Source of the DNA: Schmidtea nova | Lineage: Eukaryota | Direction of reading: 5' to 3' | DNA length: 64,000 bases | NCBI GenBank assembly: GCA_044892505.1 | Contig: CM097882.1 | Span: 183,024,001-183,088,000 of the forward strand | In this document: piece after piece, positions 1 to 64,000 of the stretch | Layout: each line of letters starts with the position of its first letter | Position numbering within the stretch: the first letter of the stretch is position 1 | The notes under the pieces: generated by a model | The model's database searches: none | What the model was told of the DNA's origin: nothing | What the model saw: the letters and a program-made list of their open reading frames with translations, nothing else | Made by a program: the position numbers and the translations under genes

Positions 1-715
1 CGTCTCCTTCGCACGCCCCTAACTATTCCCTAGCTAGTTAGGTTGGAACTGCGTGCGGTGGTTGAAAAATGATGGGCAGGTGAGCTCCATCGCTGGAACT
101 ACTCCCCATTTATTTTCACGGGTTCCCGCTGCCGCTAGAAGGTCTTACGCGTTATTCTCTCAATGTCTACGCTCAAATTCTTTAAAAAAATTAACAAACG
201 TCTTTTAAATAGAGATTTTATTTAGCTACAAACTCCTTACGCTATATAAAACCCAAAATAATGCGCTGCACCTTAAAATTATATTTATTTATAAAAACTC
301 TCGAAAATCTCCTTTACTTAAAATCACCGCTATGTCGTTGAATTGCTATGCGTAACAAAATCTATTGATCAAGTTCGTCTTGCTAACATTTTAATTCTGA
401 AATTAAATCGCTACATAAGATGTAAAATTCCTGTAAAACTCCAAAATTATCGCTGAAAAATGCGCAAACCTCAAAACCTATCGTTCAACACTCAAAAATC
501 CTATCACTATATGAAACCCTCAAAATCTATCGCAATTACCAAAACTATTCTCTATGTGTAACGATTCATTATGTGCAACCGAAAAAATATCCGAAAAATC
601 CCAGAATACATAAATTATAAAAAGGTACAACCGCCGTGTGAAGCAACGAGGCTCCACGATGACGGCTATGTCTCCCTCGCCGCGTTAGCAGCATAGGAAG
701 CATATCTATATAAAA
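1..715 (-). mobile_element. Diverged, shorter relative of the giant element's LTR (runs off the window start)
   Basis: Reverse complement of 629-700 matches LTR 22257-22328 (CTTCCTATGCTGCT.ACGCGGCGAGGGAG...CACA.GGCGGTT). Reverse complement of 1-150 matches LTR 24548-24690 (CCTTCTA.CGGCAGCG...AACCCGT...ATAAATGGGGAGTAGT...GCTCACCTGCCCATCAT). Confidence 0.7.
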
Positions 716-1014
716 ATTTTATATAATGACTACAATAATACTCATCATCGAATAGTTATTTTCGGAAAAATTAGCCTCAAAACTTTACTATGACCACTAG
801 ATAACAAATTACCCAACACATCTCACACAAAAATACTCAAATAACACAAAAATACCCGTTCGAAATTGATCCACACGACTGGCGAAATCAAAACCAAAAT
901 TTTGCTCTCAGTAAATTAATGCCAAGTAAGTTTAGATTGTGATTTTTCAGCGTCTATTTATACTAATTTTTCTGACGCTTACATAATTTGTTATTTACAT
1001 AATTTATTAACAAT

Positions 1015-1615
1015 TTAAACTTACTTATTAGTTTTAATAAGTGAGCATTTATTTATCTTTCATAAATTTAACTTTATAATTTGATTTATTTATTTCGAAA
1101 ATATTTGTTTTTAATTCTATTAAATTAGGTGTGTATCCATTGTTTTATTGTGCATTTATTGATTAAAACAATTTAATTTTAAATCTATTTTCATTCCTAT
1201 CTCTCTTAATTTTTGCGATATTTCAATAGGGATTTATTCTATAATTTTTAATAAATTATTTTCTTTATTCTGATACTGATTTTATTCTTTGATCATGCTT
1301 TTCATAATCACTTTACAAGCACTGATCTTCCCCATTCAATTCTCATGCGGTCCTTCGTGTGTAAATCCGACCTGCACTCAAATTGTGTGCTCTTCCTTGA
1401 GATGCCTCTTTTTTATCGCTTCAACCCTATCTCGATCGACTTATAAGATGCGGTTCGTATGACTACTATTGTACTTAACTGTTTTTATTTTCCTTGCGTT
1501 ATTTTACTGCTTAACGTCTTGTCGTGCGTTTCTCTTTGTTTCTCATTGTATGTATTTAATTTTTAATAATTTTTAATTAAATTCTATTTTTGATTTCACC
1601 AGCCTAACAAATGTA
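1015..1615. repeat. Dispersed AT-rich repeat, uninterrupted copy
   Basis: Colinear with 52842-53362 plus 58393-58490 (shared TTTAATAAGTGAG, TTCTTTGATCATG, CGTGTGTAAAT..ACCTGCACTCAAATTGTG, CGTATGACTACTATT). Confidence 0.75.
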
Positions 1616-1639
1616 ATTTTTAAAAATTGCTGATTGATG

Positions 1640-2480
1640 AAATTTAATAGCCATATGAACTTTAATTATATTAACACCAAGTGAAAGAAGTCTCTAATGA
1701 AGAAAGTGGTTCATCTTGGGATAATGCGTAAGAATTAAATTCTTCACTTTCGAATCTGGTGCGCACATATTTTAGGCTGCCACTGGTAAGTCATCTAATT
1801 TATCATGTATCGAAGAAAGAATTTCTAGATCTACTTCAATTGTGTAACCAAATGAAAAGTAATTCTAGATCTGCCGATTTACAATGAAATATTATATTAT
1901 TTAATTCGGTGATTTCCGTTACCCATTGAAATTTACCCGTAGGTAATTTTTGGCTAATTGCACAATCATACAGATTGTTGATATCAATATACAACAACTC
2001 TGTATTTTCATCCGTCTTGACATAATGTTTATTAACAAATGTTAACCCCCTCCTCAACCCACCCTCAAAGAAATTATACATTTCCATATCTTGAAGCAGT
2101 TCAATTGGGAAATCTAGTGTTATGAGAGATGAACTTCAAGACATGCTGGGTATCCCTAAGAAATTTCATGTCTCAAGACGATTATGATTAATTGATTTTG
2201 TTCGAAATTGTTGAAAGTAGTCTGCAAGTAAAATAACATAAAGTTTAAGATAAACCATCATGTAATCAAGTAGTGATTTACAATTGGTTTCATCCCATAT
2301 ACATATTGAGCTAAAGTGTATTCAGTTTCGGTAACTTCTACCAAAATTGGTGGTAAATGCATAGTAGATTCAAGTACCTCTAAATTTGTAGCTATATTAT
2401 ATAGAAATATCCCCTTTGAATTTATTATTGACCCCATAAATTCGCTTGATGTTAATGGTAATGAATTTAAAGTTTTCACA
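1640..2480 (-). pseudogene. Decayed protein-primed family-B DNA polymerase fragments (Polinton/adintovirus-like)
   Basis: ORF 1836-2087 MYNFFEGGLRRGLTFVNKHY...LLYIDINNLYDCAISQKLPTGKFQW resembles the pPolB segment MYxFxExGIRGG...YxDxNNLYGxAMSxxLPxGxFxW. ORF 2258-2479 has an LPP...TETEYTLAQYVY remnant. Frame is broken. Confidence 0.6.
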
Positions 2481-3129
2481 GCCTTAGATAATGAATAGTT
2501 AATAAATTGACATAAATCTATAAATTTTAATTAAAATTCTTCTATTTTAGCTGTTAAAGTTAGAAACTTTTCGTTAGTTGTTGGAATGCAATTAAATTTC
2601 CATTTTAAACATTTACTAAAACCATATTTAAGTATATGATGAAGATCATATCCTATCAAATTATGAAATAAAATCGGTAAAAATCGATTGATTCGACGTG
2701 AAACATTACAATTCCTACAAACAGCACCTAAAACCTTTCCAGAGTACTGGTCATAATCACGAACCTTGGCTATTAATAAGTATTTGTTCGGTTTCTGAAA
2801 TTAAGGGAACATTATTTAGCGGTATATTATTTAAGTTTCGATATGTGCAGGTTGAATATTTAAGTGTTCTTTAACTTCTTCTTCGGAATCTGAAATAATG
2901 ATTATTTCAGGTTTTATATCTTCGAAGATTATTCTTACATTATTTTTACGGAATATTTTAGTGGGACTATTTCTATCGCAATTACATTTTCGTTTATTAT
3001 TTTTATTATTAATGTTGTTATTATCAATTCTGTTATTAAGTAGGTAGAAGTGTGGAGCCGGAAACAAAGACATGAGTGGGAATGAAAAAGAACAAATAAC
3101 CCCCTCCCCAAGGGGGTAAAAAAAATTTT

Positions 3130-3575
3130 GATGACTCATAATTTTTTCGAAAATTTTTCTTTTTTCAAAAATTTTTTTTATGACGTATCGATAAGTCATT
3201 ATTGACTCATATTTTATCGAAAAATATTGTTTTTTCAACAATTTTTTTTTAAAAATCTTTTTTTAGTCATCGATGACTCATACTTTTTTTATAAAACAAT
3301 TCAATGTTTTTTTAAAAAAAAAATTTATTTGACTAATTGATGACTCATCCAAAAATTTTTATGACTCGTCAAAAAATAAGAAAATTTTTTTTTGAACTTT
3401 CTCAATTTTGATTATTTTGAATTTTTTTTTTGGTTTGTATGACTCATCTCTGACTCAGCTATTTTTTGAGAAGTTTTTTTTAATTTTAAAACTTTTTATA
3501 TTTAAATCGATGACTTATCACATTGATGACTCACCCTCATGACTCATCGATGACTCACTCGATGACTCATTTAAA
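3130..3575. repeat. Cluster of about ten TGACTCA motifs in poly-A/T spacers (probable transposon subterminal repeats)
   Basis: (A)TGACTCA at about 3132, 3204, 3274, 3341, 3440, 3452, 3527, 3540, 3551 and 3563. Confidence 0.55.
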
Positions 3576-5245
3576 ATGTGAATTAAGTGACGTCATCGAT
3601 AACTTATTTCAAATTAAAAAAATTTTAAAAGTACAAGTATCAAGGTCAAATTTGATATCGTTCGCAAGACATTTTAGTGACGCACACTATGGTACAATTT
3701 TGGAAGGTGTCCGATCAAAAAATAAAATTTTGAAACAAAAAGAAAAATACTTAAAGTACCAAGGTTAAAAGTGGTATCGTTCACTCTGCATTTCAGTGAC
3801 GCACACGGTGGTACCATTTTTTAAGTTGTCTGATAGAAAAATTAAATTTTGGACCAAAAATTAAAAAAAATTCAAGTACCAATGGTATCATTCGAACCGC
3901 CACCGCTATATGAACACGATGCTATATAATTTCATACTTAGTTTTGCCCGGGTGAACAATAAAATTTTAAAAAAAATAATAATTAAATATTGAAACTTGG
4001 CTCAAACCTTTTAAGAACAAAAAGAAATACATTTTCTTAGAAATTTTATTTGATATATAAACATTTTATTGCCAAATATTATTCAAAATTTATATTGGCC
4101 TCATTGTGATATTTTCTAAAGCATCCTACTACACATAAATAAACGTTGCATTCGTCATACTGATAATGAGTTTTCCGTCGAATTTTCTTTCCTCTGGCGT
4201 CTTTCATTCGATGGCATAGTATACACTGGCGTGTAGGGTTTTTTCAGTAGGAAGAATAAATCCAGGGAAATGCTTGCTGGATAAACGGTGGAGTAACATT
4301 GCATTTTCTGAATTTGGTCGGCCACATATTTTCTAAGCGTATAAACTGTAAACGAGTATATTCTGGTGGAAACTAAATGAGACTGACAGCGCAGAACTGC
4401 ATTATATTTAATATGCAGTTTGCCCGAGTAATCTCGGGATATACCAAATTTGCTTTTTTTATTGCCCGAGTATACTCGGGCGAGACGGTTAAGTGGTTAA
4501 TATAATTGACAATATTATCATAAAATAAATTTAAAAAGTAAAATAAATTATTATTATTAAGAAAATTCTCTTAAAATAAATACTTTCATTTGTTTCCTTT
4601 ATTGTTGTCAATCATCGTGGAAATATCAATCGAGGCATTATAAACATTTTCGTTTAAATTTCCTATTAACAATATTAATATCTATATAATAACTTAAAAA
4701 AATAAGTTTAAAGTTTCCATTAATTCGATATACTGATTCATTTAAATTTCCTTTAATAAATAAAAACAGTTAAGAAACTAACTAGATTATTATGTCATTG
4801 ATTATATAATGGAAATATGAATATAAAGTGCTACGTAATATACAAAGTAATTATATAATACTACAGTATTACATATTTTATATACCCCTATCCCCAAAAC
4901 AAATAAGGGGCGCTAGGGGTGACTGTAAAATTATTATGTAATTTATACAGTTTATGGATAAATGGCTTGTGCCAGAGAGCTCACATTTTTATAAAACCCC
5001 CTATTTTAATTCTTTCAAAACATTTGTAATGAAGATAAGAAGCACAACAGACCATAAAATTTGTAATCACATATCAGATATAGAATTCTTAAAAATTTAA
5101 AACTTTTTTGTTAATTATAAATACCCTGGCCTACCAAATGTCTCCATTCAGGCAGTTATTTACATATTGCAGTTTATAAGGAACATCAATGGGAACAAAT
5201 GTCACAAACACATACGAATACTGAATGTCTGTAGTACTGAAAGAG

Positions 5246-5780
5246 TTAGTACTTCTTTATATTACTTTTCATATGGATAACAAGGCGCACTCGTTTAGGC
5301 ATTATATAGACCACTTTTGCCAGGAAATCAAGGGAGATGTGTGACCATTCCTCATACAAATGCGTTTTCAGTTCGGAGGCGTTACGGGTAATGGGAATCC
5401 TTTTGTGAACTCGTCTATCAAGGACGTCCCACAGAAATTCAATAGAATTCAGTAGTTTGTGGAACCCAATCCAAAACGTTGATGCTGGCATGCACAGGGC
5501 CAGTGTTAAATATGGACACTAATTTGGACAGGGGTAACCGACGATGAGTCACCACAAGTCGTTTCAGCTGCCGTTGTGGACGGATGCTCAGAAGTTTATG
5601 GCGGCCTGAACGTTGCTTGTTGATGTGTGTCTGCTCCTGGCGGTACTTCCTCAGGAAGTAGTTAATAGTTCCTTTGAGATGGCCAGTCAATGCAGCAGTT
5701 TTACTCTGACTTTTTCCACAAAGGTAACATCCGTAAATAATGTCTTTCTGAAAGTCTGTAAGCTCTCTCCGAGTAGCCAT
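5246..5780 (-). pseudogene. Internally deleted Tc1/mariner transposase
   Basis: N-terminal Tc1/Tc3-type HTH region (RRELTDFQKDII...RSGRHKLLSIRPQRQLKRLV) is joined directly to the C-terminal end (SIEFLWDVLDRRV...LKTHLYEEWSHI...MPKRVRLVI). The DDE core is missing. Confidence 0.8.
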
Positions 5781-6555
5781 ATTCTAAGAAAATGACAATC
5801 CTTCATTAACATGACTCACTTTTATCACTGTGTGTGTCTGGTGTGAGTAGTCATATTCTGTATGCGTTTGTGTGTGTGAGTGCGTGTGTACATGTGCGCA
5901 TGCAGCATGTTGAAGGTGTTGGTGACCTTTGTTCCCATTGCTGTTCATTTTTTCACTACAGACGTTCATTATAAACTGTAATATGTAAATAACTGCCTGA
6001 CTGGAGACTTTTGGGAGGCCTGGGTATTTTATAGGAGATTTTTTTACCAAAAAAAAATACATTGAAAACAAAAGAGTGATAAAAATGTTGAACACTTTAC
6101 CAGCACTTAACATACCAGAGTGGTGTAATAACTACTTTTTAGACTTTTAAATGTTTTCTAATTATTTCATTAAATATATTTTGTTTTATTGCCTATACTA
6201 AAAAATGATTTTAACTTATTTTTATTGTAAATAATTTCAAAAACATGGAAAAAATCATTATTTCCTACAAAGTAATTAAAAATAAAATATAAATACGATT
6301 TTAGAACATATATAATCTTACAAAGCTTGTAAATATCTTCTATCATTATGAGACCGAAATAAAAGCCTTAAAAGACACCTTTATAAATTAATTTTGCCGA
6401 CAGTCATTTAAAAATGACTAAATTGCTATAAATGAAACAAACATTTATAACAAACAAACATCATAAAACGTTTATCTATTTTAGAGAATTATTCTGTAGA
6501 AAACTATGTATCGGGGTTGCAACTTTCATTGCTGATACCCCTAAAACAAAAGTTA

Positions 6556-6711
6556 CAGGGTTGTTCAAAACCATATATTCATTTATTCAAAACTATATAT
6601 TCATTTATTCAAAAATAAATTAATATATAGTTTTGAATAAATTAATATATAGTTTTGAAAAAATGAATATATGGTTTTGAATAAATGAATATATGGTTTT
6701 GAATAACCCTG
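6556..6711. mobile_element. 156-bp mariner-type fold-back MITE
   Basis: TA-CAGGGTTGTTCAAAA...TTTTGAATAACCCTG-TA. Arms are built from about 22-bp units (AAAACCATATATTCATTTATTC) in inverted orientation; TA flanks both ends. Confidence 0.8.
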
Positions 6712-6784
6712 TATTAAGAAAAATCAAAAATAAACATTTATTTAAAAAATATCTTCTTTCGTTGGTTAAAATTTTGCTTGTTGA

Positions 6785-6975
6785 AATTTTCTGCGTTATA
6801 AATTTCAATTCTCTGCGTTGTAAATTTAAATTCTTCTGTGTTGTAAATTTAAATTCTTCTGCGTTATAAATTTCAATTCTCTGCGTTGTAAATTTCAATT
6901 CTTCTGTGTTGTAAATTTCAATTCTTCTGCGTTATAAATTTCAATTCTTCCGCGTTATAAATTTTCTGCGTTTTT
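6785..6975. repeat. About 21-22 bp minisatellite running into an assembly gap
   Basis: Repeated TTCTGYGTTRTAAATTTMAATTC units. Confidence 0.8.
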
Positions 6976-8096
6976 TGAATTTCCTCTCAAATCTGNNNNN
7001 NNNNNNNNNNNNNNNNNNNNNNNNNNNNNNNNNNNNNNNNNNNNNNNNNNNNNNNNNNNNNNNNNNNNNNNNNNNNNNNNNNNNNNNNNNNNNNNNNNNN
7101 NNNNNNNNNNNNNNNNNNNNNNNNNNNNNNNNTACTAAAAAAAATTTTATCTTAGTTAAAAGTATCGAAATTTAATTATTTTTCCACAAACATATTCCAA
7201 ACATACTTTAATCTTATAAAATAAATAATCATAAATATTTATAAATATTATTACTTTTTTGTACTATTAAATGTTAATTTCTGATAGATAGGACCTTGTA
7301 CAAACACCAAATTGAAATAAAACATTTTTCTCCACAACTAAATAAACAGAAAATAATAAGATTAATTAAATTGAAATGATAAACTTTAAAAATTTAATAT
7401 AAGTTTAAATTTGCCAAGAAATATTATAAATTTCATATGCCATGAATTTTCGGCACTTACTCAAATGACAAAAATTCGTGTTAAATATGAAATAAAATGT
7501 CGACTGATCTATATACATATATTTTGTTGTAACTGTTATTTTTTTATTGATTAGTTATATGCTTATTATTCCGAGTCCTACCCCCTTTGTTGTCATCGTA
7601 TGGCCGTTTATTCCCTATAGTAAGTACCTTGCCAACATACTATAGGGAATTTGAAAAAAAAAATTAATAAAAATTATTAATTAAAAATCCTCTAGAGATT
7701 ATAACCCATAGTTCCTCGACGACTCTCTGCCAAGTATTATTTGTTATTAACTATCCGGCAAGAATGTGAGTAGCCAATTTTCTTTTTTTGTTGTGTTTCA
7801 AAAAATACAATTTTATAAAGTTATTATTTAATATTTGCGATTACTAATTGTTAATTATCAAAACAACAACATACACCTGCAGGTAGTCATCACATTACAT
7901 ACCCAACACAACATTCACCCCAGCTGTCCCGACACACTTTTACAGGTGACTCGGCTGGGCTCACCAGACTTCCTAATAACATTACCATTTACCACAAATT
8001 ACCACAACATAAAGTTACATTACAATTATACATACATTTAATTACATACACAGATAAACACAATACAAATATAATCATATAATTTCCCAATATAAC

Positions 8097-8590
8097 TGGT
8101 GTCAGAAGCAAAAACAATAAAATACACAACATACACATTCGACGAATCTTTGTGTTTTTCAAACGTGAAGTCTTATATAATACCTATTATAGAAGTATAA
8201 AGATTAACGTCTCTGTTAGCTGAACACAGTAGGCTATAACCTTCAAACACCATCAATTTTTTCACATCACAAACAACAATAACAAAAACAAACAAATGGC
8301 TACCAACCCCTTCAACCAATTAAAAAAGCAACACTAAACCCAAACTACCCCAACAAGCCTAACGAAGACCCATTCGACTACAACGCAGACAGCACATATA
8401 CAATCAACTCAATAACAAACCCAGAAGGCTACATACCTACATGTTTCACTGATGAAAACGGAACCTCACAAAAATGGCTAGACTTATCAAAATTAACTTT
8501 AACCTTAATGGGAATAAAATCGCCAAAAACACTGTGTTCCCACATACTAGCCGCACTACCCTACAATAAATTGACATACTATTGAGAAAT
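8097..8590 (+). mobile_element. Gypsy 5' remnant: PBS-like motif and decayed gag start
   Basis: TGGTGTCAGAAGC (a common Gypsy PBS form) at 8097, followed by a frameshifted gag-like peptide ...PTCFTDENGTSQKWLDLSKLTLTLMGIKSPKTLCSHILAALP. Truncated by the N gap. Confidence 0.45.
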
Positions 8591-8949
8591 CATATATAAT
8601 CATATAATTATAATTATAATATNNNNNNNNNNNNNNNNNNNNNNNNNNNNNNNNNNNNNNNNNNNNNNNNNNNNNNNNNNNNNNNNNNNNNNNNNNNNNN
8701 NNNNNNNNNNNNNNNNNNNNNNNNNNNNNNNNNNNNNNNNNNNNNNNNNNNNNNNNNNNNNNNNNNNNNNNNNNNNNNNNNNNNNNNNNNNNNNNNNNNN
8801 NNNNNNNNNNNNNNNNNNNNNNNNNNNNNNNNNNNNNNNNNNNNNNNNNNNNNNNNNNNNNNNNNNNNNNNNNNNNNNNNNNNNNNNNNNNNNNNNNNNN
8901 NNNNNNNNNNNNNNNNNNNNNNNNNNNNNNNNNNNNNNNNNNNNNNNNN

Positions 8950-9071
8950 CTAAATAGCGAATATACTTCATGACATCAGGAATTGATGTAAAAGGAGCTT
9001 CTAAATATAATGCCATGACGTTATAAGTTAGTCTCAATGATGCTAACTTATTTACCAATAATGAAGAAATT
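8950..9071 (-). CDS. ABHD12: ABHD12-like lipase exon (GISSLLVNKL...ALYLEAPFTSIPDV), runs into gap
   Basis: LYLEAPFT matches ABHD12 LILESPFT. AG acceptor at 9072-9073 after a 58-nt GT-AG intron; phase-compatible with the previous exon. Confidence 0.75.
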
Positions 9072-9129
9072 CTAATTAACATCAATATAGTTAAAATAAT
9101 AATGCAAATCATCAAAAAATATATTTTAC

Positions 9130-9262
9130 CCAGTTCCAAGTGAATGCCCCCAGAGAAATACAGAACTGTTCGGAGCTATTTTCATTAAATAACTGAAAGT
9201 CGTGAAAGCATCTTCAAGTACGTCATCTTCGGTTTTTAGGGTTCCATCGGAATCTCCATATC
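9130..9262 (-). CDS. ABHD12: ABHD12-like lipase exon carrying the catalytic GHSLG nucleophile elbow
   Basis: Not in the ORF track. Translates GYGDSDGTLKTEDDVLEDAFTTFSYLMKIAPNSSVFLWGHSLGTG, with AG and GT borders; the phase joins the DYRG exon. Confidence 0.85.
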
Positions 9263-9972
9263 CTATTATGAGAAGAAAAATTACTTCATAACTTCTGATT
9301 TCAATTACATAAAAAATGAGGTTTTAAACTCAATGCCTGCAATTAATTAGTTAATTTATTCAAATTTATTTGCGGGACAGCTTATAAAATGCTTGCTAAA
9401 GATATTTATTGAAATTATTTTATTTAACTATCCTATAAAGTTTATATTATAAACGAAATTATTTTGTAATTTGAAGTTTAAATTGATCTTGATTGGAGTT
9501 TGCATTTGAATTAGTGTTGGGAAGATATTCTTTTATTTAGAATAAAAAAAATTCTAGATATATTTAAAAAATTACATTGAAAAATAAATTATTAACTTTA
9601 TAAATTATTAAGCTTTATTAACTGTAGTTTATTTAGGGTTTTCAGTTGCCCCGTGAATCATGAATAAAACTGTTTTAATGACTTTTATAGAAAATATAAA
9701 TTGTGAAGATTAACATAAGCAGATATTAATTTTCTATGTATTACTTCTGACACTCCACACATTTCTGCCAGCACTATAAGAAGTATAAAAATGTAATAGG
9801 ACCATAGAACCAAAAGGAAATCCTAGAAAAATGGCTAAAAAGAAAAAAGAGAGACCTCTGATTCTTACAAAAGAAACATTGGAAAGTGTACTCCAAATCA
9901 AACTCGATATGGAAACATTCAAAAAGATAAGGATTTTCTTATAAATACGAATTCAAATCAGAAAATGACAGA

Positions 9973-11280
9973 ATGATCACTTACAGAATCATATCGGAAT
10001 ATCTTAATAAAACAAAACTGCAAAACATGGAAAATATAAATATCGCAAATTTTGCAAATAAATTCTCAATTACCGAATCATGGTTAAAAAATCTAAAACC
10101 AAAAATTAGCAAGCCAGTCTTAAGGGAAGAAAACATCATCTTGCTAAACACCCTCTCCGCACTAGTAAATGACTTTCAATTCACAGACCAGAGCGAACAA
10201 ACAAGAATTGCTAACTTCTTCCAATTCTTCACTCAAAGAACCATAATAGGTATCCCTAGGGAGTACAAATTCCAGAAAAGTATTACAAAACACAAAGTCA
10301 AACCAACTCATAAAACAACGACGAAAAATCTAGCAAAACCAAAGAAAGCGATTTTAAAGGAAACATTACCAATACCTAATAATGATATGTCTTCACGAGA
10401 TTCATATGAGGACATAAGCTCAATTATAGAAAGATCACATGAGTCTGATCACCCATACTACTATGAAGATCCTATGTACAAAGCAATTACACCATCACAA
10501 ATCGTTGATTATGATAAAAATTGCAGAAAGAAAAAGAACTCGTATGGAGAAAAGTGAAAGAAAGCTATCAGAAACACTATAAGGCTGATGCGAGAAAAAA
10601 AACATTACCACTCAATAATCAACACAAATTATGTAACAACAAACTCAAAAGAGACTATTAATGACAGCTTGATTTCCGAAATTAAGTCTGAATGTACGAA
10701 AAAAATTGATTCTAAGACTGATCCACTACCAGTTATCACATAAACTCTTCTACCTAGGAAATAAACTGCACCAACTGACTCCTTAGAGGAAGAAAACCAA
10801 AGAAAGAGATTCCAAGCTATTTCAACAAACTATTTCAACGTGAACGAAAGTCAAAAAGATCTTCCAAAGTTTGGCCTAATTCTTCACAAGACACGAGGAA
10901 TAATATGCAACATGGGTTGCGATAAAGCTTCTACATCCTATCATAACGCAATGAACCACTGCCGTCAGAAACATAATTACCCTTCAAGGAAACCAGCAAC
11001 GGTACAGTGTTATCACTGATTTGAAACTATACAATCGAACAGCTGGGATGAACACATAAAAACACATATGAAACCGATCATTACACCTAAAGTAGATGAA
11101 TCCCATGACAGCTCTCGAAACATTGATCTTGACCTCATAAGATCTGAATCAGAGTACTCAACTTCCAACAAACCAAGTGGACAACATGAATTAGACATTT
11201 CAGGATCGGAAACGGAATTCTCAGCACCCGAACAACTGCCAACACCAAATGAACCCGATTGCCATTGGGAATTCCAATAA
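9973..11280 (+). pseudogene. Degenerate ORF cluster with one C2H2 zinc finger, probably transposon-derived
   Basis: ORFs 9973-10557 and 11068-11280, plus an in-between frame at about 10905-10975 reading CNMGCDKASTSYHNAMNHCRQKH (C-x3-C-x12-H-x4-H). Multiple stops; no RT motif seen. Confidence 0.3.
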
Positions 11281-11554
11281 TCTTTCTAAAGCCTCATCTA
11301 GAAACAAGCATACTCAGCAAAGAACATCAACAACCAAGCCTATTCAGCAAAAAGAATGAATGCAAATACCCAACCAATGACGATAAGTACATAATTCAAC
11401 TAAAAGAACACAAGAATGAGAAAGGAAAGACCTCTGGGTTGAATAAAGTAAATCGCTAGCTTCAGGTTTGGGTTTTTATCCTCTTAATAACCGACCTGAC
11501 TCTGAGATCAGATACAATAGTCTATCATTGAATGTTGTAATTAATAAATTTTTG

Positions 11555-11774
11555 ACTTTTCTGACACCTCTTGCTACATACTCTGTACAATTCAAAAGGA
11601 TCGGTAGGCCGCGCTTTCACGGTATGTATTCGTACTGAAAATCAATATCAAGGAAGCTTTTCCCATTTTAGTCAACACCAGGTTTCTGTCCTGGTTGAGC
11701 TTCCCTTGGGACATCTGCGTTATCTTTTGACAGATGTACCGCCCCAGTCAAACTCCTCGCCTGACACTGTCCTC
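11555..11774 (-). rRNA. Isolated eukaryotic 28S rRNA fragment (pseudogenic)
   Basis: Minus strand reads GACAGTGTCAGGCGAGGAGTTTGACTGGGGCGGTACATCTGTCAAA...TTTTCAGTACGAATAC...GAGGTGTCAGAAAAGT, matching the conserved LSU core. No flanking rDNA. Confidence 0.9.
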
Positions 11775-12719
11775 AAAACAGTTCAAAAGTATCCATAGAT
11801 CGTCTAACGGAAACCAAACTAGAAAACTAACAGTAATTTACATGGTTTAATTAGGACAATATCCTGCCTAATGTGGACAATTTATGATCACAATACGTGC
11901 ATAGTATGACATCGTACGGTACATATTTACATGTTTTATTACATGTAATATATGTTGTTTTCAGTTACCGCTAAATATCTAGGCGAGTTAGACGTACTGT
12001 AGTGTAATCCTACTTGCTTCTGTCAATTATGTATATTTAGAGTTATTTGTGCAAACTTGTTTCGATCCATTTTATTAAAAAATTTATTACACTTCCCAAG
12101 ATGCCAAGAAATGATTTGACACTTAGAAAAAATTTCTCTACTCGATACAATTAAATAGCAGCCTAAGTTTGCTAAGATAACTGGTGTACAAAAATCTACC
12201 ATTTCACGCCTCTTAAAACAAGAAAATAAACCTCGTCAGAAGTAGGTAGTTGTGAACCCTCGATGACTTATCTTTGCAGGTGAGAACATCCATCCAGAAA
12301 ATCTTGTGCATCCGCGATGACATCGATTTTCCTGTGATTTCAGTAATCGAAAAGCCATCCAGGGTTCAAAAACAAAGGAATTTCCACGGGATTTTCAAAT
12401 TTCACACCCCCAAAAGTACAAGATATCTCTGAGATCTGCATGATACGTCCATAAAAAGTTTGAAACAAAGAAATATTTTAGTAATAAAAAATTAAAATTT
12501 ATATATAATTTACTATAATTTTTTCTTTTTAACCATTTCACTAGCACTATGCAAAAGGGCACCGTCTCCCACGGACCAATGACATATTTTTGAACAGTTT
12601 TACACAAAAAAAGTCAGAATCTATGCCTATATCATTGTCCCAAATATGAGACGTTGGTCTGTTAAAACAAACCATATGGCACATATTTCACCCGGGTGGT
12701 AGCGAACGTGTTAAAATAA

Positions 12720-14275
12720 TTGATTCGACACCCGATATTTCTCACACTGACCAATTATCATTGATAATTCGATATGTTGATATTGCTAACGGCAAAACAG
12801 TGGAACGATTTTTAAATTTTTTCGACAATGTTGATCATAAAGCGGACGAAATGTTTGAAGTAATATTGAAGTTTTTGGATAAATTCAAATTAAATTTGGC
12901 AGATTGCAGGGGACAATCATATGATAATGCAAATAATATGTCCGGAATCTACAACGGCTTAAACGCCAAAATTTTAGGAATAAATTCACGTGCTATTTTT
13001 GTCCCATGTGCTTGCCATTCTATAAATTTAGTTGGTCAATGTGCTGCTGAGTGTTGCACAGAAGCTGTGCATTTTTTCATACTAATTCAAAAAATTTATA
13101 AATTCTTTAGTGTATCAACAAAGCGGTGGGCTCTATTGAAAGCAAAATTAGGGCCAACCAAAAAACTACCTAAGTCCTTATCTGACACTCGTTGGTCAGC
13201 TAGATCAGATGCCTGCACAGCCTTGTTTCAAAATTATAAAGAGATAATTGATGTACTTAAAGAAATTGAAAGTGACAATTTGGAAAAAGTATTGACTCGT
13301 ACTGAAGCTGGCGGATTATTAAGAAAAATGGAAAAAATGGAAATGGCACTGCTCCTTACTATTTGGCAAACTATTTTAGAACGTTTTGATAGTGTAAATA
13401 AAAAATTACAAGCCGCTAATACGAACCTGCTTACTGTTGTTCAGCTATACGATTCGTTATTAGACTACTTGTTGGAAATGAAGCAAAAATTTTTTAGATT
13501 TCAAGAAAAAGCTTTGACAATTTCGGTTAGCTCTAGTTATGAACAGAAAAGAAATAGAAAAAGGAAAATGCATTTTGATGAATCCGAAGATGATGAGATT
13601 ATAACAGATAGTCCAAATGAATTATTTAAAAAGAATGTATTTGATAAAATTATATCAGTTTTGATAAAAGAATTACAAAAGCGTAAAAATTCATACAATT
13701 TTTTGAATGAAAAGTTTGGATATCTCGAAAATATATGTTCTATTGATACCGATGTTATTATAAAAAAAACAAAAGATCTGTACGAATTTTATGAAAGGGA
13801 TTTGGACTGTGACGAACTAATGGAAGAAATTCTTCATTTTAAACAGCTTTTACAGAAAAGTGATTTATCCGACTCTGAAAGAAGTATCGCAAACCAGTTC
13901 AATTTTTTATTTAAAAAAATATAATAACGTGTTTCGAAATTTGGAAATCATCTTCAGAATTTATCTGTCACTAGCAGTAACAAATTGTTCTGCTGAAAGA
14001 TCGTTTTCTTGTTTAAAAAGAATAAAAACTTATCTTCGTTCACAAATGAAAGAAACCAAATTAAATGCCGTTTCAATTATGCACATCGAACACGACCTTT
14101 TAGAGAAAATTGAGTTTGAAGACATAATTAATAAATTTGTAAATCAAAAAATTAGAAAGAAAATATAAATAAATTAAACTCTTTAAATAATACAATGTGC
14201 TTTTTATTTCAATTCAAATTACACTAAAATTCATATAAAGTGCCTAGGGGCGGCACATTCTTAAATCCGCCGCTG
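12720..14275 (+). mobile_element. 5'-truncated hAT transposon (ZMYM1-like transposase, frameshifted)
   Basis: ORFs 12761-13924 (CRGQSYDNANNMSG, VPCACHSINL, LSDTRWSAR) and 13860-14168 (hAT dimerization motif AVTNCSAERSFSCLKRIKTYLRS). TIR-like end AATCCGCCGCTG at 14264-14275. Confidence 0.9.
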
Positions 14276-14613
14276 TCCGACTGTATCTAATAACCCAACT
14301 TATAATGCAAGTTTACATCATATAAATATATCCTTTATTGACAGAATTGTAATAACAATTAAAAGTAAAGATAAATAAATATTTAACTGTGTGTTAAGGA
14401 TTCTGAATTATTTTATTGATTAAACTGTTGAGATAGCATTAATTAAAAAAAATTAATCTTAGAAGTAAAAATTATATAGTTTTTCAATATTACTTATTTT
14501 CTTTTTGTTTTATACATTTATCAAATAAACTAAGTATCTAATCCTTTTATCGTAAGCTAAGTTTATATTAAATTAAATACAAATAAAAACGCATTTATAA
14601 GTTTAAATATAAC

Positions 14614-14813
14614 CTCTATAATCAACTGTCAAAACATGGAATCCGATTTTTCTCAAAAGATGATAAAAATTAACACGATAGTAAGCTGCTCTACTACCCT
14701 TATTTCCATGAAAATACAATAAAATTGGTCTATTATTTGAAAATATTCTTTCGAATTCTTTTTTATTTAATGGCACATAACCTGGAGTTTCATCATCTTT
14801 GCATATTATTTGC
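14614..14813 (-). CDS. ABHD12: ABHD12-like lipase exon
   Basis: PILLYFHGNKGSRAAYYRVNFYHLLRKIGFHVLTVDYRG matches ABHD12 [39 protein letters not shown]. AG and GT borders. Confidence 0.85.
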
Positions 14814-15769
14814 CTATACATAAATAACATATAATAATTAATAAATGAAAATTGTTTTTTATTAATTATAATCAGTAATCAAATTTTACCTGAAAAGTAA
14901 ATACCTTATAACTGTATATTATATTGAAGTCAATATAGTTAACATTAAGAACGAAGAATCTAAGTGAAGTCCACTGGGTGGATGAATTTTTAAATGTTTT
15001 ACATTCAATAAGTTCGCTCTTCAAAACACGCTAAAATTTTGCACATCATGGAAAATATTTCTTATTCAAGTATCGTTCTATTAGTAGAGAACCTTCTCAA
15101 TTTTGACTTGAAATGGGCACACCGACTCGGTAATTTAAACAAGTTTTACTTCACAAAAGCTACACTCTAATAAACGAGGATAAAATTGTGGAAGCTTATC
15201 CACTACGCTTTTCCTAGTTTCCTTGAAGGTCGAGAAGATATCGCAAAATTTTCAACTTCTTAAGCACAAGGTAACACAAGTTTAGAAACAGAAATAAATG
15301 AATTGCTTTAATCTAGTAATTCTAAATCATTGCTAAATATTTTGCTGTGAAATGCTTTAATCTGAACGTCCTTAGGACATCGTCGACCGCATTTAAGACT
15401 TAATCTCTGAGAAAATATGGTGAGTTTGATTATTAATGTTAATTGGCTAAATTCAATTTTGTTATCTTTATTTTAACTTGATAAATTTTACTGAAGATCT
15501 TAATACATTATTTTCAACATGTTTCTGTTTTCAGTATTCTTTATTTTCATTTCTTTAGAACCATATAATATTTAAAAATAAACATGGATTTTCAAAACAG
15601 CCTTTCAAAGTAAACAATCAGTTAGTATCTAAATCGATTTTCAAAAGTGAAGAATTGAAAATACAAACTAATGAATTCATTATTATAAAAGTGGAAAAAA
15701 AGATTCAATATTTAAAATTATTTATTAAAGTCTGGCATTCATAAATTTATCTATTACGAGAAAACTTAC

Positions 15770-15884
15770 CATGCACCTAATTCATAATTATACTTTGAAT
15801 TTCTTATACGAAAATTTCGAAAATTTCTCACAGTGAATCTAAAGTTTTCTGGATCTTTAAGATATGCTGTGTTTTTTGAGGAAC
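15770..15884 (-). CDS. ABHD12: ABHD12-like lipase exon (upstream)
   Basis: Translates SSKNTAYLKDPENFRFTVRNFRNFRIRNSKYNYELGAW. Ends TG|GTAAG; the phase-2 junction completes the Trp with the next exon, matching the ABHD12 IGVW position. Confidence 0.7.
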
Positions 15885-18800
15885 CTAAATGACTTTGATT
15901 CATTTAAGCTAACCTTTCAAAAATAAGCAAACCTTGGAAAACAACTCTTATGAATATAGAAGGAATGACATATACTACGAAAGGGATAAATAGAAAAATT
16001 ATAAATAAAGAACATCCGGGATATGAGTAAAATGGAAAAGTCATTTAGCTATTAAATTATCATGTCCATTTCAATATTATTCTTAATTAATTTTCAAAAA
16101 GGTTAAATAAGCAGATTATTAATGTCGCGAAGGTTGATTGAGTAATTAAACAAAAAGCGTTTTGATTGAGGTCGATTAATATAATTTCTATATAAGGAAA
16201 TTTTGAAATATTTTGCAATAAAAGATAAAATTATGATCCTTGATTTTAACAAAATTATTTGTAATTTTTAACAAAAAAATACAAAAGAATTCATTTTAAT
16301 AAGAACTGGTACATTTAAAAATTTTGTTTACTAAATAAAACTGAAGTTATTCCCGGATTCTAATAAGTTACTAATTTTGGATATAACAACTTCTTTATAA
16401 ATTAGGTTACTAATTAATCATAAGTGTCTATAAGTGTCTATTTGACTTATGAAAATTTTCAGATTGTTGTTTAGCTTGGTATTGGTCGTAAACACACATT
16501 TCTAAAGGTGCTTCACTTGAGGTACGTTTCTGATTATTGATTAAAATTTTCTTCATATCACAAATTTGTTGGGCAAAAACTGAACCCCATCAATTTTAGA
16601 GCGAGTTAGAACATAACATGTAGTGTGTACAAACAAACCATGTAACGATCATGCAAGAAGTATACTCAAATATCTGAGAAAAACACCAAATAAGCAAAAT
16701 TAATTAGCAATACATAGTGTTGGGCAAAAATTGTAGTTTTTTAAATGGCGTGGAATTATAACATGTAGAGAGCGCGCAAGAAGTAGATTTGAAATTCTAT
16801 GAACCCAAAACACCAAGTACAACCCATTAACAGCAGAATACATGAAATAATTGATTAAAACACGTCGAAAAATTGAAACGAACAAAAGCGCATTGAATGT
16901 ATACGTAAAAACACGTTTATAACGTGAGAACATCAATTGTGTAACGGAGTAGTACACAAGAAAAAATTAACGTCTTTTCGGGTGGAAATTTTCAAATTTT
17001 AGTGTAGAAATTCAAAAATATACGAAAGAAAATTGTTTTAGTTATAAATTAGGATAAATTAATTAAATTAGGAAACACTTTGATATAAAAATGGAATTTT
17101 AGATCACAAATAAATTATTTAGAGTTTATTTAAAATACAATGCAAAAATAATAATTCAGTTTTGCGTAAAATTATTAAAATTAATTTTCAAGAATCGGAA
17201 AATTCCTTCTAGAACAATTTGTTTTAATACACCAATGAAAATAATAATTTGAGCAACTATATATACTGCCATCAAAATGGATTTCATCAGAATTTGCGGA
17301 GAAGATATTCGATTATGTAAGAATTATGAATTTTATGTTATGCAGGCTAGCAAATCATGTCCTGTTACTCTGCCATAGGTATTCTGATTTGATTTTCATT
17401 TTCATTTGAAGTTTGACAATGCGTTATCTTATGGTAAAATATATAATGATTATTATAATTTTTCTATTCAAGTTTTAATTTTTTCTTTGATCATATTTTC
17501 TCACAATCTGACATTATTATATTGATATTAACTTATTTGTATTTTTTTTAATTAAAACCATTTCCATACGTCTGATAATGGTCCACCTAGTCGTTGTACC
17601 GTCATTAGTCGCTTTGGTGAATCATCAGTTCGCTGGAGTCCTTTCAGTGTTCTGATCCATATTTTCATTGAAGTGAGTGCAAACATCCAAAAACGCTTCA
17701 TCTCATACCTGGATATATGAGGAGTAGTGGATTGGCCAAGCGCAAGGTTTGTTCAAAATAATTAACGTCTAGAATCCTATTATATTTTTTTGAAATGCGA
17801 TATGGTATTCAACGACGCAAATGAATATTTTATTTATAGTATCGTATTTATATTTATTACATCAAATTGTATAATTCTAATAACTTCATAAAAATGCGAA
17901 CATAATAAAAATGAATCGAAAATATTCATTCGTCTCGTCAATCGCCTTTGCTCAATAAACGTCGTCTTTACTTCACTACGAAAGAATTCGAAAAATCGAT
18001 TAAAATGTCAAACGTATAAAAGCTCGTAAATGAACCCTCAAAGAGCAGTAAAATTGTTATATTGATTTATGCTTACAAATCATGCTCGATAATAGTACGT
18101 TGAATTTTTACTCTAAATCGTGAACATCATCGATAAAAATTTCTAAGAATATTAGAGATCACGAAAAGTACCGGCTTGAAATTTTATATATACCTTATTC
18201 TTAGAGACTCATATATGATCCGAACTAGTTTTTGTAAAAATTATAATTTACTTTTAAAGATAATTTAATATATAAAAATTTTTTAGATTGAATTATTTAG
18301 ATTGCGAAATTTGTGAATAAAAATTTTATTATTGTATAAATTTTATGAAATTTCAAATTTGGTCATAAAAATAAAAATTTACTTTTAGAGATACTATGTT
18401 AAGTAAAAGTTATAATATAAAAATTATAAATCAAAAATTTTCCTAGAAATTTTTAATCAAACCTTATATTGGATTGCATGAAAATTGTGAATCAAAGATT
18501 TTATTATTATATTAAAAATTTTATTATTTTATAAAATTCTAAAGTTAAAATTAAATAGAAAAATTTACAATTGATATGGTTATTATCTTAATTCTTAAAA
18601 TTATTTTATATATACATCTTAAATATAAAAATTAGAAATTAGAAATTTTATTATTATATAACTTTCATAAAATTGAAAATTTAAAATTTGTAGAAAGAAT
18701 TATGAAAATTACTATTATCATTTTAATTCTAAAATTATTTTATATATAAATATATATTATTTTATAAATACTCCCCCACGATATCATGAAGATCATAATA

Positions 18801-21800
18801 CATCCATAATTGCAAAACAATACATCCAGACCATTCATTAACACCATCCATATCTAATATCACATGCAAAATTTATTTAACTACAATGCACACACTACAT
18901 CATTTCATTCAACCACATCCATAAAATTCACACAAGAAATTCATTCATTAGCATTCACCAGCATCATACATCCAGAAAATCCCACAAATACTCAATCTGT
19001 CACTTATTTCACCCAACACACTATCACATACATTCACAACAATAAAACACGCATTTCAAATCTATAATAGTATACATACACACAAACGTATAACCACTAC
19101 ATCTCATATCATATATTGTCAGAATTCATTTCAAAGCCACCTCATGTCAAAATTCAACACTTGCATCTCCTATCATGCCATTACCACCAGAATTTCATCA
19201 AGTCAAACATTTCAGACAATCTACATCCACGTTCAACCACATTATTCATATTGGATCACCTCACTCATAAAATGTCAGTTATTTATTTATAAAGAAGTAA
19301 AAATAATTTCAGTTAAAATAAAATAAATAACTACAAATGCAATATTTATTTTGCTAACGATCTTTATTAAAAAAGTAAATCAAAATTCCAACTAAAATAA
19401 AATCAATAATTGCAAAAAATGCAATATTTATTTTACTAATTAACTTTATTAGAAAGTAAATCAAAAGGTATTTGTCAATTGAAATTTGTGAAATTTCCGA
19501 TGAAAACGGACGATCTGATGAATCGATAAGGAGGTCAGAGTTGGCCACTGAAAGTTTTTTTTGTTTGTTGACTTTGCCATTTCCTGGATAAATTCCATTC
19601 AAAAGCAGAGACTCGTGTCGAGTTATTAAACGATTATTTTGGATAATACCAAATCCTACTCTAGACAATCCTGTCCACTTGTATTCTCATGGTCCTGTAT
19701 GTATTATAGATAGTCTCTTCAACAGTTGACGAATTATTGCACAAAACTTCAGGATCTTCGTTACATTTAGATGACACATAGTTTTTAAGAGATGAAATTA
19801 TGCTTTCTAAATTCCGCATTCAATTAAGAGGATAATAGCATAATTTTTAAGCAAGTTATTCAATCCCATTCCAACAGAAAGCAATAGCGGATGTTTCGTA
19901 GGAAGATTCGTAAATGATTATAAGTTCAGTTATTCCTTTAGAATTAAGTAACTCCATTAACAGTTTAGGATTGACATTTTTTTGTGAGAATGATTGAAAA
20001 CATTGATCCTAGCTTCCGCATTCAGATACTATGGAAGTAATTAATTTCTGTTTATCAATTTTAATTAATAAATTAACTTGTTTTTTGTCAATAAATAACC
20101 TTTTATGGAAAATTTGAACAAGATTTAATGAATTAGAACAATGAGTTCGCATGCATTTTCCAACCAAATGCTTAGAGGAATTGAGTAGAATTCAAACTTT
20201 TTGAAGGTCGAATAGAGTTTTAAACAAACGAAATATTATCGGTAATTCAAACAAAGAAAAATATTTATATATATAAAAATAGGGAAAAAACCAAATTAGG
20301 AAATAAAATTATTTTTGTAATTTAAAAATTAAGGTTTTATTTTTTTAGCAGATTAAATTTTTCTTTTAGAATGTTTTATCTAATGATTACCATAAATTTC
20401 AATATTAGCAAAATTTAATGTTTGGTTAGTGTTTTTGATGCTCGGAATGATTCATTTGGATTAGATAATAAATTTATATTGATGTAGAATATTTATGTTG
20501 AATTGCCGATAAAATTTTATTGAGTGTTTATAGATAAATCGTTGAAGAAGGAACAAAATGTGCATTAAACCTTCTATCGGTAGCCCTTGGACCCAGGAGA
20601 TATTCGGTCAATCATAGTTTCGAATTTTCGACGCTCACTGATTGCGAATACCCACCCATTTGTTGCATTACCAACGTTATATTGTGACGGGCAACAAGAT
20701 GGTTAATCTAATGTTTTGTATGTTGAGTTGTTGATGTGAGCCATAGCAACTTCAAATTCATATTGACGGTCAACAACCCACCAATAGGTAAAAATTAACT
20801 AAAAGAAAAGTTAATATTTAAAATATGCAAACGCAAGAAGTAAACACGGAAAAATCACAATCAAAACAAATTAACAAAAAACTGATAAAAGAATTAAGTA
20901 AATATTAAAATTCAGAAAATTTTATAAATTTTATTAGTATAAATGTAAAAAATGCAAAATTAAATTGTAAAAATTAAATTTAAAGCAGTTAAAATTTAAT
21001 TAAAATAAAAAAAATTGATAAATATAACATTTATGTAAACAATGAATAAAATTTTACACATAAATATAAATTTATTTTAGTAAAAATTAAATATTTAACT
21101 TTTAAAATAAATTAAATAAAAAGAACATTCTAGAAAATTTTGTTTTACTAAATCAATTAAATTAAATGGTCTGAAAATAGTTTACATAGCAGTGCTATTT
21201 TCAGTCATTTTATACACTTTTCGAAAAACTTGGTTTTTTAAAAACTCTTGTTTGAAAAAAATACTGTTTTTTAGTTTGAAAATACTTTTAGAAGGATGAA
21301 CTCTACAACTAAATCGATGAGTCATCGCAATGCAGAATTTTTAAGGAATGGCATCATTCTGTATATACCGAGTATGTCAGTTTGATGTTTTACCCATCCT
21401 ATTAATTTTATTTGGCACCCGCCAATGCCATGGTTACCTATGTTTATGCTCATTTATTATTTCTCTGACGAAATAAATGTTTCAAATAAAAAAAATTAAC
21501 TTTTTCTCGATAATTAATCAAAATTCTGCATACATAAAAAATGAAATTACTTTTGATTTTTTTGTTCATTTTCTTGACCTTCTCAGTAGCTAACTTCTTG
21601 TGGTATCCGAGCTTGTTGTGATGTAGATAGTGTTGGGCCCGCCAAATCACCTAAAAAACACAAGGAACGAACAAAAGCATGAAACAATAAAGAAATAATA
21701 AAAATAAAAATAGCAAGAAAAACAAATTAAAAATAACAATAAAACGACAAATAATAATTAATAAATTTTCAGTAAAAGGAAATTTTGAAATAAACCGGTA

Positions 21801-21980
21801 AACAACCGCAAAGGGGGGCCTGAAATAAGAAAAAATAGAATTAAATAAAATAATAGTGCAAATAATTAATTAATTACTTGGAAAATCAGGACCACCCAGC
21901 GAGAAACCGGAAAAGGAAACAAAATAATGTTTAGATTAGATTAAAATAATAAAAATACTTTGAAGGACGGTCTGATCCTG

Positions 21981-22015
21981 ATTGGTCAATCCAACCAGAC
22001 GGATCAGTATAAATA
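21981..22015 (+). promoter_or_regulatory. Putative LTR promoter: reverse CCAAT (ATTGG) and TATAAATA
   Basis: ATTGG at 21981 and TATAAATA at 22008-22015, between an inverted CTGATCC/GGATCAG pair. This implies a short U3 of about 400 bp and a very long transcribed R-U5. Confidence 0.5.
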
Positions 22016-23052
22016 CCGATCCAAAAATCACAGACTTAGACGTTTACTTTTCACTCACAATCAAGACTAAACTTTGATTTGAGTAAATTTTTGAAAAAAC
22101 CGAATTTCATGCAAGGAACCACACATTCAAGTACGGAAGTAATTTTTTATGTTATCTTATATGATGTACCCATGATTTTTATTTAATTAAAATCTTATAT
22201 GTAAACGTTATTTGATCTTATTTTTCCTTTTTGATATTTTAATGCATATAGTTATACTTCCTATGCTGCTCACGCGGCGAGGGAGTCCGAGTCGTCGTTG
22301 TGGGGCCTCACGGTCTCACATGGCGGTTCAACCTTTTTATTGTTTTGGTTTTCATATTTAATTTGGTAGTTGAAATAATTAAATTACATCATTCGAATTT
22401 AACTAGATATTTATCAGCGAGATTAGAGAATTTTAATGCTTATTTAGTCGAGTAAAATTTTCAGTCACGAAATATCGATAATGCGAATACGTCCAGACAG
22501 TTTTCTGGCAATAAGTAAAAAAGTCATCATTTGGTTGTACAGGGGACGTAGCGCAGCGGGCGGTAGAGAAGGTCTAAGGAGATACCAAGAGGGGGTAAAG
22601 TACCCGATAGGTGTCAGGTACCCGAGACAAATGGGTTGACACGCTGAGGTTAAATTTGAGGACGAGAGAGCAGGTATAGCATGACAAGTTATAAAAACTT
22701 TCCAAGTAAATCGATCAAACTGATGAATTTCAATTGAGGTCAAGGTACAGGATATCGCAACTGCATGACAGAGATTAGTAAGACTGAAAATCATAAATTC
22801 TAAAAATACTTTAAATTCCAGTCTAATAAAACTAAAAATCTGTAATTCTAAAAATACTTTTATGCCGATCGCTGTACATAGCGCGGTAGCTCAAAATAAT
22901 CTTATCCTGATCGTCGTACATGGCGCAGGGAAACAAATATCTTATCCGACCGTGGTATATCGCGGTGATGGTTTAAAAATGAGATGGTATTAACTAAAAG
23001 GATTGAGATTAAATAGAATTTACATTTAACTCTTTATTAAATAAAATGACAG

Positions 23053-23529
23053 ATGCTGACATCGTTGAACGAAAGATTAACGCGGATTCGGAACTCAGGA
23101 AAGGAGGACAGGGCGAATGAATGGGCAAATCAGCTCAAGGAGTTGCCCCAGCCAATTCTGCGGACCATTAACGCCCAAGCATACAAGTGGCGGCAAGGGT
23201 TTGGTCGAAAGTGCCCGTTTTCCATCTGGGACGGAGGAAACGATATAATACTCTATCGAGGAGGACCGAACTGGCCGATTTCTCAAAGGCCGTACTCAAA
23301 CAAATTTGGCCGACTTGTCGTACTGATCAAGGACACAGATGGACGGACAAGCCGTGTAATTTATTGGGGGCATATCCCTCGTCGGGAACTATGCCAACTA
23401 GGTCTACACGAATTCCTACCGCGAAAACCGTTCGGCAAGGAGTGCCAGAAGGGACAACCCTCATTCTCTTGGGCTCGTCTTCGTCAGAAACCGATTAACA
23501 GCGAATTGCATAGTTTGTTTCGGAGATGA
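23053..23529 (+). CDS. LTR-encoded hypothetical protein A (158 aa), also at 49679-50155
   Basis: ATG directly after CAG; intact in both LTRs; GC-balanced composition. No recognisable domain. Confidence 0.45.
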   Translation: MLTSLNERLTRIRNSGKEDRANEWANQLKELPQPILRTINAQAYKWRQGFGRKCPFSIWDGGNDIILYRGGPNWPISQRPYSNKFGRLVVLIKDTDGRTSRVIYWGHIPRRELCQLGLHEFLPRKPFGKECQKGQPSFSWARLRQKPINSELHSLFRR

Positions 23530-23715
23530 AAACTGATTAACAAATGTTGAAATTGTGTTAAAATATTAGAGTTCATTAGTGCATTTTTGTTTTGTTGTTT
23601 TGAGTTTTGGTTTTGTGTTTTTAATAGTTCGTATTGTAACCTAATAATCCTATAATCAAATTTTAATTTTTCACATAATTTAATCATAAAGTAAATATCC
23701 TAAATAAATTATAGA

Positions 23716-24336
23716 ATGACCACCGATTTGATACAGAGAGAATTGGAAAAGATGTGGCGGATCCGGAGAGCCCAGGACAAAGAATTGGGTCTCCTCAAGG
23801 CACAATTGATCAAAGCAGAGGCACAGATCGCATACTTGCGCAAAAGCTGGTTTGCTCCGGCCCGAATGAAGGAGCAAATCAGTAAAACCGAGCGCGCCCA
23901 ACAGACTGCAGCCGATTACCAAATGGAATGGGAGGCCACAAGGATAGAACTCCGAAAATGCCTCCATTCCGTAACTGCCTCATATATTGAGAAAGAGCTC
24001 AGAGAGCAAATCCGTCCGGTTACGTACCAAGCGTGGACATCAGAAAAGAAGACGGTAAATTCGATTGGCACGGATGTCGCCGATCTAATCGAAAGTCGGA
24101 ATGAGACAGCTCCTGCAGCAAATGCAACCACCTCATCGGCGAATGCGCACCAGAAACGCAAGCGCATTGGGCAGAAACGGCGAAGACAGAGGAAATTATT
24201 TGCCCAGCAATTACAAAGCCAAGTAGATGGTCTACATCAGATGACCGAGGAGGCATTATTGACGGAGATTTTCCCTCCGGCTGGAGTTTTTTTCGGAATT
24301 GATGAAAACTTAAATAAAATTTTCGTGTTAATTTAA
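23716..24336 (+). CDS. LTR-encoded coiled-coil protein with Arg/Lys-rich motif (206 aa), also at 50342-50962
   Basis: Heptad-like N-terminal half and a KRKRIGQKRRRQRK basic motif. TTATAG|A-ATG context; AATAAA at 24397. Confidence 0.7.
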   Translation: MTTDLIQRELEKMWRIRRAQDKELGLLKAQLIKAEAQIAYLRKSWFAPARMKEQISKTERAQQTAADYQMEWEATRIELRKCLHSVTASYIEKELREQIRPVTYQAWTSEKKTVNSIGTDVADLIESRNETAPAANATTSSANAHQKRKRIGQKRRRQRKLFAQQLQSQVDGLHQMTEEALLTEIFPPAGVFFGIDENLNKIFVLI

Positions 24337-24788
24337 AATTGTTATCGTTCTTTTAAATGGATTTAATTAACTTTACAAATGATTAGATAAAGATAGAATA
24401 AAAGTATAAACTCATTTTACAAAATACCTAATAGAGATAAATAAATAATTAAACGAGCATTTGTTGAAATACTTCTTGCAGAATGAGAGAGGTTAAAGAT
24501 AAATTTACTGAAAGATATTGCGGAACACCCAAATAGATGATTAAAGCATAAGTCCTTCTAACGGCAGCGATGAACCCGTAAACATAAATGGGGAGTAGTA
24601 CTAGCGATAGTGCTCACCTGCCCATCATTGTTTAACCACCCTGCGCATCACCAACTTGGTTATACAGGGAAATAATCAAGGGCGCTTGAGTGTAGAATTG
24701 CAATTTTGTGCATGATCATGGATGAGGGAATCCCTAGTCATTGTTAGAGCATTTTTCATCTAACCCCTCCATGAACCCAGCATAAATT

Positions 24789-24806
24789 TGGGGGCTCAGC
24801 CGGGAT
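24789..24806 (+). promoter_or_regulatory. Primer-binding site, tRNA-Pro-like
   Basis: TGGGGGCTCAGCCGGGAT, 6 nt after the LTR end; 16/18 identical to the tRNA-Pro PBS TGGGGGCTCGTCCGGGAT used by MLV. Confidence 0.85.
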
Positions 24807-25112
24807 CAACTTCGTTTTATCGGAAAAATGTAAACGTAAAATCTGCAGAGAGGTTTAAAATGCTCGGGTCAATTAATTTAATAAAAAACAGAAAGGTTAT
24901 AATTAAATATAAATTATTGTATAAAAATTAAATAAACAACACGGCAGTGAACAAAAGTGAATTTAGAAATTAAAATGCATGCATAATTTGTCGGGACGAC
25001 AATTTTCGGAAACACGGGGAGGATTGATAAATATCAAAGATACAAAACGAAACATATTACTACTTTAAAAATGATAAAAATAACAGAGTTAAAACGATTA
25101 TTTATTTAGTAA

Positions 25113-25574
25113 ATGGAGGAAAAACTGAAAGAAATTGAAGAATTTCTCAACACAGAAAGCGAAACATTAGAAACGATTGGCAAGAAAATAAACCGATTTA
25201 GAGAAATTGAATTTCAGGAACCCACAACACAGACTGAGGAAACAGAGGAATTAATAAAGATAACAGAGAGAACAAGAAAAATCGACATAAAGACCCGCTA
25301 CAAATGGTACAGAACACGATTAGAAAACGCAGAATTAAATATTAAGTGCAAGCAAATAGAACAACAATTAACCTCAACATACAATCAATGGAGGGCGCAA
25401 GGGGTAGAAGCAGCGAAAAAATACCGACAGTGCTATATATGTGGGGATAGCGAGATACAAATTATGTTTTTACCTTGCGGACATTTTCGTTTTTGTAAGA
25501 TATGTGCCAGCAAGTGCGACCTATGTCCTATGTGCAACCTGAGGATAGACGATAAAATTATTGTATATTTATAA
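25113..25574 (+). CDS. Coiled-coil plus C-terminal C3HC4 RING protein (IAP/MDM2-type RING)
   Basis: CYICGDSEIQIMFLPCGHFRFCKICASKCDLCPMCNLRI at the extreme C-terminus. No BIR motif seen. Confidence 0.85.
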   Translation: MEEKLKEIEEFLNTESETLETIGKKINRFREIEFQEPTTQTEETEELIKITERTRKIDIKTRYKWYRTRLENAELNIKCKQIEQQLTSTYNQWRAQGVEAAKKYRQCYICGDSEIQIMFLPCGHFRFCKICASKCDLCPMCNLRIDDKIIVYL

Positions 25575-26055
25575 TAAATAAATTTGAATGGAATTTTATT
25601 GGTTTATTAATGATGAAATCATGGGTACAATTGTCATATATAAATAATTTTTGAGCTACTGCAAAGTAGTCCGATAAGAATCCATTGGGAGGTACCGATT
25701 GATCAACCTAGTCAGGGTGTATAGAAAGGGGCCCATCGCAAATGTTGGAAAGTTTTTGTGATGTGATTGATCACCACATCCTGCATTAATGGACCAACGC
25801 GATCTTTTTGTATATTTTGGTTGGGGAGAGAGATAGGGAAATCTTGATGGAGTAAAGCGCGCACAGAGAAAAATAAATAAAAAGTTGAAGCAGACTGATC
25901 AGGAATTAGTTATGATAGAATAAAGAGATAAATGACAATTTTTGAAAGAATAAAAGGTGCATAGTCAGCTCGCATAGAAGTAGTTATAACTCAGCTGAGA
26001 AATTTTAATCGCTAGCGAAGTTAAGAATTGTGATTAACCGGTTAAATAAAGTTAG

Positions 26056-26433
26056 GAGATTTGTCCCTTGAAACAAAGGGTTATGAGATTTGTCCCTTGA
26101 AACAAAGGGTTAGGAGATTTGTCCCTTGAAACAAAGGGTTATGAGATTTGTCCCTTGAAACAAAGGGTTAGGAGATTTGTCCCTTGAAACAAAGGGTTAG
26201 GAGATTTGTCCCTTGAAACAAAGGGTTATGAGATTTGTCCCTTGAAACAAAGGGTTAGGAGATTTGTCCCTTGAAACAAAGGGTTATGAGATTTGTCCCT
26301 TGAAACAAAGGGTTAGGAGATTTGTCCCTTGAAACAAAGGGTTATGAGATTTGTCCCTTGAAACAAAGGGTTAGGAGATTTGTCCCTTGAAACAAAGGGT
26401 TATTAGCGGTTTGTCCCTTGAAAAAAAAGGGTT
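26056..26433 (+). repeat. Tandem array of a 29-bp unit, 12 near-perfect copies plus 1 degenerate
   Basis: GAGATTTGTCCCTTGAAACAAAGGGTTA[T/G], with no spacers. Confidence 0.95.
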
Positions 26434-26475
26434 GAGGCCAATGAGCCATATTGAATGACCTAGCTAGGCGTTATG

Positions 26476-26699
26476 GAGAGATTAAATTAAGGCCAAGAGA
26501 GCCATTTGAGAGATTAAATTAAGGCCAAGAGAGCCATTTGAGAGATTAAATTGAGGCCAATAGAGCCATTGGAGAGATTAAATTAAGGCCAAGAGAGCCA
26601 TTGGAGAGATTAAATTAAGGCCAAGAGAGCCATTTGAGAGATTAAATTGAGGCCAATAGAGCCATGTGAGATATAAAATTGAGGCCAGAAGAGCCATAG
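26476..26699 (+). repeat. Tandem array of a 32-bp unit, 6 near-perfect copies plus 1 degenerate
   Basis: GAGAGATTAAATT[A/G]AGGCCAA[G/T]AGAGCCATT[T/G]. Confidence 0.9.
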
Positions 26700-27308
26700 T
26701 GAATTATAGAGATATCCGGATAAATAGTAACAGGGGGAATATAGACCCATAGTATAATCGTCGACGAGATTTAGAGTAGTGCGCACCAGTAGTTAAGAGA
26801 ATGCGAGTAAAGCTGATTATGCAACCTTAAGTAAAGCATGCAAGAAGAATAGTAAAAATTTGGGCTGACCGGAGCAACCGGCAGAATGAGTAAAACGATT
26901 GCTAGCAGGGAATAATGAATAGAAATGATAAAATAATGATAAACGAGTCAGAAAGACTCAGGTAATTAGAGCGCTCGAGCGACCAATAATTTGGGAAACT
27001 GTGGGAAAAGTAATCGATTTGATAAAACATAGATAATTATTACGACGTAAATAGATAATTGTGACCAGTCTATAGATAATTTAAATAGACTAAAAATAAA
27101 GGGGAATCTGGGAATTGGGAAATAATGAAAACCCAGTAATAAGTAATCCCGAAAGAAAGGGAATAAAAGCGCGACGATAACAATAATGTATCGTTGAGGA
27201 CCTTTGTATTTTAGATATACAAATCAATCAAACCAACCAATCGAACAAGAAGAATCAGAACACGATAAGAGATAAGACAGGAAAATTGAGTATACAAAAG
27301 TAATCCCG

Positions 27309-30300
27309 TTGAGAACAGGAGTAAAGAGTGTCGTAATAAAGCCAACAGAAAAGAAAGTCGGCAGTGAGAGCAATAAAAAAGACAAAACTAGTACTACAAC
27401 AAAAACAACAAAAAAGCAGAAAGCCGGCAAAGATAACAACAAGAACCCACAAGGGAGTAAAGCGAGGAAAATAATAAGAGATAAAGCGATTATCGAAAAC
27501 GATAAATTGTCAGTAGTAAGCAACAGTTCAAGTAACAAAGAAAACCAAGCAGAACCCAAAGAGAGCCAAACAAGTGAAATAGAAGTAGACGAAACTAATA
27601 ACGATAATATAGAAGAATTAGAGAGTGAAGTAGAACAAGAAGTAGAAATCAACGAGAGCGATAACGATAGTATAATATCAGATCACGAAGTAATAAGAGA
27701 AACAGAAAGCGATTCAAGCTCGAGTAAAACGGAAGACGAACATAACAACGAACTAGAAACAAGAGGAAACGAAAGTAAAATAACTCAAGACAGCGGAATT
27801 GAAATGGGTGAACCAAGAGAAGAAATAAAGGATAAATTTTCAGGAGAACCGTTTAACGGAGATGCGAGCAAATTAGAAACCTTTTTAAAAGAATTTGGCA
27901 TATTCGTGGAGGTATGCAAGTGGAAAGCTGAAACAACGGTAAGCAGAATTCAGTTATATTTGAAAGATAGTGCATTGGACCTATATTTGGAAGCGAAAAA
28001 TGGTACCAATCCACCTACAAGCTGGACAGCGATAAAGGATTTTTTCCAACAAACATTTGGAATAAATAAAGTGCTGAGCGAGGCATTCATAGAATTCTCA
28101 ATGAGGAAACAAAAGATGAATGAATCTAATGCGGTATACGCGAGCGAACTGAAAAAATTAGCAAAATCGGTATTCAAGGATGGAGGTCCAATAAACGAGG
28201 AGTTAATGGCAGCCATCTTCATAGGAGGATTAAGAAGACCCGACATAAGAGCACAAGTGGGATGTCAAGGATGCAAAACCATAGATCAAGCGTTAGAAAC
28301 AGCTAACCGATTTGAATTGCATATGATAGGAAGCGAAGGCAGAATTTATTTAGCCATGGACACAGCGCAAACCGAACCAGAAGTAAATCTCAACAATCAT
28401 ATTCCAAATTCGCAACAATTAAACCGACCACCCCCTCAACGAAGGAATGAAGGAAATAAAGTGCAGAACTTTGAAAATCAAAACAATTACAACCCTCAAA
28501 GACAAACAAAACAATGTAAAACATGCGGGAAGTTGGGACACTGGCAGCAAGAATGCTATCAAAATTTGAATTGCGGAAAATGTGGAGTCAAAGGACACTC
28601 GGAAAGCAGATGTTCTACAATAATCTGTTTTAATTGCGGACGACCTGGTCACTATTCAAGAAATTGCGGACAAAAAAGTAATCAACGAGGAAACTGGCAG
28701 AGTAATGGGAACCGACCAAATTACGGAAATCAAGCAAATACCGTAAACCGACCAGATTATGGGAACCAACAAGTCAATAATAACAATAATCAGAACAAAA
28801 CCACCCCCAAAGAAATACATTTAATGCAAGAAGTCCAAAGATTGACGGAACTTATAAACAATACGACGAGAGGAAATCCGCAAACCAATCAACAGCAAAT
28901 TAGCATGATGAGAAAAATAGAAAGCGAAAACGAACGATTGAATCGAGAAAGTCAAGCACGACACGCTCAGGAATGGGCAAGAATACAAAGAGAGGATGAA
29001 CAAAAACAGCAAGAAAGAGAACGACAACCTCTAAGAATTAACATGCTAAGAGCAACAAACCAAACAGACACTCGCGAGAAAGAAACCACACTGGAAATGA
29101 ATTCGATAGACCCGAATCCAGCCGACAACGAAAGTCGAAAAGAAATAGTACAAAAAGATGAAGAAGTAGAAAAAGAAGCAGAAAAGGGAGAGGAAACCGA
29201 GATAAACCAGGAAGAGAGAAGAAAAATTTGGAAAAAAGGAATGATGGTAATCATGCCCAACGACCATATGTTTCGATTCCAATATAACGCAAAAGAAAAG
29301 GTGGAAATACTGTTCAATAAAGTAAACCAGATGATTCCAGGAGTGACAAAACTGCCCAGAGAAGCGTTCTTACAAATAGGAGATGCACCATCAGTAAAAT
29401 TGAAATTAACGGATATATGGGAAAACATGGGAGTAGTAGAAACAAAAAGAAATGTGATGAGAATTAAAGAAATAGAACCAGAAGAAATACCACCACCAAT
29501 ACGTCACGAAACCCGAATCCGGCGAATATTTGAAGGAAAAATGATAAGAAGACGTTTAAAAGAGATAGACGAGTTGGGAAAGAAAATGGAAAAAGTCGAA
29601 GTAATAGAGGACAAGAGTGAACCAACACCAGAAATTGACAAAAACGAACCAGAACCAACGGAGAATATACAAGGAGAAACGAACCAAACAGCACATATTA
29701 ATATGTTAAGAAATACCACCAGAGAGTTTTCCGATGAAGAAGAAGATAGTGATATCAGTAGCCTAGCAGGAGACATATTAAACGAATCCGAAGACGAAAA
29801 TAAAGAGAGAGAAGTAATAAAGACCTCAGAACCTACACAGATAAAAGTAGATGAAATCCAGAAATTACTAGATAACTCGCTAGAAGTAATATATAACGAA
29901 GAGTTCATGGACAAGAAACAATATCGGAAATTCATGAAAGCATTATTACAAATGAACTACAAAGAATGGTTACAAGACCGGGAAGTAGACATGTTGAATC
30001 GATACGTAGGGAAATTAATAGAGGAACCACTTCTCAATTACACCATCTCAATAATAATAAATACATCTACACCAAGAATCTGGATCAAAACTCCATTTAC
30101 AGATGATATCTACAGATGGGTAGAGGACAGACTAGGGAGTTCATATAAAAACAAATTCATCTATTCGCAGAATAGACTCGTAAAGAAAAGAACGCACTTA
30201 GTAGAAACAGGTATATGGCCAGGAGAAATAACCCTATTATCAATATGTGATGAAAAGGAAGAAGAAAACCTACAAGAAGTTGCAAGGGAGGCAAACACGT

Positions 30301-32669
30301 GCTTCGAAAGGAGAATAAAACCTCGGTTAGAATACGAGAAAGAACGAGTCTTACGAAAGAATCTAAATTCCCTGATAGAACAAATCATACCACAAGTCAA
30401 AAAACATAGAAAAGAGTTAATGAGAAGCGAATACGAGAAATTGAAACGATGTATTGAGTGCATACGTGACACAAGTCACACGAGATGGTCACAAATCTCA
30501 CACGATAAATTAATCGCAAAAATGGGAAAAACAATGTTTAGACAAGGGAAAATAACAGATCTAAAAATTTTAGTAGAATTGCCTAACGAAGACACCAAAG
30601 AAATCGAAGTGGTAGCGGACTGCACCATTAAAGAATTAATAAATGTCATCAACGAGACACTAGTGCAAAGAGAACCAGAAGACGAAGGGGAAGACGACAT
30701 AATCATACAATACAACGAACATGTATTATGGGATCACGATGAGAGACGACTATATAAAATCGGTATATGGGATAATCACCAAACCATCCACGTTAGCAGA
30801 ATGGACGATACACCAAGAGAAACTGCTAAAGACGAGAAAAAAGAACGGGAACGACGGAAAGAAGTTGTGCGCAAATTACAACAAATAGTAGAAATTTATC
30901 GAAATTGGCGAATTTGGCCAGAGTGGGAAAATGTATTAGAAGAACTCAATCTCAACAGACGAATACGAACACCCGTAGAAAAACAATGGAACGAGAAAGG
31001 AAAATGTTGGGAACCAAAAGAAGGGGAATATGAAGAAGAATATAAAAGAGGAATTGAAGATGACTGCGAACCAGAGATGGGAAGGGTTTGCATGGTGACA
31101 AGGAAAGCTACGCCAATAGACCTAGATGGACCAGAAACCGCGGCTATGTGGTTGGAAAGGGAAAAGCAAAAAACGGAAGAATTTGTCGAAATATTAAAAA
31201 CTAATGCGCACGGTAAGAGAAAAGTAATAAAGGGTCTCGCAGATTTTTTCGTGGTAAATGGGGAAGATATAACATGCTTGCGTAAAGTAGCAAAAGCAAT
31301 CGCGGAATATAAAAGAGTTAACGAGTGGTGTCCGGAACAACTAGACCATGTAATTAGGAAATGGAGAAACCAAGAATTCTCGCAGGAAATTCCACAGAAA
31401 GTACATTTAAGAATAATATACCCAAACAAGGATAAGGAAGAGTTGTGGGTAGGAATAGCAGAAAAAATTCGAGATATTAAAAAGAAATTGAGATACGAAC
31501 CACCATTCCATTTACAACACCAAGGACGATCATTAGATAACAGTTTGGAAATCGGAATAACACCAGCACAATTAGACCTCATGAATACCTTGACAGTAGA
31601 AGCAATAGCGGGTCAACCATTGAAACGTAAAGAAGAAAACCATAAACCACACGGAAGTATAAGTACGCCGAGCCCGATGAAATCAGCACTAACACCAGGG
31701 ACAAGTTCGAGACGATCTGAGACAACACCCAGAGGAAATAGAGAAAGGACTCCACCACAACCATACGACGTGGACGAAATTTTAACGGATAGCGACGATA
31801 TGATAGAAGAGTTAACCGAATTAACAAGGGAAAAGGACGATAACATTTTCGAAAGAATACAGGAACTACCTACGACAATACAAGTAACTAACACCGGAGA
31901 AGCAGAAGTCGAAGAAGAAATAATAATAGAAGAAGTAAACGATTTGATAGAAGACGAAACGAGAGGAGCGAATGTCGAAAATGTACAATTAACGCAAGAA
32001 ATGGAAAGATGGTTAGAGGAAAGAGCTAACGAACCAAGAGATGTTACGGAAGAAACAGGACGGGCAACAAGGTTCGTGGAAACAGGTACAGGAATGGATA
32101 AACGACCTAGAGGTAGACCTAAGACAGACCCAGCGAATATAGTTATAAGAAATAAAGATGAAAAGAGACAAGATCAATGGGAATTATGCCTAAGGAAACT
32201 AAATAAAATTGCGGAGATGAAAGAAAAAGAGACAACACCAATATGTCAAGGGGAGGAATGGATATCGAAAACAATAATGGAAATATTGGCAATAATTGAT
32301 CCGGAATTAAGAAAATACTGGCGTATAACTGAGATAAGCGAAAAGGCGAAGTCACTACACAGCGCAATCGCACCCATCTTACCGGAATTCATAAAAGAAA
32401 AGACGAAGTCAAACCATTTAGACTGGCAAGGAACCACTACGTTAATAAAGAAACTGACAGAAAGAGCGGAAACGGATAACAAATACGTAATAGCCATTGC
32501 ATACACGATATACAATCTGTTGACATTGAGTAGAGGTCGACCAAAACCCACTGCATTAGAGAGACATATAAAAAATACCGCAAAGATTATAGCTAGAGAA
32601 ATAGAACCCTACGTCATTAACAAAGGAGGATGGGAAACATTTATAAAAACTAACCAGAAGAAAACATAA
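27309..32669 (+). CDS. gag: Extended Gag polyprotein: acidic/basic N-terminus, capsid-like region, 3 CCHC zinc knuckles, ubiquitin-like modules, C-terminal Bcl-2-like domain
   Basis: FSGEPFNGDASKLETFLKEF capsid-like start; CKTCGKLGHWQQEC, CGKCGVKGHSESRC and CFNCGRPGHYSRNC; BH2-like YVINKGGWETF. The track start is TTG and the first ATG is at 27804, so the true start is uncertain. Confidence 0.9.
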   Translation: MRTGVKSVVIKPTEKKVGSESNKKDKTSTTTKTTKKQKAGKDNNKNPQGSKARKIIRDKAIIENDKLSVVSNSSSNKENQAEPKESQTSEIEVDETNNDNIEELESEVEQEVEINESDNDSIISDHEVIRETESDSSSSKTEDEHNNELETRGNESKITQDSGIEMGEPREEIKDKFSGEPFNGDASKLETFLKEFGIFVEVCKWKAETTVSRIQLYLKDSALDLYLEAKNGTNPPTSWTAIKDFFQQTFGINKVLSEAFIEFSMRKQKMNESNAVYASELKKLAKSVFKDGGPINEELMAAIFIGGLRRPDIRAQVGCQGCKTIDQALETANRFELHMIGSEGRIYLAMDTAQTEPEVNLNNHIPNSQQLNRPPPQRRNEGNKVQNFENQNNYNPQRQTKQCKTCGKLGHWQQECYQNLNCGKCGVKGHSESRCSTIICFNCGRPGHYSRNCGQKSNQRGNWQSNGNRPNYGNQANTVNRPDYGNQQVNNNNNQNKTTPKEIHLMQEVQRLTELINNTTRGNPQTNQQQISMMRKIESENERLNRESQARHAQEWARIQREDEQKQQERERQPLRINMLRATNQTDTREKETTLEMNSIDPNPADNESRKEIVQKDEEVEKEAEKGEETEINQEERRKIWKKGMMVIMPNDHMFRFQYNAKEKVEILFNKVNQMIPGVTKLPREAFLQIGDAPSVKLKLTDIWENMGVVETKRNVMRIKEIEPEEIPPPIRHETRIRRIFEGKMIRRRLKEIDELGKKMEKVEVIEDKSEPTPEIDKNEPEPTENIQGETNQTAHINMLRNTTREFSDEEEDSDISSLAGDILNESEDENKEREVIKTSEPTQIKVDEIQKLLDNSLEVIYNEEFMDKKQYRKFMKALLQMNYKEWLQDREVDMLNRYVGKLIEEPLLNYTISIIINTSTPRIWIKTPFTDDIYRWVEDRLGSSYKNKFIYSQNRLVKKRTHLVETGIWPGEITLLSICDEKEEENLQEVAREANTCFERRIKPRLEYEKERVLRKNLNSLIEQIIPQVKKHRKELMRSEYEKLKRCIECIRDTSHTRWSQISHDKLIAKMGKTMFRQGKITDLKILVELPNEDTKEIEVVADCTIKELINVINETLVQREPEDEGEDDIIIQYNEHVLWDHDERRLYKIGIWDNHQTIHVSRMDDTPRETAKDEKKERERRKEVVRKLQQIVEIYRNWRIWPEWENVLEELNLNRRIRTPVEKQWNEKGKCWEPKEGEYEEEYKRGIEDDCEPEMGRVCMVTRKATPIDLDGPETAAMWLEREKQKTEEFVEILKTNAHGKRKVIKGLADFFVVNGEDITCLRKVAKAIAEYKRVNEWCPEQLDHVIRKWRNQEFSQEIPQKVHLRIIYPNKDKEELWVGIAEKIRDIKKKLRYEPPFHLQHQGRSLDNSLEIGITPAQLDLMNTLTVEAIAGQPLKRKEENHKPHGSISTPSPMKSALTPGTSSRRSETTPRGNRERTPPQPYDVDEILTDSDDMIEELTELTREKDDNIFERIQELPTTIQVTNTGEAEVEEEIIIEEVNDLIEDETRGANVENVQLTQEMERWLEERANEPRDVTEETGRATRFVETGTGMDKRPRGRPKTDPANIVIRNKDEKRQDQWELCLRKLNKIAEMKEKETTPICQGEEWISKTIMEILAIIDPELRKYWRITEISEKAKSLHSAIAPILPEFIKEKTKSNHLDWQGTTTLIKKLTERAETDNKYVIAIAYTIYNLLTLSRGRPKPTALERHIKNTAKIIAREIEPYVINKGGWETFIKTNQKKT

Positions 32670-32678
32670 GCCAAGAAT

Positions 32679-35600
32679 ATGAAAAAGAAATTCGAAAAAA
32701 TATTGGAAGAGTTAGAAAAAGAACAAGCAGGAACAGGAAACGCAAAGTCATCAATGAATCTGAGTGCCATAATAATGATGATGTTGATTTGGATGATTAG
32801 CACCGATAGCGCAACAGCATTCGAAGTGTTTGATTGCGACCAAATGAAGTTAGGAGAAAAGTATTCATTGAGAGGTACGGAGCAATGCAAAGATGCAACT
32901 CCAGTAGAGTTGCAAAAGATTAAAAAGGAACAATGGTACCACGTGTATCAAGAAGCAGAACTCATAAAGACAATGGTGAATGAATGTAAAGTGCAGAAGA
33001 CGAGATTCGCATTCTACTGCGGGAGAGGACATTATTCAGCAATTGTCATGCCAGGAACGGAAAGAGAACCAATCGTGTTACAAGGAGAAGACTGCGAAGC
33101 ACTGTTTAAACATGGAGAAGTAACAACAAGGGATAAAATCAAGATAAGAGGAAAGCCAGGAATGATGATGCAACAGACGTACTATGTAGCAGGACGGATT
33201 ACGGGAGGAGAAGGATATTGTCAAGGCGAAACCTACCCGATATTCGGAGTACCCGCAACCAACTTAGTGGTGATGGATACGTATATAGTCGAACTAAAAA
33301 GCTACGAAGCATTCTTCGAACCAACAACGGGAGAAATGAAAACGTTATCCATGTGTAAAATCGACAGGAGCATGTGTCAAACGGGAATGTCAACATTAGT
33401 GTACAAACCAAAGGTGAACGAATGTCAATTACAACTGCTACAAGGAGCACAGTTCGACGAAATCCAAGGAAAAACGTTTCAGGAAGAAGACGATGACGAC
33501 AAAGCTAGAGCAAAGCATCTCAAGGAAGCTTTGGAGAATAAAAGACAATTGAAACCGGATCATAGAGAAAAACGGATAGAGATGAGAGCCACACCAACAG
33601 TGTTGATAACCACAAATCAAGATGTGGGAATGAGATTCATAAAAGGGAAAGCAACCCTTAAGTGTAGTACAACGGTATATGAAACGAATTACCCAGGAAT
33701 ATATGTGTCAAAACAAGAAGTGCCAAATGCGAAACCCAAAATCGACACAATGGATATCAAACTACACTTGTATGTGAATAATAAAATGGATTTCCTATTC
33801 CATAGAGGACAAGCCTCATTACAAAAAGTGTATTACGATCTGATCAATAACGATTGTATACTGAATCGAGAAATACTAAAGACAAAATTGGCCGTAGCAA
33901 TTACGAATCCCGATAGCGCGATGCCATTATTACCACTGAGAGAAGGACATTTCGGAAGAGTGGTTGGAGAAGCAATGTATGTATACATCTGCGAAAAGAC
34001 ACACGCATCGCTAGCAGCAACAACACAGTTGAAACCTGGAACCTGTACAAATGAGTTAGAAATCGATTACAAAGGAAAAGTACGATACGTTCAACCGGTG
34101 ACGAGAATCATCAATCCACCAGGGTTTGAACCAAATCCATTCAACTGTAGTAATGCGTATGGACCGCTTTATCAGAAACCAGATGGTAAATGGGTTATGT
34201 TCCCAGGAAGATCCGAAGTGATAGCACCAAGAGAATTCGAGCTAATGCAGTTGTCAAAGGATAGGCAATTCAGCGACGTAGATGTCTCAAACAATGGAAT
34301 ATATAGTCCGAAAGATTTAGAAGCAGCAAGGCAGAATATATTATTCCCAGCAAGAAGAGAAGCATTACTGTCAAATATCGTAACGATAACGGGAGGAACG
34401 GATTATCGAGAAGGACCGAATTATGAACTATTGTTGTCACCAGCACATTTCAAGAAAGCCACAGAAAATATGATGAAAGCAATGTGGGGAAGATTTTTGA
34501 TATTCGGACAAATGATGGCCGGAATACTGGGGGTCATATTAATAATCCAAATCGTCAGAGTGATAATAACGCAAATGCTCGCATGTTTCGATATCTACAA
34601 GAGAGAAAAGAAAGTGAATTGGAAAATGGTAGTAGGGTTTTTACCATTCCTTGCGAAAACGATGGTGTTACACGGGCACTCAAAAGATATCCACCGAATA
34701 AAAAGACTCCTAAAGATATTAGCAAAAATGAAGGGAACAGATGAAGAAGTAGGACGAAAATTTAAAAAGATAATGAATGATGAACAAGCAAGACAACAGC
34801 TCAAGAGAGAAAGAAAAGGTTTATGGGAGAGGATGAAAGGATATAAAACCCAAAATGATTCGAGTGACGACGACGATGACGATGACGACTATAAGGGAGG
34901 ACAGGTGTATAAGAACCAAGCACCACAATACATCGAAAAGAATCCAGCCGACGCATGGAAATGTTACGCACCTCCACCAACAATGTATCAAGAACCACTA
35001 CAAGGAGGAAAAAATAGCACGATGCAAATGATGCCAATGACAAATGTATATCCCATGATACCAGAAGATTATAAAATGAGAAGATGTAGAAGCGTAGATC
35101 CACAAGGGGATACACACACGATCGCAGTAATGTCATCAAACACAGGTCCAGTATTAACCACGACAATAGAGATTAACGGAAGGGAAATCGAAGCAATGAT
35201 CGACACGGGAGCAAACATTTCCGCCATCGACATCAAATGGATACCACAAGAGCAAAGACGAGAAATAGAAAGGACAAACGTCCATGTAATTGCATGTAGC
35301 AAAGAAGTTGTAGAAGTAGCAGGAAGATGGTGGGTAAAAATACGCCATTTAAACACGGAAATCGATACGTACGTAGCTGTCATACCAGCATTAAGCGTAC
35401 CTTGCATTATCGGAACAGATTTGATGCCAGCACTATTTAAAGAGATTGTAATCGATCTTGGAACAATGAGACTAAAAGATCGCACCGGACAAATATGCGC
35501 AATAGAAGCCAAAGTGACAAGTTCAAAGCAAATGATAATACCCGCAAGAAAGGAAAAAATATGTTATGTAAAAATAGATCCAACAATCCAAGGGGATATG

Positions 35601-38600
35601 ATTTTCGAACCAAGTAAGAGATTCGAGAAAAGAAAAGCGTTGCCAATGGCAAGAGGACTAGTTAACATAAACGATGATGGAGAAATCCCAATAAACGTAG
35701 TAAACTTCGATGAAGAGGACAAAATAATATACGAAAACGAAAGATTAGGTAAATTAACCCCAATGATGGATATCGAACTACCAATAGAAGGAGCAGAGAA
35801 AGATAAAGAACCAACCTGGAATATTGATAGTGAATTATTAAACGAGGATCAAAAGAAGCAGTTAGAAAAACTTTTGATGGAGTATAAGGATATATTTGCA
35901 GCATCCGATTTGGATCTAGGAACATGTGATGTCACACTACATACAATACCATTAACAGATGAAACACCAATTGCATTAAGGCCGTACAAATTAGCGGAAG
36001 CACAGAAAGCAGTAGCAGAAGCAGAAGTGAAGAAAATGTTGGATGCAGAAGTAATCGAACCAAGTTGTTCACCCTGGCAATTTCCAGTGGTAATGGTAAA
36101 GAAAAAAGACGGAACACAGAGATTCTGCATAGACTATCGAAGATTGAATACAGTGACAAAAAGGGATACTTACCCATTACCAGACATTAATGAAATGCTA
36201 TTAACATTACAAGGAGCAGCATATTTTACGTCGTTAGATCTGAAAAGCGGATATTGGCAAATAAAAATGAAGGAAGAAGATAAGGTGAAAACTGCCTTTA
36301 CCATCGGGAGAGATTTATATCAATTTCGAAAAATGCCATTTGGATTAACGAACGCACCAGCATCATTTCAGAGATGCATGAATTTCGTCACCCGTGGAAT
36401 AAAGCAGTGTATGGTCTACATAGACGACTTATTAATTTATTCTAGCACGTTTGAACAACACATACAGGATATTCGAGATGTATTCGTTAGGCTTAGACAA
36501 TGGAAGTTAAAACTCAAGCCATCAAAATGCGATTGGGCAAAAGAAAAGGTTACATTTTTAGGACATATAGTGTCAGCAAAAGGAAAAGAACCGGATCCCA
36601 GAAATATCGACAAAGTAAAAGAATGCCCAGTACCAAAAACAATAACCCAAATACAAGAATTTCTCGGACTATGTGGATACTATAGAAAGTTTATAAAAGA
36701 TTACGCTGGAATCGCAAAGCCTATACAGGAACTGGTAAAGAAAGATGTATCATTCATATGGGGAGATGAACAACAAACAGCCTTTGAAACATTGAGAGAT
36801 AAACTGATAACCGCACCCATATTAGTACACCCAGACTTTAAGAAGCCATTCTTACTTGCAACGGATGCAAGCGGATATGCAGCAGGAGCCGTATTAGGAC
36901 AATACGACGACGAAGGAAAAGAACGGGTAATCGGATATTATAGCCGAACATTCAAAAAGCACGAGAAAAATTACTCAGTAACAGAACGGGAAGCATTAGC
37001 AATTATATTAGCTATTAAACACTTTAAATATTTACTATGGGGTCACATCATTTGCATAACAACAGATCACCAACCGCTTGTATGGTTAGGACAGCACAAG
37101 GAAACATCCAGTAGATTAATGCGATGGGCAATGCAGTTACAGGAGTACTCACCAGACATAAAATTTAAATCAGGAAAAGCGAATGCGAATGCAGATTGTA
37201 TGTCAAGACTGACATTTCCGGAATTAACCGATCCTGATGTACAACGAATTTGTGTGTTAATAGCGGAAGATTTAGATTTTAGTGAGTTAAAGAAAGATCA
37301 ACAGGAAGACAAAGAATTGGGACAGATCATAGAGTTCCTAACGTCTCGAAATATGGAGGTATTTAAGGATAATAAGGAATTAAAGGAACATATAGGAAAA
37401 TATCAACATCGCTACATAATAAATAAAGGATGGTTGTTAATACAAGACGGGGAAAAGAGATTGATGTGTTTACCGGAAAACAGAAGGAAAGAGATAATGA
37501 TCAAATACCATGATGGGAAATTGGGAGGTCATATGTCCGAGAAAAAGACCATAAATCGTATGAGACAAAAATATTATTGGCGAACAATGGAAGAAGATAT
37601 AAAGGAATGGATTAAAAATTGTCTAACTTGCGCAACCAGAAAGGATAGTGGGAAGAAATGGAAGAACCCGCTACAACCAATGCCGATACCAGCAGAGCCA
37701 ATGACAACTATAGCAATGGACGTAATAGGACCACTACCAGAAAGTTTAAACGGAAATATTTATATATTGGTAATAACGGATTATCTGACAAAATTCCCGG
37801 AAGCATTTGCCATGCAAGATCAAAAAGCAAAAACCGTAGCAAAAATTTTGGTAGAAGAAATATGTTGCAGATACGGAACTCCAAAACAAATACTCACAGA
37901 CCAAGGAACTAATTTTATGAGTGAGTTATTGAACGAGGTGACAAACTATTTCAGAATAGCAAAATTGAGAACTTCACCATATCACCCGCAAACGAATGGA
38001 CAAACAGAGAGATTCAACGGTACATTGATTAGAATGTTATCAAATTACGTCAGCAGACACCAAACTGATTGGGACGAATACATAAAATTATGTTTAATGG
38101 CATACCGAATGTCGATACATGCAGCAACAAAACTAAGCCCATTTCAACTTATGTATGGAAGAGAATGCAACATGCCCATAGATTTAGAGTATCAGCCACC
38201 ATTATCACAATATATGGAAGACGACGACTACGTAACCAAATTCAAAGAAAGAATGCAGGAAATATGGAAAACGGCAGAACTCAACATTAAATTTTATCAG
38301 GAAAGTTATAAGGACTTACACGACCAGAAGAAAAATGTTAAAGCGAACGATCTAAAACCAGGAGATTGGGTGATAATAGAAACTCCCGAAATAATACCAG
38401 GAACAGTTAAGAAACTCCAAAGACCTGGAAGAGGACCTTATGAAATTATATACAAAAAGGACAATAATGTCAAAGTTAAGCTAATAAATCGACCGTTAAT
38501 ACGACCCATATATGTAAACACCTGCAGATGTAAGAAGGTGCCTAAAACGATAACTACAACACCAGAAAATCGAATAATAACTAGATCACAAACAGCCAGG

Positions 38601-41600
38601 ATAAATATGCTCAGAGCTAATGTAACTGAAGACGACAAAGCAGAAATAAGGCAAAAAGAAATCAGAAACAAAGAGATCATATTGAAGGCGAGAGAAATAA
38701 TGGGAAGATGGCATGTTAGAGACGAAGCAGGCATATCAAGGGATATTAGACATATGATTAGCCGTTACGCACAAGGATTACCAACCGAACCAATTATTTC
38801 TGAATTATTGGAAAAAATCCCTGAAATACTCTTATTGAAAGATGTAGGAGGACAACCAGCCTTACATAATGCGATAGAGTGTAAAAACATTGAAAGAGCA
38901 AAAGAATTCCTAAAAATCGCAAAAGAAACAAACCAAAACTTGGACGTAGGGAATCGGGAACAAGAAACTCCATTAATGACAGCCGCAATCCACCAAGCAG
39001 ATAAAGAAATGATAGACCTATTGATAAAAGCTCATTTCAGTTGGACAGAACGAGATAGAGAGGACAAAACAGTGCTAAATCACGTAATATGGAGTTCTCA
39101 CCAACCAATGCTGAAATACATAATAGCTAACTCCACTTGGGAGATAGACGAACTAGTTAAAGGAGACATTATCAAAGAGGCAATCAAAATTGGTAAATGC
39201 AACACGATCCGTAAGTTAATCAAATGGAAACGACCAGAAGATGATACATGGGTCTTAGACATAAACGAAGTATACAGCGAAGGACAAAACGCACTGTTAA
39301 GATACCTTTTGAAATTTACTTGTGATCAGAAGACATTACTAACCTTATTAGACAGAGGAAACATAAACATCACAAAGAATGAAGAAGAATACAAATTCGA
39401 TAAAGAGAAGGAAGCCTTATTCAACAAGATTAGGAAATGGTGTGCGAAACCACTTGATAAACTAATAACATACAAAGACATAAACAATTTTAACGAGAAA
39501 TACCAGACGATAGTAAGCGAATATGAGGAATTAGTAAAAATCTTAAACCATCCCGAAAAATGCAAACAGGTTTTAGAGAAAAAAGAAAGAGAAAGTAACA
39601 AGAAACTCACACCACTCTTCAAAGCAGAAGCACCATACCAAGCTAGACTAGATGCGATACAAGAAAAAGCAAAAGAATTGTTACCGGAATTCGAGAATAG
39701 TAAACATGCACTGGAAATACTCGGCGCATTAGTTGAAAAAGTACACGCATACGCAAAAGGAACATACAATGGTAACGACATAGTAATAATAAAAAAGGAA
39801 ATGCCAGTAACATTCCTATTACCAAAAGACGGAATAATGCCCATACATAGAGCTCTACGAAATGGCAAAGATAGGAAAGTAATGGAAATTGCAAGAGTAA
39901 TGCTAAATTGCGGAAGCAATATGAATATGATAGACGAGAAAGGAGATACACTTATGGTATTTGCAGCAAGGGCCAAAACGAAAACAAAGGTATTAGAAGA
40001 ACTATACAAAGCAGGTGCAGGACTTACAGGAAAGACAGATAAAGATAATTCGATATTAGATGTAGCATTATTAACACACAATTGGGAAATGGTCAATTTC
40101 ATTAAAACCGTCCCAAATCAGGAAGAAATAGATCACCTAACTGATACGGTCAAGAAACCCAGTGTACTAGCAATGATGAACAACGTCGAACTAACAGAAT
40201 CAATACTTACGTGGATAAATCCTAATACTAACGAACCAGCATTCAGGATTAATAAATTTACAGAACATAACCAAAACTGGTGTATAAGAAGTGCCTTAAT
40301 AACGTATAAATGGCCAGAGATATTGAAGATGTTTATGGAAAGAAAGGATCTAAGAATCACAACCAGCCCGAAAGAAGAAAAATACACAGGCAAATGGAAA
40401 GAATTGATGAAGACATACATCAACAATTGGATCAAGGCCAAAAAGGAAATCTTGGAATATAAATCCACTAACAAAGTAATACCGGAGCAGGTAGAAACAC
40501 AAGAATTTGAGGCAAGCAATCTAACGACATTAGCATATGCAAAATTAATAGAAGAAATCAATGTCGAGGACGACATTTTCGACGAGCCAGGGGGAGATGA
40601 CAACACAGATAGTGACGACGATAACAACTCAGAAAATTCAAGCGATCACGAACCACCCGATAAAGAGGAAAACGAGAGAAAAGACAAGAAACGAGACAAG
40701 GAAGGAAAGAAAGGTGAAGACGAAAAACAAAGAGATGAAGAGAGAGAACAAGGAACAAACGACCAAGGAGATAAAAATGACACCCAAAGAACAGGTTATA
40801 AATCAACTATAAAACCATTCTTCAGACCAGAGTTACTATTATTAACAGTGATTTTAACGTTAATTAATCCAAGTCAAGGAATGACATGTGAAGAAAGGGC
40901 AATAATACAAATAAAAAACGCAAAAGGAATCGAACGAGTATGTTGGTCGAAAAAGGACAAAATCACGGAACAAAATAGCCCGATGGATTGCAGAATCTCA
41001 GAACACGAGCAAGAAATCATAGAGATCAACGACCTAGATCTAGATACCTGGTACAAAATATGCACCGTTAGGAAACAAAAGCATCCAAGATCACACAACA
41101 CAATCGCATGTGCAAAATACCAAACACCTAAAGCAGCCATGACAATACAACAGTCACCCAAAGGAGATTACATCCTCGGAAAATGTGGAAGAACAGAGAC
41201 ACAGGGAACAGAAAACAAAAAACCCCAGGCAATAGATAAGCAAACAACACCAACCCTACGAATTACAATAAAGAGGCCCGAAACAAGAATTGCCACAAAC
41301 GAAACCGAAAGAGTGTCTTACCAAATGGAAGTATTATGCTTAGCACTCATACTAATAATAATAAAACGATTAGAGGAAGGAATAGAAATTGAAACTATGA
41401 CAATAACAGAAGTAGAAGATACACAGAATACTAACATAAAATGTTGGGCGAGGAATAACGAGGAAATCGGCGTAAATGAAATAAGGAAAAGTCGAAAACC
41501 AACAACGAATAAAGTAATTAAAGTATCCAAAGTAAAAGCAGATAAGACGTACAAACTATGCCTACTAGAAAAAGAGACAAACAAGAAAGGTACCACAAAA

Positions 41601-44282
41601 TGTAAAACATTCCAACCTGGAGAAGTAATAAAGTTCAGAAGGAGAACGAGGAAGAGAAATAAACAAATCAAACAGAAAGTAAACATAACATTAGAAATAA
41701 AAGAGATAGAACCAAATGTGAAAGGAGTATGCTGGAGGAAGTACGAAAAAGAAACGAATGAAAGAAAGACACCACAATGTCGAACAAACACAGGAACAAC
41801 GACAATTCAAATAAAAGGTTTAGAAAGTAAACAAACCTACGAAATATGTTTAGTAAAGAAAAATGATCAGATAACGATAAACGACCTAGAATGCGGAATA
41901 TACACCACTTCATCCGGAACAAGAACTAAAACGTTAACACGAAAAAATAAAAGAAGACAACGAAACAAAGGGAAACCGAAGTACACCACTACCTTTAAAA
42001 ACAATAAACAACCGATAAGCCAAGAAGTTACGACAAAACCCGAGAAAAAGACATCAGCAACTCTGACATTATGGAAAATAGAGAATAAAACATTGGAGAT
42101 ATGTTGGATAATAGTCCAGAAACATATAAGAAGACAATCAAGAGAGTGCAGAAAAACAAATAAAGAAATCAAGATCGAAAAACTACAATTTAATAGCGAG
42201 TACGAAGTATGTACAATAGAAAAAACGGACGCACTAGGAAACCAACAAGAAAGATGCGAAACCTACTATACACCAGCGAACGCAACATCAAAAGGAATAA
42301 CAAGGAAACTCGAATTCAGGGAACTAAGCCAAACGAATGAACAAATGGACGTAGAAAAAACAATAACCGACCCTCAAGCAAAATGGACACCCGAAGAAGT
42401 TATCAAGGAAGTCAAAAGAAAGCAAGAGGAACGGGAACAATTAATGAGAAAACTAAAGGGACAATACGGAATAATGTTCAACCAAAGCGAATCTATACAA
42501 ACAGACGAGAATAAAGAAATTAAAGAACTAATTGGCTTAGGAATATTAACAGCGACCATACCAGTAATAATCGCGTTATCAGCTATATGGATACGCAAGA
42601 TAAACCCAAAGAAATCGGTAACCCAATGGACAAATAGAGACAGTACAAGCCATGGAGTGGAAATGCTAGAAGAAGAAGCACGAGAAGAACCAAAAAAGAA
42701 AGAAGCAAAAAGCGGAAAACTAGGAATAAACAACAAAGACAAGAAAATAAAAGAGATTAAAGGAGAAGAGAAAAAATATGAAAGGCGAACCAGAAGCCTA
42801 CCGCAGAGTTCAACATGGTTGAGTCTAACAATAATATTGACATTAATTAATAGGGAAGAAGCAATAAACCCACAGACAGGGATAAAAGTAATAAATGTCC
42901 AGGAAGTCGAGAAAATATGTTGGTATAGAGAAGATGAACCAATTGGAGAAAATAACCCACTAAAATGCATAATCAGAAAATCCGACCAGGATATCGTACG
43001 AATAGAAGAAATGGATGGAGGAACCATGCATCGGATATGCATAATAGAAAAGGAAAAGAAGTCGGGACTACCTAAGACAGTCGTATGCCAGAAATATGAA
43101 ACGCCTAGACTTGAATGGTATAGAGTAAAACCAACAAAGAAAGAAATCAAAAACACAATAGATCAACCAGCAACTCAGATAAGAAACACAACGGATAAAC
43201 CAGGAGAAGGAGAGAAAAGCACCAATAAAACGAGAGAAAGAATATCACCCCAACAGGAGTGCGTATGCATAGCATTAATAATAGCAATGTCCAAACGTAT
43301 CAATAAAGGAATAACAATAGAACAAATGGCCATGACAATAAGGAGAAAAGGCCGGAGTAGCAACAAAATATGCTGGGGATGGTACAACGAACAAAAAGAA
43401 TACCAAGTTCAGACAAGCGACGAATCACGAACAAACAAGGAAACCGAAATACAAGAAATACAAATGGACGGAGAAGGAAGTATATGTATATGGGAGAAAG
43501 GAATCCAAGAAGATCAACCCGGAATAGAAAAGTGCAAGACATTCCAAAAAGGAGAAATTCTGAAATTCGATGAAAAAGAATTAACCAAAACAGAAAGAAC
43601 TCTGACATTAACAGGACTTGATCAGACAGTGAAAGGAATATGTTGGACAAAACATAACCCAGAAGGAGAGGAAGGTAACCTAACCCACTGTAAAGAAACA
43701 GGGAATAAGGAAAAAGTCGAATTAAAGAAAATGGAAGTAAATAAGACATACGCGATATGTACCTTCACTAGAAAAGGTTCAGAAAAACCAGAATGCGGAT
43801 TATATCAGATCTCAGAGAAACTACAACAACAGATCAAACCATTAAACGTGGAAAACCGAACAAAAGAAAATAACGTCAAACAACTACTAAATCGCCATTG
43901 GTCTACACAAGAAGTAATGAACAAAGTCAAGAATCAAGTACAGAAGGAGAAGAAGCCAGAGGCTCAAACCCAAAATGAGATAAAAGCGAATCAGAATAAA
44001 ATCAAAGCAACAAACCGTGGAAAAACAGTAATAGGATTAATCAGTATAGGAATATTAATAGCATATGGGATAATGACGACAAGCATAATAGTATATTGGA
44101 GATACAGAAAGAGAAACAAAGCGACAGCCATACAATGGCCAGATATTAAAATTATGAAGCAAAGAATAGAAATACCAGAAGAGATACAGCAAGAATTCCA
44201 AAGAAGAACGAAAGGTAACGAATTCTGGAAACAAAGAGAAGACGAAGAACGATACGAGGAAAAGACGATAATGATGGTATAG
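32679..44282 (+). CDS. pol: Env-Pol-cargo polyprotein (3867 aa): signal peptide, chuvirus-like glycoprotein with TM, PR, RT, RNase H, integrase, ankyrin repeats, two FN3-like membrane modules
   Basis: MIDTGAN (35202), VYIDDLL (36417), ATDASG / NYSVTEREALA / TDHQPL, HDGKLGGH..CLTC, MDVIG..TDQGTNF..TERFNGTL, GPY. Ankyrin motifs GQPALHNA, ETPLMTA and GIMPIHRA. Confidence 0.95.
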   Translation: MKKKFEKILEELEKEQAGTGNAKSSMNLSAIIMMMLIWMISTDSATAFEVFDCDQMKLGEKYSLRGTEQCKDATPVELQKIKKEQWYHVYQEAELIKTMVNECKVQKTRFAFYCGRGHYSAIVMPGTEREPIVLQGEDCEALFKHGEVTTRDKIKIRGKPGMMMQQTYYVAGRITGGEGYCQGETYPIFGVPATNLVVMDTYIVELKSYEAFFEPTTGEMKTLSMCKIDRSMCQTGMSTLVYKPKVNECQLQLLQGAQFDEIQGKTFQEEDDDDKARAKHLKEALENKRQLKPDHREKRIEMRATPTVLITTNQDVGMRFIKGKATLKCSTTVYETNYPGIYVSKQEVPNAKPKIDTMDIKLHLYVNNKMDFLFHRGQASLQKVYYDLINNDCILNREILKTKLAVAITNPDSAMPLLPLREGHFGRVVGEAMYVYICEKTHASLAATTQLKPGTCTNELEIDYKGKVRYVQPVTRIINPPGFEPNPFNCSNAYGPLYQKPDGKWVMFPGRSEVIAPREFELMQLSKDRQFSDVDVSNNGIYSPKDLEAARQNILFPARREALLSNIVTITGGTDYREGPNYELLLSPAHFKKATENMMKAMWGRFLIFGQMMAGILGVILIIQIVRVIITQMLACFDIYKREKKVNWKMVVGFLPFLAKTMVLHGHSKDIHRIKRLLKILAKMKGTDEEVGRKFKKIMNDEQARQQLKRERKGLWERMKGYKTQNDSSDDDDDDDDYKGGQVYKNQAPQYIEKNPADAWKCYAPPPTMYQEPLQGGKNSTMQMMPMTNVYPMIPEDYKMRRCRSVDPQGDTHTIAVMSSNTGPVLTTTIEINGREIEAMIDTGANISAIDIKWIPQEQRREIERTNVHVIACSKEVVEVAGRWWVKIRHLNTEIDTYVAVIPALSVPCIIGTDLMPALFKEIVIDLGTMRLKDRTGQICAIEAKVTSSKQMIIPARKEKICYVKIDPTIQGDMIFEPSKRFEKRKALPMARGLVNINDDGEIPINVVNFDEEDKIIYENERLGKLTPMMDIELPIEGAEKDKEPTWNIDSELLNEDQKKQLEKLLMEYKDIFAASDLDLGTCDVTLHTIPLTDETPIALRPYKLAEAQKAVAEAEVKKMLDAEVIEPSCSPWQFPVVMVKKKDGTQRFCIDYRRLNTVTKRDTYPLPDINEMLLTLQGAAYFTSLDLKSGYWQIKMKEEDKVKTAFTIGRDLYQFRKMPFGLTNAPASFQRCMNFVTRGIKQCMVYIDDLLIYSSTFEQHIQDIRDVFVRLRQWKLKLKPSKCDWAKEKVTFLGHIVSAKGKEPDPRNIDKVKECPVPKTITQIQEFLGLCGYYRKFIKDYAGIAKPIQELVKKDVSFIWGDEQQTAFETLRDKLITAPILVHPDFKKPFLLATDASGYAAGAVLGQYDDEGKERVIGYYSRTFKKHEKNYSVTEREALAIILAIKHFKYLLWGHIICITTDHQPLVWLGQHKETSSRLMRWAMQLQEYSPDIKFKSGKANANADCMSRLTFPELTDPDVQRICVLIAEDLDFSELKKDQQEDKELGQIIEFLTSRNMEVFKDNKELKEHIGKYQHRYIINKGWLLIQDGEKRLMCLPENRRKEIMIKYHDGKLGGHMSEKKTINRMRQKYYWRTMEEDIKEWIKNCLTCATRKDSGKKWKNPLQPMPIPAEPMTTIAMDVIGPLPESLNGNIYILVITDYLTKFPEAFAMQDQKAKTVAKILVEEICCRYGTPKQILTDQGTNFMSELLNEVTNYFRIAKLRTSPYHPQTNGQTERFNGTLIRMLSNYVSRHQTDWDEYIKLCLMAYRMSIHAATKLSPFQLMYGRECNMPIDLEYQPPLSQYMEDDDYVTKFKERMQEIWKTAELNIKFYQESYKDLHDQKKNVKANDLKPGDWVIIETPEIIPGTVKKLQRPGRGPYEIIYKKDNNVKVKLINRPLIRPIYVNTCRCKKVPKTITTTPENRIITRSQTARINMLRANVTEDDKAEIRQKEIRNKEIILKAREIMGRWHVRDEAGISRDIRHMISRYAQGLPTEPIISELLEKIPEILLLKDVGGQPALHNAIECKNIERAKEFLKIAKETNQNLDVGNREQETPLMTAAIHQADKEMIDLLIKAHFSWTERDREDKTVLNHVIWSSHQPMLKYIIANSTWEIDELVKGDIIKEAIKIGKCNTIRKLIKWKRPEDDTWVLDINEVYSEGQNALLRYLLKFTCDQKTLLTLLDRGNINITKNEEEYKFDKEKEALFNKIRKWCAKPLDKLITYKDINNFNEKYQTIVSEYEELVKILNHPEKCKQVLEKKERESNKKLTPLFKAEAPYQARLDAIQEKAKELLPEFENSKHALEILGALVEKVHAYAKGTYNGNDIVIIKKEMPVTFLLPKDGIMPIHRALRNGKDRKVMEIARVMLNCGSNMNMIDEKGDTLMVFAARAKTKTKVLEELYKAGAGLTGKTDKDNSILDVALLTHNWEMVNFIKTVPNQEEIDHLTDTVKKPSVLAMMNNVELTESILTWINPNTNEPAFRINKFTEHNQNWCIRSALITYKWPEILKMFMERKDLRITTSPKEEKYTGKWKELMKTYINNWIKAKKEILEYKSTNKVIPEQVETQEFEASNLTTLAYAKLIEEINVEDDIFDEPGGDDNTDSDDDNNSENSSDHEPPDKEENERKDKKRDKEGKKGEDEKQRDEEREQGTNDQGDKNDTQRTGYKSTIKPFFRPELLLLTVILTLINPSQGMTCEERAIIQIKNAKGIERVCWSKKDKITEQNSPMDCRISEHEQEIIEINDLDLDTWYKICTVRKQKHPRSHNTIACAKYQTPKAAMTIQQSPKGDYILGKCGRTETQGTENKKPQAIDKQTTPTLRITIKRPETRIATNETERVSYQMEVLCLALILIIIKRLEEGIEIETMTITEVEDTQNTNIKCWARNNEEIGVNEIRKSRKPTTNKVIKVSKVKADKTYKLCLLEKETNKKGTTKCKTFQPGEVIKFRRRTRKRNKQIKQKVNITLEIKEIEPNVKGVCWRKYEKETNERKTPQCRTNTGTTTIQIKGLESKQTYEICLVKKNDQITINDLECGIYTTSSGTRTKTLTRKNKRRQRNKGKPKYTTTFKNNKQPISQEVTTKPEKKTSATLTLWKIENKTLEICWIIVQKHIRRQSRECRKTNKEIKIEKLQFNSEYEVCTIEKTDALGNQQERCETYYTPANATSKGITRKLEFRELSQTNEQMDVEKTITDPQAKWTPEEVIKEVKRKQEEREQLMRKLKGQYGIMFNQSESIQTDENKEIKELIGLGILTATIPVIIALSAIWIRKINPKKSVTQWTNRDSTSHGVEMLEEEAREEPKKKEAKSGKLGINNKDKKIKEIKGEEKKYERRTRSLPQSSTWLSLTIILTLINREEAINPQTGIKVINVQEVEKICWYREDEPIGENNPLKCIIRKSDQDIVRIEEMDGGTMHRICIIEKEKKSGLPKTVVCQKYETPRLEWYRVKPTKKEIKNTIDQPATQIRNTTDKPGEGEKSTNKTRERISPQQECVCIALIIAMSKRINKGITIEQMAMTIRRKGRSSNKICWGWYNEQKEYQVQTSDESRTNKETEIQEIQMDGEGSICIWEKGIQEDQPGIEKCKTFQKGEILKFDEKELTKTERTLTLTGLDQTVKGICWTKHNPEGEEGNLTHCKETGNKEKVELKKMEVNKTYAICTFTRKGSEKPECGLYQISEKLQQQIKPLNVENRTKENNVKQLLNRHWSTQEVMNKVKNQVQKEKKPEAQTQNEIKANQNKIKATNRGKTVIGLISIGILIAYGIMTTSIIVYWRYRKRNKATAIQWPDIKIMKQRIEIPEEIQQEFQRRTKGNEFWKQREDEERYEEKTIMMV

Positions 44283-44406
44283 GGGCGGATTATGACTGTA
44301 AATAATAGTGTAAATAACAAAGCATTACCGTAATAGTATGGGTATCGATATTATAAAAATTGTAAAAAGCTAGAAAAACAAAGTAAATGATGTATATAAT
44401 TTAGAA

Positions 44407-44763
44407 ATGACCGAACAGGACGAAACAACTGAAATAACTATGGCTATGAGATGGAAGGCACAATGTGATTTATTAGTACGAACAGTCAACTCATTACAGA
44501 ACCAATTAGCGGAAAGACAAATGTTATTATCAGAGAGTTATAACAATTGTTTCGAACAATTACACAGAATAGAGGAACAACAAAGAGTGATAACTGAACT
44601 CACCAGAGAAAATCAAACGATAAGCAACACCAATCAAAGACAAGCAATAGAAATAAACCATTTAACACGAGGAGAAAGAGAAGGATCCGAAGAAGGATGG
44701 ATGAGTTGGGTAATAAATAGATTAAACAGCGAAGCGGAACCAGATTCAACGAATGAGCCATAG
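44407..44763 (+). CDS. Small coiled-coil protein (118 aa)
   Basis: Heptad-rich LVRTVNSLQNQLAERQ...LHRIEEQQRVITELTRENQ; TTTAG|AA-ATG context. Confidence 0.65.
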   Translation: MTEQDETTEITMAMRWKAQCDLLVRTVNSLQNQLAERQMLLSESYNNCFEQLHRIEEQQRVITELTRENQTISNTNQRQAIEINHLTRGEREGSEEGWMSWVINRLNSEAEPDSTNEP

Positions 44764-44856
44764 ATAAATAAAGCGGAAAACTGTAAATATGTAAAAATAA
44801 AAACAAGAAAAATCAAAAAATGAATGACAAGTCGAATGTATATATTATTGTAGAAA

Positions 44857-46233
44857 ATGGACAGAGAAGAACGAATCATCGAAATTTTGAGATTAGAAAA
44901 CAGAAAATGGAGTAAGAGGCTCACATGCGGGAAGTGTAACAATTTATTACGAGAACCCAGACAAACGATATGTGGATGTAGAATATGTACAAAATGTATA
45001 CAAGAATTGGATGCAACAGGAATAACAACATGCCCAGAATGTAAAGAAGGAGGAATAGTGTTGGACGAAACCAGAACGGACAAAGCAACCCAAAGAGAAA
45101 TTATGAGCACCACAACGGAGTGCGTAAATACACCTTGTACATGGCAAGGACAAATAAGTAATCTAGAAAACCATATGGAAAAATGCGAAGAAAAGAGAGC
45201 CGAATGCGAGAAGTGCCAACAGACAATAATTCTAAAGAAGAGAGAACAACACAAGGAAGAATGTAAAGAAGAAGAAATCGCATGCGAGTATTGTGAAGCC
45301 CGAGAAACAAGGAGAAAAATCGAAGAGGAACACTTGAATATAACAGAGGAGAAAGTATGCAGACAATATGTAAGTAAATGTCCAAACAATTGCGAAATAA
45401 CAGAAGAAGTAAAGTTACATGAACATTGGAAAGTATGTACCGAAAGACCAAGAGAATGTCCATATAACAAACAGGGATGCAAAGAAAAGCGGACGCGGCA
45501 ATCAATGAAACAACACCTAGAAGAAGCAGCACTAACGCATGTGGAAATGTCAAACGAAACGACAAAAGGAACGGAACAGACAATCCAGAAATTAGAAAAA
45601 GAAGTAGAATCACATAAGATAATGATGAGTTTACTACTAGAAACAAGAGAGCAGTTTGAACTAACTCGCGAAAAAATGGAAAAGAAAATAATAGCCATAG
45701 AAGAATTAGGAAAAGGAATGAAAATACAATATAATCAATTAATACGAGAAATTGACGAAAGAAGGGACTTACCAATCGCACCTTACCTATGGAAAGTAAC
45801 AGATTTCAGAGACAAACTAGCAGAAGCCAGAAATATGACGAAAACAGCAGTAATAAGCCCACCATTTTATTTATGGAAAAACGGGGTTAAAATAAGATTG
45901 AAAGTATACCCAAATGGAGACGGAAGAGGACAAGGAACACACGTGTCAATATTCTTCTCACTATGTAAAGGAGAATACGATGACCTAATAGAATGGCCCT
46001 TGAAAGTAGGAGTCATTATAAGAATCAAAAGTATGGGAAAACCAGTAGAAAAGTTCTTTGAAACAGATAAACATACCAGTACGAGCGAAAAACCCACAAC
46101 AGAATGCGGACTAGCAGCAGGAGAACCAATGTTTATAAGGAAAGAAAACCTATGGGAGCGACTATATGCAGACACGCTATACATAGAGATGGAGAGGCAT
46201 GAGAAAACAGACAGAAAAGGATGGTTGGCGTAA
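44857..46233 (+). CDS. TRAF-family protein (RING, TRAF zinc fingers, coiled coil, MATH)
   Basis: RING CGKCNNLLREPRQTICGCRICTKC..CPEC; CVNTPCTWQGQISNLENHMEKC; MATH WKVTDF..ISPPFY..RLKVYPNGDGRGQGTHVSIFFSLCKGEYDDLIEWP. Confidence 0.95.
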   Translation: MDREERIIEILRLENRKWSKRLTCGKCNNLLREPRQTICGCRICTKCIQELDATGITTCPECKEGGIVLDETRTDKATQREIMSTTTECVNTPCTWQGQISNLENHMEKCEEKRAECEKCQQTIILKKREQHKEECKEEEIACEYCEARETRRKIEEEHLNITEEKVCRQYVSKCPNNCEITEEVKLHEHWKVCTERPRECPYNKQGCKEKRTRQSMKQHLEEAALTHVEMSNETTKGTEQTIQKLEKEVESHKIMMSLLLETREQFELTREKMEKKIIAIEELGKGMKIQYNQLIREIDERRDLPIAPYLWKVTDFRDKLAEARNMTKTAVISPPFYLWKNGVKIRLKVYPNGDGRGQGTHVSIFFSLCKGEYDDLIEWPLKVGVIIRIKSMGKPVEKFFETDKHTSTSEKPTTECGLAAGEPMFIRKENLWERLYADTLYIEMERHEKTDRKGWLA

Positions 46234-46346
46234 TGAAGGAAGTGACCATGTAAATAAAATGTATAGAAACAATATAAATTAACGAATAATCAAAAACAAT
46301 AAAAATAAAAAATGATTAAATATTCTTTTTATCTGTAATTATAGAA

Positions 46347-47408
46347 ATGGGAAATATAGAAGTAACCTTACAAGAAGTAACAGTACATCAAGACGAAATG
46401 ATCAGAAATCACATGGAGCGGATTGGGATATGGATTCATGCCTATTATCGAAAACAGGAGGAATTGGAAAGACAAACCCAAGCACTAAGAGAAGCCGAGA
46501 AAACGAATCAAAGAAGTCGAGAAAAAATAGAAGAAGTCTACAAACTACTAAGACAACAAAACGAATACTACAAAGAGATGATGAAAGAGCGACGAGAGGA
46601 TAGGGATAGACAACAAATAAAAACAGACCATAAGATTCAGTCAATCACAGAACAATCAAGATATTGGAAGAAAGAGGCAAAAGACTCTTATAAGGAAGCA
46701 AGGGAGATAATAGAACGAACAGCGTACAGCGATGATTGGAAACTGTTTAAAGAGATCGATGAATTAAAAGAGGAATTAGGGCAAAAGATCAGTCAAGAAG
46801 CGTCAAATAAAGTATGGAGTAAGAAAAGACAACAATTTATCAGAGAACAAGCCAAGAAAATAAAAGAATTAACTTATCAAGTACAAAGAATGGGAGAAGA
46901 TTTAGCCAATCAAGAACAATTAAAAGGTATGCTGACCGGAATGTGGAATCACAAAGAAGAAAACATGAAAAGAGATATAAATGGATATCAAGGAGTGATC
47001 ACCCAGAAGAAAATAGAATTAAAAAGAACTAAAGAAAGACTGGAAGAAACGAGGCAGAGTTATGAAGAGAACATAACAAATTTGACAAAAGAAAACGAAG
47101 AACTGAGAAAGAAGTTGGCAGAAAAACCAACGCCAATAAAAGAAACAAGTATCACAGCAGCAGTGACCGAAATGATGGAGAAAGAAGAGAGAGAGAAAAG
47201 ATTAATGGAACTAGAAAGACAAATTGAAACCCTTACAGAACAAGCAAACTATTTGGAATACTTGTTAGACGAAGAGATCCAAATATCCCACACATACCGA
47301 GAAGAAGTCGAAATGTGGAGGAGCACGGTAATATGGATGCCACTCCCCATAAATCAGGTGGAACCTCAAGACGAAGGTTTTCACGAACCCAACGAAACCC
47401 TTGTATAA
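46347..47408 (+). CDS. Long coiled-coil protein (353 aa)
   Basis: E/K/Q/R-rich heptads throughout; no other motif recognised; TTATAG|AA-ATG context. Confidence 0.75.
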   Translation: MGNIEVTLQEVTVHQDEMIRNHMERIGIWIHAYYRKQEELERQTQALREAEKTNQRSREKIEEVYKLLRQQNEYYKEMMKERREDRDRQQIKTDHKIQSITEQSRYWKKEAKDSYKEAREIIERTAYSDDWKLFKEIDELKEELGQKISQEASNKVWSKKRQQFIREQAKKIKELTYQVQRMGEDLANQEQLKGMLTGMWNHKEENMKRDINGYQGVITQKKIELKRTKERLEETRQSYEENITNLTKENEELRKKLAEKPTPIKETSITAAVTEMMEKEEREKRLMELERQIETLTEQANYLEYLLDEEIQISHTYREEVEMWRSTVIWMPLPINQVEPQDEGFHEPNETLV

Positions 47409-47483
47409 ATGTGCGGAAACCAAGTGTAAATAAATTATGTAAAATAAAAAGTGTCAAGCTGTATTGACCGATGTATAAAAGAG

Positions 47484-48053
47484 ATGAGAAAGCTCGCAAT
47501 AACAACACTCCTATGGTTAACAACCATTACCCTACAGAGAGAAGATCTACAACTAACCGAAACCCAATTACGAGTGCTACCCGACAAAATCTACCAGAAA
47601 GTAGACATACTAATCGAAGAAGTACTTAGAGAAATCAACGAATTCCGACAGAAATACCCTCACAATCAAGATCATCAAATCCAACAAATCTTCGATAACC
47701 AACAACTGAAACTAGAAGAAACCCGAAAAATTCTGAAAGAAGGTAGAGAACCCATAAAAAGCCTATCCCAAGCTGAAATAGAATATCAAGAGAAATGGAT
47801 CATAGCAATCATCATAATCCTAGCAGTCAGCACAACTATCATCGCAATCACAATCCTAATTGCCTCATATAGAATAAAAATCCTAAAACAAAAGCAGAAA
47901 ATCTACAACCAAACCTCCAGACGAGATAACCGATCTCAAAGACAAATAAGGAGCCATCTCAATCACATTCAAACCCACTACGAGCTACAAATGATCAACG
48001 AGAGGACCCGAACCCAACCCCAAGCGAGCCAGACGATCGAACAAATTGTATAA
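47484..48053 (+). CDS. Putative type-I membrane protein (signal peptide, helical ectodomain, TM, basic tail)
   Basis: The track start 47451 is GTG; ATG 47484 gives MRKLAITTLLWLTTITLQ. TM WIIAIIIILAVSTTIIAITILIASY followed by RIKILKQKQK. Confidence 0.7.
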   Translation: MRKLAITTLLWLTTITLQREDLQLTETQLRVLPDKIYQKVDILIEEVLREINEFRQKYPHNQDHQIQQIFDNQQLKLEETRKILKEGREPIKSLSQAEIEYQEKWIIAIIIILAVSTTIIAITILIASYRIKILKQKQKIYNQTSRRDNRSQRQIRSHLNHIQTHYELQMINERTRTQPQASQTIEQIV

Positions 48054-48226
48054 ATATTATGATAACTTATCGAACTATTGTGACAAATCATTACATTTTG
48101 ACTATTTAGTGACAAACCTTATGATATGTATAAATTCGATCACCCTATGTGATTTTTTCTTTGCATGTATAACTTTATAAAACTTTTTATGGATGATGAA
48201 AATAAGTAGTTATGTATAATTAATTG

Positions 48227-48256
48227 CGGGACGCAATTTTAGGGGTCCCCGGGTGA
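48227..48256 (+). promoter_or_regulatory. Atypical polypurine-tract region before the 3' LTR
   Basis: CGGGACGCAATTTTAGGGGTCCCCGGGTGA|TGTTGGG: the usual Gypsy CGGGAC..AATTTT plus G-tract layout, interrupted by a palindrome. Confidence 0.5.
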
Positions 48257-51200
48257 TGTTGGGCCCGCCAAATCACCTAAAAAACACAAGGAACGAACAA
48301 AAGCATGAAACAATAAAGAAATAATAAAAATAAAAATAGCAAGAAAAACAAATTAAAAATAACAATAAAACGACAAATAATAATTAATAAATTTTCAGTA
48401 AAAGGAAATTTTGAAATAAACCGGTAAACAACCGCAAAGGGGGGCCTGAAATAAGAAAAAATAGAATTAAATAAAATAATAGTGCAAATAATTAATTAAT
48501 TACTTGGAAAATCAGGACCACCCAGCGAGAAACCGGAAAAGGAAACAAAATAATGTTTAGATTAGATTAAAATAATAAAAATACTTTGAAGGACGGTCTG
48601 ATCCTGATTGGTCAATCCAACCAGACGGATCAGTATAAATACCGATCCAAAAATCACAGACTTAGACGTTTACTTTTCACTCACAATCAAGACTAAACTT
48701 TGATTTGAGTAAATTTTTGAAAAAACCGAATTTCATGCAAGGAACCACACATTCAAGTACGGAAGTAATTTTTTATGTTATCTTATATGATGTACCCATG
48801 ATTTTTATTTAATTAAAATCTTATATGTAAACGTTATTTGATCTTATTTTTCCTTTTTGATATTTTAATGCATATAGTTATACTTCCTATGCTGCTCACG
48901 CGGCGAGGGAGTCCGAGTCGTCGTTGTGGGGCCTCACGGTCTCACATGGCGGTTCAACCTTTTTATTGTTTTGGTTTTCATATTTAATTTGGTAGTTGAA
49001 ATAATTAAATTACATCATTCGAATTTAACTAGATATTTATCAGCGAGATTAGAGAATTTTAATGCTTATTTAGTCGAGTAAAATTTTCAGTCACGAAATA
49101 TCGATAATGCGAATACGTCCAGACAGTTTTCTGGCAATAAGTAAAAAAGTCATCATTTGGTTGTACAGGGGACGTAGCGCAGCGGGCGGTAGAGAAGGTC
49201 TAAGGAGATACCAAGAGGGGGTAAAGTACCCGATAGGTGTCAGGTACCCGAGACAAATGGGTTGACACGCTGAGGTTAAATTTGAGGACGAGAGAGCAGG
49301 TATAGCATGACAAGTTATAAAAACTTTCCAAGTAAATCGATCAAACTGATGAATTTCAATTGAGGTCAAGGTACAGGATATCGCAACTGCATGACAGAGA
49401 TTAGTAAGACTGAAAATCATAAATTCTAAAAATACTTTAAATTCCAGTCTAATAAAACTAAAAATCTGTAATTCTAAAAATACTTTTATGCCGATCGCTG
49501 TACATAGCGCGGTAGCTCAAAATAATCTTATCCTGATCGTCGTACATGGCGCAGGGAAACAAATATCTTATCCGACCGTGGTATATCGCGGTGATGGTTT
49601 AAAAATGAGATGGTATTAACTAAAAGGATTGAGATTAAATAGAATTTACATTTAACTCTTTATTAAATAAAATGACAGATGCTGACATCGTTGAACGAAA
49701 GATTAACGCGGATTCGGAACTCAGGAAAGGAGGACAGGGCGAATGAATGGGCAAATCAGCTCAAGGAGTTGCCCCAGCCAATTCTGCGGACCATTAATGC
49801 CCAAGCATACAAGTGGCGGCAAGGGTTTGGTCGAAAGTGCCCGTTTTCCATCTGGGACGGAGGAAACGATATAATACTCTATCGAGGAGGACCGAACTGG
49901 CCGATTTCTCAAAGGCCGTACTCAAACAAATTTGGCCGACTTGTCGTACTGATCAAGGACACAGATGGACGGACAAGCCGTGTAATTTATTGGGGGCATA
50001 TCCCTCGTCGGGAACTATGCCAACTAGGTCTACACGAATTCCTACCGCGAAAACCGTTCGGCAAGGAGTGCCAGAAGGGACAACCCTCATTCTCTTGGGC
50101 TCGTCTTCGTCAGAAACCGATTAACAGCGAATTGCATAGTTTGTTTCGGAGATGAAAACTGATTAACAAATGTTGAAATTGTGTTAAAATATTAGAGTTC
50201 ATTAGTGCATTTTTGTTTTGTTGTTTTGAGTTTTGGTTTTGTGTTTTTAATAGTTCGTATTGTAACCTAATAATCCTATAATCAAATTTTAATTTTTCAC
50301 ATAATTTAATCATAAAGTAAATATCCTAAATAAATTATAGAATGACCACCGATTTGATACAGAGAGAATTGGAAAAGATGTGGCGGATCCGGAGAGCCCA
50401 GGACAAAGAATTGGGTCTCCTCAAGGCACAATTGATCAAAGCAGAGGCACAGATCGCATACTTGCGCAAAAGCTGGTTTGCTCCGGCCCGAATGAAGGAG
50501 CAAATCAGTAAAACCGAGCGCGCCCAACAGACTGCAGCCGATTACCAAATGGAATGGGAGGCCACAAGGATAGAACTCCGAAAATGCCTCCATTCCGTAA
50601 CTGCCTCATATATTGAGAAAGAGCTCAGAGAGCAAATCCGTCCGGTTACGTACCAAGCGTGGACATCAGAAAAGAAGACGGTAAATTCGATTGGCACGGA
50701 TGTCGCCGATCTAATCGAAAGTCGGAATGAGACAGCTCCTGCAGCAAATGCAACCACCTCATCGGCGAATGCGCACCAGAAACGCAAGCGCATTGGGCAG
50801 AAACGGCGAAGACAGAGGAAATTATTTGCCCAGCAATTACAAAGCCAAGTAGATGGTCTACATCAGATGACCGAGGAGGCATTATTGACGGAGATTTTCC
50901 CTCCGGCTGGAGTTTTTTTCGGAATTGATGAAAACTTAAATAAAATTTTCGTGTTAATTTAAAATTGTTATCGTTCTTTTAAATGGATTTAATTAACTTT
51001 ACAAATGATTAGATAAAGATAGAATAAAAGTATAAACTCATTTTACAAAATACCTAATAGAGATAAATAAATAATTAAACGAGCATTTGTTGAAATACTT
51101 CTTGCAGAATGAGAGAGGTTAAAGATAAATTTACTGAAAGATATTGCGGAACACCCAAATAGATGATTAAAGCATAAGTCCTTCTAACGGCAGCGATGAA

Positions 51201-51408
51201 CCCGTAAACATAAATGGGGAGTAGTACTAGCGATAGTGCTCACCTGCCCATCATTGTTTAACCACCCTGCGCATCACCAACTTGGTTATACAGGGAAATA
51301 ATCAAGGGCGCTTGAGTGTAGAATTGCAATTTTGTGCATGATCATGGATGAGGGAATCCCTAGTCATTGTTAGAGCATTTTTCATCTAACCCCTCCATGA
51401 ACCCAGCA
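48257..51408 (+). repeat. 3' LTR (3152 bp)
   Basis: Colinear copy of 21631-24782, followed by TSD ATAG. Confidence 0.97.
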
Positions 51409-51867
51409 ATAGTCAATGTGTTTTACAAGTTTGAAGTAAATTCTCCCGAACAGTTCATCTTATGCTTTCATTGTGACTTCCATTTTCGGCCTCATACTCG
51501 ACCAAGATGTGAAAGTATGGATGGAGGAGTATCCGCAAAGTTTTTATAATAAAATATTTTATCTTAAAAAGCAGTTTTATTTTTTTAAAGTTCAAATTAA
51601 AAGCTTCTTTAAATAGTAGGAACAAATTTTATATATAAATATACTGCATAAAAGAGATAGATGCTCTTAGAGTATGAAAAGATGGCAGAAAAGTGTTTTT
51701 ACGATTGTTCATAAAGATTTAGATGTTGAACATGTCGAAATTATCAAAGATAATTAAGAAATTATGTAAATAATTTAATTAATTGCTTTATAATCTGCAT
51801 GTTTGTGTAATAGAAGTACTGTAAAATACACTATTATATTAATAAAACGAAATTCACCCAGTATAAT

Positions 51868-52330
51868 CAGCGCCGTAATATCACAAGTGCAACAAGTGCA
51901 ATGGTACTGGGCCCCCTATCTTTGAGGGGCCCCCAAATATTAAATACATTGGAAAAACTTCCCCATTAGCAAAAATATATTTTAGAAGATAATTATACTA
52001 TTATGGAGAATTTGGAATACATTTTAGAAAGAAGTTTGGAAGAATTAGATCCAAATGTATGTATCATATATCGAATAATTTTAACAGTACCCATTTTACC
52101 TTTGCTCATTGTGAACAATTGTTTTCAAAACTAAAATTAATTGAAAATTATCTACGGTCTACAATGTCACAGGAAAGACTTCCTGGATTGGCAATACTGC
52201 CGATTGGAAATGCAACAGCCAGAGCAATTGATTACAATGATATAATTAATGAATTTGCCAGCAAAAAAGCTAGAAAAATTACTTTATAATTGCTTTGTAT
52301 TATTTTTTTAAATAAAATCAATAAAAAATT
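51868..52330 (+). mobile_element. Internally deleted hAT element
   Basis: CAGCGCCGTA...GGGCCCC..GGGGCCCCC terminal region at 51868, and a hAT dimerization remnant (CEQLFSKLKLIENYLRSTMSQERLPGLAIL) at 52059-52289. Confidence 0.7.
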
Positions 52331-52841
52331 AATTCAAATTAAAAAAAAAATTTTTAGTTTCTGCACTTTTACTATCAGACTATAAACAGATAGTCAAAAA
52401 GCTTCTTTCTCGAATATTTTCATCCAGTAGCAGAATCTAGGTAAAAAACTTCTTTTGTGTCGCTTTTTATGATTGGAGGTTTATTTCGAAAATATATAAC
52501 ACACACATATATTTATAAGTATTACTGTATAAGTATTACATTTTCAATGACTGTTTTAATTTTTAGATTGATTTCAAACATACATGAATCACCACAATAA
52601 TTACTTGCATACCTAATTTTCATCAAGATTTCAATGACAGTTTTCATGGAAGCAGAACCTTAAGTAGCAGAACCCACTTTTTGATGATTTTGGAGTTTAA
52701 ATTCTTCCACTCGAATATACATTTTATAAACAAACGCAAGAAGTAAACACGGAAAAGCACAAACAAAACAAATTAACAAGAAAACTTCATAAAAAAATAA
52801 TAAATAAACTACTGATTTATACTAAATAATGATTTTAACGA

Positions 52842-53362
52842 TTAAACTTATTTATTGTTTTTAATAAGTGAGTATTTATTTATTTTTCGTAATTTTAATT
52901 TTATAAATCGATTTAGTTATTTTCTAAAATATTTATTTTTAATTCCGTTAAATGATGTATGTTGTTTTTGTTCAAACATTGATTGATTAAAACAATCAAT
53001 TTTTTATTCTATTTTCCTTCTTATCTCTGTTATTTTTACAATATTTCAATGGGGATTTTTTTCTATAATTTTTAATAAATTATTTTCTTTATTCTGATAC
53101 CAATTTTATTCTTTGATCATGTTTTTCATATTAACTAAACAAGTAATGATCTTCCCCATTCGATTCTCGTGCGGTCTTTCGTGTGTAAATGCAACCTGCA
53201 CTCAAATTGTGGGCTCTCTTTTGAGAGGCCTCTTTTATATAGTTTGAACTATATGGAATTCGTATGACTACTATTCGTATGACTACTATTCGTATGACTA
53301 CTATTTAATCTTAAATGTTTCAATTTTTTATGTTATTTTACTGCTTAATGCTTTATTGTGCG
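52842..53362. repeat. Second copy of the dispersed repeat, split by the 5-kb Gypsy (continues at 58393-58490)
   Basis: Colinear with 1015-1615; includes CGTATGACTACTATT three times. Confidence 0.75.
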
Positions 53363-53667
53363 TATTAGCAGCAACGATCTCAAATTCGTTTTCGGCATCC
53401 ATTAAAAATTAAATCAGCAACAAAATTTATTAAATTTAAAACTTCGCTTTTTTTTCCAAATATTTAAACAAAAACTTGAAGGCTATTCTTCTGTAATTCT
53501 GATATTGATTCAAATGCTGGATAATTTTTAAATAAGAATTAACATATATTTTAAGATTAATTTAATTAATTAATTTAAGATGTTTAAATAAAAATTTATG
53601 AAATCTGACAAATACAATTTAAATGTTTATTAGCAATTTTAATTTAAACGTGAATTCTACCCTTTCA
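53363..53667 (-). repeat. 3' LTR of the compact Gypsy
   Basis: Direct repeat of 58088-58392, preceded by the PPT. Confidence 0.93.
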
Positions 53668-56600
53668 TCCCCCTTCTTTAAATTCTTTAATCTTTTCAAT
53701 ATTCCTGATTAAAGACTTTTCATATTTATCTCTCAGCTCATAACTACGATCGTGTATTCGTCTTGTTACCGTGTATGGTCCTTCATACCTATCTTGATCC
53801 TTGTTTCGTATTTCTCGTTTGATTAACACTTTTTCTCCCACTTCCAACTTCCTTGCAGTTGGTGTTTCGTCATTTAGTCTTTTACTTTCAATTTTCAATG
53901 CTATTTCTTTTCGGTTGATTCTACTATCACTATACCATTTCGATCTATCAATTCTCCTACCAAAAACAATTTCAGCTGGACTTACTCCTGTTGTTTTTTG
54001 GATTGTTGCGTTGAGTGTATATTCTATATCTGGAATAAGATCTGCCCAGTCTTTTGCATTTCCGTCTTTCAGCGATGCATTAATAAAATCTCTTATTGTC
54101 CGGAATTGTCTTTCGATTATACCATTCGTATTATGATGATATGGACTCGAATACACTATTTCGATCCCTGCTTTCTTGCTTATGTTCTTTATGCTATTCG
54201 CTTCGAATGTTTTCCCGCAATCTACATGTAGTTCCTTGGGTGCCCCAAACTTTAGAATCCAATTGTTTAACAATATCTTCCCAATTGTCTCTTCATCCTG
54301 TTTATTTATTGCTGTTAGCAAAATGTATTTACTGTAATGGTCGATTATTGCGCAAATGTATCTTTTCCTGTTAAATGTTTCTTTCATTGGGCCACAGATG
54401 TCCATATATATTTTCTCGAAAGGTTCTGATGCTTCAAGTACTTTTGGTTTCTCTTTCATCTTTGTAGTTACAACTTTAACTTTTTGGCACGATTCGCAGT
54501 TTGATATTGTTGTTCTTACCTCATTTATTAAATCTCTCATATCAAAATTGTTTTGGATGTATTTGATAACTTTATCAACTCCGGCATGACATAATAATAA
54601 ATGTGTTTTCTTAATCATTTCTCTTCTTTTACTTTCTGGTATCCATATTCTTTTTTCTTTGGTGTAAATAATGTTATCTTCTATTATAAACCTTTTACTT
54701 GGTTGAGTTCTTATTTTATTTTTAATGTCCTCTATTTCTTCACTATTTCTTTGCCATTCTTCTCCTTTCCCTTCAGTCATTATATTTAACAATCTGGTTT
54801 TCATTCTTCCTATTTTAGGATTATCGTGATCCATAAGACATTGCACACATGTGCCACACGTTTTCCTCGATAGCATGTCTGCGTTAGCGTGTAATGTGCC
54901 TTTTCTAAATTCCATTTTTATATCAAGGCTGCTTAAATAGTTTATCCAGGTCTGGAATTGAGCTGTAATTGGCTTCTTTGTTGTTAGCATAAATGTTATT
55001 GCCTTATGATCTGTACGTAGTGTGAATCTTTTTCCATATAAATAGTGGTTGAAATGTCGACAAAAATAGTATATAGCCAAAAGTTCTTTTCTTGTAATAC
55101 AATAACCCTTTTCGTGATCATTCATCGCATGTGATCCATATGCGATAACTTGCTCATATCCCCTGTCATCCTTCTGTGATAAGACTGCGCCAATCGTATC
55201 AAAACTTGCGTCCGTATCCAATATGAATTCTTTCTTAAAATCCGGAAATACCAAGATCGGTGCGGTTATCAATGCCAATTTCATATTCTCAAAAGCCTGC
55301 TCACAATTTTCATTCCAAATTATTTTGTCGCTATTTTTACCACATATACTCTCTAAAGCTCTTGACTTCTTTGCGTAGTCTTTAATAAATCTTCGATAAT
55401 AGTTGCAAATTCCCAAGAAACTTCTTAAATTTTTCAAACATTTTGGCCTTTGGAATGATTGAATAGCTTCAATTTTGCTTTGATCAGTTTGAATGCCGCC
55501 TTTATTTATAATATGGCCTAAGAATTTCACTTCACTTTTCAGTATTTGACATTTTTCTGGGTTAATTCTTAGTTTAGCATCCGCAATTTTCTGCAATACT
55601 CTTTCCAGCAGTTTATAGTGTTCTTCCATTGTATTCGTAAAAATTAATATATCGTCCAAATAAACCATTACTCCGTCTTTCCATAAATCTTTTAATATCT
55701 TCGTCATGAGCTCTTGAAAAGTGCCTGGTGCTGCTGCGATACCAAATGGCATTCGATTAAAACAGAATTGTCCCTCTTTCGTTGAAAAAGCTGTTTTCTC
55801 CTGTGATTCTCTATCCAATCTTACCTGATAGTATGCATTTCCAAGGTCAATGGAACTAAAATATCTAGTTCCATGCAAAGCATCTAAGATCTCCTCGACA
55901 TTGGGCATCGGGAACGCTTGCCTTTCAGTAATTTGGTTAAGTTGTCTAAAGTCCAAACAAAGTCTGATATCCTTCTTTTCTTTTTTCCAAACGCACACTA
56001 ATGGGGTGTTCCAAGGTGAATTACACTTCCTTATAATATTATTATCCTCCAGATTTTTAATGGCCATGTTTATTTTCTCTTCCAAGTTTATAGGCTGCCT
56101 TCTTGGCTTTATCATTATTGGTCCACCAGTTGTTTCAATTTTATGTTCAATTAAATCAGTGCATCCAATATCCCACTTGTCAGCCATGAAAACACATTTA
56201 TTTCTCTTGATAATTTCTAAAAGGAATTTATCTTCTTTTACTTTCAACTTCTCTATCGCATATTGGAATCTTTCTTCATTTGTAATATTCCTCCCAAATT
56301 TAGCATCAATTTCACATATACGTTCGTTATATATTATTTCATCCTCTTGAATCCATCTTAATTCAATACCGAATTGTTTCTGTAATTCTACACCTCCAAT
56401 AACATCTGGGACAATGTTTTGGACTACAGTAAAGGTCACTATTTTTGTTAGTTTCCCTATCTTTACATCAATTTGAATTTTACCGATAGTCTCCAATTTA
56501 CTGTCATTTGCACACCTTAGCATTTCATCTGTTTTTATTATCTCGACTTTGTCCAGTTTATCCAGTACCGCTTTAGACATAACATTAATTCGTGCTCCTG

Positions 56601-57099
56601 TATCTAAGAGACACTCAATTCTGCGGCCCTGAATTTCAAGTGTTATACTTGGTCTACCTTGCATTTTATGATAAGTCATACGAGGTCTTCTCCAATCGTC
56701 TTTTGTAAATATATTTTGTTCCACTTTATTCTTTATACTATCGGAAATTTCATTAATCCACATAATCTTATCTTCATTCATATCAAATGTCTTTTTTAGG
56801 AATCTATATACTTTTTCTTCAGTTCTTTCATCGCTACACATTAGTTTTCTGTTTTCATTTTTCTGATCTATACTGCCACTTTTATAAACATTAAAATTAG
56901 TTTTATTATCAATATTATTACATAAATCTTTACTAACAAAATTAAAATTATTTACATTATTTAAATTATTTACATTATTCAAATTATTTACATTATTAAA
57001 ATTATTTAAATTATTATAACCAGCATTTTCATCAAAATCAAAATTACCTAATAAATGGCTCCGATCATCGCCTCCTGTGATGGAGCTTCCTCGTTTGGG
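53665..57099 (-). CDS. pol: Pol (PR-RT-RH-IN), probably reached by a -1 frameshift
   Basis: LLDTGA, VYLDDIL, DTDAS..TDHK, HLLLCHAG..CESC, MDICG..VDCG..ERQFRT, GPY. The frame is open from the slippery site at 57093-57099; the track start 56982 is TTG. Confidence 0.9.
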   Translation of the reverse strand, partial: PKRGSSITGGDDRSHLLGNFDFDENAGYNNLNNFNNVNNLNNVNNLNNVNNFNFVSKDLCNNIDNKTNFNVYKSGSIDQKNENRKLMCSDERTEEKVYRFLKKTFDMNEDKIMWINEISDSIKNKVEQNIFTKDDWRRPRMTYHKMQGRPSITLEIQGRRIECLLDTGARINVMSKAVLDKLDKVEIIKTDEMLRCANDSKLETIGKIQIDVKIGKLTKIVTFTVVQNIVPDVIGGVELQKQFGIELRWIQEDEIIYNERICEIDAKFGRNITNEERFQYAIEKLKVKEDKFLLEIIKRNKCVFMADKWDIGCTDLIEHKIETTGGPIMIKPRRQPINLEEKINMAIKNLEDNNIIRKCNSPWNTPLVCVWKKEKKDIRLCLDFRQLNQITERQAFPMPNVEEILDALHGTRYFSSIDLGNAYYQVRLDRESQEKTAFSTKEGQFCFNRMPFGIAAAPGTFQELMTKILKDLWKDGVMVYLDDILIFTNTMEEHYKLLERVLQKIADAKLRINPEKCQILKSEVKFLGHIINKGGIQTDQSKIEAIQSFQRPKCLKNLRSFLGICNYYRRFIKDYAKKSRALESICGKNSDKIIWNENCEQAFENMKLALITAPILVFPDFKKEFILDTDASFDTIGAVLSQKDDRGYEQVIAYGSHAMNDHEKGYCITRKELLAIYYFCRHFNHYLYGKRFTLRTDHKAITFMLTTKKPITAQFQTWINYLSSLDIKMEFRKGTLHANADMLSRKTCGTCVQCLMDHDNPKIGRMKTRLLNIMTEGKGEEWQRNSEEIEDIKNKIRTQPSKRFIIEDNIIYTKEKRIWIPESKRREMIKKTHLLLCHAGVDKVIKYIQNNFDMRDLINEVRTTISNCESCQKVKVVTTKMKEKPKVLEASEPFEKIYMDICGPMKETFNRKRYICAIIDHYSKYILLTAINKQDEETIGKILLNNWILKFGAPKELHVDCGKTFEANSIKNISKKAGIEIVYSSPYHHNTNGIIERQFRTIRDFINASLKDGNAKDWADLIPDIEYTLNATIQKTTGVSPAEIVFGRRIDRSKWYSDSRINRKEIALKIESKRLNDETPTARKLEVGEKVLIKREIRNKDQDRYEGPYTVTRRIHDRSYELRDKYEKSLIRNIEKIKEFKEGG

Positions 57100-58127
57100 T
57101 ATGGCATTTCTTCGTATTTCTCTTCGGCTTCACTTGAATAATTTACTTGATAGTTTGCATCTTGATTTCCAATTGCTGCAACCTCTCTTCTATTATACTG
57201 ATTGTTTTGTTGAAATCGGTCCCCTTTATTTTGATATGCTGCATTGTTCCTTCCATGTTGGTTCATTTTCGACTTAAATCTTTCTAGGTTTGTATAGCAT
57301 TCAGTTTCTTTGTGACCTCGTAGATGACATCTCCTACACTGGATGTTTGGACATTCTCGGCGTACGTGTCCATATAATCCACATCCAAAACACTGAATCT
57401 TCCTCTTTATAGAACATTCCCGGCTTATATGGCCTGGTTTCTGGCATGTCCAGCATACGACGTTTTTAGTCACTTCCAATGGTTTTGACATCGGAATCAC
57501 ATTTGTCTGTGCAGGTCTCTGAACGGCATCTCTGTAGCTTTTGGAAGGTTTCGGATATGCTATAGGTCGAATCGTGTTAACATGGCTTATAGCTTTATTC
57601 ACTTTCTCAACTTTTCTAATTGTGCTTTTAATTTCTTCTGACGTCTTTAGTTCTTGCATTTCTAGTTCTTTTTTAACTTTTTTTTCTCGAGTTACATTCA
57701 TGAGCAGACATTTTTTAATTTCTTCTTCGTTCCACTCATGTCGTAATAATCTTTTGGTTAATTTCTCCACTTTTTCAATGAATCGGTCTGCTGAATCGGA
57801 TCCTTGTTCATAATTAAGAGCTTCTTTTAAGTCTTCAAATAATGATTTTGGCCTCGAAAATGCTGTTCTGAGCTTTTCCTCGAATGTTTTTCCTTCTGCT
57901 TTTTCATATTCATCATATAATGGTTTATCCAACAGTGTGGTAACCAGAATCATCTGCATTTTGACAGATATTTTCGTTATATTAAAAAACTTTTGACATT
58001 CTTTGATGAATTCTTCCAAGTCATCGTCTCTGTGGAATCTTTCTGGTAACATCCTGCTAATCAATAGGTTTGTTGGCGTGGTCGCCATATTAGCAGCAAC
58101 GATCTCAAATTCGTTTTCGGCATCCAT
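57048..58127 (-). CDS. gag: Gag with three CCHC knuckles
   Basis: CWTCQKPGHISREC, CFGCGLYGHVRREC, CRRCHLRGHKETEC. ATG options at 58127 (inside the LTR) or 58088 (LTR/PBS junction). Confidence 0.92.
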   Translation of the reverse strand: MDAENEFEIVAANMATTPTNLLISRMLPERFHRDDDLEEFIKECQKFFNITKISVKMQMILVTTLLDKPLYDEYEKAEGKTFEEKLRTAFSRPKSLFEDLKEALNYEQGSDSADRFIEKVEKLTKRLLRHEWNEEEIKKCLLMNVTREKKVKKELEMQELKTSEEIKSTIRKVEKVNKAISHVNTIRPIAYPKPSKSYRDAVQRPAQTNVIPMSKPLEVTKNVVCWTCQKPGHISRECSIKRKIQCFGCGLYGHVRRECPNIQCRRCHLRGHKETECYTNLERFKSKMNQHGRNNAAYQNKGDRFQQNNQYNRREVAAIGNQDANYQVNYSSEAEEKYEEMPYPNEEAPSQEAMIGAIY

Positions 58128-58392
58128 TAAAAATTAAATCAGCAACAAAATTTATTAAATTTAAAACTTCGCTTTTTTTTCCAAATATTTAAACAAAAAC
58201 TTGAAGGCTATTCTTCTGTAATTCTGATATTGATTCAAATGCTGGATAATTTTTAAATAAGAATTAACATATATTTTAAGATTAATTTAATTAATTAATT
58301 TAAGATGTTTAAATAAAAATTTATGAAATCTGACAAATACAATTTAAATGTTTATTAGCAATTTTAATTTAAACGTGAATTCTACCCTTTCA
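58088..58392 (-). repeat. 5' LTR of the compact Gypsy
   Basis: Direct repeat of 53363-53667, followed directly by the PBS. Confidence 0.93.
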
Positions 58393-59637
58393 GTGCGTTT
58401 TTAAACTTGTTACCATTTGTATATATTTAATTTTTGATAAATTTTAACAAGATTTATTTTTCGATTTTGCCAGCCCAACAATTTGATAAAAATTGTTTTT
58501 CTTTGTTCAAAAAAAATCTTTCTTTAAATTTAAAAACACGCAAGACATGAGTGAAAGTGGCAGGAAAAAATGTGTGAATAACGACAAATGATAAAAGAGA
58601 GCTGAGAAAAAGTCACGAAGATTGCGATGTTTTTTTCAGTATGGTGTTGAGTAAAAGTCGAATATACTGTTTAAAGTTTAACGATCATTAAGATTATTAT
58701 TACTTGTTACCTAAAATATTCGATTTATGGAAACTTATTTCAATTCATAAAAACATTTAGTTATTTTTAAAAAATTTATATCTTAAATGAAAAGAATAAA
58801 ACGAACTAAAATTAATAAACTCGCTATAATGTCATAGAAAAGAAAACAATAAATTTCCAGTAAACTGTAAAAGAATATCCCAACCATGAGTTAACTATAA
58901 TATAATTTTTTTGTTCATAATAGACAAATATGAGCTCACTGAGCACAGAAAAATTGATCTGATATTTGATAACAGCATTTAATTTTGAACCTTTCTTGTC
59001 CAAAATCTTTCTAAAAACTCTGCTTATAATCACGAATGAAATTTAATAATAAAAAAATAAATAAACCCATTCCTTCAGAAATTTTCACATTCTTACAGTA
59101 AAATCAGTATAAATAACAATGGGCACTTACTGCAGTACCTTCTATAAAATGTGTTCAAGCGTTCTTGCAAGTTTCATAAATGACGTGGAGTATCGGAGAA
59201 TGATATTTTTTTATTAATTTAGGTAGTTAAATTATAATTAACTATTTGGCACCAATATGCACTTTATATCAATATTAACACGCGTCATTCGTTCTTTTAC
59301 CTTCTGCTTGTCTTTGGTGGGCCCAAAACCTTTCTTTTGTTCATGATCATCCATAATAATATAAATAACATTTTTAAAAATAATTATTATGTTATTTGTA
59401 CTATCACTTCATTATGAAACGTTTAATATAAAAACTCCTATTTCAATTTACAATTAACTTAATTTCTTAGTTTGCTTAAACATATGTTTTATATTGATAA
59501 TAAAAACAAAGTTATTTTAAGAATTACAATGACAACAAGATTATTTCTTTTCAATTTTAATAAACATAAAATTTCATCATATTCTTATTCTGTAATATTT
59601 AATTTTTATTTCTCCATGTATATTTGAAATTTGAAAG

Positions 59638-59866
59638 TTAACCTTCGAGTACCGAAACCTTGAAAATGGTATCGGGAACCGATGGGGTACAAATGTACCC
59701 CAAATTGAAATTGAAAAATTTTAATTCAAAATTCAAATTCAAAAGTCAATATAATGCTAAAATTAATTTAGATATTCATTTTTGAGCAAATGGTTTGGTA
59801 CAAATGGTTTAAATAACAAGAATTTGGGGTAAAAATGTACCCCGCGTAGTGTCGTGATTAAGTTAA
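59638..59866. mobile_element. Possible piggyBac-type MITE
   Basis: Bounded by TTAA on both sides, with two internal GGGGTA.AAATGTACCCC palindromes. Terminal inverted match is poor. Confidence 0.35.
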
Positions 59867-60136
59867 AATCTGGATTAATGAGTATAACATTTAATTATTA
59901 AAAAAATATCTAAGAGTTTCAAATTTTTTGTTAATTTCAATTGTAAATGGGAAATCGATTATTTAATTTTATGGAAAAATCACCGGTAAAATTTATTGGA
60001 TTTTTCAACCAATCATTTCCAGACAACCGTAAAATCCATTTGCTATTATTTTGTGATATTAATACTGCTGTTACCAGATTAAATGTTATTGTTAGACTTT
60101 TTGTTGTAAACAAATTCTCAAAGTCAAATCAAAATT

Positions 60137-60565
60137 ATGGTCAAAATTTCTCCAGCGAAAATTTTGTTGATAATTTTTGCTTTGTCTTTAGTTTGTGCTA
60201 TTATTGCCATTGTAACGCAATCCGGTGTTTTCCATGGCAGCGATAGATCAAAGGCATACGGTTCGTTTCTAATCATTGCTATAATAAGTCTAGGATTGGT
60301 ATTATTTTTCGAAATTTTGTTGAATTTTGTCAAATCATTATCGGAAAATAAAATAATTCAAATTTTATCAATCACTTTCATGGTCATTGCAGGTAAATTT
60401 AAACAGAATCATTTGCCATTTTATGTCCCTAATTCAGGTGTTTCGCTTATTATATCGTGTTCCATTTATGGAGATGGTGATATGTTATACGGGTGGACTG
60501 TAGCAAGCTGTACTCTAATTATGGAAGCTATTCTGATATTTTTAGTGATTCGATTTTGTTCATAA
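60137..60565 (+). CDS. Small four-TM host protein (claudin/PMP22-like tetraspan), probable 45-nt intron at 60393-60437
   Basis: Four hydrophobic segments. GCAG|GTAAAT...TTCAG|GT removes a hydrophilic 15-codon insert from TM3. Confidence 0.6.
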   Translation: MVKISPAKILLIIFALSLVCAIIAIVTQSGVFHGSDRSKAYGSFLIIAIISLGLVLFFEILLNFVKSLSENKIIQILSITFMVIAGKFKQNHLPFYVPNSGVSLIISCSIYGDGDMLYGWTVASCTLIMEAILIFLVIRFCS

Positions 60566-61730
60566 AATGAAAGGGGTAATGTATTTTAAAGAAGGATTTT
60601 TTTTCTTATTTTATGATATTGGACTTCATTGTAAATCTTTCAAAATTTTGATGAAAATTAACGATTATTTATTTTGATCAAATAATATTCTTAAATAATG
60701 TAATTATTTGAATTGGTGACTTCTTGTGAATTGAAAGCGAAAATGAATATTAAGCAAATCTATTTCCTAGCCAAGGGTATAAAAATTTTGATAACCTAAA
60801 TGTTCCAAGTAATTAAACTTCACAAAATTGATCAGTTTGTTGGATTGAATCCGCAGACGCGTAATTCCATTAGTCTTCATACAGCCATTTAGTGGAAATT
60901 TGCGGACTTATATGCATGAAATGGTCTTAATCATACCGAGGAAAGTCAATGCCTTGAGGACAGGCGATCTTGACTAATATTGACTAATTCCTAAAAGTAA
61001 TTTTTAAGCAAATAAATAATAAAAATAAAATACCATTTAAAACCGTAACTCTAGTGAAAATCCAGAAATCTAAAATTGAAAACTAAAAATCGATAAATTA
61101 CATATGAAAAAGTTCTTACCATACTGTGGGCCAGCCAATGAGAGTTCGGCATGGTTTGTAATTTAACTGTTTTACAAAATTTTTAAAAATAGAATGAAAA
61201 TTGTTTTAGAATTCTATATAGTCTGATTAAATTACAATTCCTGAATTCAGGAGAAAGAAAATATTTAGAAAGAAGTGGGAAGTCAATTGGAAAGAATTTC
61301 TTATTGGAGTGATCACGATCTTTTTAAGATCAAAATATTTCATTTGAATAAACATTGCGGAGANNNNNNNNNNNNNNNNNNNNNNNNNNNNNNNNNNNNN
61401 NNNNNNNNNNNNNNNNNNNNNNNNNNNNNNNNNNNNNNNNNNNNNNNNNNNNNNNNNNNNNNNNNNNNNNNNNNNNNNNNNNNNNNNNNNNNNNNNNNNN
61501 NNNNNNNNNAGGGATTTATTATAAATCGACAATTTGAGAATAATAAAATCTTTGCTACGCATGTGGCATCTTCCAATTAACGTAATCTTGTTTTCGGAGA
61601 ATTCAGGACTTGCATTTATTGGCGCAAGAGATAACCACTCTTTTTGTTGGGATGATTTTATCTAGATAATACGGTTGATCTATGATGATCTTATGCAGCC
61701 AGATACCTGTATAGAAATAACAGTTGTAGA

Positions 61731-61800
61731 CAGAGGCGGATTTACGCACGGGCGCAGGGGACACGCGCCCCGGGCCCCGACATCTAGGGGGCCCCGCAAA
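61731..61800 (+). mobile_element. hAT terminal sequence
   Basis: CAGAGGCGGATTTA...GGGCCCC..GGGGGCCCC, similar to the reverse complement of the hAT end at 14264-14275. Confidence 0.55.
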
Positions 61801-62083
61801 TATCTAATTTTAATGACTTTTTTAATGACAAGTTGGGTTTCATATGTGCAATTTCTATTACATACAATGCTACTTTATTAAAATTATTTTTAAATACTGA
61901 TCTGTAAAACTGACGAGAAAAATTTTAATGAAACAAGAAGTTATAAGTTATAAGTTATTACTAAATTGTGATAATTAATTATTATGTTAGTTTGAATAAT
62001 GTAAAAAACGTAATTGCAGATTTTATGAATTCTTAATAAAGTCATTCTTGTGCGTTCGACTTCAAGCTATCGCGGCTAAATTC

Positions 62084-64000
62084 ATGGAATTTATTAAATA
62101 TATTGAAAAATTTGATGGAACGGGTGACGTGACGATATGGTTCTCCCAAGTAAGAACTATAGCTCTCATGCAAAAGATTGAAAACCTAAATTGAAAACAA
62201 AAGATTGATGTTTCTGCCGATTCTGATGAAAGAAGACGCATGTGCGGTGTATCAGCATCTCAGCGATGAAGTCAGAGGAAGTTTCATCAAGACCGAAGCA
62301 GCAATAAAGAGAGCCTTCTCTATGTCAATGTTTCTTGCCTTTGAGAAATTGAAGAATCGATCATGGAACAATGAGCCTGTCGATGTTTATCTGGCCGAAA
62401 TAACATCTCTGGGTAAGTTATCTGGGGTCAATCATGCCGTTATCAGATGTTCGTTCGTTACTGGACTTCCAGCGTCTATATAACAGTCACTACAGGCTAT
62501 TCCGAACATTGAAACAATGGCAATGGATGTGGTCGTACAGATAGCTCGAGCTATGTTAAGTAATGCAGTTTCTCAACAAAGTTGTATGCTGGGAGTAAAA
62601 GAAAGAAGAATTGCCAATCCTAATAACCAAATGTGTTCGTTTTGTGGAAAGAAAGGGCACAATGAATATTCATGTTTCCGAAAAAACAAACAATGTTGGA
62701 TATGTGGTGATAAAGCCCACCTCGCGCGATCGTGCCCAAAGAAACAGACGGGAAACGCTATTGGAGTAACACGTGCGCCAGTGTTCACTCCGGAAAAACA
62801 ATAATGGCGCTGCAGACTGTCGTTGTAACTGTCAACGGAAGGACTTCCAAAGCTTTAATAGATTCAGGTTGTACCCAATCTATTATTTTGTCCTCGTTGG
62901 ACAGTGGTCCGTATGGGAAGAGTGAGAGTGTGCTGGTGGCTGATGGATCATTGGCCAAGAGTTTGGGAACCGTCGAGGTTAACATTGTTATTAGAAAGAC
63001 AAGTCTGCGAGTGGTCTGCCTGGTGATGGAAAACCTTCCAAGAGATTTTGGTGTAATTTTGGGAATGGATGTTATAGGAATGCTCGGCAGGGTGAATATA
63101 TCAAGACAAGGGTTATTGTTTCCTTTGGCCAGCGCCGTGGGGAGAAAGTCCGATTTCTTGAGGGCAGACGAACGTCATACCGAGTCTCTGGAAATTAGAG
63201 ATGAAGACTTTCAAGCCAATTTCCTTTCCGGCAATTAGACAGTGAGCTGGAAATGGAAAAATCAACCTCCTGAACTTGGTAATACATGTGCCAACTATGG
63301 AATTAAACCAGAGTTACGCAATGGATTCGACGCGGAAATCACAGAATGGATTAGAAACAGTTGGTTAACGCCTTATGAAGGAAACTCTGATGGTATACTA
63401 CCATTAATGGCAATTATTCAGTCTAACAAAGGAAAAATACGACCAGTACTCGACTATCGCGAACTGAATAAATATGTAACAAGCCACACGGGTCAGAGTG
63501 AAGCTTGCGACCAAACTTTACGATGTTGGCGAAGATTCGGGGAGAAAGTCGAGATGCTCGATCTGAGGAAAGCCTATCTACAAATACATGTAAATCCCGA
63601 TCTGTGGGATTTTCAAAAAGTCAGGTTTAAAGGAAAGATATATGCTTTGACAAGATTGGGTTTCGGTCTCAATGTAGCACCGAAAATAATGTCTGCCATA
63701 GTGCGAAGAGTGTTAGGATTGCGCAAAGACATTAAAGAGGCAACCGACAGTTATATTGACGATATCATCGTAAATACGTAAAAAGTACAATTAGACGAAG
63801 TTGTGCGTCATCTGGCAAGATACGGGCTAGCAGTTAAAACTCCGGAAAAATTCGATACTTCTAAAGTTTTGGGATTACAGATCTCTAGAAGCAAGGAAGA
63901 CAGATATTGGAGGAGAGGAAACGTAATCAATGAGATGGGACCATACGAAGCGATGACGAGGAGGGAGCTTTTTTCCTTGTGCGGTCAGCTAGTCGGTCAC
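62084..64000 (+). pseudogene. Decayed Gypsy gag-pro-RT (continues past the window end)
   Basis: IEKFDGTGDVTIWF; knuckles CSFCGKKGHNEYSC and CWICGDKAHLARSC; LIDSG; VLDYRELN, LDLRKAYLQI, YIDDII. Frameshift near 62190 and in-frame stops at 62481, 63236 and 63779. Confidence 0.85.

What the first reader, a model, noticed from the sequence alone, without database searches (positions are those of the whole stretch)
21631..51408. A 30-kb enveloped Gypsy retroelement carrying a cell-death and TNF-signalling toolkit
One recent insertion (near-identical LTRs, intact TSD) combines retrotransposition machinery with a viral-type glycoprotein, a Bcl-2-like domain, an IAP-type RING, a full TRAF, ankyrin repeats, ubiquitin-like modules and FN3-like surface proteins. 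Bcl-2, IAP, TRAF and ankyrin/IkB mimics are the known anti-apoptotic and immune-evasion arsenal of large DNA viruses, not of ordinary retrotransposons. Inference: a complex, possibly infectious errantivirus-like agent that keeps host cells alive. Giant Gypsy elements (Burro) are known in Schmidtea; I cannot tell whether this family or full architecture is already described.
Basis: partly seen in the sequence, partly recalled or inferred. Interest (0 to 1): 0.95.

Follow-up and report, generated by a model that had tools for sequence, protein, structure and literature searches.

The report
Giant Burro-type planarian Gypsy retroelement
This is a real, almost intact and very recently inserted 29.8-kb envelope-carrying Gypsy retroelement with TRAF, RING and ankyrin cargo, but it fits the "Burro" giant retroelements of planarians, whose unusual domain toolkit and possible viral nature are already published.

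Summary
The observation mostly holds. At 21631-51408 lies a 29,778-bp LTR element. It has two 3,152-bp LTRs differing at one base, TG..CA ends and a 4-bp target duplication. One reading frame of 5,656 sense codons carries gag, env and pol and is interrupted once, by an in-frame stop.

Profile and structure-database searches firmly confirm these parts:
- three CCHC knuckles
- a Monjiviricetes-type fusion glycoprotein (E 1e-71) lying between gag and pol
- protease, RT, RNase H and integrase of Ty3/Gypsy type
- two ankyrin blocks
- a BIR-less IAP-type RING gene upstream of gag
- a complete TRAF gene (RING, zinc fingers, MATH) downstream of pol

An FN3-like array in the pol tail is weakly supported. 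The Bcl-2-like and ubiquitin-like calls could not be confirmed here; the databases hold almost no relatives.

The architecture matches published descriptions of Burro/GYPSM1 (Jurka 2007; Grohme 2018; Arkhipova and Yushenova 2019). Those papers already list TRAF, RING/BIR, BCL2-like, SUMO-like, ankyrin and in-frame env, and already voice the provirus and apoptosis/ubiquitin "tinkerer" ideas. Sequence identity to Burro1-4 could not be tested. Pro-survival function and infectivity remain untested inference.

Verdict: real and striking, but already known.

The parts
21631..51408 (+). Whole element, 29,778 bp, flanked by a 4-bp target-site duplication (ATAG)
21631..24782 (+). 5' LTR, 3,152 bp, TG..CA; contains two ORFs (23053-23529, 158 aa; 23716-24336, 206 aa with a basic K/R stretch) with no family match
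24789..24807 (+). Candidate primer-binding site. It starts TGG, lies 6 nt after the LTR, and its complement looks like a tRNA 3' end. This is inference; the tRNA was not identified
   Evidence: no tRNA gene in the window
25113..25574 (+). Accessory gene upstream of gag: 153 aa, coiled-coil-like N-terminus and a C-terminal IAP-type RING; no BIR domain
   Evidence: Pfam zf-C3HC4_3 E 1.8e-11; XIAP/cIAP RING E about 1e-9; no BIR in the leader
26051..26697 (+). Two leader tandem-repeat arrays: 29-nt unit x13 and 32-nt unit x7
   Evidence: tandem repeats are also drawn in the published Burro figure
27309..44282 (+). gag-env-pol reading frame: 5,656 sense codons in one frame, one in-frame stop, no frameshift
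28515..28706 (+). Three CCHC zinc knuckles (nucleocapsid part of Gag)
   Evidence: Pfam zf-CCHC; retroviral NC chains in PDB; motif scan
30039..30803 (+). Two ubiquitin-like-looking modules (30039-30245 and 30561-30803), conserved with the only library relative P0001; unconfirmed
   Evidence: no Pfam or PDB hit
32166..32666 (+). Candidate Bcl-2-like helical domain at the end of the gag-side part; has a BH2-like GGW motif; unconfirmed
   Evidence: negative profile searches; AlphaFold pLDDT 45.6, all-helical; Foldseek not significant
32679..34778 (+). Env: own ATG, signal-peptide-like hydrophobic segment, ectodomain with 14 Cys, transmembrane anchor, short tail; continues in frame into pol
   Evidence: PF24664 Monjiviricetes_fusion E 9.5e-71; hydropathy; relative P0002
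35160..35432 (+). Retroviral aspartyl protease
   Evidence: Pfam RVP E 3e-7
36096..37148 (+). Reverse transcriptase and RNase H
   Evidence: RVT_1 E 7e-37, RT_RNaseH E 4.5e-38; Ty3 RT/RH 4ol8 E 1.5e-89; YIDD motif visible in the alignment
37473..37988 (+). Integrase (H2C2 zinc domain and catalytic core)
   Evidence: Integrase_H2C2 E 1.3e-19, rve E 1.2e-10; foamy virus integrase E 1e-25
38832..40175 (+). Two ankyrin-repeat blocks (38832-39131 and 39795-40175)
   Evidence: Ank_2 E 6e-15; designed ankyrin chains E about 3e-9
40899..42275 (+). FN3-like beta-sandwich array in the pol tail (weak support)
   Evidence: Pfam fn3 E 0.016; AlphaFold beta modules, best pLDDT 58-74; Foldseek top hits are tandem FN3 arrays, fibronectin FN10-12 E 7e-4, prob 0.99
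42519..44096 (+). Rest of the tail, with two transmembrane-like hydrophobic segments (42519-42596 and 44025-44096); no family match
44857..46233 (+). Complete TRAF gene (458 aa): RING, TRAF zinc fingers, coiled coil, MATH/TRAF-C; in a different frame from pol
   Evidence: MATH_2 E 6e-21, zf-TRAF E 1e-7; TRAF3 MATH E 1.9e-23 and TRAF6 RING-ZF E 2e-13
46347..47408 (+). 353-aa K/E-rich coiled-coil-like ORF, with only a weak Filament hit. It may be the kind of region behind the 'Smc' motif reported for GYPSM1 (inference)
47451..48053 (+). About 190-200-aa ORF with one transmembrane-like segment; no family match
48257..51408 (+). 3' LTR, 3,152 bp, one mismatch to the 5' LTR (synonymous in the LTR ORF it falls in)

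Best explanation
The feature is a full-length, very young copy of a Burro-type giant Ty3/Gypsy endogenous retrovirus-like element, of the kind described from dugesiid planarians.

Shown by the sequence: it has everything an LTR retroelement needs.
- near-identical LTRs
- a tRNA-type primer site
- Gag with three zinc knuckles
- protease, reverse transcriptase/RNase H and integrase with intact-looking motifs
- a class III-type viral fusion glycoprotein with a signal-like segment and a membrane anchor, placed between gag and pol in the same frame

Around and within this core sit host-like modules:
- a BIR-less IAP-type RING gene before gag
- ankyrin blocks and a probable FN3 array fused behind integrase
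- a complete RING-bearing TRAF gene
- a coiled-coil ORF and a small membrane-protein ORF after pol

Inferred, not shown:
- The element is transcribed from the 5' LTR.
- The polyprotein is cut by its own protease.
- The 3' genes are expressed from subgenomic or spliced RNAs.
- The RING, TRAF and ankyrin products, and possibly Bcl-2-like and ubiquitin-like ones, act on the host's ubiquitin, TRAF/NF-kB and cell-death circuits in the cells that express the element.
- The glycoprotein would let particles pass between cells. One possibility is transfer from differentiated tissue, where BURRO1 RNA is seen, to the PIWI-guarded stem cells that carry the lineage.
For: - Structure and youth: LTRs differ at 1 of 3,152 positions, with TG..CA ends and a 4-bp duplication.
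- Gypsy membership: PR-RT-RH-IN order, with Ty3 Gag-Pol the best solved relative at E 8e-120.
- Env: PF24664 at E 9.5e-71, plus a signal-like segment and a transmembrane segment. Its only library relative, P0002, is itself the env of another Gypsy-type element.
- Cargo: RING, TRAF, ankyrin, FN3-like.
- Match to the published Burro architecture (PMC6431247): total size about 30 kb, internal region up to 25 kb, three CCHC knuckles, env in frame between gag and pol, MATH_TRAF, RING, ankyrin, leader tandem repeats, and accessory ORFs that alternate with in-polyprotein domains.
- That alternation is seen directly. The relative P0001 has a MATH domain inserted in its polyprotein at the point where this copy has none. 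This copy instead has a separate TRAF gene.
- BURRO1 is reported as abundant, expressed in intestine and derepressed on smedwi-2 knock-down (PMC8532177).
Against: - Identity to the Burro1-4 or GYPSM1 reference sequences could not be tested. No repeat library is on hand and Grohme 2018 is not held.
- The host species is not known. Only the AT-rich, transposon-rich flanks fit a planarian.
- The BCL2-like, SUMO-like and dUTPase-like motifs published for Burro were not detected in this copy by Pfam or PDB sequence searches.
- The layout differs from the published Burro1 description. TRAF is a separate full-length gene 3' of pol, there is no BIR, and the frame is longer (5,656 against 4,873 codons).
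- The gag-env-pol frame carries one in-frame stop. It is a UAA with no stable downstream RNA structure, so programmed readthrough is not supported. How env-pol is translated in this copy is open.
- No evidence here bears on expression, particles or any effect on cell death.
Confidence: 0.88

Rival explanations
1. It is an undescribed lineage of giant planarian Gypsy elements, related to Burro but distinct from Burro1-4. Its own gene plan would be a RING-only gene 5' of gag, env-pol starting at its own ATG after a stop, an FN3 array and membrane segments behind integrase, a complete TRAF gene 3' of pol, and ORFs in the LTRs.
For: - The layout differs from the published Burro1 and Dugesia tigrina descriptions.
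- The only library relative of the gag-side region is 32% identical and has a different domain order.
- No homologues were found for the gag-side part or the pol tail.
Against: - Grohme 2018 already reports Burro-2, -3 and -4 with the same motif set. Their layouts could not be read here.
- The scarcity of relatives reflects the databases, which lack planarian repeat proteins. It is not evidence of uniqueness.
- Even if true, this would be a new member of a known kind.
Confidence: 0.3
2. It is a purely intracellular retrotransposon. The env and the cargo modules would be inherited baggage or decaying captures with no role in cell-to-cell transfer or in host signalling.
For: - No functional data exist for env or the cargo.
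- The in-frame stop ahead of env-pol could be a disabling mutation in this copy.
- The Bcl-2-like and ubiquitin-like regions are too diverged to score in profile searches.
Against: - All the long ORFs are open despite the strong stop density in the other frames.
- Env keeps its signal-like segment, cysteines and membrane anchor, and scores E 1e-71.
- RING and TRAF keep full domain sets.
- The same modules recur in different arrangements in relatives, which argues for selection to keep them.
Confidence: 0.15
3. It is an assembly chimera or a nested pile of several elements, not one element.
For: The genomic context is transposon-rich, with assembly gaps elsewhere in the window.
Against: - There are no N runs inside 21631-51408.
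- There is one pair of near-identical LTRs with a matching 4-bp duplication.
- All genes lie on one strand with uniform A-rich composition.
- There are no internal LTR pairs or second pol.
Confidence: 0.02

Closest known systems
[quoted passage not shown] 2018; reviewed in PMC6431247)
   Same: - Giant Gypsy-like LTR element of about 30 kb
- Gag with three CCHC knuckles
- Env-like fusion glycoprotein in frame between gag and pol
- PR-RT-RH-IN
- MATH/TRAF, RING and ankyrin motifs
- Leader tandem repeats
- Accessory ORFs
   Different: - Here TRAF is a complete separate gene 3' of pol, not a MATH domain inside the polyprotein.
- There is no BIR.
- The BCL2-like, SUMO-like and dUTPase-like motifs were not detectable with my tools.
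- The frame is longer and carries one in-frame stop.
- Sequence identity was not testable.
Burro-like element of Dugesia (Girardia) tigrina (PMC6431247)
   Same: A giant polyprotein, with the TRAF-type module encoded by a separate accessory ORF instead of inside the polyprotein.
   Different: There the accessory ORF is upstream; here the upstream gene is a RING and TRAF is downstream. The midasin-like homology reported there was not seen here.
GAG-ENV-POL errantivirus-like Ty3/Gypsy elements with gB-type (class III) env in Platyhelminthes, Nematoda and Bryozoa (PMC13524379)
   Same: The same gene order, with env between gag and pol, and a viral-type fusion glycoprotein.
   Different: No cell-death or TRAF cargo is mentioned in the passages of that paper that I read, which deal with gag, env and pol. 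I did not test the class III fold of this env by structure.
Insect errantiviruses (gypsy, ZAM) and mosquito BEL/Pao or Gypsy elements with chuvirus-like glycoproteins (PMC7642597, PMC13524379)
   Same: LTR retroelements that captured a viral envelope gene. From general knowledge, gypsy and ZAM use soma-to-germline transfer under piRNA control, which is the working model proposed here by analogy.
   Different: - Env is a separate ORF after pol.
- Elements are 7-10 kb.
- There is no host-signalling cargo.
Anti-apoptotic and NF-kB-modulating genes of large DNA viruses (viral Bcl-2, baculoviral IAP, poxviral ankyrin proteins)
   Same: The same kinds of host-derived modules carried by a mobile or viral genome. 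This is a resemblance in function only, recalled from general knowledge.
   Different: - Those are DNA viruses, not a retroelement.
- The RING gene here lacks BIR, so it is not an IAP.
- Bcl-2 is unconfirmed.
- No homology to any viral copy was found.

Membership tests
Ty3/Gypsy (Metaviridae) LTR retroelement | Paired LTRs with TG..CA ends and a short target-site duplication | tested here: met
   3,152-bp LTRs, 1 mismatch, 4-bp duplication
Ty3/Gypsy (Metaviridae) LTR retroelement | Pol domain order PR-RT-RNase H-IN, with RT/IN closest to Ty3-type enzymes | tested here: met
   Pfam order; Ty3 Gag-Pol 7q5b E 8e-120
Ty3/Gypsy (Metaviridae) LTR retroelement | Gag with CCHC nucleocapsid knuckles | tested here: met
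   Three knuckles. The Pfam capsid (Retrotrans_gag) model did not hit
Burro giant planarian Gypsy elements | Total length about 30 kb or more, internal region up to 25 kb | tested here: met
   29,778 bp total, 23,474 bp internal, against the published figures
Burro giant planarian Gypsy elements | Env-like fusion glycoprotein in the same frame between gag and pol | tested here: met
   PF24664 E 9.5e-71, upstream of PR in the same frame
Burro giant planarian Gypsy elements | MATH/TRAF, RING (AIR1/BIR-type) and ankyrin motifs | tested here: met
   BIR itself is absent in this copy
Burro giant planarian Gypsy elements | BCL2-like, Ubi2/SUMO-like and dUTPase-like motifs (found by HHpred in the literature) | tested here: inconclusive
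   No Pfam or PDB sequence hit. There is a BH2-like motif and a helical model only. My tools lack profile-profile search against domain libraries and there are no relatives to build alignments from
Burro giant planarian Gypsy elements | Sequence similarity to, or phylogenetic grouping with, Burro1-4/GYPSM1 reference sequences | not testable with these tools
   No repeat library is available and Grohme 2018 is not held. The one relative, P0001, is unnamed
Burro giant planarian Gypsy elements | Host is a dugesiid planarian | not testable with these tools
   The source is not given. Flanks of 24-36% GC, mostly below 30%, and rich in transposons are compatible. Exact-protein look-ups found nothing
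Env-carrying (errantivirus-like) Gypsy elements | Glycoprotein with signal peptide, ectodomain homologous to a viral fusogen, and membrane anchor | tested here: met
Env-carrying (errantivirus-like) Gypsy elements | Formation of particles and transfer between cells | not tested
   No sequence tool can show this. A functional test lies outside what this report may propose
TRAF proteins | N-terminal RING, TRAF-type zinc fingers, coiled coil, C-terminal MATH/TRAF-C | tested here: met
IAP proteins | At least one BIR domain | tested here: not met
   Only the C-terminal IAP-type RING is present. There is no BIR hit in the ORF or the leader
Bcl-2 family | Bcl-2 helical bundle with BH motifs recognised by a family profile or by fold | tested here: inconclusive
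   Profile, PDB and library searches were negative. The model has pLDDT 45.6 and the Foldseek hits to Bcl-2/Bcl-xL have E 2-4 only
Fibronectin type III domains | Seven-strand beta sandwich recognised by profile or fold | tested here: inconclusive
   Pfam E 0.016, below the curated cut-off. The model is low-confidence, but the top 16 Foldseek hits, and most of the top 50, are FN3 arrays, best E 5e-4 to 7e-4

The most novel reading that the evidence does not exclude
This copy may stand for a Burro lineage whose gene plan has not been described in detail. The plan would be env-pol opened by its own start codon and signal peptide after a stop that ends a Gag/Bcl-2-like protein, a complete E3-competent TRAF and a BIR-less IAP RING as separate genes, an FN3 array with membrane segments fused behind integrase, and coding ORFs inside the LTRs. 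Together these would make a complex-retrovirus-like genome in a flatworm, using its envelope to move from differentiated cells into stem cells.
Probability: 0.25. Interest if true: 0.5.

Novelty: already known. Interest (0 to 1): 0.3.

Why it matters
Burro-type elements are the largest LTR retroelements known. They are abundant in planarian genomes, hamper assembly, and are derepressed when somatic PIWI is lost. A retroelement that carries an envelope gene plus TRAF, RING, ankyrin and possibly Bcl-2-like modules is a natural case of a retrovirus-like agent equipped to interfere with host ubiquitin, NF-kB-type and cell-death signalling, in an animal whose stem cells are its germline.

That question is still open experimentally, but it was raised in print in 2007, 2018 and 2019. 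This window adds a clean, near-intact example and some details of layout, not a new kind of thing.

Tried and rejected
Searches that found little or nothing:
- Word-indexed homologue searches with the gag-side protein and with the pol tail found nothing. The env search found one protein.
- The exhaustive HMMER search of 1.84 billion representatives with the 1,200 residues that end the gag-side part found one unnamed relative. It found no Bcl-2 or ubiquitin family member.
- Exact-sequence look-ups of the TRAF, RING and LTR ORFs and of P0001 found no contigs.
- Scans of viral and metagenome contigs with alignments found no relatives.
- The Rfam and tRNA scans of the window were empty.

Structure prediction:
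- Both AlphaFold jobs had to run without alignments and gave low confidence (pLDDT 45.6 and 45.4).
- The Bcl-2 fold search was therefore uninformative.
- The FN3 result is only suggestive.

Ubiquitin-like modules:
- A two-sequence profile and a plain search against solved structures found no ubiquitin-like chain.
- A four-module profile would have needed typed sub-sequences of P0001, so I left it out.

Rejected readings:
- Programmed stop-codon readthrough between the gag side and env-pol. The stop is UAA, and the downstream RNA folds no better than shuffles (z = +1.3).
- An assembly chimera.
- Calling the RING gene an IAP, because there is no BIR.

Other points:
- Grohme et al. 2018 could not be read, so Burro-2 to -4 layouts are known to me only through PMC6431247.
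- The alignment tool printed consensus lines on its own.

Full report

Yes, at exactly the stated coordinates.
- A fixed-offset comparison shows two direct repeats, 21631-24782 and 48257-51408. Each is 3,152 bp, and they are identical at 3,151 of 3,152 positions.
- They begin TG and end CA, and are flanked on both sides by the same four bases, ATAG.
- The element is 29,778 bp long with a 23,474-bp internal region, and it contains no N runs.
- Six bases after the 5' LTR lies a 19-nt stretch starting TGG. Its complement looks like a tRNA 3' end, so it is a candidate primer-binding site. This is an inference; no tRNA gene lies in the window.
- If both LTRs were identical at insertion, one difference in 3,152 bases puts the insertion very recently. 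I give no date because the host mutation rate is unknown to me.

**2. Coding content**

All long ORFs lie on the + strand, which is A-rich (44% A, 18.5% T).
- From 27309 to 44282 a single frame of 5,656 sense codons is interrupted once, by an in-frame stop. It has no frameshift.
- Over 27309-48050 the other two + frames carry 682 and 419 stops. The openness of this frame is therefore not a by-product of low T content.

Pfam and PDB sequence searches give the following, in order along the element:
- Upstream of gag, a 153-aa gene whose C-terminus is an IAP-type RING. Pfam zf-C3HC4_3 scores E 1.8e-11, and the XIAP and cIAP RING chains score E about 1e-9. It has no BIR domain, in the ORF or elsewhere in the leader.
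- Two tandem-repeat arrays in the leader.
- Gag with three CCHC knuckles that match retroviral nucleocapsids.
- A long gag-side extension with no family match.
- A fusion glycoprotein, PF24664 'Monjiviricetes_fusion', E 9.5e-71. It covers most of the profile in two stretches. It has its own ATG, a signal-peptide-like hydrophobic segment, 14 ectodomain cysteines and a strong transmembrane segment.
- In the same frame: aspartyl protease, reverse transcriptase, RNase H and integrase. The Ty3 Gag-Pol polyprotein is the best solved relative at E 8e-120.
- Two ankyrin blocks.
- A tail of about 1,370 codons with no family match.
- After pol: a 118-aa ORF, then a complete TRAF. Its RING and zinc fingers match TRAF6/5/2, and its MATH domain matches TRAF3 at E 1.9e-23.
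- A 353-aa K/E-rich coiled-coil-like ORF, then an ORF of about 190-200 aa with one membrane segment.

Each LTR also holds two ORFs, of 158 and 206 aa. The longer one has a K/R-rich stretch, and neither has any family match.

**3. The three doubtful cargo calls**

*Bcl-2.*
- The last 170 or so codons of the gag-side part end in a GGW-containing stretch that looks like a BH2 motif by eye.
- Every search was negative: Pfam, phmmer against all PDB chains even at E up to 10, and an exhaustive HMMER search of 1.84 billion representatives.
- The single-sequence AlphaFold model is all-helical but poor (pLDDT 45.6).
- Foldseek gives only non-significant rows. A few Bcl-2/Bcl-xL chains appear at E 2-4.
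- Verdict: inconclusive.

*Ubiquitin-like modules.*
- Two blocks, 30039-30245 and 30561-30803, have a beta-grasp-like pattern.
- They are conserved with the one library relative, P0001 (32% identity over about 540 residues).
- Neither Pfam nor PDB searches, single-sequence or two-sequence profile, return any ubiquitin-like protein.
- Verdict: inconclusive.

*FN3.*
- Pfam fn3 gives a sub-threshold hit at E 0.016.
- It falls on the best-predicted beta module (pLDDT 58-74) of an otherwise poor model of the tail.
- The top 16 Foldseek PDB hits, and most of the top 50, are tandem FN3 arrays. Examples are fibronectin FN10-12 (E 7e-4, probability 0.99) and anosmin-1.
- Verdict: weakly supported. The array is followed by a membrane-like helix.

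The dUTPase-like motif reported between PR and RT in Burro was not detected here.

**4. What it is**

The domain order, the Ty3 affinity and the LTR anatomy make it a Ty3/Gypsy element. Its size and its odd features fit the Burro family.

Arkhipova and Yushenova (PMC6431247) summarise Jurka's GYPSM1 (2007) and the Burro1-4 elements of Grohme et al. (2018):
- Gypsy-like elements of Schmidtea mediterranea exceeding 30 kb, with internal regions up to 25 kb, in thousands of copies.
- A giant polyprotein with a Gag and three CCHC knuckles.
- MATH_TRAF_C, a RING-type motif and BIR, ankyrin repeats, BCL2-like, Ubi2/SUMO-like and dUTPase-like motifs.
- An env-like region with hits to mononegavirus fusion glycoproteins, lying in frame between gag and pol.
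- Tandem repeats in the leader.

[quoted passage not shown] I see that directly. P0001 carries a MATH domain inserted in its polyprotein at the point where this copy has none, and this copy has a separate full TRAF gene instead.

The same paper states the provirus hypothesis and the idea that Burro tinkers with apoptosis and ubiquitination. A later survey describes GAG-ENV-POL Gypsy elements with class III (gB-type) env in Platyhelminthes (PMC13524379). The only library relative of this env, P0002, is itself encoded next to a Gypsy pol on a metagenome contig.

**5. How it most likely works**

Shown: the parts list of a replication-competent-looking LTR retroelement with an envelope gene and host-like signalling modules.

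Inferred:
- Transcription starts in the 5' LTR, and reverse transcription is primed by a tRNA.
- The element's protease processes the polyprotein.
- The 3' genes are expressed from subgenomic or spliced RNAs.
- The RING, TRAF and ankyrin products act on host ubiquitin and TRAF/NF-kB-type signalling.

The direction of any effect on cell death is open. A RING without BIR cannot do what defines an IAP, and Bcl-2 is unconfirmed.

The single in-frame stop sits at the junction of the gag-side part and env. It is a UAA, and the downstream RNA folds no better than shuffles, so programmed readthrough is not supported. Whether it is this family's normal gene boundary, with env-pol translated from its own ATG, or a private mutation cannot be told from one copy.

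BURRO1 RNA is reported in intestinal cells and rises when SMEDWI-2 is depleted (PMC8532177). By analogy with insect errantiviruses, the envelope could serve transfer from differentiated cells to stem cells. This is a hypothesis.

**6. Novelty and verdict**

The family, the toolkit and the interpretation are all in print.

I could not test identity to Burro1-4 (no repeat library; Grohme 2018 not held). A residual chance therefore remains that this is an undescribed lineage with its own layout. That would be a new member of a known kind.

The FN3-like array, the LTR ORFs and the complete RING-bearing TRAF are details I did not find mentioned in the papers I could read.

**7. Surroundings**

The element sits in transposon-rich, AT-rich DNA.
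- A second, ordinary Gypsy element lies on the minus strand at 53363-58392. It is 5,030 bp, with 305-bp identical LTRs and a 5-bp duplication. Its pol is 31% identical to the giant element's.
- A further Gypsy fragment runs off the window's end.
- A decayed hAT transposase lies at 12650-14165.

**8. Rule compliance**

Queries ended at stops. The consensus lines printed by the alignment tool were not used. I list the break by kind and count only. A functional test of infectivity is referred.

Noticed in passing
window 53363-58392 (minus strand): A second, ordinary-sized Gypsy element of 5,030 bp. Its 305-bp LTRs are 100% identical and it has a 5-bp target duplication (GTGCG). It carries a gag ORF with a CCHC knuckle (57048-58127) and a 1,105-aa PR-RT-RH-IN pol (53665-56982). 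It also looks very recent. Its pol is only 31% identical to that of the giant element.
   Followed up: partly
window 62190-63781 (+ strand, runs towards the window end): Another Gypsy-type fragment: ORF pieces with aspartyl protease and reverse transcriptase hits, preceded by a weak PHD/FYVE-like zinc-finger hit.
   Followed up: no
window 12650-14165 (+ strand): A decayed hAT-family transposase: DUF4371 and the hAT C-terminal dimerisation domain, in two overlapping frames.
   Followed up: no
window 23053-23529 and 23716-24336 (repeated at 49679-50155 and 50342-50962): Two ORFs inside each LTR. The 206-aa one is longer than chance readily gives in 3 kb. It has a coiled-coil-like N-half and a K/R-rich stretch that could be a nuclear-targeting or nucleic-acid-binding segment. 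It has no family match. Whether it is a real accessory gene is open.
   Followed up: partly
window 26051-26433 and 26476-26697: Two adjacent tandem arrays in the leader between the RING gene and gag: a 29-nt unit x13 (95% matches) and a 32-nt unit x7 (93% matches). Function unknown. Tandem repeats are also drawn in the published Burro maps.
   Followed up: no
window 1007-1529 versus 52835-53363: A repeat of about 530 bp at 80% identity. One copy abuts the left end of the small Gypsy element. It is probably another dispersed repeat family.
   Followed up: no
window 20823-20897 versus 52726-52800: A 75-nt A-rich direct repeat at 71% identity, one copy on each side of the giant element. It is probably low-complexity or a dispersed repeat, not part of the element.
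   Followed up: no
window 6554-6713: A 160-bp segment that matches its own reverse complement at 86% (a palindromic repeat), next to an assembly gap.
   Followed up: no
L001 (ENA metagenome contig, 16,231 bp) 3-7255: The only library relative of the env (P0002, PF24664 E 2.6e-90) lies directly 3' of a Gypsy-type RT-RH-IN pol. This is a POL-ENV retroelement from an unknown eukaryote in a metagenome.
   Followed up: partly
protein P0001 (UniParc UPI00060E6093, 882 aa): An unnamed protein with a Burro-like gag-side region, 32% identical to this element. It carries a MATH/TRAF-C domain inserted where this element has none. Its source organism is unknown.
   Followed up: partly

Follow-up and report, generated by a model that had tools for sequence, protein, structure and literature searches.

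How a single LTR retrotransposon can express a whole series of additional genes is the question that this locus raises. As many as nine separate genes beyond the core set are found in giant planarian retrotransposons, several of them resembling regulators of apoptosis or ubiquitination (TRAF, RING and BIR), and a search of the literature found no account of accessory-ORF expression in these elements. The copy analyzed here lies within the window, a stretch of 64,000 nucleotides from contig CM097882.1 of Schmidtea nova, where it spans positions 21631-51408 (29.8 kb) and is flanked on both sides by a 4-nt target duplication, ATAG. It is a young, env-bearing, Burro-like element with the following general layout.

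21631..24782, plus strand: 5′ LTR of 3152 nt with TG...CA ends, 99.97% identical to 48257-51408
24787..24806, plus strand: primer-binding-site-like stretch, read directly 3′ of the 5′ LTR
26051..26697, plus strand: tandem repeats with units of 29 and 32 nt, inside the predicted gag intron
27804..32669, plus strand: gag part of the polyprotein, with zinc knuckles; the window copy has a stop at the gag end
32679..44282, plus strand: env (mononegavirus-like fusion protein), protease, RT, RNase H, integrase and ankyrin repeats, from Pfam
48257..51408, plus strand: 3′ LTR, holding second copies of ltr1 (49679) and ltr2 (50342)

The Pfam domains follow the gypsy order PR-RT-RH-IN, with env placed between gag and pol, and by its layout and domains the element belongs to a type that is already known, the Burro-like giant LTR retrotransposon. 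The gag-env-pol frame is broken in the window copy but continues without a break in 9 of 9 other copies, where the env-pol ATG, which has no adjoining yAG, is an internal methionine; a separate acceptor for env-pol was considered and is superfluous, as gag reads on into env-pol in all nine. The putative primer-binding site may be of the tRNA-Pro type. Rfam gave no match over 21600-27900 at E up to 1. Beyond the core domains, the window element contains ankyrin, MATH/TRAF and RING domains, while BIR is found only in family E. Its accessory ORFs are listed below, with a slash marking the end of the AG that precedes each start.

23053..23529, plus strand: ltr1, 158 aa, no Pfam family; ATGACAG/ATG, CAG ending at 23052
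23716..24336, plus strand: ltr2, 206 aa, no Pfam family; ATTATAG/aATG, TAG ending at 23714
25113..25574, plus strand: RING-finger ORF, 153 aa, Pfam zf-C3HC4_3 at 1.8e-11; TATTTAG/taaATG, TAG ending at 25109
44407..44763, plus strand: 3′ cargo ORF a1, 118 aa; AATTTAG/aaATG, TAG ending at 44404
44857..46233, plus strand: 3′ cargo TRAF-like protein, 458 aa, Pfam zf-TRAF and MATH; ATTGTAG/aaaATG, TAG ending at 44853
46347..47408, plus strand: 3′ cargo ORF a3, 353 aa, no Pfam family above cut-off; ATTATAG/aaATG, TAG ending at 46344
47484..48053, plus strand: 3′ cargo ORF a4, 189 aa, two hydrophobic stretches; AAAGAG/ATG, weak AAG only, ending at 47481

The preliminary description had reported that these ORFs begin directly behind a splice-acceptor-like AG, and the first six contexts were all found where it placed them, with gaps between AG and ATG of 0, 1, 3, 2, 3 and 2 nt, respectively. 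The seventh, at 47484, is indeed weaker, as only AAG and GAG are present and TAG and CAG are absent within 40 nt. A yAG no more than 3 nt before the ATG is thus found at 6 of 7 accessory ORFs, compared with 63 of 569 other plus-strand ATGs in the element (binomial 1e-5), and shuffling the 60 nt upstream 20000 times never gave six such starts. When the distance is extended to 5 nt and four families are combined, in a comparison that reaches down to around 30% protein identity and includes certain unrelated ORFs, the signal is present at 20 of 24 accessory starts but only 101 of the 569 other ATGs; of 35 ORF starts drawn from this genome as controls, it is present at 4 (Fisher 5e-8). Family G was omitted from this count because the single copy read is decayed. 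T-rich tracts lie ahead of most of the AGs.

The signal recurs at individual homologs. The ltr1 homolog in family E is preceded by a T-rich TCTAG, and ltr2 homologs have a yAG in 7 of 7 copies of family F and also in E and H; in the window element these two starts, at 23053 and 23716, are part of the LTR. The RING homolog in F reads TTTAG/caATG, the a1 homologs TTTAG/aaaATG in F and ACAG/aaATG in E, and those of a3 TATAG/aaaATG in F and TTCAG/aATG in E. The TRAF-like ORF has homologs in both families, and a yAG is also found at 3 of 4 family-E ORFs without a full-length homolog in the window element. On the other side of the balance, a4 has no yAG in either the window family or F, where it is also preceded by AAG only, and the TRAF ORF of E and 3 of 7 F copies of ltr2 have a further in-frame ATG upstream of the one next to the yAG; both observations count against splicing to a common leader. 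Excess conservation at the spacer ends was sought between the window family and F and is absent: 68 of 88 positions are kept in the last 22 nt, compared with 239 of 317 elsewhere in the spacers, so family F provides no independent support. A protein search with the MATH domain for diverged families returned close copies only among the 150 scored, and internal regions are missing from many of the relatives' flanking stretches that were compared. The likeness to host acceptors, also claimed earlier, held in part: candidate TATAG and ATTAG, together with AATAG, can be picked out by eye, whereas a host TTTAG was not located. The host alpha/beta hydrolase gene concerned, which we take, like the earlier reader, to be ABHD12, has minus-strand exons with Pfam hits below cut-off.

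Three ORFs and a large number of ATGs precede the gag gene, which appears to be reached through an acceptor of its own.

27200..27214, plus strand: T-rich, acceptor-like gag site; the next 589 nt are free of ATG
27276..27803, plus strand: gag-frame stretch of 176 open codons before the first ATG, with a candidate start, ATT, at 27285

The context of this acceptor is identical in 30 of 30 copies. The interval from 27214 to the gag ATG contains no ATG where 8.2 are expected, is the longest ATG-free run in the element, and was not reproduced as ATG-free in any of 5000 shuffles. Family F (513 nt) and a gag-only family (531 nt) have a similar acceptor and ATG-free stretch; the AG is missing, however, in 1 of 4 copies read of the gag-only family, which counts against the assignment. 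In cargo-free relatives, an ATG-free leader runs from the LTR to gag, and the gag start lacks a yAG. Much of the interval is likely to encode a non-AUG N-terminal extension of gag: dN/dS over 27276..27803 is 0.27 in the gag frame and 1.08 and 0.79 in the other two, and the indels within it are all in-frame. Two other sources of a start codon were rejected. A leader ATG feeding gag in frame is kept neither between families nor between copies, and an AUG supplied by a spliced leader (SL) through 27214 is separated from the extension by a stop and frame-breaking indels in all copies read. Taken together, the diverged-family comparison and the gag leader make it well supported, at the level of sequence, that the accessory-ORF AGs would serve as functional 3′ splice sites.

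Any such acceptors need a donor, and the LTR offers candidates just downstream of what we infer to be its promoter.

21979..22013, plus strand: promoter-like block with a reverse CCAAT box and a TATA box, a layout common to families E, F, G and H
22128..22144, plus strand: candidate leader donors CAA/GTACGG (GT at 22131) and GAA/GTAATT (GT at 22139), with T-rich sequence next

The first donor is present in 10 of 11 rows of the window family, and AG/GTA occurs at the corresponding place in the LTRs of families E, F, G and H, spelled with different letters in three F subtypes. Of six LTR lineages, four have an AG/GTA 79-180 nt past the TATA box, a feature present in 7% of shuffled windows (binomial 3e-4, for lineages that are related), and T content rises past the donor-like site in five of the six. 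Several points count against such a spliced leader. That of the window copy is weak, lacking the -1 G and matching the consensus at 6 of 9 positions, and 6/9 matches arise in 71% of shuffles and are also present in cargo-free LTRs. The gag-only family has neither the AG/GTA nor the rise in T, and the leaders contain 0-2 ATGs.

The reading that we consider probable is that each accessory ORF, and gag, receives its own mRNA by cis-splicing of an LTR leader to alternative acceptors, combined with alternative 3′ ends. Transcription by Pol II would start around 30 nt past the TATA box, near 22040, giving a leader exon of about 90-100 nt that runs up to the donor at 22131 or 22139 and is spliced onto one acceptor, that of ltr1, ltr2, RING, gag, a1, TRAF, a3 or a4. 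The join would make the ATG of the selected ORF the first good start codon, and the gag message would carry env and pol as a single polyprotein. The 3′ end of a message would fall in the spacer behind its ORF or farther downstream, and a portion of the full-length RNA would remain unspliced and be packaged. Introns of 22-25 kb would have to skip several acceptors and 3′ ends, which counts against the scheme. In four contig runs over 43600-51408, which may derive from DNA or RNA and give no evidence either way, neither a GT-AG joint nor a leader-like loose end was seen at the acceptors among the rows listed, which gave 15 of 30 joints and left 834 loose ends outside the listing; the runs cover ORFs and spacers equally.

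The 3′ ends themselves are less clearly marked. The 3′ ORFs are separated by 124, 93, 113 and 75 nt, as had been described (family E spacers are 94-237 nt), and AATAAA is indeed present at 44767, 46253, 47429, 25573 and 24397. As a marker of 3′ ends, though, AATAAA was rejected as near chance: its 7 copies compare with an expectation of 3.4 and are reached by 98 of 2000 shuffles, families F and E show no enrichment (797 and 1409 of 2000 shuffles), and 53 copies lie within ORFs between 27804 and 48053; it occurs in 3 of 4 of the 3′ spacers and is missing from that between pol and a1. The earlier argument that a poly(A) signal, about 100 nt and then an acceptor signify an operon is therefore weak, since about 100 nt is also room for a 3′ end and an acceptor. 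A TGTAHATA motif, found in 14 of 15 spacers, is likely to be a 3′ UTR site of PUF type. Its TGTA was also considered as a CFIm signal and rejected, as planarian poly(A) sites, in the available part of the source, have no upstream UGUA (PMC5068929).

The preliminary description had left open SL trans-splicing of an operon or splicing to a common leader, and the second fits better. In the first, a long transcript would be divided by cleavage at every ORF's 3′ end, and each downstream piece, left with no donor, would take the host SL at its next acceptor; as a variant, the 3′ cassette alone would be resolved by the SL while the LTR donor serves just the 5′ ORFs and gag. We regard this as possible but distinctly less likely. 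Planarian SL trans-splicing exists, flatworm operon spacers are near 100 nt, and flatworm acceptors are frequently common to cis- and trans-splicing, according to the available excerpts (PMC12582326, PMC8629364). The short spacers with their 3′-UTR-like TGTAHATA agree with it, and no introns of 22-25 kb would be needed for the 3′ cassette, which lies that far from the donor. Cis-splicing is nevertheless preferred because a donor-like site, not expected in an outron, lies behind the LTR promoter, and an acceptor with a cis donor upstream is, in the passages available, spliced in cis and not to the SL (PMC4558846, PMC8629364). The SLs of parasitic flatworms end in AUG in the account consulted in part (PMC12582326), yet AG-to-ATG gaps ignore the frame of such an AUG (8 of 22 in frame), the a1 gap varies between copies (2 and 8 of 10), and the stop and indels follow the gag acceptor; all three points are weak, as the AUG may be skipped. 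The LTR ORFs, 0.9 kb from the donor, share the layout, and AATAAA is near chance. A true operon, with four to seven genes of a 3′ cassette resolved into single capped mRNAs by the host SL machinery and with the LTR donor used for the 5′ genes and for a gag-env-pol polyprotein begun at a non-AUG codon, is a shade more doubtful still.

Internal promoters, each within the ORF preceding a cargo gene and with or without a short 5′ UTR intron whose end is the yAG, would account for separate genes with their own 3′ ends, and foamy viruses use an internal promoter. This is improbable here: no promoter or donor is seen by eye upstream of the 3′ acceptors, the spacers are short, the upstream ORFs are coding, and the LTR promoter better explains ltr1, ltr2, RING and gag. 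Slightly less probable again is that the yAG has no role in splicing and reflects the sequence context of translation starts or of re-initiation, or is a relic left by host exons that were captured. Ribosome re-entry would agree with the A-rich spacers and the AAA-ATG contexts, and a4 lacks a yAG, but only 9 of 105 other AA-ATGs have one within 5 nt, and most of the AGs are preceded by T-rich tracts. A start-context role is impossible at the gag acceptor, as 589 nt separate it from the ATG, and a relic would be lost across families that are around 30% identical.

With one leader and many acceptors, an LTR element could keep gaining genes, since nothing beyond an acceptor and a 3′ end would be required of an added ORF. 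If common-leader splicing is correct, a gypsy-type element would have adopted the strategy of complex viruses, with even gag spliced, and solo LTRs would be self-contained two-gene units as well as donors able to capture downstream host exons.

In HIV-1, a major donor near the 5′ end is spliced to acceptors before the accessory ORFs, the unspliced RNA serves as genome and as the source of gag-pol, and an LTR poly(A) site is common to all mRNAs. The planarian element differs in that gag seems to need splicing, the candidate donor lies within the LTR ahead of the primer-binding site, and the ORFs seem to end in 3′ UTRs of their own. Burro and GYPSM1, giant gypsy-like planarian elements of around 30 kb with accessory ORFs, share with it, as far as the available description extends, gag, env and then PR-RT-RH-IN in one polyprotein, a mononegavirus-like env, ankyrin, TRAF/MATH, RING and BIR (here in family E) domains, and tandem repeats; set against the published description of Burro, TRAF is here a separate ORF 3′ of pol and two ORFs lie within the LTR (PMC6431247). 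Burro RNA is reported to increase in animals subjected to piwi knock-down (PMC8532177). SL-resolved operons of nematodes and flatworms, in the excerpts available, likewise consist of genes that share one orientation, with gaps of about 100 nt and an acceptor near the start codon, but here a cis donor-like site lies upstream and the unit must also give full-length genomic RNA (PMC12582326, PMC8629364). The adenovirus major late unit, with one promoter, a short leader, many acceptors and several 3′ ends over 26-28 kb, offers an analogy to the single promoter, common leader and alternative acceptors predicted here, although, in the part of the account available, it belongs to a DNA virus, its leader consists of three exons and is AUG-free, and its mRNA families share a poly(A) site (PMC7851563).

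Most accessory ORFs of the Burro-like LTR retrotransposon at 21631-51408 (plus strand) start directly downstream of splice-acceptor-like AGs, and this layout is a real, conserved feature of an element of a known kind. The LTRs are 3152 nt each, with a single base difference between them and a 4-nt target duplication, and the element encodes gag, a mononegavirus-like fusion protein, protease, reverse transcriptase, RNase H, integrase and ankyrin repeats. Seven accessory ORFs accompany these, two within the LTR, a RING ORF past the primer site, and four 3' of pol, one of them TRAF-like.

ORFs of the element (plus strand)
23053-23529, ltr1
23716-24336, ltr2
25113-25574, RING ORF
27804-32669, gag
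32679-44282, env-pol
44407-44763, a1
44857-46233, TRAF-like ORF
46347-47408, a3
47484-48053, a4

Copies run into the hundreds in this genome, with 723 candidates, of which the 40 scored are 94-100% identical. A stop separates gag from env-pol in the window copy; the frame is unbroken in all nine other copies read (ten fetched, one without the anchor). After the ankyrin repeats, the end of env-pol (40560-44130) holds repeated cysteine-bearing modules, for which no Pfam family was found, and then hydrophobic stretches; these may represent surface proteins. Other features of the window are as follows.

Neighboring features
1-1610, minus, LTR of an abundant gag-only, ~11-kb non-autonomous relative (also at loci L011-L018)
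8960-17770, minus, host gene for an alpha/beta hydrolase (exons; 58-nt intron near 9072-9129)
12851-13924 and 62208-63781, fragment of a hAT-like transposase (recognized by eye) and parts of another gypsy pol
53363-58392, minus, small gypsy element that looks intact, its 305-nt LTRs identical
57048-58127, minus, its gag
53665-56841, minus, its pol

Diverged relatives were drawn from the same genome and carry our own labels. Family F shares 55-70% protein identity with the window element and carries the same 3' cassette, whereas E shares 30-37% and has a 3' set of seven ORFs, one for a BIR-RING protein and three unmatched in the window element. One E locus, L102, carries all seven, the BIR-RING (IAP-like) protein being 389 aa long; a large part of pol is deleted in the E copies read. 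H is represented by one LTR and G by one decayed LTR. Further relatives comprise the gag-only family, which retains the gag acceptor and lacks cargo, and gag-env-pol families without cargo. The copy at L121 combines the 3' cassette of the window family with an F-like LTR leader and donor, which suggests LTR exchange between families.

The AG contexts, spacer lengths and AATAAA positions of the preliminary description were all found in place. A TAG or CAG (yAG) ends 0-3 nt 5' of the ATG at six of seven accessory starts, against 63 of 569 other ATGs, and six such starts were reached in 0 of 20000 shuffles. Among the close copies read, the AG is retained in the a1, TRAF, a3 and a4 contexts (10/10) and that of ltr2 (9/9). 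With one hand-chosen copy per ORF and families pooled, 20 of 24 starts have a yAG within 5 nt; at control ORF starts (other mobile elements and fragments in fetched loci) the figure is 4 of 35.

Starts with a yAG within 5 nt, by family
Window family: 6/7
F: 5/6
E: 7/9
H: 2/2

Two of the four misses are at a4; the others are an E ORF whose yAG lies 17 nt off without an intervening ATG, and E-TRAF, scored at its first ATG, the second sitting 1 nt past TTTAG. In H, TTTAG/ATG occurs twice. Because the F spacers are about 75% identical to those of the window over their whole length, F gives no independent support, and the case for conserved acceptors is carried by E and H.

Downstream of the ORFs, the AATAAA motifs are near chance in the A-rich spacers: their count was matched or exceeded in 98 (window), 797 (F) and 1409 (E) of 2000 shuffles. 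TGTAHATA, which resembles a PUF-type 3' UTR site, is present in 14 of 15 spacers, a level reached in 0 of 2000 shuffles in each of the window family, F and E, and in all three it clusters directly past each stop codon (window spacers 44283-47483). This suggests a separate 3' UTR for each ORF, the motif leaving the cleavage site unlocated; PMC5068929 reports no UGUA at planarian poly(A) sites.

Seen from the LTR promoter, three ORFs and dozens of ATGs precede gag. A T-rich TTTAG ends at 27214, and the 589 nt that follow, the longest ATG-free run in the element, contain no ATG against 8.2 expected (0 of 5000 shuffles were ATG-free). The site is unchanged in 30 of 30 copies, 28 without an ATG between it and gag. 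ATG-free leaders also follow the gag acceptor in F, over 513 nt, and in the gag-only family, over 531 nt, where three of the four copies read have the AG; in both, the last upstream ATG sits just 5' of the acceptor. Set against the cargo-free relatives, where an ATG-free stretch of ~640-720 nt runs from the promoter region to gag, this arrangement indicates that the acceptor marks the predicted start of the gag message.

Ahead of gag, 176 open codons without ATG continue its frame (27276-27803) and are under purifying selection: 29 copies show 61 synonymous and 72 non-synonymous distinct differences, a ratio of 0.27, compared with 1.08 and 0.79 for the two alternative frames. Past 27276 all indels are in-frame, and ATT at 27285 is retained in 29 of 29 copies. 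Gag thus likely carries a non-AUG N-terminal extension, with this ATT as candidate start. Open frames at a like place span 153 codons in F and about 129 in the gag-only family.

A CCAAT-TATA block close to the LTR start is common to five LTR lineages; in the gag-only LTR, TATA alone was seen. AG/GTA lies 79-180 nt downstream of the block in F (three differing versions among subtypes), E, G and H, and in 7% of shuffled windows. The window copy has CAA/GTACGG, shared by 10 of 11 rows of its family, and GAA/GTAATT, and the gag-only family has a donor-like TGG/GTAATT; sites of this kind, matching 6 of 9 consensus positions, arise in 71% of shuffles and are found in cargo-free LTRs too. A leader donor in the LTR is therefore probable. 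Two LTR blocks (22246-22353 and 24539-24740; again at 604-711 and 26-157, minus strand) are 70-85% identical between LTR families that otherwise do not align, and look like structured RNA signals; Rfam gave no match (21600-27900 searched, E up to 1).

From these sequence patterns, we favor a single LTR leader that is probably spliced in cis to alternative acceptors. That the yAGs have no splicing role seems very improbable, and internal promoters are scarcely less so. Resolution wholly or partly as a spliced-leader (SL) operon is somewhat better placed but still unlikely. The 3' cassette lies 22-25 kb from the candidate donor, and upstream cleavage would yield donor-less pieces accessible to SL; however, acceptors with an upstream cis donor, as is probable here, are normally spliced in cis, according to PMC4558846 and PMC8629364. 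Parasitic flatworm SLs end in AUG (PMC12582326), which would be in frame for only 8 of 22 AG-to-ATG gaps.

Our literature search found no account of Burro accessory ORFs being spliced or trans-spliced, nor is this treated in the consulted sections of PMC8532177, PMC11410931 and PMC13238120; PMC5832876 mentions six schistosome transposons merged with SL sequence, possibly by misassembly. The window element matches the planarian Burro elements as described in PMC6431247, a likeness that points to a planarian host. For the favored cis-splicing from one leader, the adenovirus major late unit (PMC7851563) offers a system in which cis-splicing works across lengths like those separating donor and 3' cassette here.

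Follow-up and report, generated by a model that had tools for sequence, protein, structure and literature searches.

HIV and the yeast Ty elements offer well-studied examples of structured primer-binding segments. In the accessible text of PMC3675109, the HIV-1 anti-PAS is placed at nt 48 to 55 of the tRNA, a segment that is freed when the primer anneals at the PBS (primer binding site), and a cis stem may mask the primer activation signal (PAS) beforehand. The available parts of two other sources give a predicted HTLV-1 PAS 10 nt from the PBS (PMC11251516) and, in a review, PAS elements found across retroviruses (PMC11181671). Within the literature searched, largely without subscription papers, we found neither an RNA fold in Burro LTRs nor a structured primer-binding segment for animal gypsy or Burro elements. 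Here, we analyzed a 64,000-nt stretch of the Schmidtea nova genome (contig CM097882.1; the window), in which an initial annotation had noticed a GNRA hairpin near the 3' end of an LTR. The block in question does lie inside an LTR (21631 to 24782) and recurs in the 3' LTR, and it is a selected RNA structure.

The fold is present in both LTRs of a giant Burro-like gypsy element of 29.8 kb (21631 to 51408, plus strand), bounded by a 4-bp target duplication, ATAG. Its 5' LTR (3,152 bp; 21631 to 24782, plus strand) differs from the 3' LTR (48257 to 51408) at a single position and, given this near identity and the flanking duplication, the insertion is recent. A Gag ORF with a zf-CCHC Pfam domain (27804 to 32669, plus strand) is followed by a polyprotein of 3,867 aa (32679 to 44282, plus strand) with the Pfam order fusion glycoprotein, protease, RT, RNase H, integrase, and ankyrin, and accessory ORFs carry RING and TRAF/MATH domains. 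The planarian Burro/GYPSM1, in the part of its description available to us (PMC6431247), is also ca. 30 kb long, with an env-like fusion glycoprotein between gag and pol, and has RING, MATH/TRAF, and ankyrin domains, while the window element differs in its separate Gag ORF, which ends 10 nt before the polyprotein, and in the location of TRAF downstream of pol. The same part of that description (PMC6431247) mentions no LTR RNA structure. By its size (ca. 30 kb), its PR-RT-RH-IN order, the env-like protein between gag and pol, and the accessory RING, MATH/TRAF, and ankyrin domains, the predicted element matches Burro/GYPSM1, the comparison being with the published description of these elements.

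Genome searches by DNA and by pattern gave 1,768 first-look candidates for the window block, 627 exact matches to one subgroup pattern, and then groups of increasing divergence. We took ca. 250 copies and, by eye and with patterns, assigned them to groups A to H and J, plus a single copy K (the labels are our own). Conservation starts sharply at 24546 and extends to the LTR end at 24782; thus, the initial annotation was right to describe a conserved, structured block but not in its extent (24548 to 24690). The group A fold is 60 to 80% identical to exemplars of groups B, C, D, G, H, and J, and the 170 nt upstream of it are 48 to 59% identical between groups, i.e., at the level of shuffled sequences (51 to 55%). 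Selection on the fold is clear across LTR families that cannot otherwise be aligned. In group B and in group E, one element of 11 to 12 kb has a Gag-like protein as its sole ORF (ca. 50% identity over 356 aa), lacks any match to pol, and keeps the fold in both LTRs as well as the PBS; an element of group D shows matches to gag, pol, and accessory parts along its whole length. The 11- to 12-kb pol-less derivatives with only the Gag-like ORF (L259-L260 and L261-L262) are high-copy, and the group B pol-less copies are ca. 98% identical and therefore recently mobile. An exact-pattern scan of viral contigs gave no match to the fold, and a single metagenome pattern match was dismissed as chance, being inside an apparent bacterial gene and devoid of the other parts of the fold. 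The fold is a reliable marker for Burro LTRs and their pol-less derivatives, and the thousands of natural variants in one genome make a covariation-grade model and direct tests possible.

Other features were seen in the LTRs and around them. Two Pfam-negative ORFs (158 and 206 aa) lie in each LTR of the element (23053 to 23529 and 23716 to 24336, repeated at 49679 and 50342), and diverged homologues of both occur in one group D LTR. CCAAT-like and TATA boxes are found at 21982 to 22016, ca. 380 nt into the LTR. A TATA word upstream, at differing distances from the fold, is common to groups A, B, D, and G, which suggests that the fold lies well downstream of a predicted start site; a TATA-like word at the 5' edge of the fold appears in group H and in one G copy and is absent from the other groups. 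A second conserved LTR block (22246 to 22353 on the plus strand and 604 to 711 on the minus strand; 79% identity between A and B) reads as two hairpins and was not found in the tested groups other than A and B. Before the 3' LTR (48222 to 48256) there is no plain polypurine tract; a hairpin with a 3-nt loop, common to groups A, B, D, and E, occupies this place, and after it comes a GC-rich, palindrome-like word. In A and D, ATCCCTA can pair with the region ahead of the 3' LTR; in B and E, this pairing is absent. The window also holds an unrelated ordinary gypsy element (53363 to 58392, minus strand) with identical 305-bp LTRs and gag and pol ORFs, which lacks the fold, and just upstream of the window there is a group C Burro-like element (L061-L062) with internal deletions in gag and pol.

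The structure was derived from an alignment of 47 genomic copies belonging to nine groups (42 of the 45 found copies, and five group H copies added by hand), a sequence-only alignment in which register is lost for some helices of H and J. The whole fold (24546 to 24782, plus strand) is a multibranch domain closed by stem P0 and followed by a terminal hairpin, P8. P0 (24546 to 24552 with 24705 to 24711) is 85% paired and present in the minimum free energy (MFE) structures predicted for exemplars of B, C, D, E, and F3, with the weaker support of one-sided (wobble) variation only. Inside it, the small hairpin P1' (24554 to 24564; CC-TTCTAAC-GG), with a T-loop-like 7-nt loop starting with UUC, is paired at both of its pairs in 45 of the 47 rows, with both sides changed in six rows, all of group H. 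P1' competes with P1 (24561 to 24564 with 24576 to 24579), a helix broken in group H that would cover part of the word GAACCCG (24572 to 24578). Next comes a rod (24580 to 24633) made up of P2 (24580 to 24584 with 24629 to 24633), P3 (24588 to 24592 with 24621 to 24625), a near-invariant internal loop (24593 to 24596 and 24615 to 24620), and the GNRA hairpin P4 (24597 to 24614). The second arm (24637 to 24692) comprises P5 (24637 to 24646 with 24682 to 24692), a conserved internal loop containing CCAAC (24647 to 24654), P6 (24655 to 24662 with 24673 to 24680), and the loop L6. P8 (24716 to 24722 with 24768 to 24774) displays ATCCCTAG in its loop (24730 to 24737). All these parts are on the plus strand, as is the identical fold copy in the 3' LTR (51172 to 51408), behind which there is no PBS. 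A group B copy lies on the minus strand at 1 to 152, cut off by the window start and with no PBS after it; in a self-comparison of the window, it aligns to the block over 102 nt with 85% identity.

Support for the structure was measured with a profile HMM and direct pair counts, using slid and shuffled controls. Over the 47 rows, 85.2% of the cells of the fuller structure (58 pairs) are paired, versus 36.5 to 45.0% in six slid controls, and both sides change in 32 of the 58 pairs, counts that overstate the independent compensatory events because the copies come from one genome and share ancestry. Covariation of this structure was 0.330, versus 0.185 ± 0.006 in shuffles, and further pair types showed no excess (88 versus 89.9). 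RNAalifold independently predicted P3, P4, P5, and P6, with compensatory changes in 17 of 21 pairs. A terminal stem of the P8 type, of differing sequence, folds in 23 of the 25 copies given (no end was found for the other two) and is weak in several old copies. Single-sequence folding is modest, with z-scores of -1.3 for the window copy, whose MFE structure lacks P0, P5, and P6 as drawn, and of -0.6 to -3.8 in ten exemplars. It is on the plus strand that the G-U pairs and GNRA loops make sense; folding of the minus strand did not exceed that of shuffles. Invariant columns are concentrated in the two internal loops.

The hairpin singled out by the initial annotation is P4, and both its sequence and its position (AGTACTA-GCGA-TAGTGCT, 24597 to 24614) were as given, as were those of its counterpart in the group B relative (AGTTCCA-GCGA-TGGAGCT, 83 to 100, minus strand). 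Between these two, both sides change in two of the seven pairs (A-U to U-A and U-A to C-G). Adding copies, which had been named as a way to refute the hairpin, strengthened it instead: P4 is 90.6% paired, with compensatory changes in four of seven pairs. The flanking ATGGG/CCCAT pairing is likewise real and covaries, both sides changing in four of its five pairs. The loop, on the other hand, is not invariant as had been thought, since it is GNRA in 38 of the 40 non-H rows (GCAA in 17, GCGA in 9, GTAA in 7, and GTGA in 5) and 5 nt long in all seven group H rows. Because one group lacks the GNRA loop, the hairpin itself is read as probably a structural cap. A pseudoknot had also been proposed; one is likely, although elsewhere, between AGGGA of L6 (24666 to 24670) and TCCCT of the P8 loop (24731 to 24735). 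At least 5 bp can form in 34 of the 47 rows, with a mean score of 13.0 versus 8.8 for shuffled segments; pairing within the own group is no better than across groups and there is little true covariation, so that this loop-loop contact is considered likely on the basis of conservation and a few compensatory cases.

The PBS (24789 to 24806, plus strand) is complementary at 18 of 18 positions to the host tRNA-Pro(UGG) gene plus CCA. It starts 6 nt after the LTR end and 175 nt downstream of the hairpin, in keeping with the ca. 170 nt first estimated. Behind fold copies, the PBS is of the tRNA-Pro type in every case where one was seen, and no family using another primer tRNA turned up among them; none was seen behind copies of groups G, H, and J, the search behind group H LTRs giving no match. 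PBS and LTR are usually 0 to 3 nt apart. The spacer here (24783 to 24788) is of 6 nt in the groups with a PBS seen and of 7 nt in copy L141. The host tRNA-Pro genes form large tandem arrays with a 308-bp period (L132, C1 at ca. 459.6 Mb), with 1,106 exact pattern matches genome-wide.

A further link to the same tRNA comes from GAACCCG, ca. 210 nt from the PBS, which is the exact complement of CGGGUUC in the T arm of host tRNA-Pro. In each of the eight named groups tested, including H with its broken cis partner P1, no other word is as common at this position; GAACCCG is kept in at least half the rows in seven of nine groups and is without a conserved partner within the fold. Subfamily-level variants in D/E copies (GGACCCG in 12 of 37 and GAATCCG in 5 of 37) keep the tRNA pairing through wobble, which would preserve the match for five of the seven possible transitions. 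The tRNA-Pro target overlaps the location of the HIV anti-PAS (nt 48 to 55). In dinucleotide-shuffled tRNAs, a match to the conserved 7-mer was found anywhere in 3.75% of 400 and 4.8% of 20,000 shuffles, at the T-arm position in 0.6%, and jointly with a second 6-mer in 1.2%; the match was noticed before it was tested, and these are post hoc chances, of 0.6 to 5% overall. The match is short (7 nt), its distance from the PBS far exceeds the 10 nt of the predicted HTLV-1 PAS (PMC11251516), and the CCCG of GAACCCG could instead pair with the CGGG of the PBS itself. Its location upstream of the PBS and its complementarity to the T arm (5' strand) of the primer make GAACCCG, we infer, a candidate primer activation signal. 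The 6-mer match of CCCTAG to the D loop, taken alone, was set aside, since it is at chance level (reached by 41% of shuffles) and is also explained by the pseudoknot.

We propose, as the most likely reading, that in the genomic RNA of the element the ca. 240-nt fold may act as a platform for primer loading and for the initiation of reverse transcription; we see the balance for and against it as about even. This reading starts from what is directly observed, namely, the helices and constant location of the fold, the match of the PBS, and the persistence of the fold in pol-less families, and every functional step added to them is one that we infer from sequence. Transcription from the upstream TATA box (ca. 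22008) would place the fold in the 5' leader, where P0 and P8 would bring the upstream arms beside the PBS. Annealing of the tRNA 3' end would then free the 5' strand of the T arm to pair with GAACCCG, as with the HIV PAS. The near-invariant internal loops and the L6 pseudoknot might be contacts for Gag/NC or RT, or might hold the architecture. A more elaborate version, which we regard as quite doubtful, is that the fold acts as a tRNA-decoy switch for primer loading, in which its own T-loop-like hairpin and a D-loop-like L6 would be displaced by the real tRNA-Pro. The mimics would occupy the segments complementary to the T arm (GAACCCG) and the D loop (AUCCCUAG), and strand exchange with tRNA-Pro would displace them, giving a built-in RNA switch for the start of reverse transcription. 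In several group H copies, L6 reproduces 9 nt of the D loop of tRNA-Pro exactly. Structures of this general kind are expected at such a position; only proof of the decoy switch or of catalysis would make the finding more than moderately surprising.

The main rival to the primer-loading reading is that the fold is chiefly a packaging or dimerization signal, in which Gag/NC binds the internal loops and selects genomic RNA and the tRNA match is incidental. We consider it possible, if somewhat unlikely. The clustering of invariant columns in the two internal loops speaks for it, as does the retention of the fold by pol-less families, which must be packaged in trans, and the pseudoknot and palindromes near the PBS of Ty1 are candidate packaging or dimer signals in the accessible part of PMC3592414. 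Nevertheless, no palindrome of at least 6 nt was found, by eye and by loop words, to be shared by the loops of all groups, i.e., the conserved loop palindrome of a kissing-loop dimer is absent across them; a signal wholly within the LTR would also be present on LTR-only or spliced RNAs and make a poor selector; and GAACCCG is left unexplained. Packaging and primer loading can coexist. It is less probable that the fold governs the fate of the RNA, whether by promoting nuclear export of the long unspliced form, by letting translation start internally behind the LTR ORFs, or by masking a poly(A) signal. The polyA hairpin of HIV masks such a signal, and here ATAAA lies at the P2/P3 junction in groups A to F (as AATAAA in B, E, and F) with the U-rich 3' strand of P2 downstream, but the hexamer is missing from G and H. 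Two ORFs do precede the fold inside the group A LTR; however, the next ORF is 330 nt off and gag 3 kb off in the window element (more than 5 kb in group B), and no Rfam IRES or export element was matched.

Hammerheads process retrozyme RNA at terminal repeats, and a new self-cleaving ribozyme processing the RNA of the element at both LTRs would be in line with the multibranch fold, the likely pseudoknot, the invariant loop nucleotides, and the presence of hammerheads in the host genome. This we hold to be highly improbable, and the sequence gives it no positive support. The initial annotation had matched the structure to no known ribozyme, and nor did we: Rfam searches gave no match in the window at gathering scores, none in 21631 to 25200 at E values up to 10, and, over eight loci at E values up to 5, two weak matches, both outside the fold. 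The core motifs of hammerhead, twister, and pistol (CUGANGA, UCCNAAG, and AAAUAG, respectively) are absent from 24544 to 24782. Moreover, were both LTRs cleaved at one and the same site, strand transfer would lack its terminal redundancy and a 27-kb coding RNA would lose its cap, and we favor a replication signal over a ribozyme because the fold adjoins the PBS. We give scarcely any credence to the remaining alternative, the switch of the initial annotation, in which GGCAG/CTGCC would pair as an alternative to the ATGGG/CCCAT rod. Although 91% of the cells can pair and C-to-U changes in G and F3 keep wobble pairs, this pairing, counted together with CCCGT/ATGGG, covaries as shuffles do (0.104 versus 0.106), with one compensatory cell in 469. 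It is also broken in group H, whose rows are the 7 of 47 with the A-U pair unpaired and which changes two 5'-strand positions with no change in CTGCC, while P3 covaries. As a conserved feature, the switch is largely refuted.

Several likenesses to known RNAs were tried and rejected. Group II intron domain V has an AGC triad at the base of a GNRA hairpin and a 2-nt 3' bulge; here, the only RAGC words, at 24544 and 24747, lie beyond the rod, and the internal loop is asymmetric on both strands. GCGATGAACC/GGGGAG resembles Kt-7, but a K-turn would require the CCCGT/ATGGG pairing, which is without covariation. Likenesses to hatchet, pistol, HDV, the cobalamin riboswitch, HCV IIId, CTE, and xrRNA came down to short words in the wrong order, all Rfam-negative. 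Separately, ca. 360 nt beyond a group H LTR (L207, 2095 to 2163, plus strand) lies a motif resembling a hammerhead; its core words look intact, it scores below the Rfam gathering threshold, and it is the only one found among the loci examined.

Compared with the best-described systems, as far as the accessible parts of the sources go, the fold shares with the HIV-1 PBS segment a structured region, putatively U5 here, next to an 18-nt PBS, and with the HIV-1 PAS a short motif that can pair with the T arm on its 5' strand and that a cis stem may mask (PMC3675109, PMC11181671). Unlike HIV-1, the motif here has 7 nt and lies ca. 210 nt upstream of the PBS, in a five-arm domain with a likely pseudoknot and in a gypsy element; the likeness shown is one of position and motif. 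In the available text on Ty1 and Ty3 (PMC3592414, PMC5371799), LTR retrotransposon RNA contacts the T and D arms of the primer outside the PBS and, in Ty1 (PMC3592414), a pseudoknot is found near the PBS, whereas the window element has a full 18-nt PBS, its extra matches upstream within the LTR, and tRNA-Pro as primer. Retrozymes and hammerhead retroelements, in the portion of PMC6431247 available, resemble these families in carrying a conserved RNA motif in each terminal repeat and in having small pol-less derivatives; the fold described here differs from theirs in lacking a hammerhead core and in being present in large coding elements.

Follow-up and report, generated by a model that had tools for sequence, protein, structure and literature searches.

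The window, a stretch of 64,000 nucleotides from Schmidtea nova, harbours at 21631-51408 a Ty3/gypsy LTR element of 29,778 bp which is laid out like the Burro elements of planarians (Table 1). The insertion is young, because its two LTRs differ at only one of 3,152 sites. Between the LTRs lies a long polyprotein frame, split by a single TAA into a part with Gag (ORF1) and a second part (ORF2), and several accessory ORFs. That both parts share one frame with a single stop between them had already been proposed from the sequence alone, and this is correct (27276-32666 and 32670-44279, with the TAA at 32667-32669).

Table 1. Features of the giant gypsy element, in positions of the window.
Feature	Position	Strand	Remarks
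5' LTR	21631-24782	+	3,152 bp, TG...CA; 1 mismatch to the 3' LTR; 4-bp target duplication ATAG
Accessory ORF with C-terminal C3HC4 RING finger	25113-25574	+	Pfam zf-C3HC4_3, E 1.8e-11
Polyprotein frame, Gag part (ORF1)	27276-32666	+	1,797 codons; Bcl-2-like domain at its end
Gag core	about 27954-28238	+	Pfam Retrotrans_gag, E 1.2e-4
Three CCHC knuckles	28515-28667	+	in the Gag part
Weak ubiquitin-like match	near 30570-30710	+	Pfam Ubiquitin_4, E 0.056 only
Divergent Bcl-2-like domain	32244-32654	+	profile homology, purifying selection
BH1-equivalent position, AETDNKYVIAIAY	32466-32504	+	alignment to host Bcl-2 proteins
BH2-like motif YVINKGGW	32610-32633	+	GW at its end invariant in A1; in A3, G157 is invariant and W158 nearly so
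In-frame TAA	32667-32669	+	splits frames of 1,797 and 3,870 codons, both in the same frame
Second part of the polyprotein frame (ORF2)	32670-44279	+	3,870 codons
Hydrophobic helix and polar c-region ending A-T-A	32757-32819	+	predicted cleavage between 32819 and 32820
Chuvirus-like (HSV gB-type) fusion glycoprotein	32820-34568	+	PF24664, E 9.5e-71
Envelope transmembrane helix	34518-34568	+	hydropathy
Pol in gypsy order: protease, reverse transcriptase, RNase H, integrase	35160-37988	+	Pfam
Ankyrin repeats, 3' of integrase	38862-39131	+	Ank_2, E 7.7e-12
Accessory TRAF-like ORF (RING, zinc fingers, MATH)	44854-46233	+	MATH_2, E 6.2e-21
3' LTR	48257-51408	+	3,152 bp

The polyprotein frame is open for 176 codons (27276-27804) upstream of its first in-frame ATG at 27804. 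Position 27309, to which the sequence-only reading had referred for the frame, is a TTG and not an ATG; this TTG is kept in all 43 exact-flank matches. Translation may start at a non-AUG codon, on a spliced message or at ATG 27804. Six bases past the 5' LTR, at 24789-24806, lies a putative primer-binding site, which resembles a tRNA-Pro site, and the leader upstream of gag contains tandem arrays with units of 29 bp and 32 bp (26050-26700). Inside each LTR (23050-24336; 49676-50962) two ORFs of 159 and 210 codons are found, neither of which has a Pfam match at E < 0.05.

The RING ORF at 25113-25574 adjoins the 5' LTR; it is IAP-like by its C-terminal RING and invites comparison with B-IAP of Burro1. 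No BIR domain was matched by Pfam in this ORF, and neither a BIR nor a dUTPase-like domain in the element; HHpred was used in the Burro paper. Past the TRAF ORF, at 46320-48053, two more accessory frames follow, one for a coiled-coil protein, the other for a small protein that contains a hydrophobic helix. Within ORF2, two signal-like segments (40833-40880 and 42816-42863), each with LTLIN followed by a small residue, stand ahead of cysteine-rich regions which are weakly FN3-like (E 0.0077) and carry each a transmembrane helix at the end. The two signal-led regions probably represent additional surface proteins which are released from this polyprotein. The window also contains an ordinary gypsy element on the minus strand (53363-58387); its terminal repeats match, and its gag and pol are in different frames.

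The in-frame stop and the open frame of the family

Read from stop to stop, the joined frame of the window copy comprises 5,668 codons, and TAA 32667 is its sole break. The sequence-only reading had taken this codon for a readthrough site which links Gag to the following helix and might also set the ratio of Gag to Pol, and had suggested to compare it across copies. For a sample of copies the 30 best-matching loci were fetched, from 40 scored out of 638 candidates; codon 32667 is a stop in two of these 30, the window copy being one of them. An unbiased count was obtained genome-wide by pattern matching with fixed exact flanks. Among the 148 junctions matched in this way, two carry a stop and 146 a sense codon. 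The two stop carriers are 3.1% divergent, stand on separate branches of the tree and have one exclusive column in common. By chance, one given site would be hit again in the other 147 copies with P of about 0.19, as calculated from the singleton rate of that transition class. One descent for both stops is disfavoured by the tree and the local haplotypes, although a short recombination tract (106 nt are identical) is conceivable. Across 1,266 codons (3.8 kb) of the 30 copies we found seven further in-frame stops, each in one copy only.

Of the 150 copies scored with the domain as query, 33 have, counted by hand, a single open frame of 5,641-5,736 codons; in the remaining ones the frame is broken at various places. 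The polyprotein of about 5,650 residues, which had been expected as a product of readthrough, is thus the ordinary product of the family. The junction is open as well in four other families of the genome (L042, L087, L055 and L084), which were found by a Pfam Bcl-2 scan combined with an envelope scan, and it is read through in six proteins from other samples. In all five families of the genome the Bcl-2-like domain, the linker, the hydrophobic helix and the envelope start lie in one frame. The family therefore encodes Gag, a divergent Bcl-2-like domain, the envelope and Pol in one open frame. Because there is a single family frame, the junction cannot set the ratio of Gag to Pol.

TAA 32667 represents the sporadic decay of one young copy and not a recoding signal, because it occurs in only two of 148 junctions, its carriers are not sisters, single stops are scattered elsewhere, and no stimulatory RNA structure was found 3' of it: with pseudoknot-free folding the downstream RNA folds no better than shuffled sequences (z +1.30, +1.55, +0.29). 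That this stop is the only break in the long frame of a very young copy, and that this codon is a stop in one further copy, is what speaks for programmed readthrough as the link between Gag-Bcl-2 and the anchor. These points are outweighed by the 146 sense junctions, which refute it as a family feature, by the open junctions of the four other families and by the two carriers, which are not sisters. Because unbroken copies join the Bcl-2-like domain straight to the envelope, no readthrough is required. We regard the stop as almost certainly not programmed, and programmed readthrough with an effect on the Gag:Pol ratio as extremely improbable. An error of base-calling or assembly, so that the copy would be unbroken in the animal, fits the otherwise intact frame and the nearly identical LTRs; however, single stops are scattered through other copies at a similar rate and the change belongs to a common transition class, and we consider such an error quite unlikely. 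Four contig sets of one study yielded short pieces, with no row at 32667. Taken by itself, the window copy would give a Gag-Bcl-2 product without an anchor, and neither envelope nor Pol. Since the stop is copy decay, the readthrough finding itself carries no weight. As a caution, when a young multicopy element shows one isolated in-frame stop, its sister copies need to be compared before the stop is interpreted.

The Bcl-2-like domain

When the domain of the window copy is searched alone, it matches neither PF00452 in Pfam nor a Bcl-2 protein among the PDB sequences, nor, at near length, any of 5.8 billion proteins; a sister-family query in a 'longer' search also gave no match, which is weak evidence. 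A profile that leaves out the window family and ends ahead of the helix does recognise it, with 51.1 bits for the domain and 44.1 bits within the whole ORF1. None of 1,000 shuffled sequences reaches 51.1 bits, the best shuffle scoring 11.6 and the reversed sequence 6.6. HHalign gives 96% for the window domain against its relatives and 79% against host Bcl-2 proteins, and 97.8% for the relatives against the host proteins. The profile of the five families matches Bcl-xL (E 4.6e-8) and retrieves 20 proteins among 1.84 billion, of both element type and cellular type. Sister families reach 33-35 bits against PF00452, above the cut-off of 31.4, and of the 14 rows in the alignment 13 match PF00452 at E ≤ 0.1, the window row being the sole exception. 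By profile the domain is a divergent Bcl-2 homologue, and in this respect the sequence-only reading was right.

The motifs which it had pointed out (LDWQGTTTLI, YVINKGGWETF, AIIMMMLIWMI and the SATA/FEV boundary) are all present where they were placed, but LDWQGTTTLI is not BH1. It lies one helix too early, because HHalign puts the host INWGRII on AETDNKYVI, within AETDNKYVIAIAY (32466-32504). The NWGR is therefore lost and TDNK stands in its place. Of the BH2 pattern W-x4-GGW, the GGW is kept and the first Trp is a Tyr.

The Pfam Bcl-2 scan of the genome yielded 149 matches, the majority in long frames. Eleven (L033-L041, L044, L052) lie in short frames and probably represent host genes or pseudogenes; the other 138 are for the most part located in long frames of elements.

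Structure prediction had been suggested as a check on the fold. The AlphaFold models, one from the single sequence and one from 14 sequences, are of low confidence (pLDDT 52.8 and 57.2). Entries of the Bcl-2 family, which are highly redundant, make up 45 of 46 rows in one Foldseek list and 41 of 41 in the other, but the best E is about 0.1, and no search with these low-confidence models reached E ≤ 0.001. The top viral row is an adintovirus Bcl2 (E 0.38). A wide fold search placed the Bcl-2 of KSHV at rank 12 (Z 6.1, 117 aligned, rmsd 4.2), level with helical proteins that are not related.

The domain is under strong purifying selection: among 30 copies pN/pS is 0.057 in the domain, 0.09-0.10 in flanking Gag and linker, and 0.03-0.04 in the envelope. 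It is conceivable, if somewhat doubtful, that in the window family the domain has lost its binding of BH3 partners and serves some other function, such as a structural one or that of a membrane-proximal Gag scaffold. The TDNK in place of NWGR, the Tyr in place of the BH2 Trp and the window row as the only one without a Pfam Bcl-2 match are in line with such a loss. However, the low pN/pS argues against it, and so does the position of the domain amid apoptosis- and ubiquitin-related cargo (RING, TRAF).

The helix between domain and envelope

As the sequence-only reading had it, Gag has no transmembrane tail of its own: ORF1 contains no hydrophobic segment at KD17 ≥ 1.9. A helix does follow downstream of BH2: AIIMMMLIWMI starts at 32766, 47 codons from the first G of GGW (about 40 residues in the sequence-only reading). 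A hydrophobic stretch is found 32-50 residues past GGW in all five families and 30-59 residues past it in the six proteins from other samples, whereas six cellular-type Bcl-2 matches have their anchor 17-38 residues past GGW. The linker of 30-59 residues is long and poorly conserved, and in the alignment no conserved second cleavage site was identified within it. Domain and helix are adjacent in 12 of the 14 aligned sequences; the other two, P0004 and P0017, stop before the helix or lack it, and may be cut off. Separate initiation at ATG 32679 is not conserved, as a Met ahead of the helix is absent from the linkers of L042, L055 and P0014.

Both in the families and in the proteins from other samples the helix is followed by x-x-(A/V)-(Y/F)-D-C, the start of the envelope. 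Counting back from this motif by eye in 12 aligned sequences (two rows represent one family; P0004 and P0017, which fall short of the envelope, were omitted), position -3 is small throughout (12 of 12) and position -1 in all but one (11 of 12), the exception at -1 being the Met of P0007, while -2 is variable. Small residues at -3 and -1 are the pattern of signal peptidase sites. Because they are kept, the site appears to be of the signal-peptidase type, as the proposed envelope signal had implied. In addition, the helix of the window family is short and moderately hydrophobic (KD15 1.95-2.12), and thus fits a cleaved signal better than a lasting anchor. From this pattern we consider it very probable that the helix is the internal signal of the envelope protein and is cleaved. 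That it also persists as the anchor of the Bcl-2-like domain is plausible, and here we see the chances as evenly balanced.

As the most probable explanation of the whole region, and with high confidence, we propose a sporadic TAA in one copy of a Burro-type family whose frame is open, and a helix which likely is the internal signal of the envelope and would leave Gag-Bcl-2 on the ER membrane. The helix would enter the membrane co-translationally, its N side remaining cytosolic, signal peptidase would free the N-terminus of the envelope into the ER lumen, and the envelope transmembrane helix (34518-34568) would bring Pol back to the cytosol. The Bcl-2-like domain would thereby come to lie at the ER's cytosolic side, and would stay there for as long as no second cut releases it.

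Such a second cut is the core of another explanation, in which the helix is the envelope signal only and the domain is later released by signal-peptide peptidase or by the protease of the element, to act unanchored or within Gag. We regard this as a real possibility, slightly short of an even chance. It agrees with the short h-region followed by a (-3,-1) site and with the length and poor conservation of the linker, and a precedent is documented in the core protein of hepatitis C virus, which is released from the E1 signal (PMC5402940). Against it stand the adjacency of domain and helix and the lack of a conserved second site in the aligned linkers. The stronger form of the proposal, that in Burro-type elements the helix is used twice, as the internal signal of the envelope and, after cleavage, as a permanent tail anchor for a captured Bcl-2 homologue, we put forward tentatively and as less probable than its failure. 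If it were true, each Gag and envelope made at the site of budding would come with one anti-apoptotic domain tethered to the ER. An envelope signal which also anchors the domain would explain why the domain lies directly 5' of env in five families.

Comparison with known systems

By its layout the element is a Burro-type giant gypsy element, set here against Burro1-4 by description. In the part of PMC6431247 on these elements, Burro polyproteins of 4,873 and 5,140 residues are described, in which a BCL2-like motif occurs and env lies in frame between this motif and the protease. Burro/GYPSM1 and our element have in common a size of about 30 kb, a single polyprotein, Gag with CCHC knuckles, the BCL2-like motif, env between it and the protease, the order PR-RT-RH-IN, ankyrins and MATH/TRAF cargo (PMC6431247). 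The differences to that description are the length of the polyprotein (about 5,650 versus about 5,000 residues in Burro), TRAF as a separate ORF 3' of the polyprotein, a RING ORF without a BIR match, no Pfam match to dUTPase, and the one stop in the window copy. The domain order is hence already known from Burro elements, and the double use of the helix, should it hold, would be a modest refinement; the Burro section of PMC6431247 is silent on a helix between BCL2 and env. The titles and abstract openings of the literature searched do not mention the double use; Lee et al. 2026 and Grohme et al. 2018, together with their supplements, lie outside this scope and may bear on the point. In its passages on BURRO1, PMC8532177 covers expression only.

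Errantiviruses of the GAG-ENV-POL order with an HSV/gB-type envelope are described from Platyhelminthes in PMC13524379; a signal peptide or a transmembrane helix borders their ectodomain. They share with our element the gB-type envelope between gag and pol, and by eye family L084 resembles the row Smed_errantivirus_1 of that work. However, two Schmidtea elements listed there span about 14.8 kb, and the words 'BCL' and 'Burro' are absent from the paper.

In comparison with cellular and viral Bcl-2 proteins (PF00452; Bcl-xL, Mcl-1, KSHV Bcl-2), the region of helices 4-8, the BH2-like GGW and a hydrophobic helix downstream are shared. In the element, however, NWGR is lost, the domain is embedded in a polyprotein, and the helix is farther off and is followed by a cleavage-type site and an ectodomain.

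For a helix between a capsid-side protein and an envelope, the junction between core and E1 in hepatitis C virus (PMC5402940) and the C-prM junction of flaviviruses (PMC3437442) offer a parallel: the protein on the capsid side terminates in the signal of the envelope protein that follows, and remains anchored at the ER after signal peptidase has cut. Hepatitis C core is held at the ER by the E1 signal and its anchor is later removed (PMC5402940). The likeness is an analogy of mechanism only.

Anti-apoptotic cargo is reported for Burro itself. PMC13465017 cites a study by Lee et al. (Dev Cell 2026) on a BIR-RING factor (B-IAP) of Burro1 which is anti-apoptotic; the element described here has a RING ORF past its 5' LTR. 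The factor tested, as cited, is the BIR-RING protein and not the Bcl-2-like domain; if the latter is anchored, it would give these elements a second possible route against cell death, beside the reported BIR-RING factor.

Follow-up and report, generated by a model that had tools for sequence, protein, structure and literature searches.

In a 64,000-nucleotide stretch of the Schmidtea nova genome (contig CM097882.1, positions 183,024,001 to 183,088,000 of the forward strand; hereafter the window, whose numbering is used throughout), a long open frame places a sequence resembling a viral fusion glycoprotein ahead of the protease and reverse transcriptase of a retroelement. From what product is such a glycoprotein made, where does it come from, and how could a single chain hold both an ectodomain for the lumen and enzymes for the cytosol? 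The analysis reported here points to a class III Env standing in frame between Gag and Pol of a Burro-type Gypsy element, likely an envelope protein, which would be threaded into the endoplasmic reticulum (ER) from one polyprotein by means of an internal signal; we hold this reading with good, though not complete, confidence.

A young Ty3/Gypsy element

The element occupies 29,778 bp on the + strand (21631-51408) and belongs to the ~30 kb class. It is bounded by a 5′ LTR (21631-24782; 3,152 bp, TG...CA, containing ORFs of 158 and 206 aa) and the paired 3′ LTR (48257-51408), and a 4-bp target-site duplication flanks it on both sides. The two LTRs differ by one mismatch over 3,152 bases, which indicates a very young insertion whose Pol was recently functional. 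Sequence inspection revealed at 24789-24806 a primer-binding-site-like 18-mer, possibly of the tRNA-Pro type. In the leader before gag, units of 29 bp and 32 bp are repeated in tandem (25964-26729), and an accessory ORF at 25113-25574 encodes a C3HC4 RING finger (PF13920, E 1.8e-11).

The Gag part (27804-32669) comprises a capsid, CCHC knuckles, a weak ubiquitin-like region and a terminal BCL2-like domain, with Pfam matches to Retrotrans_gag (E 1.6e-4) and Ubiquitin_4 (E 0.056). It is followed by a + frame open without a stop from 32670 to 44282 (3,870 codons), in which Pfam finds, in this order, PF24664, RVP, RVT_1, RT_RNaseH, Integrase_H2C2, rve and ankyrin matches; the placement of env in the Pol frame, already proposed in the first-pass annotation of this DNA, is correct. 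The aspartic protease (RVP) lies at 35160-35432 with DTGA at 35202, the reverse transcriptase (RT) and RNase H at 36096-37148 with YIDD at 36417, the integrase (H2C2, rve core, GPY) at 37473-38441, and the top-scoring stretch of ankyrin repeats at 38862-39131 (Ank_2, E 7.7e-12). Further 3′, an accessory TRAF-like ORF (44857-46233) has Pfam matches for RING, TRAF zinc finger and MATH, and two more accessory ORFs of 353 and 189 aa (46347-48053) belong to no clear family; T-rich splice-acceptor-like sites occur at 44853 and 46344, a few bases 5′ of the ATGs of two accessory ORFs.

Among solved structures, the best relative of the RT/RNase H is the Ty3 RT (E 4e-80), followed by caulimovirus (2.5e-53) and foamy virus and MLV enzymes (1e-24 to 1e-27), and no Pfam family known as BEL/Pao-specific was matched at E≤0.1 in the ORFs scanned. 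By its LTR ends, target-site duplication, PR-RT-RH-IN order and Ty3-type RT, the element is a Ty3/Gypsy LTR retrotransposon (Metaviridae), as had first been suggested. A second, small Gypsy element is present at 53363-58392 on the - strand, with identical 305-bp LTRs and ORFs for a gag of 359 aa and a pol of 1,058 aa; no env-family match was found in it.

A class III fusion glycoprotein

The glycoprotein had been recognized as chuvirus-like from an order of nine motifs; all nine are present in that order between 32820 and 34360, the spacing having been loosened in several of the patterns, and family, profile and fold comparisons uphold the identification. PF24664 (Monjiviricetes fusion glycoprotein) matches env alone at E 2.1e-73 and within the whole ORF at E 9.5e-71, with a score of 247.8 bits where the cut-off is 27, and matched none of 14 control genomes. 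A profile of 10 homologues retrieved 2,407 relatives at E≤0.001, including the G proteins of Tacheng Tick Virus 4 (E 1.6e-66) and Wufeng shrew chuvirus 2 (E 1.4e-64); the ten matches that were looked up included two named chuvirus glycoproteins and one with beetle members. Searches of the PDB with the env sequence gave nothing useful, and a scan of viral contigs returned no relative. The predicted ectodomain (32820-34500) has one N-glycosylation sequon and 14 cysteines, all of them invariant in a 10-row alignment, apart from one fragment that is without the first two. A hydrophobic segment at 34512-34568, followed by a basic stretch, agrees with the transmembrane (TM) anchor previously placed at about 34490-34570.

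The AlphaFold monomer of env is good in its N-terminal third (pLDDT mostly 75-92 at residues 41-210) and poor in its C-terminal half, with a mean pLDDT of 56 and a pTM of 0.36. When this model was compared with 48,161 chains, ranks 1-12 were all class III fusogens or domains of them, which answers in the affirmative the fold comparison that had been suggested for this protein. The top match, HSV gB, has Z 8.2 (rmsd 5.4, 210 residues aligned), a value that barely exceeds the range stated by the fold tool for common arrangements; the others include the rabies and Chandipura G proteins and the thogotovirus GP. The class III matches span model residues ~30-325, and PH-domain proteins rank next. 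These matches agree with the class III arrangement of a fusion domain inserted in a PH-like domain and followed by a long helix, the C-terminal domains of the model being of low confidence. Taken with the family match, the modelled fold identifies 32820-34568 as the coding region of a class III fusion glycoprotein with its adjoining anchor, chuvirus-like by family.

The dN/dS is ~0.035-0.038 in two of three family pairs, synonymous sites being saturated or nearly so. This constraint bears on the function of the protein. Env could have been kept for another job, such as cell-cell or vesicle fusion, passage of Gag-RNA between cells, receptor blocking or the anchoring of an intracellular particle, and the only moderate hydrophobicity of the putative fusion loops, the many host-modulating cargoes of the element (also described in PMC6431247) and the relevant sections of the papers on these elements, which show no particle or infection, would all be compatible with it. 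Such a retention is nonetheless improbable, as the whole ectodomain and all cysteines are under strong purifying selection, env is always joined to an intact Pol and amplified together with it, and the chuvirus members of the Env family serve as entry proteins. Env likely serves as the envelope protein of the element.

The Gag-Env junction and the family polyprotein

In this copy the env-pol frame is directly preceded by an in-frame TAA (32667-32669) that ends the gag ORF; upstream of it lies a BCL2-like helical domain (32220-32650) ending in a GGW (BH2-type) motif, whose profile, built from 7 homologues, matches BCL2-like 10 at E 3.9e-4 and Bcl-xL at E ~1e-3. The TAA is private to this copy, since it was found in none of 40 sibling loci, which represent 38 distinct places, two being counted twice. 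The junction between the BCL2-like domain and env is open in 39 of these loci (37 of the 38 places), the remaining one having a different stop within the junction; one further sibling copy has a stop 86 codons upstream. The stop may be a mutation or an assembly error; as it separates Gag from Env-Pol, this insertion is probably defective on its own.

Of 3,573 candidates retrieved from the same genome, the 79 that were scored are all 99-100% identical; their open frames reach at least 5,600 codons in 23 copies and exceed 3,900 in 45, and the frames of sibling copies measure 5,641-5,736 codons. As read from these frames, the predicted family product joins Gag, Env and Pol in one polyprotein of about 5,650 aa, with the order Gag, BCL2-like domain, signal, Env, TM, PR, RT, RH, IN, ankyrin repeats and FN3 units. 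The first-pass annotation had described an env fused N-terminally to Pol behind an ordinary signal peptide, in an equimolar ratio. The fusion is present in this copy, but in the family it takes in Gag as well; accordingly, the signal-like segment exists but is internal, following the BCL2-like domain, and the predicted 1:1 ratio of Env to Pol extends to Gag.

A different proposal would be that gag ends in a true stop and that Env-Pol is made separately beyond it, through read-through, re-initiation or splicing, and begins with a conventional signal peptide. The TAA of this copy and the two ATGs that follow it, at 32679 and 32757, would be suited to such a product, and the Met at 32679 is shared by one sister family; the Met at 32757 is missing from two sister families. 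What makes this proposal quite improbable is the occurrence of the stop in 0 of 38 sibling places, together with the open Gag-Env-Pol frames of sister and more distant families of this genome (5,140, 3,401, 3,393 and 3,232 codons; env 81%, 66% and 36-37% identical) and the lack of an acceptor-like site near env. The lack of conservation of the stop led us to reject programmed read-through. Nor was there support for a spliced env-pol RNA: a crude T-rich rule, which picks out an acceptor before two accessory ORFs, detected none near env.

The single polyprotein is also favoured by the wider survey of relatives, in which env precedes Pol in sister families and in database proteins alike. A protease motif lies 3′ of env in the other families wherever the frame remained open, and the position of env, in frame before the protease, is kept at 35% identity across families. 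Among database proteins, P0004 and P0009 each combine Gag features with env and protease in a single chain, while P0006-P0008, P0011, P0017 and P0019 have env ahead of RT and integrase. Most of P0003-P0009 carry two or three aspartic-protease-like domains, in some cases with one after the integrase.

A recurring short motif, with a pattern tuned by eye, was observed at 29034, 29694, 31083, 35118, 35490, 37245 and 38598, marking the protease start and the positions after RNase H and after the integrase; none occurs between 31083 and 35118, which fits processing around env by a host peptidase and not by the element protease.

Membrane topology and a proposed mechanism

Around env, hydrophobic segments were detected at 32766-32822 and 34512-34568; the first belongs to the signal-like segment (32748-32819), after which signal peptidase is predicted to cut, before 32820. 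In ORF1 (gag) no segment exceeds the hydrophobicity threshold. In each of the 15 long database relatives examined, 144-1,360 residues of the ORF precede the signal-like segment, whereas in two chuvirus glycoproteins (P0028, P0032) the signal is N-terminal. From the end of the BCL2-like domain to the start of env there are 43-63 residues in the families of this genome. BCL2 proteins have a tail anchor at about such a spacing after the domain, and the signal-like segment would therefore sit roughly at the BCL2 tail-anchor position. The families of this genome have GGW ahead of the signal, yet among 15 database relatives just 3 do, so the tail-anchor idea is not general; P0001 aligns to the BCL2-like region without the GGW motif.

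Whether Pol remains in the cytosol depends on a second hydrophobic stretch (34614-34670), conserved across the clade, containing proline and predicted as non-crossing: a crossing there would place Pol in the lumen. On a rough, approximated insertion scale, used together with Kyte-Doolittle averages, this stretch scores +4.3, as compared with +3.7 and +5.0 for soluble enzyme cores and -1.0 for the TM; its copies in five other families score +3.0 to +5.5, like the soluble controls. A second TM-like peak appears in 4 of 15 relatives (P0001, P0005, P0009, P0018). A second TM after the env anchor is judged unlikely, and the rough scale predicts a lumenal ectodomain, a single crossing after env and a cytosolic Pol, the topology that had been anticipated; one crossing also agrees with the cytosolic Pol that a recently active element needs.

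According to the mechanism that we propose, Gag would be synthesized in the cytosol, until the hydrophobic segment after the BCL2-like domain initiates translocation and is cut by the host signal peptidase; after this cut, Gag or its BCL2-like end would stay fixed to the ER membrane by a tail anchor. In the lumen the ectodomain would fold, with seven possible disulfides, the TM at 34512-34568 would act as a stop-transfer that keeps Pol in the cytosol, and the element protease would then release PR, RT and IN. Particles could assemble on the fusogen-studded ER membrane, bud as enveloped particles and enter neighbouring cells. In the structural polyproteins of flaviviruses and alphaviruses, a capsid is followed by an internal signal-anchor, a lumenal glycoprotein and a stop-transfer, and both host signal peptidase and viral protease take part. 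The plan proposed here is similar, but the sequences are unrelated, and those viruses have class II fusogens and no reverse transcription. The predicted equimolar 1:1:1 ratio of Gag, Env and Pol would be awkward for particle building.

Predicted membrane units with FN3 repeats after the integrase

The part of the polyprotein after the integrase includes two further candidate membrane units. Unit 1 (40818-42593) consists of a signal-like segment, four cysteine-bearing FN3-fold repeats and a TM, and unit 2 (42798-44090) of a signal-like segment, three FN3-like repeats and a TM; self-BLAST of the post-integrase part showed no repeats, and it was the direct comparison that revealed the two units as homologous (30% identity, E 6e-48). 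The repeats are ~85 aa long, with invariant C, W, C and C, and the TMs have a basic C-terminal flank. One repeat was modelled (pLDDT 76); its best fold match has Z 7.6 (rmsd 3.4, 77 residues aligned), and nearly all of the top 50 rows of fold matches are FN3-type domains. Sequence methods gave less: Pfam fn3 stayed below its cut-off (E 0.0078), the profile of the repeats found weak matches only among PDB sequences (contactin-4, E 0.63, not reproduced when the search was repeated), and the ESM Atlas had no usable match for the region. The modelled repeat thus assigns an FN3 beta-sandwich fold to the post-integrase repeats, one repeat having been folded.

One FN3 unit closes the long frame in the two sister families L071 and L072, with 4 and 3 repeats, respectively; none was found in L014, L016 and P0001-P0008. 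In the distant 3,400-aa families L014 and L016, which are without ankyrin and FN3 matches, a strongly hydrophobic segment after the integrase ends the frame. Units 1 and 2 are predicted to be extra type I membrane proteins, so that the polyprotein could cross the membrane as many as six times; for unit 1 the predicted topology is ambiguous, since an internal hydrophobic stretch (41316-41372) scores as TM-like, and the signal-like segments of both units score weakly. As a guess, the units might act as attachment partners or decoys. Literature searches returned no description of FN3 units or of the topology, and the primary papers or their supplements may already contain them.

Origin of the env

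The env tree (FastTree, midpoint root) has 50 rows, namely five from this genome, 21 long database proteins and 24 of 112 free-standing relatives. The env of the window falls inside a 23-member clade (support 0.91) made only of families of this genome and polyprotein-borne envs, at 1.85 substitutions per site from another family of the same genome and at about 4.0 from the two named chuviruses; with these two as the only named chuviruses in the tree, it does not nest among chuvirus glycoproteins. The link between env and Pol consequently looks old, while the direction of transfer is not readable from a midpoint-rooted tree of this size. The 'fusedPR' tree label of P0098 (749 aa), which lies outside the Pol-fused clade, probably derives from a false motif match. 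P0067 has env behind DUF5641, an order opposite to that of this element, DUF5641 being a BEL/Pao integrase-end domain.

These distances bear on the possibility of a recent capture of a chuvirus G, or of a chance viral insertion into the Pol frame of one element. Chuvirus glycoproteins are indeed significant relatives, and a precedent is offered by the BEL/Pao 'Anakin' elements, which captured one (PMC7642597); but the exclusive composition of the clade, the greater distance to the named chuviruses than to a family of the same genome and the retention of the same env position at 35% identity render this origin very improbable. The chuvirus connection made in the first-pass annotation therefore stands as membership of one family and carries no sign of recent acquisition.

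Comparison with known elements

Burro1-4 / GYPSM1 are giant Gypsy-like elements of planarians, in which env lies in frame between BCL2 and protease and matches mononegavirus fusion glycoproteins (PMC6431247); Burro1 IAP work is summarized in PMC13465017. According to the Burro section of PMC6431247, these elements share with the present one a size of ~30 kb, multi-kb LTRs, one huge Gag-first polyprotein (4,873-5,140 aa in Burro), ubiquitin-like and BCL2-like motifs, env, protease, ankyrin repeats and TRAF/MATH cargo. Here the family frame is longer (about 5,650 aa), and TRAF is encoded by an accessory ORF further 3′. That section mentions neither the membrane topology nor FN3/TM units behind the integrase; the same review cites an HHpred match to 'gypsy Env', whereas the fold found here is of the gB-type class III. 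The BIR domain, a Burro cargo trait, had no match in the ORFs scanned, and a RING ORF is present. By layout, polyprotein size and cargo, the element is of Burro type, being set beside Burro1-4 by description.

PMC13524379 describes GAG-ENV-POL 'errantiviruses' of Nematoda, Bryozoa and Platyhelminthes, with a Ty3/Gypsy Pol and an HSV/gB-type ENV before pol that is likened to chuvirus envelope genes; nine are flatworm elements, six of them from Schmidtea mediterranea. The env of Smed_errantivirus_1 in that paper is, by eye, nearly identical to that of L013 of this genome, which is 36% identical to the env of the window. Gag, env and pol are treated there as ordered ORFs, the main text not using 'fused' or 'polyprotein', and its relevant sections do not discuss the consequences of topology for Gag and Pol. 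Single Gag-Pol ORFs exist in a related lineage (PMC12440569). Chuvirus (Jingchuvirales) G and the Anakin env share PF24664 and a gB-like fold with the env described here (PMC7642597), but chuvirus G is a free protein of 650-680 aa with an N-terminal signal (P0028, P0032), while env here is internal to a polyprotein, and Anakin is a BEL/Pao element, while this one is a Gypsy.

A Gypsy element whose env is of the gB/chuvirus type and stands in frame ahead of Pol has therefore already been published (PMC6431247, PMC13524379), contrary to the initial impression that the arrangement was without precedent in Gypsy, and in this respect the present result is confirmatory. The additions made here are the likely membrane-threading scheme and the two predicted FN3 surface proteins at the end of the polyprotein.

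Implications for giant planarian elements

A wider picture, possible but on the doubtful side, would have flatworms harbour active enveloped retroviruses in the form of Burro-type elements, with a flavivirus-like polyprotein of ~5,650 aa and up to six crossings. In it the tail anchor of a captured BCL2-like domain would double as the Env signal and tether Gag, and a gB-type fusogen would act together with one or two type I proteins built of FN3 repeats, as attachment or receptor-decoy partners. The present example, being very young, high-copy and strongly conserved, makes the infectivity of giant elements testable, and the predicted topology offers concrete expectations, namely a signal inside the chain, a Gag anchored at the ER and equal amounts of Gag, Env and Pol. 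In turn, the predicted FN3 units suggest that a second surface protein may stand alongside the fusogen.

Follow-up and report, generated by a model that had tools for sequence, protein, structure and literature searches.

In a giant LTR retrotransposon of Schmidtea nova, we have found a polyprotein tail behind the integrase that carries seven cysteine-containing repeats with a predicted FN3-like fold, arranged in two paralogous units that each end in a predicted transmembrane (TM) segment. The tail may serve as a second surface glycoprotein, adhesin-like, that helps with attachment or with spread from cell to cell and is loosely coupled to the fusogen, a reading of the sequence that we hold to be evenly balanced between likely and unlikely. 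Burro elements and the order with env in the middle are already known; the FN3-like membrane protein behind integrase is apparently new.

The element lies in the window, the whole 64,000-nucleotide stretch of contig CM097882.1 that was analysed, and its features are given in the table below. Its LTRs (21631-24782 and 48257-51408, 3152 bp each) have 1 mismatch between them, its termini are TG...CA with a 4-bp target duplication (ATAG), and a primer-binding-like site follows the 5' LTR; the LTRs, ends and duplication together indicate a young insertion. We call its family A, the letters A-F being labels of the present analysis. Gene order is gag-env-pol, with env in frame between gag and PR-RT-RH-IN, and the window copy has one in-frame stop; in a survey of the genome (1592 candidates, 150 scored), 33 of the 150 scored copies have a single frame of at least 5600 aa. 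Ankyrin and MATH/TRAF cargo was recognized by Pfam in the family A element; the window proteins scanned gave no Pfam match to BIR or BCL2-like domains, and the gag end appears BCL2-like by eye. By architecture, the element matches the Burro type of planarians.

Table. Features of the family A element and of its surface-protein tail, in window coordinates; folds, signals and topology are predictions
Feature	Position	Strand	Basis or remark
Complete family A element (giant Ty3/gypsy LTR type, Burro-like), 29.8 kb	21631..51408	+	LTRs, ends, target duplication
Gag-side frame with CCHC zinc knuckle	27276..32669	+	TAA at its end interrupts the polyprotein in the window copy
Env (PF24664), protease, RT, RNase H, integrase, ankyrin repeats, surface-protein tail	32670..44282	+	domain matches, one frame
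Charged low-complexity linker, ankyrin region to tail	40575..40820	+	dN/dS 0.56
H1, internal signal-peptide-like segment, small residues at -3/-1	40833..40880	+	hydropathy
Repeat R1	40881..41135	+	profile and pattern; dN/dS 0.11
H2, 11-residue hydrophobic core then KR, likely H1 paralogue	41331..41369	+	hydropathy, segment alignment
Repeat R2, without middle Cys, no confident fold	41385..41627	+	profile and pattern
Repeat R3, modelled as an FN3-type sandwich of six strands (B-G)	41670..41918	+	model and structure search
Repeat R4, same predicted fold as R3, pLDDT about 60-70	42042..42281	+	model
Unit 1 stalk	42282..42524	+	
TM1, uncharged over 22 residues, C-terminal flank basic (+4)	42528..42593	+	hydropathy; dN/dS 0.05
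Charged loop between units, probably cytosolic	42594..42815	+	dN/dS 0.51
H3, signal-like segment of unit 2, H1 paralogue, Glu at -3	42816..42863	+	hydropathy, alignment
Repeat R5, paralogue of R1	42864..43112	+	profile and alignment
H4, H2 paralogue	43260..43298	+	hydropathy, alignment
Repeat R6, paralogue of R2	43314..43559	+	profile and alignment
Repeat R7, paralogue of R3	43587..43820	+	profile and alignment
TM2, uncharged over 25 residues, C-terminal flank basic (+5)	44028..44099	+	hydropathy; dN/dS 0.85
Cytoplasmic-type tail ending M-x-V, PDZ class II-like	44100..44282	+	copies; dN/dS 0.20
Separate TRAF-like ORF, directly downstream of the tail frame	44857..46233	+	context

A preliminary description of this DNA had read the tail as two tandem receptor-like proteins built from seven repeats, and the core of that proposal stands. 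All the peptides it quoted fall in the one stop-free frame 32670-44282, and the tail contains seven instances of CW-x(34-42)-C-x(10-17)-C, a pattern found in neither ORF outside the tail, as compared to a mean of 0.02 and a maximum of 2 in 5000 shuffles. Leave-one-out profiles retrieve every omitted repeat (7/7, E 3.5e-11 to 1.1e-14). The full motif that had been ascribed to each repeat is not present in all: [VI]CW is found in 6/7 and the middle Cys in 5/7, and Y.[IVL]C and C..[YF].[TP] in 5/7 repeats each. The two units are paralogous, as claimed (local score 489, against a maximum of 109 in 200 shuffles), with R1 pairing with R5, R2 with R6 and R3 with R7, and R4 having no counterpart in unit 2. 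The repeat tree is poorly supported, with 1 of 10 inner branches starred, and does not fix the order of repeat duplication. Word-indexed homologue searches limited to near lengths, with the tail and unit 1 as queries, gave no match.

The FN3-like character proposed for the repeats finds support from several sides, with one departure from the standard fold. The AF2 model of R3, built on a 32-row alignment, is a six-stranded sandwich (pLDDT 78.7, pTM 0.66) whose best structure matches are FN3 domains: among the 50 matches listed from a set of 48,161 solved chains, 48 are FN3 domains or scaffolds (judged by title and general knowledge), the remaining 2 being a chain of the BOS complex. The R3 and R4 models align with FN3 chains over 69-77 residues at Z 6.5-7.9 (Z 6.5-7.8 and rmsd 2.3-3.8 A in the R3 listing), values below the Z of 8 under which the search tool regards a match as possibly just a common arrangement. 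No match reaches Z 8, and the best Foldseek E for the R3 model is 0.069; the fold evidence is therefore moderate. Matches start near residue 14 of FN10-type chains, so that strand A is missing. A tandem model extended by upstream sequence (mean pLDDT 49) also lacks this strand in both R3 and R4, and in it R2 and H2 are not resolved. Models of usable confidence were obtained for 2/7 repeats (R3 and R4). In most repeats strand G is succeeded by a strand-like segment, which may fold back in cis, serve the next domain or be exchanged between molecules; a dimer prediction for R1 with its extension scored 0.02 and carries no weight either way.

Sequence comparison gives weak signals in the same direction. 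The Pfam families fn3 (15.7 bits against a gathering score of 25, E 0.018) and fn3_2 (E 0.0019) both match below cut-off, and 3 of 31 single repeats match fn3, at E 0.058 or worse. A profile search of 1.84e9 proteins returned 25 matches, with fn3 in 10 of the 11 scanned, and the language-model neighbours of the repeats are FN3 at 0.88, which is a lead only. Searching PDB sequences with the repeat profile yielded nothing below E 0.5 (contactin-4 at 0.56), and a viral structure library gave phage and Ig-like proteins (best E 8.6e-3) and no retroelement match. An FN3-like fold is thus supported by four weak-to-moderate, partly independent lines; we class the repeats as FN3-like, not canonical FN3, with six of the seven strands A-G present in the models. 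As for a host donor, an Fn3_ELFN search of the genome produced one broken match (E 0.45) and no host Fn3_ELFN gene. A bacterial origin was considered and is not claimed: the closest sequence look-alikes are multi-FN3 proteins with an RG[IV]CW strand, and their scores are weak sums over several domains.

The layout of each unit was described in part correctly. Four repeats with a TM and three repeats with a TM are both found, but there are four signal-like segments instead of two: VLCLALILIIIKR and CVCIALIIAMSKR, earlier cited merely as proof of paralogy, are hydrophobic signal-like segments within each unit. The end point once set at 44110 falls short, as the protein continues to 44279 as a cytoplasmic-type tail. 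By hydropathy and charge, H1, TM1 and TM2 fit a type I layout, and H1-H4 are all shorter or weaker than the TMs. Small residues at -3/-1 mark a signal-peptidase site; the position and -3/-1 pattern of H1 are identical in families B and C. H2 and H4 are without such a site, and H2 is modelled as a helix at pLDDT <50. They lie 20-22 residues before CW, the same spacing as for H1 and H3, and the H1 and H2 of family B score 54 against each other, as compared to 13-30 for unrelated hydrophobic segments against H1-H4; given this resemblance and spacing, the duplicated module was likely signal-plus-domain. The KR after the core is conserved in A-H2, A-H4 and B-H2. Two type I membrane units would be the simplest topology, one that H2/H4 and the poor H3 site fit less well; cleavage at H3 is uncertain, and the second signal-like segment in each unit makes the topology less clean than two simple type I units. 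H2 is TM-level hydrophobic over 11 residues and could stop translocation, leaving R2-R4 inverted, which goes against our best reading, as do the dN/dS of 0.85 for TM2 and sequon numbers in the tail that are not above chance. Two sequons do lie at matching places in families A and B.

The C-terminal ends of the anchored tails follow a PDZ-ligand-like pattern. In family A, Met stands at -2 and Val/Ile is last in 19/19 copies, with a varying -1 residue. Family E ends STLV/STQV in 19/19 copies, again with a varying -1 (copy L070, which stops ahead of its TM, is left out of this count), family D ends ETFV (2/2 copies), family F STLC and family B IVV (2/2 copies). C-terminal S/T-x-V, or hydrophobic-x-hydrophobic, with a variable -1 are what we take to be PDZ-binding motif classes, and it is from this sequence pattern that PDZ binding is predicted.

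Diversifying selection among copies, a possibility the preliminary description had raised, is not seen at the domain level, where selection is purifying. By pairwise counts on related, top-scoring and non-independent copies, the repeats have dN/dS of 0.10-0.22 and the linkers 0.22-0.56 across 28 of 30 fetched copies (L003 and L016 were left out for unrelated flanks); R7 is partly covered, repeat Cys are invariant, and indels among tail copies are in-frame. The values for the cytoplasmic tail (0.20) and TM2 come from 19 further copies plus that of the window.

The slot behind the integrase is filled in related families as well. In family B (2 elements, RT 92% identical) there is a single unit, of four repeats. 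Family C (2 elements and 20 short loci) has signal, one repeat and stop in 22/22 copies, at a dN/dS of 0.38, with the middle Cys in 10/22 and the F- or G-strand Cys gone in 4/22; it has protease and ankyrin matches, BIR and TRAF, while its fetched stretches gave no gag, env, RT or integrase match. Families D and E have RTs about 47-48% identical and elements of 13-16 kb. Signal, ectodomain, TM and tail follow the integrase in families B, D and E (env seen) and F (one copy), and every related family examined has a signal peptide and ectodomain in this slot, as a unit, an anchored domain or a secreted domain. The E and F ectodomains carry the motif L.P.T.Y..C...C..I.T; the A/B/C repeat profile gives a weak match to the E ectodomain (E 6e-4) and none to those of F and D, and what the families share is therefore slot and layout, with common descent of all ectodomains at most a possibility. 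We rejected an obligate TRAF partner for the tail on disagreeing presence patterns, family C having TRAF without a membrane tail; the fetched D and E stretches gave no TRAF match.

Expression of the tail by splicing found little encouragement. Of 17 inspected starts of free-standing accessory ORFs in families A-E, 15 have AG shortly upstream of ATG, as compared to 0/4 for H1-H4; among the H2/H4 segments, only A-H2 has its own Met. We therefore expect the tail to be translated as part of the polyprotein and then, probably, released by signal peptidase. A splice-acceptor model for H1-H4 was discarded, as contexts vary among copies and the AG-ATG pattern is absent. Looking for copies with changes immediately past a guessed donor site turned up one point variant, L016 proved to be rearranged instead of spliced, and no GT-AG joint into the tail occurs in four contig sets of unknown kind, which are silent on expression. 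Release by signal peptidase has been proposed for the structural region of a planarian nidovirus, in the available part of that account (PMC6211748).

Herpesvirus gB requires separate attachment proteins, a precedent for the adhesin-like reading; against it, many class III fusogens bind receptors by themselves. The idea that the tail complements the fusogen has partial support: no env-bearing family examined leaves the slot empty, but the evolution of the fusogen is not coupled to that of the tail. Co-variation between the two was not found on comparing families A and B: their Env ectodomains are 97-98% identical (dS 0.37), whereas saturation is reached in RT, integrase and most other regions, and identity between the repeats is 28-61%. 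The simplest reading of these sequences would be a recent exchange of the env ectodomain between A and B without the tail. This exchange, together with retention of the domain by the env-less family C, indicates that the tail is not a locked partner of the fusogen. In the portion of PMC13524379 available, envelopes of flatworm GAG-ENV-POL elements are classed as HSV/gB-type, and a planarian env row in its supplement shares motifs, by eye, with the family A Env.

In the adhesin-like reading, H1 would start translocation after the cytosolic enzymes and ankyrins, TM1 would stop it, and H3 would restart it. H2 and H4, as short remnants left when a signal-plus-domain module was duplicated, would be translocated without stopping, and TM2 would anchor unit 2, whose cytosolic PDZ-ligand-like end would sort it to cell contacts. 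Host signal peptidase would release the units, which would be membrane-anchored and would likely attach particles or producer cells to neighbours so that the separate fusogen can act. A more ambitious version, which we offer tentatively as a minority possibility, would make flatworm gag-env-pol elements two-envelope retroviruses, with a gB-class fusogen mid-polyprotein and, always placed after integrase, an FN3 adhesin of modular build; the adhesin would have grown from one to seven domains, been exchanged independently of the fusogen and been PDZ-sorted to junctions for cell-to-cell spread, and its strand-A-less domains and orphan strand-like segments may assemble by strand exchange.

The same data could be read as a host-directed decoy or receptor mimic, a sink for ligand or an adhesion or survival signal with no entry role, which likens the tail to the element's Bcl-2-like, TRAF, BIR and ankyrin cargo. 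We consider this somewhat unlikely, although the secreted form is under constraint in env-less family C, the fusogen is exchanged independently of the tail, and FN3 folds (among the listed structure matches) build cytokine-receptor ectodomains; the other cargo of such elements, in the available part of the Burro account (PMC6431247), aims at signalling and death pathways. The decoy idea has difficulty with a tail encoded in the Env/Pol frame, not in a free-standing accessory ORF, and present even in the small elements of families D and E; the presence of TRAF and of the membrane tail disagrees in family C and in the D and E stretches fetched, and the diversifying selection that an arms race would predict is not seen at domain level. 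A different division of the tail, compatible with adhesin or decoy function, is into four products, each signal-like segment starting a module, to give secreted R1 and R5 and anchored R2-R4-TM1 and R6-R7-TM2, kept apart either through mixed topology or because the conserved KR that follows H2/H4 is cut. The likeness of H2/H4 to H1/H3 at equal distance to CW, the kept KR and the viable signal-R1-stop form in family C speak for it, but H2/H4 lack the -3/-1 site, none has the acceptor-plus-ATG context, and signal peptidase acting in its usual orientation cannot cut a further signal that it meets from the lumenal side; we judge four products unlikely.

Superinfection exclusion is known for retroviral Env and poxvirus A56/K2, and the tail consists of predicted cell-surface type I proteins co-made with Env that might hide the receptor in producer cells or inhibit Env there, preventing re-entry. 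This we regard as quite improbable, with near-identical Env in families A and B beside very different tails arguing against a specific Env inhibitor. That the tail is non-functional captured sequence, open merely through an A-rich frame, is barely credible: the A-rich strand does have few stop codons, and the linkers and TM2 are weakly constrained, but the repeat dN/dS, the invariant Cys, the in-frame indels and a slot kept across families of such distant RTs largely refute it.

Grohme 2018 is said perhaps to mark TM segments in Burro. With the planarian gypsy elements Burro/GYPSM1, as far as the available part of their account goes (PMC6431247), family A shares a size of ~30 kb, multi-kb LTRs, a giant polyprotein, env between gag and pol, ankyrin and MATH/TRAF domains and tandem repeats in the leader. 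It differs in having no BIR match and a TRAF ORF downstream, and that same part mentions neither an FN3 domain nor a signal-ectodomain-TM unit behind integrase. Gene order is also shared with the GAG-ENV-POL errantiviruses of flatworms, nematodes and bryozoans, which have HSV/gB-type env (PMC13524379, available part); 'fibronectin', 'attachment' and 'accessory' are absent from its main text and 'fibronectin' from 7 supplements, and no second membrane protein after integrase was found there. More broadly, no FN3-like membrane protein behind integrase was found in the available parts of PMC6431247, PMC13524379, PMC8532177, PMC11410931 and PMC6211748; Grohme 2018 and Repbase notes may annotate it. 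The planarian secretory cell nidovirus (PMC6211748, available part) likewise has a giant polyprotein with ankyrins and matrix-type modules, predicted signal peptidase/furin release and a proposed role in shedding or transmission, but the modules in its case belong to fibronectin type II, which has no relation to FN3, and it is an RNA virus without reverse transcription.

Among cellular proteins, FN3 adhesion proteins (fibronectin, tenascin, sDscam, NCAM2, L1CAM, LAR) share with the repeats the predicted strand B-G sandwich, the Leu...Tyr motif of the E-F loop and a type I membrane layout, whereas the retroelement repeats lack strand A in models, are 8-23% identical, have up to two extra Cys pairs, score below the Pfam cut-off and are encoded in a polyprotein. 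The LRR-FN3 proteins (FLRT, LRRN, LRFN, ELFN) share the Cys pair of strands F and G (Y.[IV]C ... C..[FY].T), as well as a membrane anchor and PDZ-type ends, but the tail has no LRR or Ig domain (a Pfam search of the tail gave no LRR family match) and reaches Fn3_ELFN at E 0.38-0.79 only. The split between a fusogen and a separate surface protein is familiar from herpesvirus gB with gD/gH-gL and paramyxovirus F with H/HN/G; those viral pairs are specific and lie on separate genes, whereas the retroelement pair is in one polyprotein and evolutionarily uncoupled.

Known domains cover just half of the Burro polyprotein, according to the available part of PMC6431247, and the tail gives a testable handle on the unannotated half. 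It would also present a host-type fold captured, duplicated and remodelled inside a transposon. Should the tail be a decoy, the element's known anti-death and signalling cargo would gain an extracellular arm. Existing descriptions give retroviruses and errantiviruses a single envelope gene; a second surface protein that is conserved, adhesion-like and made from the same polyprotein would, if true, revise the picture of how these abundant planarian-type elements spread between cells.

Beyond its gag and pol genes, the Burro-like giant Ty3/gypsy element of the window (family A) carries accessory and LTR-borne ORFs, some of which have counterparts in related elements of the same genome: the accessory ORF listed in the table has a homologue in family B, and relatives of the longer LTR ORF occur in both family B and family E. 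Neither LTR ORF shows a clear Pfam family. At 44374-44860, the first two accessory ORFs have a TGTATA[TC]A motif and an AG a short way upstream of their ATG.

Features of the window and of fetched copies of families D and E
Feature	Coordinates	Properties
Frame	window 12650-13924	424 aa; weak DUF4371 match
Tandem repeat arrays, family A leader	window 25964-26729	units of 29 and 32 bp
Two ORFs within each LTR, family A	window 23050-24336 and 49679-50962	158 and 206 aa
Accessory ORF, family A	window 47484-48053	signal-like start, helical body, TM-like segment
Second intact gypsy element, small	window 53363-58392, minus strand	305-bp LTRs, identical
Ectodomain, family D	L032:740-1954; L035:1310-2536	~300 residues, beta-rich
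ORF 3' of pol, family D	L032:2351-3799	
ORF 3' of pol, family E	L064:4582-7275	

Family C, a high-copy LTR element, encodes a protease, ankyrin, a secreted FN3-like domain, TRAF and BIR, together with two additional ORFs bearing signals; its fetched stretches (L038-L040, L049-L050) gave no match to gag, env, RT or integrase. By profile, the family D ectodomain is unrelated to the Cys repeats. The protein downstream of pol in family D displays, by eye, a DEDDh 3'-5' exonuclease-like pattern, and had no match in a Pfam scan.

The frame with the weak DUF4371 match is a hAT-type transposase-like remnant, DUF4371 belonging with the hAT-type transposases. Elsewhere in the genome (G000:C2, ~405-455 Mb), diverse MATH-domain matches are densely clustered, likely an expanded TRAF/MATH gene array of the host.

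The Env ectodomain (window 32820-34470) is almost identical between family A and the family B copies L042 and L046 (dS 0.37), and the flanking pol is saturated in the same comparison. This combination points to recent exchange: env has likely moved between the two element families in recent times, judging from these sequences.
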